Shown: positions 1 to 64,000 of the stretch, piece by piece
How positions within the stretch are numbered: position 1 is the stretch's first letter
How the letters are laid out: every line of letters begins with the position of its first letter
DNA from: Stegostoma tigrinum
Taxonomy: Eukaryota
Direction: 5' to 3'
Assembly: GCF_030684315.1 (NCBI RefSeq)
Contig: NC_081396.1
Span: 9,105,628-9,169,627, forward strand
Length of the DNA stretch: 64,000 nucleotides
Translations under genes and position numbers: made by a program
The notes under the pieces: generated by a model
Database searches by the model: none
The model's input: the letters and a program-made list of their open reading frames with translations, nothing else
Told to the model about the DNA's origin: nothing

Positions 1-1050
1 CTGCCAATGCCCCAGGTACCTCCTCCCTTGCCTCTCTGGGGAATGCATGATAGGTCCCTTCTAGTCCTGGGGACCTGTCTATATTAATGAAAGTTAGAAT
101 TCCCAAAACTTCCTTTTCAATATGTTGGCATTTTCGAGAGTATTCATACTCATCCCTGACCTCAACATTAGTCATGGACTTCTCCTTGATGTAAACCGAT
201 ACAAAGTACTCATTCAGGATCTCCCCCACTACCTGTGTTTCTAAGTTTTGACATCCCTCCTTCAACGTTGAGTAGGCTTACTATTTTCTTTGTTACACCC
301 TTTCTCCTAACTCATGCATAAAGAAACATTGTGATTCTCCATGACCCTGGTTTCTAAAGACATTTTATGGCCACTTTATTCTTTCCTAATTGTGCATTTA
401 AGTTCCCTCTGTACTCCTCCAGGACTTTGTCAGTTTGTTGCTGCCTGGACTTTATCGCAAGCTTCCATTTTTCTTTTGACTAACCTTAAAATTTCCCTTG
501 TAATTCATGGTTCCTGAATCCTGCCCTTCCTTATCCAAAGTTTTGCCGGGATGCTCATTTCCTGCACTTAAGTCAATTGGTCTTTAAAAGCCTCCCACAT
601 GCAAGAGGTAGATTGGCCTTCAAATAACTGCCTCCAATCCACATTCTCCAGTTCGTATCAAATTTGGGTGTAATTGGCTCTTGCCCAATTATGCAGCTTC
701 ACCCGAGGGCCACATGTGTCCTTTTCCATGACTTCTCTAAATCTTACGGAGTTATGGTCGCTAAGCTTGAAATGCTCCTGAAGTATCAATCACCTGTCCT
801 GACTCATTCCCGAGGACCCAGTCTAATATGACCACCTTTCTAGTTGGATTGTCAACATAGTGCCTCAAATAGGCCTCCTGGACGGAACTAACAAATTGGT
901 CTCAATCTGAGCCCCTGGTTCGAATGGATTCCCAGTCAATAAAGGGACAGTTGAAATAATTGACTGCTACTTGGCTCTTTTCACAAGTTTCCAGTATCTG
1001 GCTATACATCTGTTCGTCTGTCTCCCATGGGCCATTGGTCGGTCTGTGGA
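1..1050 (-). mobile_element. CR1 LINE ORF2 fragment (endonuclease end/linker), decayed
   Basis: The minus strand reads FHRPTN...YFNCPFIDW, an APE-endonuclease-like YRPP/GDFN region. It is colinear with the CR1 at ~49790-50850. Confidence 0.85.
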
Positions 1051-1129
1051 AAACAATGGGGCAAATTAGGTACAAGGAGGAAATAATTAGAAATGGTAGG
1101 CATAGCTCAGCAACTGGAGTGGACAGTGA

Positions 1130-1415
1130 ATCAGTGATTAGCAGTGCTGCCTCATGATGCCAGGATATCGGGCCTGACTCAACCCTTGGACGACTGTCTG
1201 TGTGGAGTCTGCACATTCTCTCCATGTCTGAGTGGGATTCGTCTGGGTACCCCAGTTTCCTCCCAAAGGTCAAAAGTGTGTAGGTGAGGCGGTTTAATCG
1301 TGTGGAATGCAGGGTCACAAGGAAAATGTCGTCGATCTTGATGGGATGTTCTTTGGAGATTCAGTGTGCACTTGATGGGCTGAATGGTCACTTCTGCATG
1401 AGTGAAATTCTATGA
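1130..1415 (+). mobile_element. tRNA-derived V-SINE (HE1-like)
   Basis: Contains the V-domain-like core tgtgtggagtctgcacattctctccatgtctgagtggg...cagtttcctccc and a CR1-like 3' tail. Confidence 0.8.
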
Positions 1416-2056
1416 ACTGAATGACCACTCTGACTCGGTGTTCAGGAATTAGAACATTTCTAATATATCTGTGAAGAAAGACCTTCTTAAGGCCAAGAAA
1501 TTGGAGAAGCCAAAAAAGGAATAATTAAATGATTGGTACTGTCCAAATAATTATCATCCAGCCATAACGGATACCTCTTGCGTTGATGAGTAGAAGCAAG
1601 TGTAGAAATATGAGATTGTAGGCACAATTTTTTCAATGTTCCTTCAATGCTGGTATCATGACAAACGAATGAATGGTTCACTGTGTTACACCTCTGAAAG
1701 TTAAAGGTAATAAACCAAGCAATCATACATCAGTCACCAAATGTCACTCTTGGTGGGTGGACGGGGCAACAGTAGAAATCATTATCTGTGATAGAAATAA
1801 TTTTCACTTGGAGATAGTAAATGACAGTCTGTATAGCTTTGTTAAAGACAAAACCTGGCAAACATGATTGAATTGATGATTAGGTGAATAATGAAGGTAG
1901 TCCTGTTGATGTTAAAAATGTAGATTTAATAAGATGTCCCATTCCATTCTGATATGTTAGCAAACTTAAATCCCATTGGATTAAATATCCCTGGCAGTCA
2001 CAATGTTGACACAAATTTGGCAACGAACACACAACAGGAAATGATGGTGAATTAAC

Positions 2057-2200
2057 AGAAATTGCTGAAAAAGCCAATCAAGTCTGTGGCAGGGTCACGG
2101 GGTGTGAAACGTTCACACTGATTTCTTTCCACAGGTGCTGCAAGATCTGCTAGCCTTTCCAGCAATTTCTGTTTTTAATTTCTGATTTACAGCATCCAAT
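2057..2200. mobile_element. Penelope-like-derived short palindromic element (degraded)
   Basis: Inverted ends gaaattgctg...cagcaatttc; same family as the copies at 10568, 31135, 33150, 53395 and 60885. Confidence 0.6.
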
Positions 2201-2340
2201 TTTTTTCCCAGTTTTTATTTAATGATGGTGAATGGATGTTTTACAGATTGAAAGAACAGAAATGGTAGTGCCCATTGATTCAAATCACTGCTCTCCCTCT
2301 TTCCCTCTCTTCTGTCCCCCGCTATATAGATATATACACA

Positions 2341-2474
2341 NNNNNNNNNNNNNNNNNNNNNNNNNNNNNNNNNNNNNNNNNNNNNNNNNNNNNNNNNNNN
2401 NNNNNNNNNNNNNNNNNNNNNNNNNNNNNNNNNNNNNNNNNNNNNNNNNNNNNNNNNNNNNNNNNNNNNNNNNN
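2341..2474. other. Assembly gap (134 N), probably a collapsed (CA)n/(TA)n microsatellite
   Basis: The N run is flanked by tatatacaca and acacatat. Confidence 0.9.
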
Positions 2475-2489
2475 ACACATATAATTTTC

Positions 2490-3430
2490 AATACGTCAAT
2501 AGTCTGTGTGAAATTTCGATGTTTGCTGATGACATACGAGTTGCAAGTATACCGAACAGTGAGAAACGGAATAACAAACTTCAGGAGCACATAGATTGCA
2601 GAAAATAGTAGATAGATGACAACTCTGAGAAGTGTGAAAATGCATTTTGGAATGAAGAATGTGAAAGGGCAATTTAAACCAAATTGTGCACTATGTTTGC
2701 CTTTAGAGCTATTACCATAACAAAATCTTGTTACGTTTGAGAAAATTGGATCATTTTTGACTGTTTTCATATGGGCCCTGTGCCCTGCTCAGAACAAAGA
2801 GACCTAAGGTTTCAAGTACAGAATTATTTGAAATTTGCAGGAAAGGTAGCCAGGCTGGTTATGAAGCCACTAAACAAGTTTGCCTTGAAAGCTCAGGCCT
2901 TTGAGTGTAGGAGTTAGGATGTCATGTTGAGGCTGTGCAAGACGTTGGTGGGATCCCTTCTGGAGTATTGTGTGCTGTTCTGGCCACCTTGTCAGAAGAA
3001 GGATATTATTGACCTGGAGAGGGCTCAGTAAAGATTTACCAGGATGTTGGGAAAAATGGTAGGTTGACTTTATAAAAATAGGCAAGATAGGCTGAGATGT
3101 CTTTTTTCACTGGAGGACAGGAGACTGAGAAGGATCTTATACAGATTTATAAAATTATGAGATGCGTAGTTAAGGTAAATAGCAAAAGTTTTTGGCCTAA
3201 AGTGGGGGAGTTCAAAACTGTGGGGCAGTTTTTTAATGTTAGAGGAGAAAGAAAGTACATGAGGACCAACTATATTTTTTAACTCAGCGAGTGTTTGGTG
3301 CATGGAATAACCTTCCAAAGAAAGTGGTGGGTGTGGGTACATTTACGATGTCGACATGGAATTCCAAGAAGGACATGAACAGGAACGGTTTGAAGCGATA
3401 TGGCCCAAACACAGGCAGGTGGCTATAATG
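2490..3430 (+). mobile_element. CR1 LINE 3' fragment, decayed
   Basis: FADD-like gtttgctgatgac, then LEYCV.FW.P and RFTRML-like segments in broken frames. Confidence 0.8.
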
Positions 3431-3544
3431 GCCTGCTTAATTCTCTGAATCTCTTTGTCAAAGGGGAAAAAAGATCCAGCAGACCTCAGACACATGCATG
3501 CACCACATCCATGCTTCTATTTGGTAGAAGTGATTTTGGTTAAA

Positions 3545-4620
3545 GAACAAAGCACATAGAAAATTAAAGCAAAGGAACAGGGCCTTCGACCCTCCAAGAC
3601 TGCACCGATTTAGATCTTCTATCTAAACCTATCACCTATTTTCCAAGGATTTGTATCCCTCTGCTCCCTGCCCATTCATATATCTGTCCAGATTCATCTT
3701 AAATGACACTATCGTGGCCGCCTCTACCACCCCCATTGGCAACGAGTTCCAGGCACCCAGCACCTTCTGCATAAAGAACTTTCCACGCATACCTCGCTTA
3801 AACTTACCCCCTCTCGTCTTTAAATCGTGACTTGCATTAATTGAGTTCCCCAGTCTAGGAAAATGCTTCTTTCTATCCACCCTGTCTCTCCCTCTCATGA
3901 TTTTGTAGACATCAATCAGGTCCCCCCTCAACCTTCGTATTTCTAATGTAAATATTCCTGATCTACTTAAACTCTCTTCGTAGTTAGCGCCCTCCATACC
4001 AGGCAACATCCTGGTGAACCTCCTCTGCACCCTCTCCAAAGCATCCACATCCTTTTGGTAATGTGGCAACCAGAACTGTATGAAGTATTCCAAATGTTTT
4101 CAAACCAAAGTCCTATACATCTGTGTCATGACCTGCCAACTGTTGCCCTCAATACCCCGTCCAATGAATGAAAGCATGCAGTATGCCTTCCTGACCACTC
4201 TATCGACCTGCGTTGCCACCTTCAGTGTACAATGGACCTGAACACCCAGATCTCTCTGTGTATCAATTTTCCCCAGGACCTTTCCGTGTGTTGTATAGTT
4301 TGCTCTTGAATTGGATCTTCTAAAATGCATCACCTCGCATTTGCCTGGATCGAACTCCATCTGCCATTTCTCGGCCCAACTCTCCAATCTATCTATATTA
4401 TGCTGCATTCTCCAACAGACCCCTTCACTATCTGCAAATCCAACAATCTTATTGTATCTGCAAACTTGATAATCAGCCCCATCTATACCTTCCTCTAAAT
4501 CATTTATGGATATCACAAACAACTGTGGTCCACCACCGATCACTGTGGAACACCACTGGTCACACTTCTCCATTTGGAGAAACTCACTTCCACTATGACT
4601 CTCTGTCTCCTGTTGCAGTC
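3545..4620 (-). mobile_element. CR1 LINE 3' part (RT C-terminus + 3' UTR)
   Basis: ORFs 4100-4699 and 3632-4093 contain WAEKWQMEF..KCEVMHF, RDLGVQVH and ALERVQRRFTRMLPG. Confidence 0.92.
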
Positions 4621-5149
4621 TCCTATTAAGGCAGAGATTCTTCAATGTGCGTACCAGTTCAGGGAGGAGCAACAGAACGGTCATTCTGAGCCTCAGCACT
4701 GACAGGGATTTAAGTTTTGCAAATCTTTGTGGGAAAAAAAAGCTTTCTGCATTCTTTACTGAAGAATGAATTTAGAAAGCTAATAACATTCCCCGTGGAA
4801 GAAGCTCTTAGATTCCTCCATCACACTGTAATTCCCAGTAATGACCATCTCCATTCACTCGATGAAAAGGATCTGGTACCTGAGTAAGTTCTCATGTCTC
4901 TTGTTGCTAATTTAAAGATAAAGAGTGTTTTTCACCAGAGCTGCATGCTCCTTGTCTTCTTTGACTCCTTGTTTAGATTTTCCTGCTGCTCTCTGAGAAG
5001 AAGAAAAAAAAGATACAAAGTAATTTGATAGATTCTCTGTCATTTCATCAGTTGCAGTTACAACATCGTCGGAGTGTGTCTTTCAGAGCACATGCCAATG
5101 TTAGTGACCCTATGACAGACTGCGGCACAGGTTTTATTTGCGTTTGTAA

Positions 5150-7460
5150 ACATCTTCAATCTCTTTGACGACTGGATGAGCTGCTAATGGGTCTGGCTGC
5201 TTTAAAAAGGCAAACATTATGCAACTGAATGTGAACGTTAGATCTTTTTCGAACCATTGTTTAAAGCGAGCAACAAAACTTGAGAAAAGATATGCAGTTC
5301 ATGCTTTCTTTAGTGAACTTTGTGACACATGACATTTGCTGCTCACAGAGTCTCAAAAATGCATTCAGTTTATCATCTTCGTATTGGCTTTAGGGATCTG
5401 GTAGAAAGTTGATGTTGCCGGTGGAAATCCCCAATCAAGGAATGAAATGGCAGAGCAAGATCAAAGGTCCGAGAGGAATATTGCTGCACATTGCCACATG
5501 TCTATTGGCGCACGTTATACTGCGATGGCAATGCCCGAGGCATCCCATCAGTCATTAGATTTATTTTGTTAATTCACAGGATGTGGATGTCGCTGCCTTG
5601 GTCGGTATTTGTTGCCCATGTAAGAGTCAGTTCTGTGGGTTGGGAGTCACGTGTAGAACAGACTAGGTATAGATAGAAGTTTGCTTCTCTGAAAGACATC
5701 AGTGAACTGGATCTTCTCCCTCCAACAAATGTTTCATTGCCAGCTTAAGCTCTTTTTTTCTGGATTGGTTATTAAATTCAAATCCCAGTAACCACCATGG
5801 CAGGACATGAACCAGGAACCCCAAAGTGTTACCTCGGTCTCTGCAGATTGCAACACCACTTTAGAAAGCTTTCATCCGTCAGCTGGTGCAACGAGGTGTC
5901 CCATTTTAATGCAAAGGACTGCAAATCTAGTATGTAATTCACACGTTGGTACAAATCGCACTCGCGTTGCCATTTCAGTGAGTGTTTGCATCAAGATCTT
6001 GTGGTATGCTTGCCCAGCCTCTGAAAGAGCTGGAAGCTTCTTATCAATTTATTGCACGAGAGAATGTATACTTCAGGGAAAAATAGAACAGGGATTGAAA
6101 ACCATCACTTAAGTTTTATTGGAATGCGGATTCAATTGCAATGATGTAAAGGGACAAGAATTTCCTTCATCTCCTTTTTTTCCATCATTTGAATCCAACA
6201 CAAGATAAATTAGAACGACCAGAAATGAGACAGCAGGAGCACAGGTTTATCATGTAGAAATATTTATAAGGCTTTTTCCATAAACTAGAAGAGTGAGAAA
6301 TAGAATCCCTACAGTGTGGGAATCAGGCTGTTCAGCATTTCGAGCCCACACCAACCATCGAAGAGCATCCCATTCAGAACTACTGCCCGAGCCTATCCAG
6401 AAACCCTGCATTTCCCAATGCCAATCCTTCTAGGTTGTACATCAATTAGACCATGGGAGGAAGCTGGAGCACCCGAAGGAAACCAACGCGGACACAGGGA
6501 GAACATGCAAACTCCACGTCGACAGACTCCAGCATTTAGAATCAAACCTGGGTCCCTGGCGCTGTGAGCCAACAGATCTAACCACTGTGCACCTTATCAC
6601 AGAATTTATTCAACCCGCTGAGAAACCAGTGAGATCAGAGTAATTGCAGAAATTGGATTTTGCTGTCACATCTGGGACTGAACCGTATTCAATCTGACAA
6701 TTGAGATTAATTCGAATTGATAGCTGGGCGAGGGCTTAACATTTTGGCAATCGGTTTTCTGCATCTGAGAACCTGACTAGAAATGAAGTGTCTTTCTTCA
6801 GGTTGTCCTCATGTTTCTACGAGATTAAAGTAAACAATGGTTCACTTCTACTTTTTGTATTTTAATTACTGCCTCAATGATCTAAACGAGTCTAGTTATA
6901 TTGGGAACTGCAAACGTAGATTGGGCAATTGCTTTGCGGAACAATATAAAATTCAGTTTGTCAACTCACCCCTGAGCTTCTGGTCGTTTGTCATTTTAAT
7001 TTTCCGCCCCACTTTCCACACTGACCTTCGTCTCCTGCAATGCTCCAAGGAAACTGAATGGGAGATCAAGGAACAGCCTTCAATTCAGCACTTACCGAGC
7101 TTCCAGATTTAACATGGAGTTCAGCAGTTTCTACACTACAGCATAGTTGTCAGGACTTAGAACGCTTGCATCAAAAAGTCCCTGGAGCCTGATGCACTGT
7201 TTGCGTGTGCCTGCTCATTCTCATTTCCCACCCAATGGGAATAGTTCTTGCCTCACTCAAGCAATCTCAAAATTCTTGATCAAAACGACCACTTAATTAT
7301 TGAATTTCAGGAACTATCTCCCTCATAGTGATATATTTTAGCAGAAGAGATAGAGAGACAGTATATAATTAATGATGCAATTATAAAGAGTATGCAGGGA
7401 CCAAGGGATTTCTGTTTCATGTATATGTGTCTTTAAGGCTCATTGAATACATTCATCTTC
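5150..7460. repeat. Local duplicated block, copy A (paralogous to ~24950-26900 and ~28076-29340)
   Basis: Shared anchors include aattcacaggatgtgga, aagggacaagaatttcc, tttgaatccaa and gagtgagaaatagaatccct, followed by the same SINE. Confidence 0.85.
6300..6595 (-). mobile_element. V-SINE (HE1-like)
   Basis: Reverse V-domain gggaggaagctggagcacccgaaggaaaccaacgcggacacagggagaacatgcaaactccac. Confidence 0.85.
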
Positions 7461-7989
7461 AGCAGAGCAAGTTGGATCTCCAGCTTCATAAGCATTGGTA
7501 TTGAGAACAAAAGGGAGGAAAGTAATACTGGACATATATAAAGCTCTTGTTAGGCTTCAATTCGAGTTTTGTCTCCAGGATCCTGGGGTGCGTGCAGAAG
7601 AGATTTATCTGAATCGCCTCAGCAAAACAAGTCAAGAAGAGATTTGACTGAGCTACAAGATTAACAACAGGTTTAAATAAGGTAGAGAATGACAATGTAT
7701 TCACATTAGTTGCTTTAGCACAGATTAGGGGCACATCAAAGTTCCTGGGATAGAATAGTGTGGGGAAGATGTAATAAGAACATTTTCATGTAATTGATGG
7801 TGATGTTCTGTAGCTTGCTGCCTCTGATGGGTTCTGGAAAAGAACACAGTGATTGATTTGAAAACGAACTTGAGTCAGCATCTGAGAGAAAGGTCAAGCA
7901 GAACTCAGGTTGGAACTCGGGAATGGGTGTGTGGTTCTTACACTGTTGCTAATGGAACCTGACTGTAGTGTAATCTCCCGTTGTATTCT

Positions 7990-8155
7990 AAACATAGAAC
8001 AGAGAAGAAGATAGAACATTACAGCACAGTACAGGCCCTTCGGCCCTCGATGTTGTGCCGACCTGTCATACCAATTTGAAGCCCATCTAACCTACACTAT
8101 TCCATGTATGTCCATATGCTTGTCCAATGATGACTTAAATGTACCTAAAGTTGGA
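7990..8155 (-). mobile_element. CR1 3' terminal fragment
   Basis: tagaacattacagcacagtacaggcccttcggccctcgatgttgtgccgacctgtcatacc is the reverse complement of the 3' end at 14300-14378. Confidence 0.85.
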
Positions 8156-9212
8156 AACGTTGGAAACGTTAGAATTCAGTTGTCTCTCATAGCAAGGCTA
8201 TTGGATCATTAAAATGGCTGTGGCCTCGAGTTGAATACAGCTCTCTAAGCTTAATCTAACCACAGTTTGGTTGTCTCCGTGCATTTTCTGTTTCACTTAT
8301 AGCTCAAATCTTCTCCAAACAAAACAACAAACAAATGCAAACCCTTCCAAATTTAGATGTTCATGTTATTCAGGCCTTGATGTATCAAAAGCTTCTCACA
8401 AATGTTGATGTAATTTTAGATTCAAGTTTTCCACCTGTCATTGCTTCCAAATGCCACCCCGTACCCCTGCTAATAAGTTCACAAAATCCTTCATTGTCGT
8501 CCGAGGCAGATAGTCAGCAGAGACAAACATTTCTCTTGGCTTGAGTTTGCTGAGCATGCACGCTTTCCATCTCACCCTCGAAGAAACGAAGGTGATGTTT
8601 AATCTCTACTACACCTTACCCCACACGATGCGCATGTATCTTACAGATTGTTGCCCGCCGTGGAGATGGCAGCAATACCTTAGGCCCTCCAAAGTAAACA
8701 TAGTCACCAATTACAGGCTGTTAGTTTCGTGCTTGGAACCTATGGTTACGCTATACCATTATGAAGCTTCCCTGTCCACTCTGCAGACTTCCCATTCATT
8801 CATTTTCTCACTATCTCACTCATTAAACTTTTCATTGGACTCATCTGAGTACAGGTGACGACAAAGCTAATTCTCCTTCTAATTCATCAATAAGCTTGCA
8901 TGGTCAGGAGAGACAGTAACACAGCTGTGACAATACAGTTCAGCGAATTTGGAGGCAATGTGGGAATTTCAAGCAGGGAGTAAGAGGCACTTTCTGCTTG
9001 CTTCTTTTTAAGCTCACAGTTTGTAAAGTTTTGTTTTGACAGAATAAATTGAAACCCAGGATCAGGGTTGCAGCACAAAGGAGTGACATTAAAGCTGACT
9101 TCTGGCAAGGTGTGGTAAAGTAACCTGCTCCACCCAGAGCTCCTCTGCATCATCTGTTCTTTTTCATTCATTTTTCCCCTTCATTTTCAGCAGCCCTGGG
9201 ACAGCTGGAGAG

Positions 9213-9450
9213 GAAGTAGTGCCAGAGCAGTGCACGGAGAAGCAAATGCTGGAGCAATGCGAGAGGAAGCGAGTCCTGGAGCAGTGGGAGGGGAAGTGAG
9301 TCACGGTACAGCACAATGTGAATTGAGTCCCAGAGCAGAGTGAAGTGAACGAGTCCCAGTATAGTGTTAGGGGAAGCGAGTCCCAGTAGGGCGCAAGCAG
9401 AAGTGAATGCCGAATCAGCGCGAGGGGAATGAGTCCCTGTGCAGTGCAAC
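9213..9450. repeat. Degenerate ~27-bp tandem repeat, ~9 units
   Basis: Units such as gaagcgagtcctggagcagtgggaggg, gaagtgagtcacggtacagcacaatgt and gaagcgagtcccagtagggcgcaagca. Confidence 0.75.
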
Positions 9451-9544
9451 TTACCTCGATGCAGCTGTGTGCCAGTGGAGAGCGGACTGGGGACTTGGAG
9501 GAGAGGGGATAGTAATTGGACAGCTGATTTGCTGCTGTTGAGGG

Positions 9545-9740
9545 GAGGTGGTGGTCTCATGTTATTACTGCAGGGCTGCTAATCCAGAGAACCCAGAAAT
9601 TTTTCTGAGGACCTGGGCTTGAATCCCATCACGGCAGATGATGGAATTTAAATTCAATAAGCATCTGGAATTAAGAGTCTAATGATGACAGCGAATCTGT
9701 TCCTGATTGTTTGGAGGGAAAAAAGATCTGGCTCACTGAG
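9545..9740 (+). mobile_element. tRNA-derived SINE (non-V family)
   Basis: B-box-like gggcttgaatccc followed by gaatttaaattcaataa; reverse copies appear at ~5570-5860, 25020-25270 and 28400-28670. Confidence 0.6.
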
Positions 9741-10128
9741 AGTAGGAACTGCCGATTCTGGAGAATTTGAGATAACTAGGCATAGAGCTGGATGAACTCA
9801 GCAGGCCAAGCAGCATCAGAGGAGCAGGAAAGCTGATATTTTGTGTCTGGACCCTCCTTCAGGAATGGGGAGAGGAAGGGGATTTTGAAATAAATAGAGA
9901 GAAGGAGGGGGAGGCAGATGGAAGAGTGATAAAGGAGCAAATAGGTGTAGAGGAGACAGACAGGTCAAAGAGGCTGGGTTGAGTCAGTAAAGATGAGTGT
10001 AGGTGGGGATAAATCAGTCCAGGGAGGATGAACAGGTCAAGGAGGTGGGGCGAGGTTGTAGGTAGAACGTGGAGTTGGGGCTTGAGGTGGGAGGAGTGGA
10101 TAGGTGGGAGGAAGGACGGAGACAGGCT
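9741..10128 (-). mobile_element. Penelope-like element terminal fragment with purine-rich tract
   Basis: The reverse complement reads ctgaaggagggtccagacacaaaatatcagctttcctgctcctctgatgctgcttggcc, the same terminal motif as 29809-29903 and ~20870-20970. Confidence 0.65.
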
Positions 10129-10567
10129 AGTAAGTATTGTTGTTGCTTTCCTTTTTATTTATCTAATGTATACAATATTTGTACACAAGCATTTGTGCTT
10201 GAAATGGAGCTATTACAGACTATAATTGTAAACCTTTTTACTGTGCTCCTGTACTGGGCTACACGAGACAATAAAGGATATTTTATTCCATTCTGTTCTA
10301 AAACACAATTTCATTGGTTGGTGACAGCTACTAATTTGATCATATTGCATAAGTTACTTTCAATTTGAAGGTGAATTGGCGAAATATTTGCAGTGCAGTA
10401 CGAAATTTCTAAAACTCAAAGTAAGAACGAAGTAATTAAAAGAGAAATCCTAGGACAGGTGAAATGATGTAACTGCATGAGATGGGAACTGATGGACGCC
10501 ATTCTGGTTCATAGTGACCACAGCTGTAGCAAGTCCAAACCAAAGAAATGTGGTGCAGTAATTCAGA

Positions 10568-10730
10568 TACAAAAACAGAAAATGCTGGAAAAAACTCAGC
10601 AGGTCTGGCAGCTTCAGTGGAAAGAAATCAGAGTTAATATTTTGGGTCGAATGAATCTTCCTCAGAACTGATATCTTCGATTTCTCTCCACAGATGCTGG
10701 CGGATCTGCTGAGCTACTGCAGCAAAAGTT
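10568..10730. mobile_element. Penelope-derived palindromic element
   Basis: Inverted arms ctcagcaggtctggcagc...gctggcggatctgctgag. Confidence 0.7.
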
Positions 10731-10950
10731 GCTTGCTTGAGGTACTAAAGCTCAGAGTTGATGAGCTGGATTGTGAGCTCTGAACACTGCGACACATTAG
10801 GGAGGTGAAGTGTTACCTAGATGCTGTGTTTAGAGAGGTGGTCATACCACCTAGATTATCTTGAATTTGGTCAGAGACAGGAGGGTGTGAGTATGAACGA
10901 GGCAGATAGAGATTTCGGGGGGATATTGCTGAATGAAGCAAACCCATGTA
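10731..10950 (+). mobile_element. CR1 ORF1 remnant
   Basis: Translates as LLEVLKLRVDELDCEL*TLRHIREVKCYLDAVFREVVIPP, resembling the coiled-coil region of vertebrate CR1 ORF1. Confidence 0.65.
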
Positions 10951-11399
10951 TTTCTAGCTTAGTCTGTGGTTTCATATTCTTCTTGTGATGTGCTCCGCAT
11001 TTTCAACACTCTTTTGTTAACAAAAGTGGGTACTGACAACCTGAAGAAAGAATGCTGGAATATTCAGCCAGCTTCTGTCGAGGAAGAAGCATATTTTGCA
11101 TGACGTGGCATCACTGCTTCTCTACACAGAATTGTTTGTCATCCATAGAGATTAGCAGTCGGATTTTCCAGTGTGGATACAAAAAAAATGTTTACAAAGA
11201 GACTAGAACTCGGAAATGCTGTTGAAATAGAAAGCGTCTCCCATTTAGAATGAGACAAAAGAAAGAAAACAGATGCAGAGTCATTGAATATTCGAGGTTT
11301 TAAAAGTGCTCACCAAGTCGATGTGTTTGATTGCAGACATTTCATCACCCTGCCAGATAACATCAATATCAGGACGATGTGCCCTCACAGGGTGACAAA

Positions 11400-14378
11400 A
11401 CATTTGCTAAGGCTACTCGGGTGGGTTTAAACTAATTCAGCAGGGGGATGGGCAGCAAAATTGTAGTTCGACTACAGAAAAGGTTGAGAGTAGGAAGGTC
11501 CAAAATAAAGTTTCAGGGAAGCAAGATGGCACCGGCAAGCAAGAAGTTGGTTTGAAGTGTGTCTACTTCAATGCCAGGAGCATCCGGAATAAGGTGGGTG
11601 AACTTGCAGCATGGGTTAGTACCTGGGACTTCGATGTTGTGGCCATTTCGGAGACATGGATAGGGCAGGGGCAGGAATGGTTGTTGCAGGTTCCGGGATT
11701 TAGATGTTTCAGTAAGAACAGAAAAGATGGTAAAAGGGGCGGAGGTGTGGCATTGTTGGTCAAGGACAGTATTACAGTTGCAGAAAGGATGTTTGGGGAC
11801 TCGTCAACTGAGGTAGTATGGGCTGAGGTTAGAAACATGAAAGGAGAGGTTACCCTGTTGGGAGTTTTCTATAGGCCTCCGAATAGTTCCAGAGATGTAG
11901 AGGAAAGGAAGCAAAGATGATTCTTGATAGGAGTGAGAGATACAGGGTAGTTGTCATGGGGAACTTCAACTTTCCAAATATTGACTTGGAACACAATAGT
12001 TCGGGAACGACAGATGGGTCAGTTTTTGTCCAGTGTGTGCAGGAGGGCTTCCTGACACAGTATGTAGATAAACCAACAAGTGGCGAAGCCTGGTGAGCCT
12101 GGCCAGGTGTTAGATTTGGAAGTAGGTGGGCACTTTGGTGATAGCGATCACAATTCTGTTATGTTAACTTTAGTGATGGAAAGGGATAGGTGTATACCAC
12201 TGGGCAAGAGTTATAGCTGGGGGAGAGGCAATTACGATGGGATTAGGCAAGATTTAGGGAGCGTAGGATGAGGAAAGAAACTGCAGGGGATGGGCACATT
12301 AGAAATGTGGAGCTTATTCAAGGAAAAGCTGCTGTGTGTCCTAGATAAGTATGTACCTGTCAGGCAGGGAGGAAGCTGTAGAGTGAGGGAGCCGTGGTTT
12401 ACGAAGGAAGTGGAATCTCTGGTCAAGAGGAAGAAGAAGGCTTATGTTAGGATGAGATATGAAGGCTCAGTTAGAGCACTTGAGGGCTATGAGGTAGCAA
12501 GGAAAGACCTAAAGAGAGAGCTCAGAAGAGCCAGGAGGAGACATGAGAAGTTGTTGGCGGATAGGATCAGGGTAAACCCTAAGGCTTTCTATAAGTATTT
12601 AAGAAATAAAAGAATGACAAAAGTAAGATTAGGCCCAATCAAGGATAGTAATGGTAAGTTGTATGTGGAGTCAGATGAGATAGGGGAAGCGCTAAATAAA
12701 TATTTTTCAACAGTATTCACTCCAGAAAACGACAATGTTTTCGAGGAGAATACTGAGATACAGGCTATTAGACTAGGTGGGATTTAGGTTCACAAGGAAG
12801 AGGTATTAGAAATCCTTCAGAGGGTGATGATAGATAAGTCCCCTGGGCCGGATGGGATTTATCCTAGGATCCTCTGGGAAGTCAGGGAGGAGATTACCGA
12901 GCCTTTGGCATTGATTTTTAACTCGTCATTGTCTACAGGAATAGTGCCAGATGTCTGGAGGATAGCAAATGTGGTTCCCCTGTTCAAGAAGGGGAGTAGA
13001 CACAACCGTGGCATTTATAGACCAGTGAGCCTTACCTCAGTTGTTGGTAAAGTGTTGGAAAAGGTAATAAGGGATAGGGTTTATAATCATCTCGAAAAGA
13101 ATAAATTGATTAGGGATAGTCAGCACGGTTTTGTGAAGGGAAGGTCATGCCACACAAACCTTATTGAGTTCTTTGAGAAGGTGACCAAACAGGTAGATGA
13201 GAGTAAACTGGTTGATGTGGTATATATGGATTTCAACAAGGCGTTCTAAAAGGTTCCCCACAATAGGCTATTGTACAAAATGCGGAGGAATGGAATTGTG
13301 GGAGATAAAGCAGTTTTGATCGGAAATTGGCTTGCTGAAAGAAGACAGAGGGTGGTAGTTGATGGGAAATGTTCATCCTGGAGACCAGTTACTAGTGGTG
13401 TACTGCAAGGGTCAGTGTTGGGTCCACTGCTGTTTGTCATTTTTATCAATGACCTGGATCAGGGAATAGAAGGATGGGTTAGTAAATTTGCAGACGACAC
13501 TAAGGTCGGCGGAGTTGTGGATAGTGACGAAGGATGCTGTAGGTTGCAGAGAGACATAGATAAGCTGCAGAGCTGGGCTGAGAGGTGGCAAATGGAGTTT
13601 AATGCAGACGTGTGAGGTGATGCCCTTTGGTAGGAGTAACCAGAAGGCAAAGTACAGGGTTAATGTTAAGAGTCTTAGTAGTGTAGATGAGCAGAGAGAT
13701 CTCGGTGTCCATGCACACAGATCCTTGAAAGTTGCCACCCAGGTTGACAGGGCTGTTAAGAAGGCATACAGTCTTTTAGCTTTTATTAATAGAGGGTTCC
13801 AGTTCCGGAACCAAGAGGTTATGGTGAAGCTGTACAAAACTCTGGTGCCGCTGCCCTTGGAGTATTGCTTATAGTTCTGGTCACCGCATTATAAGAAGGA
13901 TGTGGAAGCTTTGGAAAGGGTGCAGAGGAGATTTACCAGGATGTTGCCTGGTAGGAGGGAAGATCTTAGGAGGAAAGGCTGAGGGACTTGAGGCTGTTTT
14001 CATGAGAGAGAAGGTTGAGAGGTGACTTAATTGAAACATATAAAATAATCAAAGGGTTAGATAGGGTGGATAAGGGAGAGCCTTTACCCTCGGATGGTGA
14101 CAGCGAGCACGAGGGGGCAGAGCTTTAAATTGAGGGGTGAAAGATATAGGACAGATGTCGGAGGTAGTTTCTTTACTCAGAGAGTAGTAAGGGAATGGAA
14201 CGCTTTGCCTGCAATGGTAGTAGATTCGCCAACTTTAGGTACATTTACGCCGTCATTGGATAAGCACATGGGCGTACATGGAATATTGCAGATCAGATGG
14301 GCTTGAGTTCGGTATGACAGGTCGGCACAACATCGAGGGCCGAAGGGCCTGAACTGTGCTGTAATGTTCTATGTTCTA
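11400..14378 (+). mobile_element. Relatively young CR1 LINE: end of ORF1 + nearly complete disrupted ORF2 (APE endonuclease + RT) + 3' tail
   Basis: Endonuclease motifs NARSIRNK, VAISETW, RGGGVAL, YRPP and SDH; RT motifs [29 protein letters not shown] and FADDTK. Several stops and frameshifts; ends in an (atgttct)n tail. Confidence 0.97.
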
Positions 14379-14559
14379 TCTGCAATCAAGCACACCGGCT
14401 TGGTGAGCAAGTATACAACGTCATCCATAACCTGAGCTACAAATCTTCTCAAAAACTTAAAATCATTTAATATTCGTTCAGGGTGCAGCTAAGTATGTTC
14501 CCAGTGGGCAAGGGAGTCGACCATTGATGGGATAGGCCTGAATGTGGAGGAATGTGTCA

Positions 14560-15020
14560 TTGCTGACAAGATATCCTAAATTCATCCCCCATTTGTCAGC
14601 ATTTGGCCCATGTCCCTTGAAACCCTTCTTATTGATGTACACATCCAGATGGCTTTTAAATAGTAGCCTGCACAACTTCCTCTGGCGACTCATTCCATAC
14701 ACACACCACCCTCTGCATGAAAAGGTTGCCCCTTCGGTCCCTTTTAAACCTTTCCCCAATCCCTGAACCCTCTGGCTTTAGACTCCTCTTACCTTATATA
14801 TACCCCTCATGATTTTATAAACTTCTGTCAGATCACCACTCATGCTCTCACACGCTTGGGAAAACAACCCAGCCTATTCAGCATTTCTGTATTAGTCAAG
14901 CCCTCCAAACCTGGCAACATCCTTGTAATTCCTCACTGCACCATTCCAAGTTTAACAACATCTTTCCTCTCGTAAAGAGAACTGAATGCAATATTTCAAT
15001 AGTGGCTTAACCAACCTTGT
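14560..15020 (-). mobile_element. CR1 3' fragment
   Basis: Reverse FKSHLDVYINKKG..GPNA-type C-terminus plus ctggcaacatccttgtaa. Confidence 0.8.
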
Positions 15021-16645
15021 TGAAAGGCTCAGCAGACTGAAGGAGGTGAACAGCGCATTCAAGATCCTGATTCATATGTTTATATGCATGGTCATATTGA
15101 AGCTCTTCACTGGGTGAAAGCGTAAAAACTGGAACTTCAAGTAAGAAGTTTGATTTTGGACTGTATTCAATGAGGCCTTTGATCACTGCATGGAAACATG
15201 TTACCAAATGAATCCTTGCAAAGAGCTCACTGCCAACAAGAGAGCCAAAGGATGAGTGGGAAAATTGATTCAGTTCAACTTATTTCAGAGAGGGAGAGAA
15301 ATGAGGGATAAATCCCGGGAGATGGGGAGAAACTGGAGATGAGTGGGGAGGATGTGGTAACACCAGTTTAGTCCGCAAACCCCAAATAAATCCTTCCTGC
15401 TCCTGTGTTTGAATCTCTAGGATTTTTTTCTTCCCCTGGGTTCAGCCCAAGTTCTCAGTTGCTATCTTTTCTACTACGGATCACATGTCCAACTATTTTG
15501 GTTACTATCTATTTCTTGTTTAACAATTAAAGCAAAAATACTTCCACCTTTTTGGAAATGTTGAAATAGTGTCTTCTTCATCAAGTTCAACGTCATTAAT
15601 GTATATCAAGAACAACCGTTGAATACTGTGCAAGTCTGAAAGTAACCATCCTCCAGTCTAAAAGACAGCTGTTTATGGTGACTATTTCACGTCAATGAGA
15701 CAGTCAATTTTAATTCATTTACTCCAGTGAATTTTTCTTTTTTCAGCAGACCACTATGGAGAAATTTATTAAGTCATTTTCTCCATGTTCATCACATCAA
15801 TTACATTACCGTTATCAACATTTTGCTGCTTCAACATAAAAAAAGGGGAAAATCTTCCCTCAATAAGTCTGTGCCAGCTTTCCTGAATGAACAAACGTTT
15901 TTCCGAATGGCTGTTAACTGTTTGTCAAATTACCATTTCGAAAAGGTTTCCTGCCACCGAGGTTAACCTCACCAGCCTTTTGTGCCACTGTTAAACTTAT
16001 ATTGAAGATTCATCATAAGGTAATGTAAATGAGTGAGTGATTCAATTGCAATTACAGTTCAATGATAACCGATCAACTCGATAATTAATTAAATTTCACA
16101 GGGTACGAACTACCAATCATAAAATGAAGTCTATGAGTGAATTACTATTAAAGATCAATTAGCTCTCGTGGCATTGTAGAACGAAAACCCCGCGATTTTT
16201 AAAATTTGGAATACAATCAGGAAATGCTGGAGATGCTCAACGGTGCTGACTGATTCAGTGGAGGCAGAAATTGGTTCACTTTTCAGGTCTGGGTGAGATG
16301 GGTCAGGGAGTGGCTGTGGGAAGATGAACAAAAGGGAAAGTTGGGAGAGTTGTGAAATCAATCAGAGCGCTCAAGGCACAGAAGATACGCTTGAGTGAAG
16401 CATGGATAAGGAAATCAAAACCATGAATGCAAAGAAAAATGTAGAAGTGCAAGAACAGAAAGCAATCTCTGAGAGAAAAAAAAAACAAGTAAAATGGGAC
16501 AGGAATCAAATCACACAATTCTTGAACTTCGACTCCATAAGGCTGAAAATTGCATCCTACAACTACCCAGTTCAGATGAAAGGTCTCAGACCTGCTAACT
16601 CTACCTATTACCTCTACAGTAGTACAGTTCACATCAGGGGATGGA

Positions 16646-17852
16646 ACATAGAACAGAGAACAATACAGCGCAGAACAGGCCCTTCAGCCGTCAATGTTGC
16701 GCTGACCTTGAACTAATCCAAGCTCCTCCACCTACACTGTGCCATCATTATCCATATGCTTATCCAAGGACTGTTTAAATGCCCCAAATGTGGCTGAGTT
16801 TACTACATTGGCAGGCAGAGCATTCCATGCCCTTACCACTCTCTGAGTAAAGAACCTGCCTCTGACATCTGTCTGAAATGTATCACCCCATAATTTGTAG
16901 CTATGCCCTCTCGTACAAGCTGAAGTCATCATCCTCAGAAAAAGACTTTCACTGTCCACCCTATCTAATCATCTGATCATCTTGTATGTCTCTATTAAAC
17001 TCCCTCTTAGCCTCCTTCACTCCTATGAGAACAGACCAAAATCCCTCAACCTTTCTTCATCGGGCCTGCGCTCCAGATCAGGCAACATCCTGGTAAATCT
17101 CCTCTACACCTTCTCCAATGCTTCCACATCCTTCCTGTAATGGGGTGACCAGAACACAGAACACAGAAAAGTACAGCACAGTACATGCTCTTCGGCCCAC
17201 GATGTTGTGCCGTGGGTTAATCTTAATCCAGAAATAAGATAACATAACCTACATTCCCCTTAATTCATTGCTGTCCATGTGCGTGTCCAGCAGTCGCTTA
17301 AATGTCACTAATGACTCTGCTTCCACGACTACCACAGGTAAAGCATTCCATGCGCTCTCAACTCTCTGGGTGAAGAACCTCCCTCTGACGTCTCCTCGAT
17401 ACCTTCCTCCGAACACCTTAAAACTATGACTCCTCGTGGCAGCCAATCCTGCCCTGGGGAAACGTCTCTGGCTATTGACTCTATCCATGCCTCTCATTAC
17501 CTTGTACACCTCGATTTGGTCACCTCTCTTCCTCCTTCTCTCCGGAGAGAAAAGTCCGAGCTCAGTCAACCTCTCCTCGTAAGACAAGTCCTCCAGTCCA
17601 GGCAGCATCCTGGTAAACCTCCTTTGCACCATCTCCAAAGCCTCCACATCTTTCTGATAATAGGTCGACCAGAACTGGACACAATATTCCAAGTGTGGCC
17701 TCACCAGGGTTTTGTAGAGCTGCAGAACTGCATGCAGTATTCCAAATGAGGCCGCACTAGCATTTTGTACAGTTGCAGCATGACATCACGGCTCCAGAAC
17801 TCAATCCCTCAACCAATGAAACCTAACACACCGTAAGCCTTCTTAACAGCAC
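16646..17852 (-). mobile_element. CR1 3' fragment interrupted by a second CR1 3' fragment (17156-17722)
   Basis: ORFs 16732-16959 and 17249-17704 both encode the CR1 ORF2 C-terminus. The outer element resumes at cagaac|tgcatgcagtattcc. Confidence 0.9.
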
Positions 17853-18788
17853 TTGCTCACAACCACTTGGCTGCGTAGAAACTGATATTGGACTGTACCA
17901 CTTCCGGGCAGAGCTGGGTAAAGAGTCAGTAATGCGCGAGCTGATACCATGTAAGCTTCTACTCATCCAATACTTGACGATGGACAAATCAGGATGTCAC
18001 GCGACTTGAAAGTTCTGGCATTCATATGCAATGCTTGTCTTTCTACATGAAGAGCATCTGGGGAATACATTCGATTTTGGTCCAGTTATAGACATATAGA
18101 CAATCCAGAAACTTTCATGGTCATTTTGTTCCTCACAGTGCATTTTTCACACGTTGCAAATTCACCACCTTGATTTCACACATACCTTATGTTTTAGTGG
18201 ATTCTCTGTCATTGATTGTTTTTCTTCTGTGACAAATCAGTCTCACGGGCAATTTGGAGGGATGGATTTGCAGTCAGAAAACTCGATGCAAACATTGTAG
18301 CACAGCAGAATCACAGGTATACGCTCTTTTCCTTGCAGGAAAATGTTGGAATGAATGCAACGGAGCAGTGCAGAACCAGCATGGCATGCAATCTAAGCGT
18401 TGTATTGAGGGACAACAGAAAACATTTCCATGACATTCAGTGTCACTGACAGCTTTGGGGCCCATCATGATGTGCTGTTTTATATAATTCTCATCATAAT
18501 ATTTTGAGGTGAGATTATATACAAGATTAAAATGGTTAGACGAGACATACCTTCGTTTTCAAGACATTATCCTTCTTGGAAGTGATCTTATTGCCGTTTA
18601 TTCCCCTGTGTTTGTATGAACAAGTACTGGTGTATCTCTAGGGAGTGCTGGCACATTACGGAAGGTAAAGCAGCAGAATGCAATAGCATAGCCTAATCAA
18701 GATGTCATAGGTAAATGAACATAATAAGCGATGGACAGACTGTAATGGTGAACTCAAATTACATCTTACTGTGATTTTGTTATGATCT

Positions 18789-19696
18789 CTATTTACATTT
18801 TCTGAACACTAGTGTCAGGGGAAATTTCATCAGTTTCTTTAACTGCTCTCTGAATTTACTCTGGGTCCCTGCATAAATAAATGGGTTGATGCAAGAATTC
18901 AAAAGCTGAAGCATGTACCCGCCTTCGTCAACAATAAAGTTTGATTCATTGTAATTTGAACCTGAGAAATAAGTGGCATTTGCAATTTGAACGCGGAGAA
19001 AAGTCAGGAGAACCAATAAATAGCACAGAAGAAAACTGCCTGAGATAGCAAAGAGTAAGACAATGGACTTCCTCCTTTTTTCCATCTCTGGGTCATTCCG
19101 ATTCTCTCCATTGCTCCTGGTCTGGAGTCTCCTGCGGGCTCTACTGGCCAATACAATATGCCTGACAGTGAGGACATTGAGCAGCAAAATCAGAATGAAT
19201 GGAAGACAAGGGGTTAAAATTACTATTAACCAGTCAAATGCAATCCAGAGAGGTGACGTATAATATATTGATTTGAGGCTGCAATACCAGGGTACGTCGT
19301 TAATGATAAAGGAAGGCTCATATGCAAAGTACAAAGGGATGTTTCTAATGCAGTTCAGAGTACAGGTAGTTGCTATAACCACGACCGCTACTTTCTCAGT
19401 GCAATATTTCATTTTCAGCTTCTGGCAACAAATGGCAATAAATCGATCAAGAGTGAAAGCAACAGTTATCCAGACAGAAGAATCTCTGACTCCATGAATT
19501 AATGTGAGATTGGCACTATAGGTTGGGGTGATGAACAGGAATGTCATTGGAAAATAAATACCCATAATCCGATTTAATATCACAGCTGTGATAATGACCA
19601 GGATATCTGTCACGGCCATGGATACCAGATAATACACGATGCATTTGGAAAGACCACACGTTTCCCGTGACAGGATAACAATCACCGAAAGGTTAG
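18789..19696 (-). CDS. Class A GPCR, GPR139/GPR142-like, gene 1, exon 2 (joins exon 1 at 21353-21422; 325 aa total)
   Basis: Acceptor ttttctgttag|CT AAC, then an open frame to TAG. 7TM motifs MAVTD (TM2), FTLDRFIAICC (TM3), PWYC (ECL2), TPCLPF (TM5), INPFIY (TM7) and helix-8 KFREQL. Confidence 0.93.
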
Positions 19697-21029
19697 CTAA
19701 CAGAAAACAATGTAAGAGTTACTATGTGATATCAACAAATGTGTACATAACCAAAGAAACACCAAATAGACTTTTGATAATGCTCAATTTTCTTAAAGTA
19801 TGTACAAAGAGAGAAAACAGTCTGCATTTTCTGTAACAGTGGCAATAGGAGTGCATTCTTAGTTTTATGGTAATCATTGGTCTTCTTTCTTTATGATTCA
19901 GTTGTGGAAAATTCACTCTCTTCTGCTCCTGGGAAAATCATATAGTGGAACCGAAGCATAAGTCTTCTGAAACTTTTGTAATTTGAAGAATCAGTAATAT
20001 TATATCGACCAATGAAATGGCCAAAAAGAAGCAGATCTTATAGAATTTGAAGAAATCCTCAGAGATTCACATTGAAACAAATATTCAATAAGAAACAGCT
20101 GAAGATGAAAAGAAAACTCACCTCTAAACGGAGAGAGTCCTCAGTTTATCCTTGAAACGGAATTGAAGTTAAGGCAACAACATTTTCATGACAGACAATG
20201 AAACAACAGAACAGATGAATTCCAGTTATAGTTCCCCAAGTAATGCGCTCTCTTTTGAATCCTGCTACAAGTCTTCAGATTTGACTGAGCTTTGCACCAC
20301 CCAGGATGTTGCATTTGTGTGAAACCGGTAAATGAAAGATTTGTGGAATGAAAGTAGAAATTAAAATTGAGCTGAGCTATGAAGAAACTGCTGTTAATGT
20401 TCTATCAGAAGCAACAAGCAGCACATCATGGTAAAGTTGAGGAACCTCAGTAGCTGAGAAGATTAAAAATTGATACATTTGCATTGTTAACAGTTTGACA
20501 GTTGTAATTGAAATTTAATTGACAGTTATGCTGCTCAAAACAATGGAAGTGCAATTAATTAGTAATCCCAGTGATATAACTCACATGCAGCACTGGTAGG
20601 AAGAACTCGCCAGAACAATATTTTTGAATTCTGATGTTAACAATAAAGCAGAAAGGACAGGGGAAAATGATACTGCTCAAGGAAATACACTAACAACAAC
20701 ATCAGGAAGCTATGCAATTAAAATCGAGCAAATAAGAAATTCATTGAAAAAATTTTGTTGGCAAAATAGACCATCATGCCCTTAAAAGGGAGGTGAGACA
20801 TTCTAACCCAAAATCAGGCAAAGTTGCAGGAAAGATAACATTTTGGTTCGACATCCGGCTTTAGAAATCTGAAACGTCAGCTCGCCTGCTCCTCTGATAC
20901 TTCCTTACCTGTTGTGTTCGTTCAACTCCATACTGTGCTGTCTCTGAAAACAGCATCTACAGTTCTCGCTATCTTGCGCATCAAATTGTTACAATCTTAC
21001 TGCTCCATAGGGCTGCTCTATTTTTAGAG

Positions 21030-21170
21030 AGAGACGACGTGTGATGGTTATCCTGAAGGCCTCTATGTCTCAGGAAACTTAAGATGTCGAGAAGGAAAAT
21101 CCTTCATAGTAACCTCTGCAGGAGTTGGAGCGAAAACATGCTGTCCAGCTAACTGAGCTAACTGGATCCC
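21030..21170 (-). mobile_element. tRNA-derived SINE fragment in the intron of GPCR gene 1
   Basis: The reverse complement begins ggatccagttagctcagttagctggacagc (tRNA A-box-like). Confidence 0.55.
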
Positions 21171-21352
21171 TCGAAATTGCATACCTCAAATAGACAATAC
21201 CATTGAATGTGATTATGTTGTTGGAGTGAATACAAAAAAGCCTACGAATTCATTGGGACTATGATATTGATAACTAAGGGGTAAACTCAAACGGGTAAAT
21301 TAAAGAAGCTGTTAAAAATCATCCCACTTAATAACTAACGGCTGTCCTTTAC

Positions 21353-21422
21353 CTGGAACCCCAGCAATTGCTAGGATAGGATAATAAATAGCAAACACGA
21401 GTCCTTTTGGTAACCCATGCAT
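21353..21422 (-). CDS. GPR139-like gene 1, exon 1 (MHGLPKGLVFAIYYPILAIAGVP, phase-1 intron)
   Basis: 70 nt from ATG to CCAG|gtaaag. It splices in frame to give VP-A-NL (TM1 Asn) and matches exon 1 of gene 2 in length and motif. Confidence 0.92.
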
Positions 21423-22859
21423 TTCTGTCTCAAGCTGCGTTTACTTTTGGCCCTGCAATGAATGACAGCCACATTTGTACCTGATGGCAGGCTCCAGGGA
21501 CACAATTAAATGCCTTGAACTTTTTGCAATGATTACTGTAATTGGAGCAATCAGATTCGAGGTATTTCTGCCTGGCTTGTCTTCAATTTTGATGTAATTA
21601 AAAAAAATCATGTAAAAAAAGACATTTCTCCAAAATGAATTAATTTCAAGATGTGGATTCCTTGGTCAAAACAAAAGTGAAGTACAAAACAGGCTGTTGC
21701 AAATATGCACAAGGGTGGATTGAATGAAGTACCTTGTATATGAATGAAACATTTATCACCTTAGATATTCTGTTATATTGGAATATGCAGCCTATTTCCT
21801 GTCCAGATCATTATTCAGTCTGTTTGTTCACTGATTAAGTTCCAGTCTCCCTGAAATTGTGTAATCAATTGAAAGCAACAATCTGCCCACACATTATGGG
21901 CATGTCCATCAAATTTCACATTTCATTCACAGGGCTTGATTGTTTTTACAATTACTTTTGAGAGCTGACTGGACGATGTGCGAACTGTTATACTGTATTC
22001 TGACATGTCAAACACATCTTGATGAGATGCAGTTCAACATGCACATTCCAAATCAGCAGATATATTAGCACTGATATTGGCCGCTTTCTGGCTATGCATT
22101 TAGAGTGGGTAAAGCCTGTTCAGTGTGATTACATTTATCATAAATTGGTCCTGTGCCTACTTTTGCATTCTGTTCACACATATCTCTGACCATATCACTG
22201 TGGTTGTCTTTAGTACCGAGTTGTGTGGGGCAGATTAGGATTAAATCTATTCACTGAACAAACAGGATCTGGTCCAGTTTCACAAGGTTAAATTAAGTGC
22301 TATGCTCATTCAGTACTGTCCGAGAACAAAAGTACAGATCCACATCCTTCTCAGTTTGTGTTTCGTGAGGGCAGTAATGTACAGTTGGGCTCTATTCATC
22401 TCAACATGAAGAGAATGGTTCCAACAAGTTATTGTCTTTGTGAAATTGTCCAAGTGAATTTGATTAATAGTACAGTGAACATTTACATTCAATGTTGACC
22501 TTTCCCATTCTGTTCTGCGTAGAGTTGTATTCAATGTGTATGGGATTCAAGGTGCACAGGACCACTTGAGGATACCCATTCATTGTGTCAGGCCCAGGTC
22601 AGCAGCGTGACCTTCAACTTTTGACCAAGCCTGTAGGAGCTGGTGAGTGCATTGAGTTCCTAATGATGAGACAGAATGTGATAAAATGATAAGGGTTTCG
22701 TTTCCTGCGTTTGCAAAACGTCCTCATAAAGCAAGCAGTTGTTTCAGGTGAGTTGAAATGTACCTGGAAAAGACCTGAGGAGAGAGCGCCTAGGAAGCAC
22801 TGAAAAAAGTAATATTTTATGCAGAATCCCACTGCCTGCTCCAGTATTCAAGTAGATCA

Positions 22860-24300
22860 TGGCTGATCAGATAGCTGAAATTTCATTTTTATACCTTTCT
22901 CCTGCAACCCCTGGTTCTCTTACTGATTGAAGGAAAATCCGTCTCAGCCTTAAATACACTGAGTGGCACAACTCTGCAGTTCTCTGTCGTGATGAACTCC
23001 GCAAATTCACAACCCTTTGATAGAAGTTCCTCCTTGTTTCTATCTTAAATGTGCAACTTCTTACTGTGAAATTATGCTCTCTAGCCCGAGGAGAAACAAC
23101 ATCCCAGCATCTACCCTGTCAAGACATTTAAGTCAATAAGGACACTTCCTATTCTTCTCAACGCCAACCCAACTTACTTGATCTCTCCACATGTGAAAAT
23201 CTTTCCATCATTTCGATCAGTGAATGTTCCATAGACTGCCGACAATGACATTAAAGCTTGTCTTAGATAAGTGGCTAAATCTATTCACATTATTCTTGGC
23301 GAGGTCTAAGTAGTACCTTGTATATTTTTCTCAAGACTTATCTACTTCTGTACTCCATTCTCTGAGATGGACTAATGTTCCAGTTGCCTTCCTTATTATC
23401 TGCTGAACATGCATGTGCAGTCTTCTTTTTTGTGATTTATGCAGTAGGATGCCCGAATGCCTCTGTGATGCAGCATCCTGCAGTCTGTTAAAATAATAAC
23501 GTCTGCATACAACTGCAAAACCTAATTTTTCACATTAATTTCCGTTTACCAAATTTTTGACACAAATGTAACCTGTTTATATTTATCTGCAGATGTTTTG
23601 ACTCCTTGTCATCACTTACCTTCCCATTGCTTTCTGTAACCACACTCATTTGCATTATTTATATGATAAATACACATTGTAAATTATTCTACTTGCAGCT
23701 CTCATCACTGTAATGCTCCACTAGTTGTAGAGTGCCATCCCGAAAATTTTCCTCATGTCCCAACTCTGTCTTCCATTAACTCGCCAATTCTCTATCCATG
23801 CAAACATACAATCTACCCACCATGGGCTCTTATTAAGTAGCCATATGTGCATAACGTTATTGAACACATTTTAAGAAACTTTACATTTTTTGGTTCCCAT
23901 TTATCTTCCTGCTTCTTACCTCCTCAGAGAATTGTGATGAATCTGTCAGCATCGTTTCCATTTTAATGACACCATGTTGGATCAACTTGGTTAGATTATG
24001 TATTTCTAAATATTCTGAAATTACTTCGGTTCCAATAGATTCTAGCATTTTTCTAATGATATATTTTAAGTTAATTGACTCGTTTCTTGTCTCCTTCGTG
24101 TTGTCTAGTCCTTTGGGACTTTTCCAGAATTTAAGGAATCCTGGAATGTTACTACATTTGCCAACTGTCTCTTTCACTGCTTCGTTTAATATCCTTGGAC
24201 ACAACCCGTCATGTCCAGACAACTTGTAAACATTTAGGTCTAGCATGTTCCCTAGTAATTTTTTTTCACTAGTAATAATGATTTTCTTTAATTTCTGCCC
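22860..24300 (-). mobile_element. Old, highly decayed CR1 LINE
   Basis: ORF 23881-24312 contains SGHDGLCPRIL...IQHG (a KSPGPDG/SQHGF remnant); a 3'-end-like sequence lies near 22860. Confidence 0.7.
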
Positions 24301-24949
24301 CACTATTGCCACTTGATAATTTTATACTTTATATTTTATTCACATGAACTGACCAACCCCTCACTTACTCATGCTCCCATCTGGGCGTCTTTTAGAGATT
24401 TCTTTGGAGGCTTACTTCAAGGTTTTCACAAGGCATTTTCATTCTCACCACTCCTTCATTGTATCATTGTATTAATGCTTCTGCATTTCTGTTACCAAAT
24501 GGTCTCACATAAAAGCACGATTAGAAAAAAGTATCCAAATGCTCAATAATCATCTCTGCTCCATTGACCTTAAATCTAAATCATAGAAGTCAAGCATTAA
24601 TTCATTGTGGCATTTATGTCAGTACAAGCAACCAGACATATGAATAGGAGTAGGCCATTCAGCGCTACGAGTCTGCTCCACCATTCAATAAGATCATGAC
24701 GATCTGTGGTTAAATTCCATATGCCTGCCCTCAGCCAAATCGCATAATACTTCTGCTTTTAAATAAAATCTTTATCTCAGATTCAAATTTAACAATTGAA
24801 TTAGCATCAAGAACTATTTGATGAACAGAGCTCCAAACCCCTACACCTGGTGCTTTCTAACATCTCTCGTGAATGGCCTGGCCATAATTCTCAGATTCTG
24901 TCCTCTATCATCGTGTGAAAGGTGGAGAAAGATCGAAGGTGCCAAAGGC

Positions 24950-26900
24950 CTATTGCTGTGCCTTGGCTAAACTTACACTTCAGTAGTAATGCTGTAGGCA
25001 TTTGTAAGATTTATTTTATCAATTCACAGGATGTGGACGTCGACACCTCAGTTGGGATTTGTTGCCCATTTTAAAGTTATTGCTGTACCTCTGGAGCCAC
25101 AGATAGAACAGACTAGATGATGACAGTAGTTTACCTCCAGGAAGGACATTGCAAACTGGATTTCAACCCCTTTCTAACAAATGACAAAGGCTTCATGGTT
25201 ATCCTAGACTCATAATTCCAGATTTGTTCCTAATTTGAAATCCCAGTAACTGCCATGTTGGGGCTCTGTAATTTTCGTTTCATCTGTCTGCTGGCGTATG
25301 GAGGCATCCAAGGGGACAAGGATATGGACTACTAACTCAGTGTGGTATGCATATATTAGTTCAAATCAAATTCTTGTTACTATTGCGCTAAGTGTTTAAC
25401 TCAATGTTCTTGCAATACGGTTGCCGAGCTTTTGTAAGAGTTAGGAGATTCTTGTCGACGTATCACACTGGAGCTCGTGTACTTAGGTGAAAAACAGGAC
25501 AAGAATTGGAAACCATCACCTGAACTTTATTGCAATCTTGATTCAACTACAATAATGAAAAGGGACAAGAATTTCCATCGTTCCCTCCCATCCTTCAAGA
25601 ATTACATTCAGAGGATTTGAATCCAACACAAGAACTACCAGGAACGAGGAGGCAGAATAGGTTTATAATATGGAATATATTTATTTGCCTTTTGTTCAGA
25701 GACAAGCTGAGTGAGAAATAGAATCCCTGCAGGATAGAGGCAACAGTGTGGAAGTGGGCCATTCAGCACATCGATCCACACTGACATTGCGAGAAACATC
25801 CCAACATAGCTTATCTCAGAACTCTGCGTATCCTGTAGCCAATTTACTATCATGCATTTCATTGGACAGTGGGAGGAAGCCAGAGTACCAGGACAAAACG
25901 CATGCATTCATGGGGAGAAGATGTAAACTCCATGTAGACAGTCCCTTGGGATTTGGATCGAATCTGTATTACTGGTGCACCGAGGCAGTAGTTCTAAAAA
26001 CCATACCCCTTATCCCAGGTTTCCTTCAAATTTCTGAGAAACCAGTGTAATCAGAGATTTTGCTGATAATCGCATCTAGGACTGAACTGTATTCATTCTG
26101 ATATTCGGAATTGATTGTAAACTACAGATGCGGCAGGATTTATTATGTTGACAATCGATTTTTTGCATTTTATAACCCACCTGAAATTGGAATATCTTTC
26201 ATTAGATTGCGCTCAAGCTTTTGTAATACGTTAATAAACAACGATTCATTAATACTTTCTGCATTTTAACTCCTATCCTCAGTGCCCACAATGGGATCTG
26301 CACTACATTGCGAATTGCAAACAAAGGTTGGATAATCACTTTGTGGAACAATATAAAATTCGCCTGTAAACCGGACCAAGAGCTTCTGGTCGTTTATCAC
26401 TTTAATTTTCTGCCCCATTTCCACTCTGGCCTTGGCCTCCAGCAATGCCCAAAGGAAACTGAACGAGAGCTCAAGGAGCAGCCTTCAATTTAGCACTTTC
26501 CAAGTTTCCAGACTCAACATGGAATTCAGCAGTTTCTGTACCACAGGATAGTTGTTAGCACCTAGAACACATCATTGAAACCAAGCTAGAACTGATGCCT
26601 TATTAGATTGTGCCTACTCACCCTTCATTTCCAACTCAATGGAAATAGTTCTCATCTCACTTCCCTATCGGTCACCAATCAATGTTGAAATCTTTCATCA
26701 AACAACCGCCTAATTTTTGCATTCCTGGACATATTTCCCTGAGTGCATGGTGATGTATTTCAGCATCAGGGAAAGAGAGGCAATATTTGATTATTGGAAC
26801 AATTCTGAAAAGTATGCAGTGATCAAGCGATTTCTGTTTCATGTGCATATACCTTTTAAGGTAGTGGAATATATTTGTCATTAGTGAAGCATTTTTAGCT
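24950..26900. repeat. Local duplicated block, copy B (includes V-SINE ~25740-26000, minus)
   Basis: Colinear with 5480-7460, e.g. gagcttctggtcgttt, aaggaaactgaa and gcagccttcaatt. Confidence 0.85.
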
Positions 26901-26914
26901 TCATAAATATAGAG

Positions 26915-27288
26915 GTTGTTCACTTGCTCACTGAGCTGGCTTGTTTTTGTTCAGCTGTTTCTTCACAATGCGAGCTAACATCATCAGTGAGGACTCAAGT
27001 GAAGTGATGTTGTTCTACTCCGCTTGAAATTTATACTGTTTGCTCTGTTATGGTGAGGAGTGTCATTTCCGGTTTTGTTCTGTGTGGGTTTATATACTGG
27101 GTCCAATTCTATATCTTTGTTGATTGCATTACAGGGGAGAGCCATGCCTCTAGGAATTCCCGTGTGTCTATGTTTGGCTTGGGATACGACGGGTACAGTA
27201 TCCCAGTTGAACAGATGGCCTTCATTGTCTGAGTGCAACTTATGTGAGATTTCGAAAATATTATTCTGTTACCATGTTCAGTTTGGGG
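26915..27288 (-). mobile_element. Penelope-like retroelement 3' fragment (GIY-YIG endonuclease C-terminus + terminal repeat)
   Basis: HSDNEGHLFNWD..VSQAKHRH / REFLEAW / NAINKDIELDPVYKP across a frameshift, then the hammerhead-like cactgatgatgtta...gaaac. Confidence 0.8.
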
Positions 27289-27940
27289 AGTCATAGACAG
27301 AGAGTCATACAGCCCAAACAGTCCATGCTGAGCATAATCGCAAACTAAACGAGTTCCTCCTGCCTGCTCGTGGCCCACATCTCTCCAAACTATTTCTATT
27401 CATGTATCTATCCAAATGTCTTTTAAACGTTGTAATTGTACCAGCATCTACGATTTCCTCAGGAAGTTCATTCCATACGTGAACAAATTTCTGTGTAAAA
27501 AAAATGCCTTTCATGCCTTTTTAAATTCTCTATCCTCTCACCTTAAGAATGGTCCCCTAGCCTTGAAATCCCCTATTTGGGGGAAAAGACATTACCATTA
27601 ATTCTGTTGATACCTCTCCTTGTTTTATATACTTCTATCAGGTCACCTCTCAACCTCAATTCGCTCCAGTGAAAAAAAACAGTCCCAGCCTATCCAGCCT
27701 TTCTTTATTACTTAAACCTTCTATATGTGGTAACATCCTGGTAAATCTCTTCTGAACTCTCTCTCGCTTGATAATATCGTTCCTATAACTGGGTGACTCG
27801 AATTGGACACAGTATTCTAGAAGAAGCCTTACTAATGCCCTGTACAACCTGAAGATGACTTCCCAACTCCTACACTCAAAGGACTGAGCAATAAAGGCAG
27901 GTACGACCAAGCGCCCTTTTAATCATCCTGTTTACATATT
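27289..27940 (-). mobile_element. CR1 3' fragment
   Basis: LYRALVRLLLEYCVQF..ERVQKRFTRML and FFTQKFVHVWNELP..FKRHLDRYM. Confidence 0.9.
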
Positions 27941-28075
27941 CCAGAACAGAGAGAACTGGAGGTTCATACACATAATTCATTGAAATTTGCGTCGCAGGTA
28001 GCCAATGTTGTTGAGAAGGCATTTCACACGTTTGCCTTTATTGCTCAAACCTTTTATTTTGGGAGTTGGGGATGT

Positions 28076-29340
28076 CATCTATTCAATCTTGTTGACTGGA
28101 TGAGCTACCAGTGTGTCCACCCACTTTAAAATTTGAATGTGTTGCATTTGAACTTGAAAACTGTATTCCTTCGAAACATTTTTCAAAATAAGTGAATAAA
28201 ATTGGAAAAAAGACGTGCAGTTCATGTTTTCTTCAGCGAACTTTAACCGAATGCATTTTCTCACAGACGATTTGTTGCTCACCATGTGGAGCAAGGCCTA
28301 AAGTCCTGGATGTCTATTGTTCCACCTTAGCTCACGTTATTCTGCAGTAGCAATGCCGGACCCTGCGTTCATTTGTTGGATTTCTTTTTCATTCCAGGTT
28401 TTAGGTACCACTGGCTGGCTCAGTTGTTGTTGCCCTTTTTAGAGTCATTGTTGTGGATCTGGAGTCACATGTAGAACGTGCACAACAGGCCAGGTAAAGA
28501 CAGCACTTTACTTCTCTAAAGGGCAATATTGAACCGATTTCTTACTCGAACAGATGTTTAATTGTCATCTGAAATTTTTAATTTGAGATGTGTTATTAAA
28601 GTGAAAACCCATGAACTGCCATGGTGGGACGTAACTAGGAACCCCAGGACATCACCTGAGTGTCTGTAAATCGCAAAATCTCTTCTGAATGCTTTTTCCC
28701 TTGTCTGGTGCAACGAGGTGCCTGAGAGACTGAAGTGATAAACTTCCAATCTACTGTTATGCATGGATTGGTTCAAAATGCACTCACATTGCTATTTCAG
28801 TGAGTGCATAACTCAATGTTCTTGTGGTCTGCTTACCTGGCTTTTGTAAAAGCTGGAAGCTTTTCTTATCAACTTATCAAGGGCGGGATTTTCTGCATTG
28901 TCTGGCCTAAACTTTATTAGAATGTGGATTCAATTGTAATAATGAAAAGGGACAAGAATTTCCCTCCTTTCCTTCCTTCTGTCGTTACGTTCTGTGAATT
29001 TGAATCCAATGCAAGACAAGTAAGAATGAAAAGGAATGAGAGAGCAGAATCACTAGATTATTGTGTGAAATATATCTATTTGTAATTTTTTCATACACTG
29101 GATGAGTGAGAAATAGAATCCCTACAGTTTGGAAACAGGTCGTTCAGTCCATCGAGTCCACACTGACCTTCTCAAGAGCTTTCCAACCAGACACACCCCG
29201 CTACTCTATCCCTGTAACCGTGCATTTTCCATGGCTAATCTACCTAACCTGCACATCTTTGTACTGGGGGAGGAAGTTTGAGTACCCAGAGGAAAACCAC
29301 GCAGAAACGGAGAATGTGAAAAGTCCACACAGTCAACCGG
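28076..29340. repeat. Local duplicated block, copy C (includes V-SINE ~29112-29340, minus)
   Basis: Colinear with 5150-6560, e.g. gactggatgagct, tgcagttcatg and aaagctggaagctt. Confidence 0.85.
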
Positions 29341-29639
29341 TCATAGAATTGATTGCAGGTCCCTATCCTTTGAGTTATGTGCAGCCCAAATGATGGATTA
29401 AAAGCCCATTAGAATTTCCTGACATAGATCTAAGCTCTGTTCATTGTAATGCTCTTCATGACAGTGCCTCCAGAGATTATTATTGGTGATGGGGAATAAG
29501 TAATGTGCCGTTTTTATTATTTTGGTTGAGTGGTCAGAATTCTGGAAATTTGCTTTTCAAAATGGAGCAGAAACTGAGGCAGTTTAGAGATATTTCATTT
29601 CCTTTCAGTGTGTTTCTCTTCCACACACTGTCAGTTTTG

Positions 29640-30400
29640 GTGATTTGATTTGATTTCTCAATGTCACATGCACATAAGTAAGTGGGAAGCTTTGTTTTGC
29701 ATGCAGTACAGGTTGATCATAGTACACGAGGATCACAGGGTGATTGAAAAGAGCTCGGAATACAAAGTTAATGCTGATAATTAGGTGCACACAAAGCAGG
29801 GTCATCATTTCTGAAGAAGGGGCAAGACCTGAAACATCAGCTTTCGTGCTCCTCTGATGCTGCTTGGCCCACTGTATTGAACCAGCTCTATGCTTTGTTA
29901 TGTCAGGGTCATCATGAGATTTTAAATTTGAGAGCTCCATTCATTAGTCTAATAATAGTAGGGAAGAAGCTGTTCTTGAATCTGTTGGTACCTGTGTTTA
30001 AGCTCTTCATATTCTAGCTGACAGAAAAGGTCGGAAGAGATTATAGCTGGGTGGGAACGGCTTTTCATGATGTTGACATCCTTTCAATGCCATCATGAAG
30101 CGTAGGTGGAATCAGTGGATGGAAGATTGGCTTGTGTGATGATCTGGCCTGTGTCCATAACTATTCTGGGCAGAGCAGTTGCTGTGTGAAGCCATAATGC
30201 ATCCAGATAGAAAGCTTTTTACGGTGCACCTGTAAACGTTGGCAAGAGTCTTTACGGGCGTGCAGAATTTCTTTAGCCTCCTGAGGAAGAAGGGGTGTTG
30301 TGATGCCTTCTTGACCATCACACCTATGTTGGTGGTCCAGGACAGATCTGATCAGGACAGATGCTCTGGGACCATCTCCACCTCAGCTGCATTAATGTAG
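29640..30400 (-). mobile_element. Rex1/Babar-type LINE 3' fragment
   Basis: VKKASQHPFFLRRLKKF..TLANVYRCTVKSFLSGCI..NCSAQ, with an (aatca)n-like tail. Confidence 0.8.
29809..29903 (+). mobile_element. 95-bp Penelope-derived insertion with a 12-bp target-site duplication and hammerhead-like core
   Basis: cagggtcatcat at 29797-29808 and 29904-29915; core CTGAAGA-AGG..CCT-GAAA-CATC; the paralog at ~57583 is empty. Confidence 0.8.
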
Positions 30401-31134
30401 ATGGGGGCTTCTGTGCTCATGTGTTAATACATTTCAGTTTCACATTCTTGCATTTCAGTCATTTCCAATTGGCCTGAGGCAACAGCCATTTCGAGTAAAA
30501 CGCAATTTTCCATTTACAAAGACACACCAGTCTGATTTCAATTCATAATGAATTCCTGTTCTTTGTGACTATTATTGGAGCAGAAACGGAAACTCATCCT
30601 CTAGCTGGAAATTACACTGGGACATTGTGGTGAAAGCCTTTTGCTCTAAACACGAGACCATCAAATAAATTAAAATTTACTGAATGAAGCTACTTTGGAA
30701 CTGTGGACAAACCTACTCTTGCTGCAAGCTGTCACTTACTGTCCCCTTTGTTCTCTTCACAGTGTGAGTCCTGGCTTTAGAAAAGTCATAAAATGCAAGG
30801 AATATTCAGCAGAAATGCATGGAGAGTAAAATAGAGTCAACGTGTTAGCTCGATGATACGTGTCATCCACCTGAGATACAACAGGTGATGAAGGATATTT
30901 GATTGGGCAAATAATCAGAATTGATTCAGTTTTGATCCAGGGAGAAGAAATAATTTGTGGGATTTTTGGAGGAAGTGCTTAGGAAAAAAAACAATGGGCC
31001 TAAAATTAGTTCCTGTAAAGCTGTCTGAATGTAGGCTGTGAAGTAAAATTAGCAAACACAAAAACTGAGAGGCTTATTTGAGCTGTCAGTTTGAAGATTG
31101 ACAGAATCAACCCAGGCCAACAAAGTGAGGATCC

Positions 31135-31280
31135 AGGGTTCTGAGAAATGGTCACTGGACCCGAAACATTAACTCTGATTTTTTTCTTCACAGATGCTGC
31201 CAGACCTGCTGAGCTTTTCCAACAACTTCTATTTTTGTTCCTGATTTACAACATCCACGGTCCTTTCGGTTTTTTATTCA
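31135..31280 (+). mobile_element. Penelope-derived element arm with degraded hammerhead-like core
   Basis: ctgagaaatggtcactggacccgaaacattaactctg...cagatgctgccagacctgctgagcttttcc; paralog at ~58850-58985. Confidence 0.7.
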
Positions 31281-33149
31281 GGATACAGAGTTGATTTTGT
31301 TTTATAAAATTTAAGAAAATATTTGTGGGGAGTATTCCAGGTCCATGAGATTATATTTTGGGTAGGTTTCGTGTACTGGAACTCCCTGTCGAGAGCTGAC
31401 CATCATCTTGTTTTGGAATCGTCTACAAATCGAATGGTACCCATCATAACTGCAAAAAGGATGAGACCATCAGTAATATTAAAAACAAAGTCAGCAGATT
31501 CGAAAGAAGGAAATTCCAAAGAGGAAAACTGGGATATAAAAAGATTTGAGAAGCGAATAATAGTACACTGGGATTGAGTATCTGAAAAGGATATTGTTGG
31601 AGAGTAAGTCGAATTGTTGTTTTACTGCTTTTATTACCATCTTTATTTAATGTCTTTTATAAAATTTATGTTGGTGCCTTTTGTCTCTTGAAGTCCGACA
31701 AACTTGAACAATTTCTTTCCAGCAATTCAACCTCGACTACTCTTGTTATTTAGAACTTGTATCTGACCTCCTCTGAAACGTTTCTTCCTTCAGTAAAACA
31801 ATCCCAGAATCTTCAAAATCACTTTGAAACCTAAATCACTTGTCACTCCGATCATTTTGGTAAACCGTTTCTACACACGACCTATTGCTTTCACATCTGT
31901 CTGAAGCGGTGTTAAAGGAAATTTAATCATCCAAGAAATCTTACATATCTTTTACGGTCCAAAAAAAAGCATTCATATTTAAAGTTCAGGATCTGTTGTT
32001 CTGTCCTGACACCTTCATGTAATTTTATACACATGGTTTCAAATGGTTTCACTGTGCCGTCAGTGTTATTGGGAGTTCAGCTCCCCGCTGCACCAGTCTG
32101 CTGCATTCAAAATATTCCTTTCTTCATATTCGTCTTTCTAATCCTAGTTTCACAACAATGCTATTCCAGGCAAGCAAGGATTGAACAGATAGAGACACAT
32201 GAACAGACAAGATGCCAGATTCCACCAGGAGTGATAAAGAAGGATGCTTGGCAACCCAGTGAGAGGCTGAGCTGGCGATGTTTATTATTTATGGACTGTT
32301 GGTTAAAACGTTTAACGAATGAACATGAGATGCTCACATGTTAGCCCAGCCTTCCTTTCCATGACCAGGTTTGTTTAGGCCAGTGACACAGAACAGGCTC
32401 TGGGCATATCTCAGGAAAGGATATATAAATGACTGTTTGAAATGTTTCGTTCACATAACAAAGTTTACCACAAGCCTTGAGGTACTGAACATAGCATATT
32501 CCACAAGACGTCTTTATATGACGGGGTAAACGTGTGCAGTATATGGAGGATATGACTTCAATTTTGACCAAGACCAGTTTTGATTGAAATGGGTCACTGA
32601 CTGTTGGAGCATCAGCTGTAATACAAGATAACAATCTTGAAAAATAAGGACATTAGTTTGATGGATCAATTTCCACGGGAATGTCACAAGGATCCTGCAC
32701 TCATTAAATTCTGATATTGCATGGAGAGCAATTGTTCTATTACTTTCAATATAGATTGTTCGGAATTCAACCATTTTTTGATGAAAATGATTGGAGGTCT
32801 CCTGACCCTTGGAATACACGGCAGGCGACAAAGAGATCTCAAGGTGTGCGTACAAAGAAATAAAAACATAGGTGTCACAAGAAACAAGATGATGCACGAA
32901 GTTTAATTCTCAAGGTATTGGCGTGAAAAACTGCGATTTCATTACTCTTACACTGGACAGTAGTAGAATACATTGCTACTGCTTGGCTTTCCATATTGAC
33001 ACTCATGCTTTACTTTTGCAATCACATTTATATCTTGCAGAAAGCTGTTTGTAACTGTCAAACCCTTTTAACCATCTTGCATTAGCTAAAAAAATCAAAT
33101 GCCAGAGTGGGTATATTTTTAACTCTGTCATGGGCTGCAACGACAGCAA

Positions 33150-33360
33150 CCAAAATAGAATTTGTTGGAAAAGCTCAGCAGGTCTGGCAGCATCTGTGTA
33201 GAGATATTGAAGTTAACGTTTTGGTTCGAGTGACCCTTCCTCAGAACTCATTTTCATCGACTTTATGCTCTGAGGAAGAGTCACTCGACCCAACAAATTA
33301 ACTCTGATTTCCCTCCACCTAATGCTGTCAAATCTTCAGCAATTCCTTTTATTTTTTGCT
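33150..33360. mobile_element. Penelope-derived ~200-bp palindromic element
   Basis: Inverted arms gagtgacccttcctcaga...tctgaggaagagtcactc; paralog at ~60885-61090. Confidence 0.75.
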
Positions 33361-34039
33361 TCAATATTTGGGAGATACGTCGAGTTGTGGAGAGACTGGA
33401 AGTGATAGTGTTGATATCAGATAGCCTGACAGGTATGAGAGCAGGGTCCTCCTTGTCATAAACAGCTTCGCAATCCATTTTGGATGAAATGGCCTGATTC
33501 TGCCGTTACGTCCGATATTATTCTAGATAATGTGCCAGATGACCCCGAATCCGAAGCACATTAGGGAGGAGAACTGACCTTTTGTTTGCAAGATAATTTT
33601 CTAAATTTCCTTCGGAAACATCTCCACTTCTTCTGGTTTATTATTTCGTTCACACTGTTGTTTTGGAGATGTGGGTGTATGCCCAATGAAGCAAAGAGGA
33701 TTTCTGTTGTCCGGTACAATGAGCCCAATGAAGTAACCCAGATACTGCCCACACGCACACGTTACATATCTGTATTTTGGCTTTCACCACTTGGTAACAG
33801 AGAATTTGGACTTCGTTTCTCACAGAATAGAGATTAAAGTAAATACCCGCATATTTTCCGAGAGTGGCACTCAATCTGCTCTATTTTTGATTCATTCATT
33901 TGAGCTACAACGTCTGTAGTCCTGCTACGCTTGCTATCTTTACACCAAATTTCTGCTCACCCAAAATGCAACCAAATACACAGAATTGGATACATACTTC
34001 TCGGTTCCTGACCCAAACTGTTGATAAATTTCATAACAG

Positions 34040-34300
34040 ACTATGTCCACTCGAGTTTCAAGAACAGCTTCTTCCCTGCAGTTATTAAGCTGATGAGTGG
34101 ACGCTTGAACTTCAATTAAGGCTAACATTGTCTAGTGCACGTTCTGAGTGGTGTAACCAAAATGCCTTACTTTATCCGAGTTTTCTTCATCCTATGATCT
34201 AAACGTCATTGTTTCCTACCATCTGTCTGTTCTGCTCACAAACAAAGCTTTTCACATTGCTTAGGGACACGTGACAATAAAACAAATCACGTCAAATCAG
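34040..34300 (+). mobile_element. Rex1/Babar 3' end
   Basis: FKNSFFPAVIKLM plus a 3' UTR; paralog at ~61785-62030. Confidence 0.65.
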
Positions 34301-34384
34301 GATAGCACAGTATAAGGGAATTTAACGCGTTTGTTGCGCTATCATTAGTGCATTTTAAACAGTTATGTAATCATAGTCGTACAG

Positions 34385-35370
34385 TCATAGTCGCAGACTC
34401 ATCCAAAAGTGAAACAGGCCCTTTCTGGTCATGCAGACTATAACCCCAAACTGAATTAGTCCCACCTGCCCTCGCTTTGTCCGTATCCTTCCAAACATTT
34501 CTTACCCTTACACTTCGCTAAATGTCTTTTTGACCGTTGTTAGTGCACTGCATCCACCACTTCTGAAGTTCATTCCAAGCGCAAACCACTCTCTGTGTTA
34601 ACAAAAAGCCCCTCGTGTCTTTTCTAAATCTTTCTCCTCTCACTGTAAAGACAAACCTCCTTGCCTTGAATTACCCACCCGAGGGAACAGACTCTGCCAT
34701 TCACCTTATATATATCCCTAGTGATATCATAAACCTTTGAAAGTTGACCCCCTCAACCTATGCTCCAGTAAAAAAAAGGGTCCGAGCCTATACAGCCTCT
34801 CCTTAAAACACCAAACGTCCCTTCTCGAGAACATCCTGGCAAATCTCTTCAGAACCTATCCAGCTTAACAAAATCCTCCCTATAACAGAGAGACCAGAAA
34901 TGGACACAGTACTCCAGAAGAGGCCTTACGAGCGACCTCTAAAAACTGAACATGATGTCCCAATTCTTATAACTAAACGTCTGAGCGAGGAAGGCAAACA
35001 TGCTAAATGCCTTCTCAGCCACACTACCTAAATCTGAAGCAAAGTTTAAAAGATTGCATATTTGAGCCCCCGGGACTCTATATTCTGTGTCCAAAGCCCT
35101 ACTTTTGATTGTGATGTGGAGATACTGGTTTTGAACTGGTTTGGAAAAATTCAGAAGTCACACGACAACAGGTTATAGACGAACAGATTTATTTAATGTC
35201 ACCCAATGAAAGAGCAGAGGCTTGAAAACTGGTGATTTCAAAGAAACCTGTTGGACTCTCATCTGGCGTCGCACGATTTATGGCAACTTTTAATTATGTT
35301 GGCCTTGCCTCTCTTTTATCAAAATGCAATACGGCTCATTGATCCAAATTAAACTCTATCTGCCACTCTT
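34385..35370 (-). mobile_element. CR1 3' fragment, with a Penelope-derived palindrome inserted at ~35115-35290
   Basis: Reverse LLEYCV.F / RFARM motifs; paralog at 62105-63110. Confidence 0.8.
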
Positions 35371-36139
35371 CAGCCCATTTCATGAAGTTGACGGGCCTGG
35401 TATAAACTAATATCCAACAGAAATGTATTTCCATTTTGTGCGTTCCGCCCTTCAGAAAGCAGACTGACGAATTATGGTAAAGTTACTAACTATCATATCA
35501 GGAAATCAGCTGAACAGGAACTGCTTGTCGACTTCTTGGCGTAAGGGAAATCTGTAACAGAGTTTTGATCAGGAAAAATCGTGTTACCGCTGCTTACATC
35601 AATTTCATCACTTGAAAGAAGAGAGGAAACATCAACGTTGAAAAGCTACTAAGTTCAGAAGCTACTGATAATGGATTAACAGGCAAAGCTGAACTCCTTC
35701 TCAGGACCAAGCAATACCTGGAAACGAACAATATCTCCGTTAAAATCAATGATTAATTACAGGATTTAATGCCTTCTCTCTATTAGACTTAAAACATTTA
35801 CAGACGATTATCTAGAAAACATCATCGAGTCAGCTTAGAAATAATAATTTTCCATATGCCTAGAACAAGATAAGAACCGCTTGCATCCATGGATGTTACA
35901 ATTCATTGAAATTTATTTAAGATTCTTTATCAATCATACACCTTAACCTTTCATTACTACAGCATTTTGGACAGTGTGGGATTGGATTCTGTCTTTGCTC
36001 ATCAACGTGATCATTGCCTGAGGTGCTCGTCCAGTCTGCACGTTAACAAATTGATTCATACAAAACTGAAGAGAGACAGAACCAATCATGATCTAGTGAT
36101 GTGTTTACAATGAGGTGATTTTCCTTTCTAAACATGTGC

Positions 36140-36465
36140 AAGTGGCACATAACAGCAGGGACCTGGGTTCGATGCCATCCTTGGACAGAGCGGAGTTTGT
36201 ACATTGTCCCCGTGTCTGCATGGGATTCCTCTGGGTGCTCCGGTTTCCTCCCACCATGTGAAGATATGCAGGTCAGGTGGAATGGCCATGTTATGTTGCC
36301 CAATATTGTCCAGGCATGTGTAGCCTATGTGGATGAGTCATGGTAAATAGGGGCTTGCGGGGACAGGGTGAGGGGCTGATTTCGTGGGATACGCTTCGTA
36401 GAATCAGTTCAGACTTATTGGGCTGATTGGCCTCTTTTCACATTATCGGATGTGTATGATTCTAA
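36140..36465 (+). mobile_element. V-SINE (HE1-like)
   Basis: B box gggttcgatgcc plus V domain ccccgtgtctgcatggg...gggtgctccggtttcctcccacc. Confidence 0.85.
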
Positions 36466-37389
36466 AGGCTCTGACCTCGAAATGTTTGTTAAGCGTATGC
36501 AGGAGAGTATCCCATATCTCACATTCCTTCAGATCTTATTCATTACTTCTGTAAGTAAAGCCTGAGACGAATTCACTGTAACATTTGTGCCAAGTGAGAC
36601 AAGGAACCATTGTGTCCTGCCCAGGAGGAACGTACTTTCAACTTCTTCATGTCAGGTTCAGACTTAATGACGTTGGGAGGAGAAAGTGTGGATTTTCTGA
36701 GGAACACGCAGAATCATGAAATGCTGGGAACTGCCAACAGTCCATAAGCGACAGAATAGCAATGGAATTGCAGGCCATAATATGGAATTATGCCAAGATT
36801 CAAAAAAATGCTGATGCAATGGACTTCAGAAATTAATTGCTAACTGTTGCTGATTTAGGGAGAAAAATAACTGGAAACATTTCTGTGGAAGAATTTGAAA
36901 TTTAAATTTTGGTAAGCGGTATTAATAAAGTGTGTAATTTTAAAATGTGGTAAGAACAACTGGGGCATTGGTAACATAAGTATTTGAAAGTAGCAACATG
37001 CATTGAGAAAATTACTGAAAACCCTGTGGGATAATTCCGCTCGAGGCAGTGGGTGGAGCTTCCAGCCTTGTGCTGAATATGGTAAACATTGACAAATAAT
37101 TTACTTTGTGCTTAATTGTTTTTATGGAACACATACAGAATGATCGATTGCCCATTTACAGCAGAAACGACTAGAAATGTTTACAAATAAAGATTTATTG
37201 ATGCTGGGAATTAACAGCAGCAAACGAATGCTGTTACAATTAAGACTGAAACAAAAAGACCGCGGAATTGCTGCTGGAAACAGCGATGAGATCGTGCCTC
37301 TAACCCATGCGTGCAAAGCATAATAGATTAGGAATCCATCGCCTTAGGTTCTCGGCCACCTCTTCAAACGCAGAGTACCTTACTGGTTG

Positions 37390-37670
37390 GCCTCAGAGCG
37401 CTAGAGACATGGTTCGATTCCACCATCGCCGATTATCTGTGTGGAGTTTGCATGTTCTCCCCGTGTCTGAGTGGGTTTCTGCTGGGTGCTTCGGATTCCT
37501 CCCACAGTCGAAAGACGCACATGCTCGGTGGATAGGCAATGCTAAATTGCCTGTAGTGTTCAGCGACGTGTAGAGCATGTGAGTTGGAGGGTGACGGGTC
37601 TGCGTGAGATGGTCTAAGGGTCAGTATGGAGTTGTTGGACTGGTGGGCCTGTTTCCACACTGCAGGGATA
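37390..37670 (+). mobile_element. V-SINE (HE1-like)
   Basis: ggttcgattcc plus tgtgtggagtttgcatgttctccccgtgtctgagtgggttt, and a CR1-type tail gggcctgtttccacactg. Confidence 0.85.
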
Positions 37671-40600
37671 CTGCATGTAGAAGTTGTCAGGAAATCAAAT
37701 GGTAGAAGCATTACGGGGGAAAATATATTTTCTGATAAATTTCAACATCAATTCTAGCGAAATGTCTCAGCAGTCCTGAGGGACCGATTGTTCTACCTTT
37801 ACTCGTGTTACTTCGTGATCATGCCTTTATGTACGGACATGAAAAAATCTAATGATTTTGTTTTCATCAGTTGGAGCATACGACTCATATGTCGAATTGA
37901 TGCCAGGGGATGGGTCTTTTTAGAATTTTTCTTCTTTTTCGAAATGTTTGCAAGAAGTTAAAAGATTAAAAAGCCGTAAATTCAGATGCACAGATACCTG
38001 TCTTTCGCAGAAAACCATCAGATGTATTAATTGCATGCACGTTTTTCTTTTATTTCATAAACGCACAAGTCAAGTTCAATTGATAATAATTTCCATGCAG
38101 ATCTGTAGATATTCTTAAGAATTGAGCACTTTTCATAGCATCAGTGACCACCCTCATCGTCGCCATTGTTCATGACATCCTCCTGCCAGGAACCCATACA
38201 ATTGCCAAATTGCACCGACTGCAAACACGAAAACGATAGAGCAAATATCTTCCGGTGAAGGAAATATTGTTTGATACCTTAATGTTTTTAAAAAGTGCGG
38301 TTCCATCTGAAAGTTACATGTGAACTCGCCGTGACTACCACCACTGCTTTAAATTCGAAATGTTGCTCAGTTGAAAAAGCTCCCTATTTTATCGTACGTT
38401 CCACAGTGGGCCTACCGATGGAGCAGAAATTGCTAAATTACTGACTACATTTAGTGTATAGCCAACAGTTTTGGGGAGTGTAAGGTCCATTTGAACATTA
38501 AGGATTATTGTCATGCTCCGGATAATTGGGAAAAAAACTATTTTTTGACAGAAAATAAGCTAAGGCCAAACATTGTGAAGTTTCTAATGTGTATGTTTCT
38601 GCGAGAGTTTCAGTTGCCACCTGCCCCAGATAAATGTCTTTCGTTTCGCCGCCACTCTTCAACGAATGTGCAATGGTATTGACATAAAGGACAAAAGTGT
38701 TTGATTTGTCACTATTACCATGAGAAAAATTCCTTGTTAATAAAGGAGACCTGTCGTTAGTACTGCTTTAACAGCTGACAGTCAGTTGACGTGATTTACG
38801 CACTACTGCTGTATCCTGACAGGGACAGTTGTGGTCCTACTAAGTCAGTCCGAAACAGGTGCACTTCTGGTTCTGACGATAGCTTTTCATCTCCAACTGA
38901 CTCTTAGGTGGAAGAAAAAGGACAGTGCTAAAATGATTTTGTAGAAGGTGTTTCAACAGCTGCACGTAATGCTGTCACAGTATATTTACACTTCAATTGC
39001 ATTTCGTGGTGAAATCAACAAAATGATAAAGTAGTTTAATTGAGATAGAAATTGACATGGAAATATTTTCATGTGATACAGAGAATGTTGAGACGGTTAC
39101 TTGTGCTCCCAGGTAATTTAAATGAGCAAATGATATGCAGGAAACATTTTGGGGAAAACCTTCAGGAGAAAATCTTTACAGAAAGCTTTGATAATTTAGC
39201 CATTGCGTAGAATTTGGAACCTGAAACAACCTTTTTTTACGATTTCACGACCTTAAGACGTCCTAAAACGTTTTTCAGCCAAGCTTCTTTTTTCAGTCAC
39301 TGCATAATGCAATAGGAATTATTAACACAGCAAGCTGTCAAAACAACAAAATCAACAAGAACAGATACTGTCTTGCATTGGTTTCTGTTGTGGGAGAATA
39401 ATGGCTGGGGCACAGGGCTCTCCTGCCCTTCAAATGGCATCTTGGAACAATTACCTCCACCTGCGGATTATAGATTGGTCCCGCATTTGATATCGCATGC
39501 ATCAGAGAACATCGCGAACATTTTGAACGACCACCTATTGTCTTTTCGCTCCAATTCCAATGTACAAATCCGGGAATAGGAATTGATACCATGCACAGTT
39601 ATCGCATTGTGTGCTCCTCTCTCTACCAGGTGATCAATTGTTAGAAATCCATACTATAGCAGATAGCAACATGCTTCTTCATCTGGGTGTGGTCAGAAGA
39701 AAATGTGGAGCATTAGAAGAATCAGATGTGGAGATCAGAAGATTTATGAAAGGAATCCAGAGGTTATGGGTGCAATGACTGCAGAAATTACAGCAGATGA
39801 TGCCATGATGCAATTCAGGAATTGTGGGTGCATTAAGTATAGGCTTAGAGAAGGACAATGTTATGGAGTGATTTGATGAAAATAAAGAAATAGATGAGAA
39901 TTTTAAAATATTGGCATTTGTTAAATGACATACACCAGGACTGAGAGTATGGGCTTTGGGTACGTTTATCATCCTGCAAATTGGCAAAAGGTTTCTGATA
40001 TACTCGAGCTGATGAGTTCCAGCAAATGGGATGTTGATCAAGTCTGTGCTTGGTGATCACCGTGGCAGCGGTTTTAGAAGTGCATGGTGAGGTTGAGCAC
40101 TGTTATGCGAGTGAGGCATGCACAGAAATTAGAGCAGACTATGGCATTACATCACATTACATTACATTACCATAACTTGAGTCGTGTCTCCTCATTTCTC
40201 TTCAGGTTTTGTCATCAACTTCTACCAGAATATAAAATTTATTGAATTTTAATCAGCAAGGAAACAGAGATTGACATAGTGAAAGGTAGTTTTACTCTGG
40301 GAAAGTGAGTGTACCGACAAAGCCCAGGATGTGTCACGGGGTTTTAAGTCTCGGATAACATAACGCTGACAAGAAGATCAGGGGAGTGTGGTAAGATTCT
40401 TACAAGCTCGGCGACAACATTCTGCCATTTACATAATCCCTACAGTCCCTTCTTTCATTCCATCCTTTCTACCTTCCATCCATCCTTCTGTTTATGCTCA
40501 CTAATTCAATTCCTACACTGTTGATTTATAGGCCTTCAATGCTTAAATTAGCACCGTGGAGTCTTGGTGAGACCATATCTGTGCCGAAGCTTAAATTACG

Positions 40601-41193
40601 GGTCCCCTGACTTATGCAATGGTGGGTATCAGTTGACCTTTCCATCTTACACAAGGTATTGGTTGTGAATCTTTGCACCAGTGGCATATGCTGAGGTGAG
40701 CCATATTGACGTTTCCCTCCTTATTGGAGAGACAACTGCGTGCAATTTGTCCTGATTTCATTATCGTTTGGATTCATCTTTTGTAGATTGTGTAAATAAA
40801 AAAGAGTAAGACTTGTCTTTACATGGCAAATTTCACGATTTCAGGATTTCACAATGCGGGACCACATTTCGCATTAAAGCTGTGTTTGGAGGGAGTACTC
40901 AATTAAATGTAGTTCCAGAGGCTTTGCTGCACTTCTTGAAATACAGCACGAATCTTAAACGTGCACTAGAGGCAATAAATGAGGTCCAGTTTCACACTTC
41001 GTTCAAATAATCTTTCAGCACTTCACCGAAAAGCCATCTGAAGTTATCGGCACAAATCTCAGCGTTTGAATCGAAAACGTGTTAATTCTGTGCGAAGAGT
41101 GGCCCCTCTGATCTACAGTCGTAAGGGATTGACAGGATTACCAGGCCTGGATGAGGCTGAGAATTCATGAAGGGCACCTCACTCAGAACTGAT

Positions 41194-41232
41194 AGTTTTT
41201 GTACCAGTGCCAAGGATACATGTATCATGATG
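41194..41232 (-). other. V(D)J recombination signal sequence, 23-bp spacer, with defective heptamer
   Basis: Minus strand: CATCATG (heptamer, consensus CACAGTG) + 23 nt + ACAAAAACT (nonamer, consensus ACAAAAACC), directly after the YYCAAVK codons. Confidence 0.9.
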
Positions 41233-41540
41233 CTTCACAGCCGCACAGTAATACATGGCCAAGTCAGACACTTGGGTGTCCACGATATTTCAAGGAACGT
41301 TTGTGTTCTTTCTGTCCTGTACGGCTGAAAACCGCTTCGCAAAACTCATTGCGGTGTGTTCATTACCAGACGTGTGTCTGCCCAGCATGTACTGAAGGCC
41401 TTTTCCCGAGTACTGCACATACCAGAACAGATCAGCGGCTATGTATGTCATGGGGTACTTACAGGACAGCGCCACAGTCTCTCCCTCACTCACTGATACT
41501 ACTGGTGGCGTTTGGGAAAGTTCGTTCTGTTGGCAGGGCT
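41233..41540 (-). pseudogene. T-cell receptor alpha/delta-type variable (V) exon, pseudogene
   Basis: Acceptor tcttttccag|AG, then PCQQNELSQTPPVVSVSEGETVALSCKY...LFWYVQYSGKGLQYML...FAKRFSAVQDRKNTNVP*NIVDTQVSDLAMYYCAAVK. Both V-set Cys and the Trp are present; in-frame TGA at 41290-41292; followed by a 23-RSS. Confidence 0.9.
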
Positions 41541-41818
41541 CTGGAAAAGAAATAGTTACAAACGTAACTTTTACAGGTACCTTTTTATTTCAGTTTCGAT
41601 GAAGTACCTAATTGCCATCTCTTCCAGCATTCAACTACACAGTGAAGGTCTTTGCCCTCGTTTTGCTCATCCTGGACTATGTTGTTAAGCCGAGAGAGCA
41701 TGTCAAGTGGGATTATTCCTTCCTGCAAATCTCCCATTGTGACAGCAACAGGCCTGCTACTTTGAATAGTAACAGACACTGACACCTGATCAAAGCCCCA
41801 GGAAATTTGTATCCATAA

Positions 41819-41867
41819 CAGATATAAATATAAAAGAAAGAAGATGAACAGTGAAAATAACAAGCAT
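41819..41867 (-). pseudogene. Leader (signal peptide) exon of the V segment, MLVIFTVHLLSFIFIS+G, with mutated splice donor
   Basis: 49-nt hydrophobic ORF whose phase matches the V exon; the donor reads G|ttatgg instead of G|gt. Confidence 0.7.
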
Positions 41868-42279
41868 GCTAACAATACAATCTGGCAAAATACCTATTCG
41901 GCAGAAGCATTCTGAGGAATAAAAACACTTTCACAGTCACTGGTTTGGTCCAGCACACACTCAGTTGTCGAGAAGAAACGTTCATATTGTTTTCTTAATC
42001 AATTCTCTTGTCTTCTGCACAGGTATGTGCTGGTGTTCTGTTAGCTTTCACAAGGATATAAACACGCACTTCATAGACGATATGGACATCACACCATTTA
42101 TTTGGCAACCCAGCAGCTGATAAGCACCATGGAGGAAGTGTTGGGAAGAACAAACAACGTGAACAAATCAGAAGAAACTTCATCATTCCATCTGCACCCG
42201 AGCCTCAATGGTGACTTTCTCTCAGTGCCATCATTTTGATAAAGTTAAGTAAAGACTGTTTTCCTTATTTTTGTTATCA

Positions 42280-42920
42280 TTAGCCATTTAGCAGACATTG
42301 GCGACAATTTCAATGGAAGCATTTATTGACCATCCCTAACTGCCCTACAAAAGGTGGGAAGCCGAATTCTTGATAGACCGTTGTCCTTGACACACACCCA
42401 ATATGGACAACACCATAAAGAACGGGGATCCACTACTCTGACTTCCAGAGAGTGAAGGGACGGAATCTGCCACCTTTATCAGTCTCCTTGGTGAAGGCGA
42501 TGGTTCTGGAAAGTTCTCCGAGGGATACTTCGTAAGTTTCCACAATCTATTTTACCGTTGGTAAACTCTGCCATCATTGAATAGGGTGGGGGAATGTTTG
42601 CGGATCAGAGGCCAATCAAGCGGCTTGCTTTCACTTCGATTGTGTCGAGCTTCATGAGTTCTGATGCAACTAAGCACGTCCAGGCAAGTGAAGAGTATTT
42701 AATCACATTTCTCACTGATGCACTGATGACGGTATAGAGTCTTTGGGCAGACTGGTTTGATGTGCTGCCTGTAGCACTCGTCGCTGCTGACACATTTTGT
42801 CTGTGTTACAATATTCATAGAGCTTGCCCAATTCAGGTTCTGGATGATGTCACCCACCCACGGGACTTTGATTGTGGGAGACGGAGTGTTGGCAATGCCA
42901 TTGACTGCCAAGAAAAGAGC
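42280..42920 (-). mobile_element. L2/CR1-group LINE 3' fragment, decayed
   Basis: VRNVIKYSSLAW...KLDTIEVKASRLIG RT C-terminal remnant. Confidence 0.65.
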
Positions 42921-43069
42921 GCAAGGTTCTCTTAATTTTCAGAAAGTCATTTACAATCCTTCTGGTGGTATTAAATTTGCCTCCCATTTTTCAGACCAAC
43001 ATTGTTATTTTCCCATTCTCACTGTCTTTACATGTCAGATGCTTCATAGCCTGATGAGTCAGGAGAGAA

Positions 43070-44040
43070 AGACATGGAAGCCAAGGATTCCAGTGGGGAT
43101 GGTGATGCTCTGGAAAATGTTAACATTTATAAAGAGCAGGTTTTATATATTTTAGATGGTATAAAGGTGCACAAATCCACATGGCGTGGAGAGATGTATC
43201 CGCAGGCTTCTTTGGGAAGCAAGGGAGGAGATTTCTGTGCCCCTAGCGGAGATATTTGCTAATTCCTTTATACAAGAAGTGAGGCAGGGATAGGCTAGGT
43301 AACTACAGACAGGTAATTCTGACAGCAATGGCAGGGATCACGTTGGTAAAAAGTTATGAGGGACAAAATTAATCAACACATGAAAAAGCGGGGACTGATC
43401 AGGGATAGTCGGCATGGATTTGTTAGTAGGCATCCTGTCTGACTGAATTAATCGAGTTTATATTTGACAGGTAGTAGTGCCATTGATGTGCCTACATGGA
43501 CAATGTCCTAGGTAGAGATTTAGTCTAAAAGGTAAGGATTCAAGGCGAGTTGGCAAATTGGTTCCAAAATCACCTTCCAAGCAGGAGGCAAAGGATAATG
43601 GGAGAGAGATGCCTTTGACCAGTGGGGTACAACATGAAACAGTGTTGGCTGAAACTGTTGTTCATTGTATGCATAAATGACTTGTTGTGAATGTAGAAGG
43701 CATAACGAGCAAGCTTGCAGATGACAAGAAAACTGGTATTGTTGTTAATACTGAGGAGGATGGTCTCAGGCTATAGTCTGATACTGAGCAGCTGATAAAT
43801 TGAACATCGGCGAATGACACACAGGAAAAAAAATCCTGCCGAGAGTATTTGGGCCTTAGAATGCATTTATAATAGTATGATGCATGGGAATTCAGCGACT
43901 TAGAAAGGAAATTGGATCGATCACTGAAGAAGTGCAATTTGCAAGAATGTCTTGAGAGATCTGAAGCATTGTTCTATAAAAGAGCCGATGCAAACATAAT
44001 ACTTTGAATACCCCCCTTTGTGTTCTGCAATCTGTCATTC
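43070..44040 (+). mobile_element. Old CR1 ORF2 remnant
   Basis: ALENVNIYKEQVL..IKVHKS, a gatagtcggcatggattt (DSQHGF) remnant and a gcttgcagatgac (FADD) remnant. Confidence 0.75.
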
Positions 44041-46383
44041 TATAAAACGAGCAGTGCTAAAATTCGATTATTTAATTGCATTGGGGGCATATCTAAACCT
44101 CAATGTGCAGTCATTCAATAATTGTTTTCACCAGCATGGTACCAAGCCATGGTAATCATATTGAGGTTGTCAGCAATGTCAATATCCCATCAGAGTTTTG
44201 ATCATGGAACACTGAGCTCCCAATCACGAATTCAACATCATGTGACAAATGCATTATTTCCTGAGTTTTTACAGAAGGGACGTCAGAATATTGCAGGGCT
44301 CAGCTAGAAATTTGGGGACCTAAGTAGATAATAGCATATTCATAAGTTTTATTGCATGTGTATTTCAAGTTGTGCATTCACTTCATCATTGTGTTCAAAC
44401 AATATTGCAAAGCCTGTAATATTCACACTCTCCAATTTCATTGTGTCAGACTCAAATGGTTTTCATTCCCATCATTGGCTGACTGAAAGCATTTTTTTTC
44501 GAAACGTTATTTTGCTTAAATCACTACACCAAGATTTACAAGTATTTTTCTGATGTAGTGTCACTTCCTTCACTTGGTTTTTCTCTGAATAGTTTTTACA
44601 ATTTTTTTGTTTCTACAAAACACCTTGAGAAACCAATGTTTTTCTTGCTGTCTCAGCAACATAGATTTCCAAAATGACTTTTCAGATTGAATTACCAGTT
44701 TACCACGAGCAATGATTGCTGATATTGCATTTCAAACTCCACCCAGACATACTGATTAAAATAAATCCACAGGTTATCCTCTTTTGCAGTAGCAATGATA
44801 ATGCTACTTCAATTTAGAAATGGATATTTGCAGATAAATCGATCGATGTTAAAATTACTGTTCACTGAGTTGCAAGATCTTTCAACCTGCAGTTATTAAT
44901 GTGCTCATTTTCATGAATAGCCGATATCTAACTATGCTTGGGAATTCTTTCCTCTCGCCTTTGAGGTGCTATTAATCAGATTGACACCAGTGGAAAGCAC
45001 AGCTTGAATGTAAAATTGATAACATCAGTCCAGAAGAGAAACGTGTAGCTTATTACACCACGTTTAAAAATATGAATTTTTTTGTTAAGTAAAAGTGAAG
45101 ATGCAGAGTACGTTTTACAATGACAGAAGTCGGAGGAATGTTGGCATTCAGAGGCACCTGGCAGGGTCAATTACTCAAATCATTGGAAATGTATTTTCAG
45201 AAACAACACAAACACAAACACCTACCAGTCGGTAGATAGAATTAACTAAGAACAAGCTTGCACTTTGTTATTGTCACTTGGGTGATTCTTAATCAAGAGA
45301 AAATCAAAATGATGTTCATTCTATGTATCAATGCAACTGTTTATTGATCAAATTTTATTGCCCACTGCCCAACACTCTCTGGATCATTTCTTCTGCTTGC
45401 ATTGCGTCATTATTTATACATCACAAATAAATATCATTTCCATATCCCGTGCACCAATCTTTGAACTAAATTGTGTACACAATTATTTCTGCAGAGACCC
45501 CATATAGTCAGGAAATAAAATCACATCGCGACGCTCTCTATAAAACAATTCAGAACAATTTCCACCTCCTCGCAATTTCACCACATCTTTATCCAACTTT
45601 TAAATTACTTCAATCTTGCCCCTCACGTTAACAACCTATTTTATTAGTCGATGCATCCTCCCATGCAGACCTCGGATAAAGGCAATGTCAATAGTTTGGT
45701 ATTCTCAATGGCGGAATATGTAGAAATAAAATTACATTATTTCCAAGCTAATCCAGATCAGAGACATTATGAGGTATCACAACACAAAGCAATCCTAAGA
45801 CATTGGGATCTTCAACACCAGAAAAGATAAATAGGATTAAATCACTCACATAAATAATTTTTCAGCTTGAATGCATAAAAGAAAAGAGAAAGCTTCTGAT
45901 GCTCAGGCACAAGTTAAGGTCCAAGCCCTTTTCTATTGTGTGGAGGACCATGATTGAAAATTCATGAAGAATCATGCCTGAGGAAACAGTAATGTATTAC
46001 AGGAACAGTCAGGGCAAATTCCAGTAAATTGGCGTATTTCTGTCGACAGGAGAGCCACCAGCTGGTATATTTGGTAGTTGGTCTATTGTGTAGGGAGGTC
46101 ATCTGTCAATAAGTGGTTTACTCAACGGCACAACCAGATTACAAGTTAGTAGAATGCAGTATGTTTCTTTCTGGTACAGGCAGGCCTTTTTTACATAAAG
46201 ACATTGTGACATGAGCAATCCCATTGCAACAGGCAGACTTTCAATAACCAGACATTTATAGTCATGCCAATGAAGTTATGATCATTTAAAAGTTCACAAA
46301 AGAGATTAAATTTGCAGCCATCATGCATAGAATGTTTTCAATGTATAACAGGGCATTTCAGAAAACAGAATTGAACTTTGTTT

Positions 46384-47288
46384 TCAATTTTTGCACAATT
46401 TAGCAATTAGACTCAATGGGCATATCACCATAATATTTAATTGCTCTCTGAACTTACGTTGTGTTACTGCATAAATAAATGAGTTTGTGCAACTGCTTAA
46501 AAGCTGAAGCATATTTCCACTTTCCTTAAAAATAAATTTGGGGTCATCAAAGCCATCTATGATGTAATTCTTTGCAAATCGATGCCAAAGAAACTCCACG
46601 ACATATGTCATCCAGAACACGATGAAAGCACCAGATATTGTAAATAGTAAAATGATAGACTTTCTGCGGCTCTCCATCTCTTGATCAATCGTATTTTCTC
46701 CATTGCTTTGGGTACAGAGTCTTTTCCGGGCTCTACTTGCTATCAGAATGTGTCTAACAGTCACCGCATTAAACAAAACAATCAGAAAGAATGGGAGACA
46801 AGGAGTTACAATATGATCAAACCAATCAAATGCCGTCCATAGAGGTGAAGTATAACGTATGTTCTTCTGCCTACAATACCATGGTGTGTTGTCAATTACA
46901 TAAATTGATTCATGCATAAAATACCAGGGGATATTCATTAAAAAAGCTAGCGCACAAACCATTCCTATGATGACAGTTGCTGTTTTTTCAGTGCAATATT
47001 TAGTTTTCAGTTTCAAACAACAAATGGCCACAAGTCGATCAAATGTGAATGTCACAGTTAACCATACAGAACTGTTCCTGCATGCATATATTAGTGCAAT
47101 ACTGAAACTGCACACTGGGGTAATGAACATGAAATTACCGGGAAAGTAAATAGCTGGAATTCGATTTAATATCACTGCAGTGATAATGACCAGGAGATCC
47201 GTCACGGCCATAAACACCAGATACCTCGTCATGCATCTGGAGAGTCCGCACCTTCCTCTGGACAGGATCACAATCGCCATTAAATTAA
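46384..47288 (-). CDS. Class A GPCR, GPR139/GPR142-like, gene 2, exon 2 (joins exon 1 at 55628-55697; 324 aa total)
   Basis: Acceptor gtctttcag|TT AAT, then an open frame to TGA. Motifs MAVTD, TPVC (Cys3.25), FTFDRLVAICC, PWYC, TPCLPF, TNSFIY and KFREQL. Confidence 0.93.
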
Positions 47289-47399
47289 CTGAAAGACAAT
47301 GAAATCATGTTGTACAATTTGTTTGTCACCAAAAAATGCTCATTACGCCTGGTGTACATTTATAAATCATTTTTATTTTGAGTCTTTGTTAGAGAATGC

Positions 47400-47850
47400 T
47401 AGATTGAAACAACGTGGAAACAGACCCTTCAATCCCACTTGGCCTCACTGAACATGTTACCAAAGTAAACTATTTCCAATTGCCTGCACTTGTCTTATAT
47501 CCTTCCAAACCTTTCGTACTCATGAACTTCTCTAAATGTTTTTTAAAAGCTGTAACTATACCTGCAATCACCACTTTCTCTGGCTGTTCATTCCAGACAC
47601 ACAAAAAAAATTGGTAGGTAAAAGAGTTGGGTGTCATTCATTTTTGAATCTTTCTCCTCCTACTTTAAAAGTATGCTGCCTAGTTTTGAACTCTCCCACC
47701 AGAGGGAAAACTCACTTGTGCTTCACTTCATCTATGCTCCTCGTGGTTTATAAACTCGGTTAAGGGCACCCCTCAACCCTCTGTTGTCGAGTGAAAAAAG
47801 TCCAGGATTTTCCCATTATATTTATATATCTCAAACCCTGCATTGTCAGC
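47400..47850 (-). mobile_element. CR1 3' fragment in the intron of GPCR gene 2
   Basis: Reverse-strand 3' UTR and C-terminal motifs like those of the other CR1 ends. Confidence 0.75.
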
Positions 47851-48059
47851 ATTGAATAGCAGAACAAGCTGTTGGAGATCGAGGATATCCTTTGTAACTG
47901 TGATCAAATGTGAAATCTTTCCTACTTGAAACGATAGAAACAGATACCCCATTATAAGCAGCTGTCATACTTCACAGGCATCTGGAGAATGCATCACGAC
48001 AACTGAGAGGGAAAGAAGCACAATCAAAACGAATTCAAATTTACAAGTTGAATAAATGA

Positions 48060-51000
48060 ACAAATGAAAAAGTACAGCACAGGAATATGCCCTTTGTATC
48101 TCCAAGCCCGTGCCAATGATCATGCCTTAATTACTCTAAAAAGAAACATGCCATTTCCCAATCTATATCCCTCTATTATCACCCTATTCAAGTACCCATC
48201 AAGGTGCATCTTAAATGAGCTTGTCTTCAATAAGCCTGCTTCCACCACCTCTTCTGGTAGTGCAGGTTCTCCAGTCTGCTACCACACTGCATGAAAAGCC
48301 TCCCCCGCACATGTTCCTTAAAAATTCTCCCACTGAACTTGAAGCTATGCCCCCTTGTAATAGAAACTGCAAAACTGTGAAATGCCATCTGATTACCCAC
48401 CCTATCTGTGCTTCTCATACTTTTGTAGAACTCTGTCGGGTCTCTTCTCAGCTTCCGTCTCTCCAGAGAAAACAATCCGAGTGTTTTTAACCATTCCACA
48501 TAGTTAATGCCCTGCAGACCATGGAAAATTCCTGGTGAGCCTTGTCTAGATTCTCTCAAAAGGTTTGATAGAACATAGAAGAGAGAACACTACAACGCAG
48601 AACAGGCCCTTTGGCTCTCGATGTTGCGCTGGCCTGTGAACTAATCTAAGCCCATCCCCCGACACTATCCCATCATCATCCATATGCTTATCCAAGGACT
48701 GTTTAAATGCCCCTAATGTGGCTGAATTCACTACGTTGGCAGGCAGGGCGTTCCAGACCCTTACCACTCTCTGAGTAAAGTACCTGCCTCTGACATCTGT
48801 CTTAAATCTAACACCCTTTCACATCCTTCTGGCAGTGTGGTGACCCACACTGCATACAATACGCCAAAAGCGGCTGAAAGATGGTTTTATATAGCTGCAA
48901 CATGTCTTGCCAACTTTTGGACTCCATACCCCGGAAGCTGAAGGCGAGCATGCCATGTGCCTTCTTAATAAACTTGGCCACCTGTGTTTCCACTTTCAAG
49001 GAACTGTGTTCGTGCATCCTGAGGTCCATCTTAATATTAGTTCTCCTAATTGTTCTGCCATTTACAAAATAAGACACACTTAAATTTGATCATGCCAAAT
49101 GCATCACCTCGTATTTGCCTGGATTAAACTCCTTCTGCCATTTCTGTGCCCAAGTCGCTAATCTGTCTCCATCCTGTTGTTTCCTTTCTCATTTTCTGGC
49201 ACAACCAGCAACTCCACCAATCTTTGAGTCATCAGTAAACTTGCTTATTAGGCCAGGCACATTTTCCGCCAGATCACTTATATGCAACTCAAAGAACAAA
49301 GTACCTGGGATCGATCATTGTGGAACACCACTCGATACCGATCTCCATTCTGAAAAACATTCTTCTGTCATTACCCTCTGTCTCCTATGACCGTGCCAGC
49401 TTTCTTCCATCTAGCTAGGCTACCCTGAATCCCTTGTGATTTTTGGTTTAGTAAATGCCACACTAAAATCCATATAAACTAAACCCACAGCCCTTCCATC
49501 ATCAATTATCTTTGTTAGCTCCTCCAAAAAATTCAGTCATGTTGGTGAAACATAACCTTTCCTGGAGTAAACTATTCTGCCTGTCACTCACTCGTCCGTT
49601 TTCCTCCAAATGGACATATATCACGTCCCTCAGTATTTTCTCCAAGACTTCCTCACCACAGATGCCATGCTCACTGGTCTATAGTTTCCTGAATTATCCC
49701 GACATCCTTTCTTAAACAAGAGAACAACATTCGCTAATCTCCAATCCTCTGCATCTTCACCTGTGGTCAACGAGGATGTGAAGATATCTGCCAATACCCC
49801 AGCCATCTCTGCCCTTGCCTCTCTGGGGAACCTGGGACAGATCCTGTCTAGTCCTGGGGACCTGCCTATCTTAATGCAGGCTAGAATTTCCAAAACTTCC
49901 TCTTTCAGTATGTTGACATTCTCTAGAGTATTCAAACTCATACCTGACCTCAACATTAAGCATGGCCTTCTACTTAATGAAAACTGACACAAAGTACTCA
50001 TTCAGGATCTCCTCCACTACGTATGGCTCTATGTTTTACTTGACTTCTTTGTCCTTGAGTAGGCCTGCTTTTTTCTTGTTACCCTCTTTCTCCTAACATA
50101 TGAATAAAAATCCTTGGGATTCTTCATGACCCTGTTTGCTAAAGACATTTTATGGCCTATTTTTGCTTTCCTAATTGTACATTCAGGCTCCTTCCCAATT
50201 TCTCTGTACTTGTCCAGGGCTTTGTCAGTTTATTGCTGCCTGGATTTTTCACATGCTTCCATTTTTCTTTTGACAAACCTCCCAATCTCATTTGTCATTC
50301 ATTGTCCTGAATAGTGCCATTCCTTATCCTTAGTTTTGCCGGGATGCACATTTCCTGCACTTAAGTCAATTGGTCTTTAAAAGCCTCCCACATGCCAGAG
50401 GCAGATTGGCCTTCAAATAACTGCTTCCAATCCATATTCTCCAGTTCCTGTCAAATTTGAGTGTAACTGGCTCTTGCCCATTTAAGCAGCCTCACTGGAG
50501 TGCTACTTTCATTTTCCATGACTTCTCGAAATCTTATGAAGTTATGGTCACTAAGCCTGAAATGGTCCCCTTCTGAAATATCAATCACCTGTCCTGGCTC
50601 ATTCCTGAGGACAGAGTCTGATATGGCCTCCATTCTGCTTGGATTGTCAACATCGTGCCTCAGATAGGTCTCCTGGACAGAATTAACAAATTGGTCTCCA
50701 TCCGAGCCCCTGGTTCTCGGGAAATCCCAGTCCAAAAAGGGACAGTTGAAATCATCCACCTGCTACCCTGCTCTTTTCACACTTTTCTAGTATCTACAAA
50801 TCTGCTTGTCTGTCTCCCATGGGCCATTGGTCGGTCTGTGGAAAACTTCCAATATTGTCATTTCATCCTTCCTGCTCCTGAGCTCAACCCATCATGCCTC
50901 AATACATGATCCCTCCAAAGTGCTCTCCCTCAACACTTCTGCGATGTGATCCCTAATCAGCTGTGCAACTCACCCACCCCTTCTGTTGCCCTATTTCTCC

Positions 51001-51470
51001 CTTATAAAAGTGATATCCAGGAATGCTAAGATGGCAGGCCTGTTCCTCCTTTAACCATGTCTCTGTAACGGCAATAAAATCATACTTGTATTCATTAATC
51101 CATGCCCTTAGTTCACCTGATTTACTTGCTATACTTTTTGTTTGGAAGTAAGTGCATTCCAGTCCTCCAGTCCCTCTGAGCCCTGAAAATTCCCTGTGCC
51201 TGCTCTTATGTGCTGTGCATATCTCTGACAGGTTTTTTCCCTCAGTCCCTGCACTTACAGGCCTAGCATTCTGGTTCCCATACCCCTGCTACACTAATTT
51301 AAACGTTCCCGAAGAATTCTCGCAAACCTCCCGCGCAGAATATTGATCCCCCTCCAGCTCAGCTGCTACCCGTCCTTCCTGTACAGGTCCCACCTTCCTC
51401 TGAAAACATTCCAATGATCCATATATGTGAAGCCTTCCCTCCTCCACCAGTCCGTCCGAGATATTCAGAC
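48060..51470 (-). mobile_element. Long decayed CR1 (end of ORF1, ORF2, 3' UTR) in the intron of GPCR gene 2, with a younger CR1 3' end nested at ~48570-48817
   Basis: ORF1 esterase-like end near 51290-51470; DDFNCPFLDW..SDHN; RSPGLD..NVVLLFKKG..NYRPVS; QVAKFIKKAHGML. Confidence 0.9.
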
Positions 51471-52719
51471 TGGCCACGGTGGCTGCAGTGTGTCTCCTAG
51501 AATTCCTATCAGTGACGTCTCTGCCATCTCCTGATTGCACAAGGATGAAAACACACAGACCCTTGCGTATGCACGAGAAATTAAAACGGCAGGCAGCTTG
51601 TTTGAGACCACGTATCCAAATAGAAAAATACAAATCTCTTATTGAAAGAAATAACTGTGTAATTTTAAATTAAATGCAACAGTCTGAATCTCCAGCAAAA
51701 TTAAGTTAATGAATGGAAAAAGAAACAAATCAAAGCTGCGTGCCATGAACAAAAACAGATTTCAAATCACTTCCACAACAGAATTAAAATTCTGGACATT
51801 TTCAGTTTAGTTTTGCAGGCTCTGACTGCTTTTCAGGATACATGCATATTAGAAATATTTCACACTAACAGATCCAACAATTTGCTGGGACAATACAGGC
51901 TTTAATATAAAATGGAAATATATAACTTGTAAGTCGAGGAAATATGGACTGAAAAGAAATACGTCCAAAACCAACATGACCTAATCACCTCAAATACTTT
52001 ATTTCATCCAGTGTGGATCTCCGTCCTTGATATTCCAGCACCATGTAATCGTCTAACATAGTATGTGGTCTCAAACAACCTGTCTGCCAGTTAAATTTCT
52101 CGTTTGTGTGCAAGGTCACTGTGTTTTCATCCTTGTGCATGCCCAAATCTTTAGTGAATCATCCCCATTGCACGGCAGTTGTCTTCGGAGCATTCTTTAC
52201 GACACCTACAAGTGATATAGATTTAAATGCCATTCTGCGATATTGTTAATTTACCAGGGGAATTGCCAGAGAGTTTATTAAAGTAGTTTGCAATCCCTGC
52301 ATTCCTGGCGCAATAATGACAATGAAGATTGGAATGGATTTTAATGCGTAGATGTTGTGGACTGTGAATCCAAAATGCCATATTCGGATCTCAGATCACA
52401 GGAAATGTTTGAAATAAGTAAATAGAAAAGCACGTCAAAGAACATTAACATTTTCAGGGCAATCAACAACTGAATCACAGTTTGGCCAGTGAACGCTGAC
52501 CTCTGAATTGTGTTCTGCTTTGCTGTCTCAAATAGGTGGCTGAATGAAGCTGAGCCTTTGACTGTATGAAAATGCATGGACTTCGCATGTATATGAGATA
52601 TTCCACGGCCAGACATTTTACTTGAGCCAGCACACATCAAGCCAGCGGTGGGCAGTAGGCTCAGAAGGAGCTTTTAAGTTGACTACAGGTTTGAGCAGAG
52701 AAACCAGGAGTGACAGTCT

Positions 52720-53260
52720 TAGAGTCATACAGTCAGAGAGATGTACAGCATGGAAACAGGCCTTTCAGTCCAACTCGTCCATGCCGGCCAGACATCCTAA
52801 ATTAATCGAGTCCCATTTGCCAGCACTTGGCTCCTATCTCTCGAAACTGTCCCGATACATAAACCCATTTAGATGCCTTTTAAATGTTATAATTATACCA
52901 ACCTCCACGACTTCCTCTGGCAGCTCATTCCATACATGCAACACACTGCTTGAAAAATATGCCCCTTCGGTTCCTTTTAAAGGCTTTCTCACCTTAAACC
53001 TATGCTGTCTAGTTTTGAACTGCCCCCTTTTCAGGGAAAAGGCCTTGGTTTCTCACTCTATCCATACCCGTAATGATTTTATATACCTCGAAAAGTTCAT
53101 CCCTCAGCCTCCGATGATCCAGGGAAAATAGTCCCAGTCTATTCAGTCTCTCCCGAAAACTCAAACTCTCTAAACCTGGAAACATCCTTGTAAATCTTTT
53201 CTGAACCATTTGAAGATTCACAACTTCCTTTTTTTAGCAGGGAGATCAGAATTGCATACA
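52720..53260 (-). mobile_element. CR1 3' fragment
   Basis: VQKRFTRMFPGLESLSFRERLNRLGLFSL. Confidence 0.9.
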
Positions 53261-53394
53261 TTTTGAGTCGAGTATTGAGAGAAATGCCAAACATATAGGG
53301 AAAGTGAGACATAAAGAGAATGGATGTGAAGAACAGTGGGAAAAAAGTAAATTTGTATGAATTAAAAAAGGTTGTCCCAACAAAGGGAGTAAGT

Positions 53395-53585
53395 AAAGAA
53401 ATTGCTGGAGAAACTCAACAGGCCTGGCGACATTTGTGGCAGGAAAGCAGAGTTACAGTTTTGAGTCAGCAGATTCTTGGTCAGAACTGAAGAAGGGAAG
53501 AACACGGAATTTAAAAATTGTATATTCGGATTTAGCAGCCTGCTGTGACCGCGGATGTGTGTTGAATTATGTCTGTTTTCACTTT
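53395..53585. mobile_element. Penelope-derived palindromic element, degraded
   Basis: aagaaattgctggagaaactcaacaggcctggcgac...gcagagtta family arm. Confidence 0.55.
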
Positions 53586-55627
53586 TTAATTCATAGGCCT
53601 GCTTCAATTCAAATCACAGCATATTTATTTCTGAATTCTGTACAGGAATCTAGTCATCAGTGGAAATCAACAATGTAGTTATTAATTATTCAATCGTAAG
53701 TGTTAAGAAAGTCAGAAACTGCGTCTGTAGTGACATAGATCTGCAATTCAATTGAGCCACTAAATTTATCACTTAATCCTTTAGCAAAAGAAATCATTCT
53801 GCAAAGAACTCACTTCTCAAACAAATGTCTGTCGATAGCCAATTCCCTTTTAGTCTCTAATGATGTTTTCAACTCTGAGTTACTCAAAGACTCACATCCA
53901 TTGTTCACACTTCATCTCACACTACCTGACGGTTCTTGAATATGGTGGCAGAACAGTTTCAGACGTGCTCTCCATAGTACTACAAATGATAACTATCAAT
54001 CTGTTAAAAATACAACAGAGTGAATAAGATCAAAATAAAAGGAATGAAGTGCAAGCCTTTCACAGCTCCTGGCATCTATCCCACCATTCAATGGGACGAT
54101 TGTTAATCTTTGGTCGATATCCATGTACCAGCTTTTGACCCATATCCCTTAATACCTTTGTTCAACAAATAAAAATCTGTCTCAGGTTTCAAATTAAGAA
54201 ATAATCCAGCATGTGCTGCCGTTTGTGGGAAATGTACCAGACTACTTTCAGCTTCTGACCACTTCTTCTGTAGGCCCTAATTTTCAGACTATCCCCCCTA
54301 GTTCTGGAATCCTCGATCAGTGGAAGCCATGAATCTTTATCGACACTGCATTTTCTGCCAAGGTTTTATTGACTTTCAGTTTGATCACCTCTAACACTTG
54401 GCTTCAGTTCATCGAAATGCCTCAATTCATGAACGTCCGCAGATTGTTGAGCAAAAACAAAATCAAACGACAGCACAAAAGTGCAATTTATGCACAGAAG
54501 TAAGACATTTGAACCCTTTTATTTCAAGAAGTACATGACTGACTTGTTTGTGCTTCGAATTCCCATCTGTATTCTTCGAATGTATTTTTTGACGAGAATC
54601 TGAGGAATTAGTGCTTCAGTCTTTCTATATCAAAAGATTTTTCACAGAATCATTTGAGATTAAAGTATTATGGAGCAAAAGAGATTACCGGTCACATCGA
54701 ATTAGTGTCAGCAGAACTCAAACTTTCCTTCCAAAAAATGTTTAAATTTAAATAAAATCCAAACACTTCAAACATGAAAACGTTTTGTATCTTTTCATTC
54801 TTTCAGACAGGATGTTTCAAATTGCTATCATTCTCGAGTTGATTTTGTTTTTTTTCCCTTTCTTCTCAACTCCAATCGGAAACCTAATTCAAATACCTTA
54901 TCAATATGCATTATCATCTCCGTTAAGGAAATATATCATTCCTATCTATTACATCTTAACTTGTCATGATTATGTACCTCTAAATTAAATCTTAAGTCAA
55001 TACTGTGATTCAACACTTCCGTAAATTCAAAGCTACCGTGTAGATTTGTATGAAAACACACATTTACACAATTATACAAATCATACATTTATACTTGCTC
55101 TAATTTTAAATTTCTGTTTCCGCTAGTCTATGCTACAAGGAGAGACAATATGTTCGCCCATGCCTGTTGTATCAAATTCTTTATACACTGAAAGATAAAT
55201 TAATTGAATTGGGTCCTTAACTAAGCTTCTTTCCTTTAGGAATCTAAAGCTCTTTTTTCCTCCTCAATACACACCCATACCGTAACCATTGAAAGACTAA
55301 TTAATTTACTCACATTGAATGAAACATAATCAAAAAATCACAAGTACTTTCCTAATTTCCACAGCTAAAAGTCAAATGTAACATTGAGTTGCGCTACAAG
55401 CAGAGTTTTCGTTTGCATCCCTTGCATAATTTCAAACTCTACATCACAGGAATAAGACATAAAAATCTGGATGACCTTAGCATGTCTGGTAACGCTTGTG
55501 GAGAGAGAAGCTGAGTTAATATTTTGAACGTAATATGCCTCCTCTCGGAAGTTTGTGCTTTAAATTGCTTTTTCAGACAGGATCCGGCACCTAATTATAT
55601 CATGAATCATTTATTCCATCACCATAC

Positions 55628-55697
55628 CTGGGACAGCGATAGCTGCAAGTGTAGTGTAGTAAATGGCATACGCAGGACCTCTTGGTGGGGCATGCAT
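55628..55697 (-). CDS. GPR139-like gene 2, exon 1 (MHAPPRGPAYAIYYTTLAAIAVP, phase-1 intron)
   Basis: 70 nt from ATG to CCAG|gtatgg; homologous to gene 1 exon 1; splices in frame to give VP-V-NL. Confidence 0.9.
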
Positions 55698-57419
55698 TTT
55701 CTTAAGAGATGTCACGACATCCGTTTATGGTTTCTGATGTGTTCTGTTCCATTTACCGAGGAATCCTATTATACCTGAGGCGAATGCACCAGAGACACAT
55801 TATGATAACAGCGTTATTGATATTAAAGACAGTCATTCGCGAATAACAAGACAAAAAAAAAGTTTATTTTCACGACCATCCCATTTACTTATGTTCATAC
55901 ATAGCTAGATTCGATTAGATCAATGTGAATGTTGGTTCCGACTGTTGAACAAATTGAATTGCTCCCATAATCATTAAAGTGATGTTGGTAACAGTCAAGA
56001 TTACTGACTTCCCTTTCCTTTTAGCTTTCATGAAATAGAAGGGAGAAAAGGGGGTTTAAAGGGTTTTTAACGTTTTCTGTACTCAAGGGTTGGACAGGTC
56101 CTTATCCTCCCTTTTTGCACATATGTGACGACAACTGCCCAAGAAAAGTTTTCACTTATCCCCTCTCTGAAAAGACCCAGCAACTCAGTAAGCCTTCTCT
56201 AGCAGGAAGTGACGAATGAAACCGACAAGTGAAAGAAGTCAGATAAACTGCAACCTGAAAGTTAACCAGACCATGCACTTGACGACCGATGCCAAGGTCT
56301 GGAAACTTGTCCTACAGTTTCGTTCAGCAGCAACCTTATGTAACATGCTTTTAGAATGGTACCTAGCAGTTAACGCTGCAGCAGACTCCATTACAAATAC
56401 CTCACATGTTAGATTTGATTCAACAGGCGTCTAGAACACAAGTGAAGAGGCAGTGTTTTGAATTGATGTGTGTTCATTGGTAGAGTATGGATCTGGTCTC
56501 CTTTAACTATGATGTACACCGTAAAATTGCATGGATTAGAGACCAAACATGGCAAGGAGAATATTAGTTAACGCATTGCCAGCTGCTGATGACATCAAAG
56601 GATCAGTATATAATCCGTATGTAAAATTTCGCTGTCCAATTGAACACCATTGTTGAGTCCTGGATTACAAAGCGGCCAGTCTGAACTTGTGCAAGTTCAC
56701 AAAGGGAAAACTGACTTGTCCACCTGCTCAACAAGTTGCTTGTCACGACTGTATGTCTCCACAATGGCATCAAGAGGAAAGAGTAAGACACAGTTCTTGC
56801 GGAGTTTAATGCCCGCTTTCACAGAGAAGTGTTAACTATTACATCATGAAAAAGTAGCATTGCACAATGGAGAGAACAGAAGAAATGGAGGTCTAGCGAT
56901 TAGAACTGTGCAAGCATGAGGAATGCAGCAGTACTGTCTTCCTGTCGAAACTTTCACCGTTATTCTTCAACAGTTCACTTATTTTATCACCTGCAATCAG
57001 TTCAAAACCCTTGCTTCAATGAGTACTGCAGAAAAGCATGCTAAAAATATATTGAAAGTTTAAAGCTACTATAACAGAGGACCAGGGTGAGATTATTGTA
57101 GGATTGAATCATATTAGCGTTTATCTCTATCGTAACACACTCTTTTGCATATTCAACAACAAGACATCCTGAGTAAAACCGTCAGACCCAGTTTTGAAAG
57201 CAAAACTGATCACCAGTACAAGTTTTTCAGTTAAAGTTCAATGTTAATATCGCCATTTGAATCAATAAATCACTGAACAACAGAATAATTACTGGGAAGG
57301 GCCACCGTGTTTCAGCTGGGTCTCTAAGCAGAACACTTCAAGGCAAATATTCATTCAATTCCCGCCTTGTATTCCTCATTTTCCTTCTGTGTGTTTCTTT
57401 TCAGCCCACTGTCAGTATT

Positions 57420-58090
57420 GGTGATTTGATTTCATTTGATTTCTTATTGTCAGGTGCAGCTCAGTAAATGAAAAGCTTTGTTTTGTGTGCAGTACAGGCA
57501 GGTCATAACATACAAGGTTCACAGGATGATTGAACAAAGTGAGGTATGCAAAGTTAAGGCTGATAAATAGGTGCACCAGAAGCAGGATCATCATTAGATT
57601 TGCAATTTGAGAGGTGAATTCATAAGTCTAATTACAGCTGGGGAAGAAGTTGTTCTTGAAGCTGTTGGTACTTATGTTTCAGCTTCGCATTGCCTGGCTG
57701 TCAGAAGAGGGTGGAAGAGGGTATAACTGGAATGGGAGGAGCCTTTGATGATGTTGACTTCTTTTGAATGACACCGTGAAGTGCAGATGGAGTATATAGA
57801 TGGAAGGCTGGCTTGTGCGATGATTTGGACAATGTTCACAACTTTCTGTAGTTTCTTCCTGTCCTGGGCAGAACAGTTGCCAAGCAAAGCTGTGTTGCAT
57901 CCAGGCAGAAAGCTTTGAATGGTTCATTTGCAAACGTTGGTGAGAGTCCTTATGGAAGTGCAGAATTTCTTCAGCCTGCTGAGGAAGAAGAAGTGTTGTG
58001 GTGCCTGATTGACCATCTCATCTACGTTGCTGGTCCAAGGTCGACGTAACCAAGAAAGATGCTCTGGACCATCTCCACCTCAGCTCGATT
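57420..58090 (-). mobile_element. Rex1/Babar-type LINE 3' fragment (paralog of 29640-30400)
   Basis: GNCSAQDRKKLQKVVN..LPSIYSI..IIK..SH.SYTLFHPL. Confidence 0.8.
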
Positions 58091-61000
58091 GATGTAGATA
58101 TTGGCTTCTGTCACTGTGTGTTAATGCAGTTCAGCTTCACATTCTTGTATTTCAGTCATTTTCAATTGTCCCGAGACATAATCTATTTCGAATAAAACCA
58201 GTTTCTCAATGTCCAAAGACTACCAAACTGATTTCAATTCGTAATGAATTCCCGTTCTTTGTGACTGTACTTGGAGCAGAAACAGAAACTTCTCAACCAG
58301 CTGGAAGTCACACTGGGACATCATGGTGTTACCCTCTAGCTCTAAAGAAAATCAAATAATTTGGCTGTATACAAACAAAGTTTGCTGACTGATGCTACTT
58401 CTGAACAGTGGACCAACTGTGTCTCACTTGTGCTGCAGGCTATCACTTCCTGTCCCTTCTGTTCTCTTCCCACGATGAGCCATGACTTAAAAAAAATAAA
58501 ATATGTGGAATACTCGGTACAAATGCCTGGAGAGACACGAACGGCAAATGCTTTAGCTTGATGATACGTGTTATCCACATGAGATACCATAGGCGATGAC
58601 AGAATTCGATCGGGCAAATCATGAGAAATGGTTTAGATTTGATCCAGGTGGGCAAAATAATCTGGGGAGACTTTTGGAGGAAGCGCTCCTGATACAAATG
58701 GGCAATCGAGCTTAAATTATGTCCTGTAAAGTTGTCTGAATGTAGGCTGTGAAGTAAATTCAGCACACACAAAAAGTGACAGACCATTTTTGAGATGAGA
58801 GTTTGAAGAATGACACAAACAACCCAGGTCAAAGAGGTGATGGTACTGTGTTCCGATAACCATCACTGGACCCACAACATTAACTCCGACATTTTATTCA
58901 GAGTTGCTACCGGACCTGCTGAGCTTTTCCAGCACTTCTCTTTTTTTTCCTGATTTACAGCACCCGCCGTTCTTTCGGTTTTCATTGAGGATACAGAGTT
59001 AATGCTCTTTCATAAAATTTAAGAAAATACTTGTAGGGAGTTTTTCAGGTCCATGAGATTATGTTTTGGGTAGGTTTCATGCACTGGAACCTGCTATCTA
59101 TACCCTTCTATCGCCATGTTTCAGAATGCTCTATAAATCGAACTGTAACTGTCAGAAGTGTAAAGAGGGTTCGGTCATCAGTAATATTAAAAACAAACTC
59201 AGCAGAATGGAAAGAAGGAAACTCCAAGGAGGAAACTGGGATGTAAAAAAATTGAGAAACGCATACCAGTACACTGGGACTTAGTATCTGAAAAGGATAT
59301 TGTTTGAAATGAAGTTGAACGGTTTTTGTTGATTTTATTAATAGCTTTATTAAGTGTCATATTGAAAACTTATATTGGTGCCTTTTGTGTCTTGAATTCC
59401 CTCCAACTTGAAGAGTTTCTTATCAGCAGTTCAACCTCGACGACTCCTGATATTGAACACTTCTATTTTAATTTCTCTCAAGCTTTTCTTCCTTCAGTAT
59501 GACAGCCCCAGAATCTTCAAAATTTCTTTGTAACCCAAGTCAATCATTACTGAGATAATTTTGGTACACCGTTTCTGCACACGACCCAATGCTTTCAAAT
59601 TCATTTGAAATGGTGCTACAGGAAGTTTAAACGTCCAGGAAATCTTACATTACTGTTATAGTCCAAACAAACACCTATATTTAAACTTCTGGATCTGTAA
59701 TTTTGACCTGACACCATCATGTGTTTTTATACACATCGGTTCACTTGGTTTCACTGTCTTGTCAGTGTTATTGGGAATTCAGCTCCCCGCTGCATCAACC
59801 CGCTGCATTCAAAATGTTCCCTTCTGCATACTCGTCTTTCTAATTCTAGTTGCACAACAGTGCTATTCAAGACAAGCAAGGATTGAACTGTTAGAGACAC
59901 ATGAACAGACAAGATGTCGGATTCTGGCAGGAGTGATAAAGAAATGTGCTCAGCAACCAAGCGAGAGGCTGAGCTGGCAATGTTCGTCAATTATGGGCTG
60001 TTGGTGAAAACGTCTAACGAATGAACATGCGATGCTTACATCTCAGCCCAGCCTTCCTTTCCAAGACCAGTTGTGTTTTGGCCAGCAACACAGAACAGGT
60101 TCTGGGCTTATTTCACGAAGGCATATATGAATGGCTGTTTGAAATGGTTCAGTCACAGAACGAAGTTTACCACAATCCTTGCCGTACTGAGAATAGCACA
60201 CTCCACAAGACATCTTTATATGACTGGGTAAATGTGTGCAGTATATGGAGGGCATGAATTCAATTTCGACCGACAGCAGTTTTTATTGATGTGGGTCACC
60301 GACTGTTGGAGCACCAGCTGTATTACAAGCTCACAATCTTGAAAAATAACGACCTTAATTTGATGAGATCAATTTATTTGGACAGATGAGTGATCCGTCC
60401 AGAGGGAATGTCACAAGGATCCTGCACTCATTAAATTCTAATTTTGCAAGTAGAGCAACTGCTCCATTATTTTCAAGAAAGGCAGTTGGGAACCGATTCA
60501 TTTCTGATGAAAATGAGAGGAGATCTCCTGTCCTTTGAGTACAAGGCAGATGACAAAGGGATCTCGAGGTGCGGGTACAAATAAGTGGAAACATACTTGT
60601 CACAAGAAACAAAGTGATGCACTGGGGTTAGTTCTAATTGGATTGACTTGAAAAGCTGTTCAATAGCATTACTCGTACACTGGACTGTATTAGAATACAT
60701 TGCTACTGTTTGGGTTTCCATATTGACACTCATGTTTTACTTTTGTGATCAGGGATTCACGTTTATATCTTGCAGAAATCGGTATGTAATAGTTAAACAC
60801 TTTCAGCCATTTTGTGTTAGCTAAAAAAATCAAATTCCACAGTGGCCATCTTTTCAACTTGGTCATGGGTTGCTACGACAGCAAGCAAAATGGAAACTTT
60901 TGGAAAAACTCAGTTGGACTGGCAATATCTGTGGAGAGAAAGGAACGCTGTTGTTTTGGGTCGACTGAACTTTCCTCAGTCCTCTTTCCTCGACCTTGAG

Positions 61001-62104
61001 TTCTGAGGAAGAGTCACTCTACCAAAAACATTAACTCTGCTTTGTCTCCATCTGTTGCTGTCCGATCTGCAACAATTTTTTTTTGTTTCAATATTGGGGA
61101 GATACATCGGATTGTGGAAAAACTGGAAGTGATAGTGTTAACATCAGATAGCCTAAGAGGTATGACAGCAGGTTTCTTCTTCTCATAACCAGCTTCACAA
61201 GCCGTTTTGAACTAAATAGCCTGATTCTGTTGTTACGTCTGATATTATTCGAGGTAATGCGCCCGATGACCCCGAGTCGAAGCACATGAGGTAGGAGAAT
61301 GCACCTTTCGATTGCAGGATATTTATCTAAATTTCCTTCTGAAACATCTCCACTTCTTATGGTCTATTATTCCATTCGCACTATTGTTTTGGTGATGTGG
61401 GTGTAAGCCTTCTGAAACAAAGAGGATTTCTGGTGTCCAGTGCATTGAGCCCAATGAAGTACTGCAGTTACTGTCCACATGGAAATTAGTAAAACGACAT
61501 TTTGACTTTCACGACTCAGTATCTGTGAATTCGGACTTGAGAATAGTTCGATTCTCACTGATTAGAGATGAAAGATGAACACCCACACATTTGCCGACAG
61601 TTCCACTCAATTTTGTCCAATTTTTGATCGATTAGTTTGAGCTAAAACTTTTGCCTTCCTCCAATGCTTGTTGTCTTTTCTCTAACTTCCGGCCCACTCC
61701 AATGCAACCAAATGCATAGAAGATAAACATTTCTCTGTTTCTTATCTAAATTGTTGATAAATTTCATGACAAAATATATCCACTCGAGTTTCAGGAACGT
61801 CTTCTTCCCTGCCGTTATTAAACTGATGAATGGACCCTCTAAATTCAATTAAGGCTAACCTTGTCGAGTGCACGGACTGTGTGGTGCAAAATGCATGCCT
61901 TACTTTTTCCAAGTTTTCTTCACCCTATGATCTGTATGTGCGTGTTTCCTTTAGTCTGCCAGTACTGCTCACAAACAAAGCTTTTAAAAATGTTTAGGTA
62001 CAGGCAGCATTATGTGGAATCACTTCAATTCAGGACAGCACAGTTTAAGGGAAATTTAACGTGTTTGTTGCTCTCCATTAATGCATTTTTAACAGTTACA
62101 TAAT

Positions 62105-63110
62105 CATAGTCATACAGTCATCGCCGTAGACTTATCGAATACGGAAACAGGCTCTTTCTCCAAGCAATTCGTGCAGGCGATAATCCCAAACTGAACTAGT
62201 CCAAGCTGCCCTCGCTTTGCCCGTATCCTTCAAGAAATTCTTATTCGGGTACTTAGCTAAATGTCTCATTAAAGCTGTTAGTACACTGCATCCACCACTT
62301 CCTCTGAAGTTCATTCCAAGCACAAACCACTCTCTGTGTTACTAGAAAGCCCCTCATTTCTTTTCGAAATCTTTCTCCTCTCATCCTTAAAAATACATCC
62401 CCCCGCCTTGAATTCCCCTCCCTGGGGAAAAGACCCCCACCATTAACCTTACATATACATCTCGTGACATCATAAACCTTTCTAAGTTCACCCCTCAGCT
62501 TCCTACGCTCCAATGAAAAAAGTCCTCGTCTATACAGCCTTTCCTTAAAACTCAGATCCTCCATTCTCGGCAACAGCCTGGCAAATCTCTTCAGAACCTG
62601 TCCAGCCGAATGATATCATCTCTGTAACCTGACCAGAACTGGACAAAGTACTCCAGAAGTGTCCTCACCAGCGTCCTGTACAAACTGAACATCATGCCCT
62701 CAGGGTTTCACTCAAACGTCTGAGCAACAAAGGCAAGCATACTAAATGCCTTCTTAGCCGCCCTATCTAAATGTGAAGCAAAGTTGACAGAATTGTGAAT
62801 CTGAACCCCGAGGTCTTTCTATTCTGCAGACTATCCAAAGCCCTATTTTTGATGTTGAAATGGAGATCCTGGTTTTGGACTGGTTTGGACAATTGCAGAA
62901 GTCACATGACACCAGGTTATAGTCCAACACGTCGATTTGAGTTCACGTGACGAAGGAGCAGCACCTTGAAAGCTTGTGATTTCAAATAAACCTGCTGGAC
63001 TATAACTTGGCGTCGCATGACTTCTGACTACTTTTAATCATGTAAGTTTTGCCTTTCTTTTATGAAACTGAGAGAGCCTCTTATTTATCTGAATTAAACT
63101 CGATCTTCCA
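62105..63110 (-). mobile_element. CR1 3' fragment (paralog of 34385-35370)
   Basis: LSFKERLYRRGLFSLERRKLRGEL...VTQRVVCAWNEL. Confidence 0.85.
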
Positions 63111-64000
63111 CTCTTCACAAAGTTGATGGGCATGGTAAAAACTAATATCCATCAGCTATGTAATGCCACCTTGCATGTTACCACCCTTTACAAAGCAGAC
63201 TGATATCTCAGGGTAAGGTTACTGCCTAACATATCAGGAAATCAGCAGAGCAGAGAACTGCTTGTCGATTCCTTGACACATGGAAAATCTACATCACAGT
63301 TCTGATGAGTCATTTTCAGCACTTTAAAAAATGGGGAAAACACCAACGTTGAAAAAACTAATAAGTTCAGAGGCTACTAATAGCGGATCGACAGGAAAAG
63401 CTTAACTCCTTCTCAGGCCTAAGCAATATCCAGAACCTAGCAACATCGCTGTTAAAATGTTGTCAGACCACTGACAGGACTGAAGGCATTCCGACTGCTT
63501 GGCTTAAAACATTTTCAGACTGTTGTCTAGAAAACATCATTGTGTCGGCATAGGAATAATAATTTTCCATATGTCTCGAAAATGATAAGAACTGATTGCA
63601 TTGATACATTTCTTTAAATATTTATCTTAAAACATTACTTCTCATTATCACAGAGTTGTGGACAGTGTGGGATTGGATTCTGTCTATGCTAGTCAACGTA
63701 ACCATTGCCTGGGATGCTTTTCCAGTCTGTCAACATGGACATTCCACTTGTAAAGAAATCCCCAAATATTCTTTTAACGACTGAATTAAGAGTGCAGTAT
63801 TCTTTGTTCAGGATAGACTAGGCAGAATTCGCCCTTTATTTGATAACATGTATTGTCTCCTTAATTTTCTGTATGATCGAAAGTAAATCTTGCACACTAT
63901 CAACGGATAGATTACCTATATCTGTAGTGAAGTTATTTTGGAGCTGAACTGTCTATCTATCATGTTAACAAATTGATTCACACCAAACTGAAGAGAGACA

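Follow-up and report, generated by a model that had tools for sequence, protein, structure and literature searches.

An expanded and clustered family of class A GPCRs in sharks and rays, distantly related to GPR139/142, as a candidate chemical-sensing repertoire

Two genes on the minus strand of a 64,000-nt stretch of Stegostoma tigrinum DNA (NC_081396.1; the window, numbered here from its first letter) are old paralogs from a family of class A GPCRs that has expanded in sharks and rays, where its genes lie in clusters. Judged from scores and residues, the family is only distantly related to GPR139 and GPR142, and its members are not orthologs of these receptors. To the proposal that the two genes, A and B, belong to a chemical-sensing repertoire with diverse ligands and a shared G protein we give about an even chance. 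The parts of the two genes are as follows:

21353..21422, minus strand: gene A exon 1, 70 nt, from the ATG to the GT donor, phase 1
18789..19696, minus strand: gene A exon 2, from the C-terminal half of TM1 to the stop
55628..55697, minus strand: gene B exon 1, 70 nt, with GT donor
47289..55627, minus strand: gene B intron of 8,339 nt, decayed LINE fragments inside
46384..47288, minus strand: gene B exon 2, the 3′ exon of the two-exon gene

The initial annotation described two intact paralogs of the same architecture, with very short N-termini and ~57% identity counted by hand, and the analysis bore this out. Both ORFs and all splice sites are intact, in both genes the 70-nt exon 1 is followed by a phase 1 intron (1,656 nt in gene A) placed directly before N1.50 of TM1, and the products consist of 325 (A) and 324 (B) amino acids. 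Alignment gave 57.4% protein identity (187/326 aligned positions). The interval covered by the annotation ended at 47288, so that exon 1 of gene B fell outside it. Because dN/dS between A and B was ~0.25 (dS 1.28, dN 0.31), the genes are under constraint. Comparison of the introns and 3′ flanks of A and B did not reveal conserved sequence, and a search for a third receptor gene or pseudogene across the window found none.

Assignment to class A relies on the Pfam profile 7tm_1 (67 and 78 bits for A and B), on D2.50, a DRY-like motif and Y7.53, and on the seven helices in the model of a close relative, P0003. Pfam returned 7tm_1 alone, with no Srw match at E≤0.001. The P0003 model (pLDDT 86.5) has seven TM helices plus H8, and helix 1 starts at residue 8. 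For the receptors the prediction is a fold of seven helices that nearly lacks an N-terminus and has an ECL2 hairpin above the pocket, which would be tied down by a C3.25-ECL2 disulfide. Gene A, which has Y3.25, would do without this bond. It lacks C3.25 and W6.48, residues conserved in 92% and 94% of the family, respectively, and sits on a long branch; these features suggest that gene A may be in decay.

The locus is LINE-rich and contains one long duplication, whose two copies are 77% identical:

29595..36038, no strand: 6.2-kb duplication, copy 1, non-coding, with LINE relics, starting ~8 kb upstream of gene A
57376..63729, no strand: 6.2-kb duplication, copy 2, with its start 1.7 kb upstream of exon 1 of gene B

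Scanning of the copies in six frames with the family HMM detected neither a gene nor a receptor remnant. The copies have diverged (JC 0.24) roughly a fifth as far as A and B at synonymous sites (dS 1.28); the gene pair is therefore not the product of this duplication, and an origin of A and B in it was rejected. The description of the genes as embedded in segmental duplications was thus wrong: the sole long duplication is free of receptor sequence and much more recent than the pair.

Lineage expansion with birth-and-death turnover is strongly supported by cluster counts, clustering on single contigs, phylogeny and DNA contigs. The initial annotation had named a small number of copies as a result that would speak against it; the counts across species point the other way, with 2,088 protein clusters at E≤1e-20 among 3,078 candidates, and with 121 clusters at 50% identity and E≤1e-30. 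Elasmobranchs, represented by 17 species, account for 118 of the 120 matches listed. Among these matches Heterodontus (horn shark) has at least 23, of which 19 share one 59.5-Mb contig, Heptranchias has at least 17, and in Rhinoraja and in Hemitrygon all 13 lie on one contig. Twenty divergent clusters were looked up: 16 were elasmobranch, three unnamed and one from lamprey. Chimaera members were not encountered among the 118 named top matches or the 30 representatives looked up, which does not by itself establish their absence. In 39 of the 120 database models no TM1 start can be recognised, and the representatives include many fragments.

DNA contigs aligning to exon 2 of gene B at ≥80% numbered 238–283 per run, mostly at <95% identity, in four runs that come from one sample of one study, possibly the window's own source, and so are not independent. 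No RNA run was listed among those containing exon 2 of gene B, which speaks neither for nor against its expression. In run X1 the contig depth summed to ~376 at position 47245 versus ~5 for exact-match contigs; this value, a depth sum and not a copy number, hints at tens of copies. A very high contig depth at 47003–47076 was set aside as a probable repeat artefact. As to the array that had been proposed, the window itself contains two genes and no dense array; the evidence for an array is drawn from relatives and from the DNA contigs of one sample.

Two trees were built, one with 133 proteins of 290–345 amino acids plus chosen representatives and outgroups, the other with 36 proteins; the paralog sample was biased to B-like matches. 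A and B fall into different subfamilies, each with members from other shark orders. The same subfamilies recur in different shark orders and in rays, and there are species-specific blooms as well, for example a stingray/manta clade. In the 36-protein tree P0190 lies outside, so that the shark family is not recovered as monophyletic.

GPR139 and GPR142 are human orphan receptors activated by Trp and Phe, GPR139 also by peptides. Human GPR139 is the best solved-structure match of the family (56 bits, phmmer E 2.5e-14; profile score 102.7 bits) and ranks first in Foldseek, with 22% identity in the structural alignment. Chordate orphans scored higher (salamander 161, coelacanth 149, silverside 123, amphioxus 108 bits), in a comparison that covered GPR139 and was made with the same program on different databases. 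The place of the family relative to GPR139/142 is judged from the scores and from residues. The agonist pocket of GPR139 comprises 13 positions (I2.57, F2.62, E3.32, F3.33, I3.36, H5x43, W6.48, R6.51, M6.54, I6.55, H6.58, N7x38 and L7x42; PMC8807744). Read by eye, four of the 13 residues are kept in B and one in A, and the key R6.51 is lost. Gene B has the class A fold in common with GPR139 and retains W6.48, N7.39 and L7.43, whereas E3.32, F3.33, I3.36, H5x43 and R6.51 are replaced by I, Y, R, D and Y. The shark family also differs from GPR139/142 by C3.25 with the ECL2 cysteine, by its almost absent N-terminus and by being multicopy, GPR139 and GPR142 being single-copy.

It is thus extremely improbable that A and B are simple orthologs or recent co-orthologs of GPR139/GPR142 that sense Trp and Phe, even though GPR139 is the top PDB match by sequence and by fold and databases use its name. 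The weak GPR139 score, the lost pocket and the multicopy state led us to reject simple orthology, which the initial annotation had listed as a refuting outcome. Its label ‘GPR139/142-like’ misleads, since the family forms a distant separate branch, nearest to amphibian/sturgeon and coelacanth/teleost orphans. As the Trp/Phe pocket of GPR139 is not kept, the name gives no ground for assuming that aromatic amino acids are sensed.

The nearest non-shark relatives are 33–35% identical. In the 36-protein tree the shark family groups with the amphibian/sturgeon and the coelacanth/teleost sequences in a single clade (99.9/100), within which a sister relationship of the amphibian and shark clades has weak support (0.68 in the 133-protein tree, 53/74 in the 36-protein tree). 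C3.25 is common to these relatives and the shark family, and the amphibian clade also shares the ‘DPE..RR’ motif of ICL3/TM6. The amphibian/sturgeon orphan (P0225 clade) is apparently single-copy, each named amphibian species having a single cluster (20 clusters), and unlike the shark paralogs it has a near-invariant pocket, with K6.51/K6.55; fish and amphioxus relatives retain R6.51. Invertebrate Srw/FMRFamide-receptor-like proteins are used as chemoreceptors in nematodes and molluscs. Atlas look-alikes of the genes are FMRFamide-receptor-like clusters, and Atlas features, together with the Pfam Srw/Srx hits of outgroups, put the invertebrate expansions in the deep clade of the shark family. 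They arose independently, and A and B have no Srw match at E≤0.001. The P0225 clade and the coelacanth/teleost orphans (P0230, P0242 and P0259 clades) are probably among the ‘GPR210’ subtypes, which stand beside GPR139/142 in Rinne et al. 2019 (PMC6504862). PMC8557429 places GPR139/142 as sister to the protostome receptors for MIP, proctolin, FMRFamide and myosuppressin, and their ancestor probably bound aromatic peptides.

The 13 pocket-lining positions of GPR139 (PMC8807744) were compared between 25 Heterodontus paralogs and the 20 amphibian orthologs. Pocket identity was 0.65 among the shark paralogs, with 22 different strings, versus 0.96 and three strings among the amphibian orthologs, whereas identity on the G-protein face (22 positions) was almost the same, 0.88 versus 0.89. 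In bins matched on TM identity the shark and amphibian values were 0.69/0.87, 0.81/0.94 and 0.89/0.97. Pocket entropy was 2.09 versus 1.38 over all TM positions (permutation, 0.0004). At residue level, the family has the diversified pocket and the conserved transducer face that a chemosensory repertoire would show. The extracellular halves of GPCRs are more variable in general, and in the shark paralogs pocket identity (0.65) is only slightly below that of the TM regions overall (0.72). With the pocket this near to the TM background, relaxed constraint explains the divergence as well as positive selection does.

A variable pocket combined with a conserved G-protein face fits a repertoire of ligand-diversified sensors. 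If A and B belong to such a repertoire, the prediction is that every receptor has a ligand of its own, a polar small molecule or short peptide. This ligand would lie inside the bundle of helices, where a charged site (majority residues R3.36, D3.37, D5.42 and R5.43) replaces the E3.32/R6.51 site of GPR139. Going by GPR139 and by the shark nose's TRPC2/Go microvillous neurons, the coupling would probably be of the Gq/11 or Gi/o type. Expression would probably be sparse in a sensory epithelium, most likely in olfactory microvillous neurons, the next likely sites being taste, solitary chemosensory or gut cells.

The OR, TAAR and V1R/ORA repertoires, the V2R/OlfC repertoire, as well as FPR and MRGPR, which are co-opted class A families, have in common with the shark family clustering, birth-and-death turnover, a compact coding region, and a pocket that varies while the signalling face is conserved. 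A and B, however, match none of the canonical OR, TAAR, V1R, V2R or T2R profiles, their best solved relatives are GPR139 and peptide receptors, and the family derives from a neuropeptide-receptor-like clade. Sharks are reported to have 6–13 OR and 8–43 V2R genes (PMC10116579), and these small sets leave room for a further repertoire. The same paper describes shark olfactory neurons as microvillous V2R cells, an identity that counts against an olfactory reading. For a catshark brain and olfactory epithelium library, PMC11979771 names no GPCR among the 50 most specific genes, a weak counter-argument since V2Rs were missed too.

A 35-nt block upstream of the start codon is common to A and B:

21475..21508, minus strand: upstream block of gene A, −86 to −52 from the ATG, with a homeodomain-like TAATTG beside an O/E(EBF)-like site
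55769..55802, minus strand: upstream block of gene B, −105 to −71 from the ATG, counterpart of the gene A block

The block, a post-hoc match between two sequences, reached a score found in 3/1000 shuffles within 200 nt, and its significance dropped with longer intervals (22/1000 in 300 nt, 87/1000 in 600 nt). A pattern made from both sites matches just those two and is circular. In mouse, olfactory enhancers carry an Lhx2/Ebf composite site (PMC5608512) to which the block bears a resemblance; the spacing in gene A is 1 nt off that in mouse, and gene B fails the O/E pattern. Such composites are a feature of OR enhancers, whereas the OR family is not expressed in the catshark nose. The block may be a putative homeodomain/EBF-like promoter element, of modest significance. 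Its CAG/GTA was also considered as the donor of an upstream exon and rejected, as the intron in A would have an implausible length of ~56 nt. Pocket diversification and this weak promoter motif point indirectly to a chemosensory role. More tentatively, and with some doubt, the receptors might make up a fifth olfactory family of sharks and rays, recruited from neuropeptide-receptor-like orphans, rivalling or outnumbering the V2Rs and expressed sparsely in olfactory neurons under the homeodomain/EBF element.

The same signature, clustered expansion with a variable pocket and a conserved G-protein face, would also fit a repertoire for immune or barrier surveillance comparable to mammalian FPRs or MRGPRs, carried by leukocytes or epithelia and detecting microbial or damage peptides and metabolites. 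EBF-like sites work in B cells as well, and the predicted fold lies as close to chemokine as to peptide receptors; the short N-terminus, on the other hand, speaks against chemokine-type protein ligands. GPR139, ‘receptor 139’ and GPR142 were not found in the supplements of a shark/bony-fish immune-cell atlas (PMC11372145), a weak argument since the naming is unsure. We regard this immune role as unlikely, though deserving attention. Receptors for diversified endogenous or reproductive peptides or amines, acting in brain, gut, gonad or sperm, appear somewhat less likely still. They would agree with the neuropeptide-receptor ancestry (PMC8557429) and with the FMRFamide-receptor-like Atlas look-alikes. 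The conserved pocket expected of them is seen in the amphibian ortholog and not in the shark paralogs. Endogenous ligand systems are, moreover, atypically served by dozens of rapidly turning-over receptors.

Slightly lower again we place a largely neutral birth-and-death process in a LINE-rich, duplication-prone region, whose products would be copies of a single ancestral orphan that are redundant or function only weakly. The duplication without genes, the conserved residues lost in gene A, the models without a TM1 start, the many fragments and the near-background divergence of the pocket fit this process; the intact ORFs and splice sites, a dN/dS of ~0.25 at dS 1.28, the persistence of subfamilies across shark orders and rays, and a G-protein face conserved as in single-copy orthologs argue against it.

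The expansion was not described in the literature searched, shark papers included and subscription journals largely excluded; the family is apparently undescribed so far. For cartilaginous fishes, published genome work speaks of GPCRs in ‘relative paucity’ (PMC8455134) and of a low number of olfactory receptors, although these animals smell keenly (PMC10116579). Behind the automatic label ‘probable GPR139’ there are at least two dozen, probably many more, pocket-diversified members per genome. Even if their role is immune or endocrine, they constitute a large receptor family for which no description was found, and the apparently single-copy Xenopus relative should be easy to study. What else sharks smell, taste or detect with becomes a question testable on existing RNA-seq. 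A fifth olfactory family, if true, would upset the picture of cartilaginous fishes as animals with few GPCRs and a small repertoire for olfaction.

Six-frame translation and a Pfam search revealed two long minus-strand frames in the window, both matching Pfam 7tm_1, which we treated as paralogous class A GPCR genes, A and B. The genes, a 6.2-kb duplication and four decayed LINE elements are located as follows:

21422-21353, minus strand, gene A exon 1, 70 nt
19696-18789, minus strand, gene A exon 2, Pfam 7tm_1
55697-55628, minus strand, gene B exon 1, 70 nt, beyond the limit of the initial annotation
47288-46384, minus strand, gene B exon 2, Pfam 7tm_1
29595-36038, 6.2-kb duplication, copy 1, non-coding, without gene
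57376-63729, 6.2-kb duplication, copy 2, non-coding, without gene
11411-13900, plus strand, decayed LINE, endonuclease and reverse transcriptase remnants
about 48200-51700, minus strand, decayed LINE, same remnants, inside the gene B intron
3635-4771, minus strand, decayed LINE, same remnants
17252-17785, minus strand, decayed LINE, same remnants

Both introns are GT-AG, in phase 1 and immediately ahead of N1.50, and the spliced frames are unbroken (325 aa in A, 324 aa in B). The two genes are thus intact paralogs of the same architecture, as the initial annotation had proposed, and its hand count of about 57% protein identity agrees with the alignment (187/326, 57.4%; dS 1.28, dN 0.31). A family HMM detected no further member of the family, whole or as a remnant, in the 64 kb. 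The remainder of the window is mostly non-coding, with decayed LINE pieces; an assembly gap of 134 N lies at 2341-2474.

The gene anatomy was right, but the description of the genes as embedded in tandem segmental duplications was not. One copy of the 6.2-kb duplication lies upstream of each gene, no receptor sequence was found in it, and with 1,269 mismatches over 6,231 aligned bases (JC 0.24) it postdates the A/B split by far. Copy 1 may be the trace of a B-like paralog deleted later, or reflect conversion of upstream DNA; a remnant of such a paralog was not seen there.

With gene B as query, 2,088 clusters built at 90% identity passed E<=1e-20. Seventeen shark and ray species account for 118 of the best 120 of these, which bears out the proposed lineage-specific expansion. 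The closest of the matches listed is a whale shark protein (90% identity to gene B), and no chimaera sequences were seen among them or among the divergent representatives described below. Within the best 120 clusters Heterodontus has at least 23 members, 19 of them on one 59.5-Mb contig, Heptranchias at least 17, and Rhinoraja and Hemitrygon at least 13 each, each of the latter two sets confined to one contig. An exhaustive search of 50% representatives gave 121 matches at E<=1e-30; of 20 divergent representatives looked up 16 were elasmobranch and one lamprey, the elasmobranch ones being spread over several different contigs per species. In four DNA runs of one sample 238, 283, 259 and 262 contigs, alleles and pseudogenes included, aligned to B exon 2 at >=80% identity, mostly below 95%, so one animal carries many related copies. 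A different letter at position 47015 was present in 31-43 of the contigs per run.

In the tree A groups with Heptranchias P0114 (72%), B groups with the Heterodontus proteins P0003 and P0018, and the rays have blooms of their own. The A-type and B-type subfamilies are thus older than the split of the major shark groups.

Among solved structures human GPR139 comes closest by sequence (56 bits), by profile and, using a predicted model of P0003, by fold (rank 1, 22% identity, with further peptide receptors close behind); hence the database label. Proteins of a salamander (P0225, 161 bits), coelacanth (P0230, 149), silverside (P0242, 123) and amphioxus (P0252, 108) score higher and are closer relatives. 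P0225, P0230, the anchovy protein P0259 and P0252 themselves reach just 53-101 bits against human GPR139. Judged by scores and pocket residues, it is very improbable that the family consists of simple GPR139/GPR142 orthologs. In a tree of 36 proteins, one clade (99.9/100) unites the shark family with the amphibian/sturgeon and coelacanth/teleost sequences, with weak internal order, and one catshark sequence lies outside the shark clade.

In a word-limited search the P0225 clade comprised 20 clusters, one per named amphibian species, plus a sturgeon, and so looks single-copy; no amniote or teleost members were among the matches. Its proteins (P0225, P0278-P0297) are likewise labelled 'probable GPR139', their pocket is near-invariant and basic (K6.51, K6.55, R7.35), and N replaces D2.50. 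Rinne et al. 2019 (PMC6504862) place three fish/coelacanth orphan sets, two named GPR210A/B, beside GPR139/142. These sets probably correspond to our fish relatives; 'cartilaginous' and 'elephant shark' are absent from the text of that paper. Thiel et al. 2021 (PMC8557429) make GPR139/142 sister to protostome MIP/FMRFamide/proctolin receptors.

Of the 13 agonist-pocket residues that Zhou et al. define for GPR139 (PMC8807744), mapped by eye with manual receptor numbering, B retains four and A one. Position 6.51 carries R in coelacanth, two teleosts and amphioxus and K in amphibians and sturgeon. In the shark family it is mostly Y (58%), less often N (11%), and the majority residues there include R3.36 (56%), D3.37 (76%), D5.42 (59%) and R5.43 (57%; weighted, 116 sequences). 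On these residues Trp/Phe sensing cannot be assumed, and the ligand may be polar or zwitterionic. Gene A is atypical, with Y for C3.25 and for W6.48, N7.39 lost and a long branch; its partner P0114 retains C3.25 and W6.48. A has a canonical NPxxY, 93% of the family N-T-x-x-Y. A has either been re-tuned or is in decay. The family alignment (gene B residues 37, 113-114, 122) shows near-invariant intracellular cysteines in ICL1 and ICL2, together with an invariant D and an invariant R about the ICL3/TM6 junction; they may be lipidation or transducer-contact sites.

Identity at the pocket sites is 0.65 among 25 Heterodontus paralogs, which show 22 distinct strings, and 0.96 among 20 amphibian orthologs (three strings), whereas the G-protein face is similarly conserved in both (0.88 vs 0.89). 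The pocket gap remains in bins matched for overall identity. Since the shark pocket is only slightly more divergent than the shark TM average (0.72), constraint release is as possible as positive selection.

That the family is a chemical-sensing repertoire has, in our judgement, an even chance. Each receptor, almost without extracellular domain, would hold a short peptide or a small polar molecule within its helical bundle, below the ECL2 hairpin. Signalling would run through one shared G protein, paralogs differing in tuning. The data establish the expansion and clustering of the family, the constraint on it and the contrast between pocket and G-protein face; fold and disulfide are predicted from the P0003 model, and the class of ligand and the G protein, like the cell type, are putative. 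An immune surveillance repertoire is unlikely. Receptors for endogenous or reproductive peptides are less likely still, and near-neutral turnover, set beside the conserved G-protein face and the possible constraint release in the pocket, ranks below these.

For a chemosensory role a 35-nt block (-86..-52 in A, -105..-71 in B), the top local alignment upstream of both ATGs, is a lead from two sequences rather than a finding. Shuffles reached its score in 0/1000 (150 nt), 3/1000 (200 nt), 22/1000 (300 nt) and 87/1000 (600 nt) cases; introns and 3' flanks of A and B shared no detectable sequence. It opens with a homeodomain-like TAAT core adjoining an O/E-like site, resembling the composite Lhx2/Ebf site of olfactory enhancers in the mouse (PMC5608512). 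Compared with the mouse probe, A has the O/E pattern with one mismatch and spacing 1 nt wider; B has the probe spacing, but the O/E pattern failed.

Public databases already list the proteins, with an automatically assigned name. A search of openly available literature found no description of the expansion, nor did term searches of the main text of PMC11979771, PMC8455134, PMC10620051 and PMC7677710, 12 of 24 whale-shark supplements and four supplements of PMC11372145. The whale shark paper (PMC8455134) describes GPCRs as scarce in cartilaginous fishes, and Syed et al. (PMC10116579) count 6-13 OR and 8-43 V2R genes. A co-opted, expanded class A repertoire is a known kind of system; the shark instance appears undescribed.

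Other automatic names on family members are GPR15-like, TRH receptor-like, vasopressin V2-like and capa receptor-like, and 39 of the best 120 database models lack a recognisable TM1 start. The shark family is a real, large, mislabelled receptor family, which such mixed names and models without a TM1 start would conceal from name-based surveys, and the P0225-clade orphan lends itself to deorphanisation in Xenopus.
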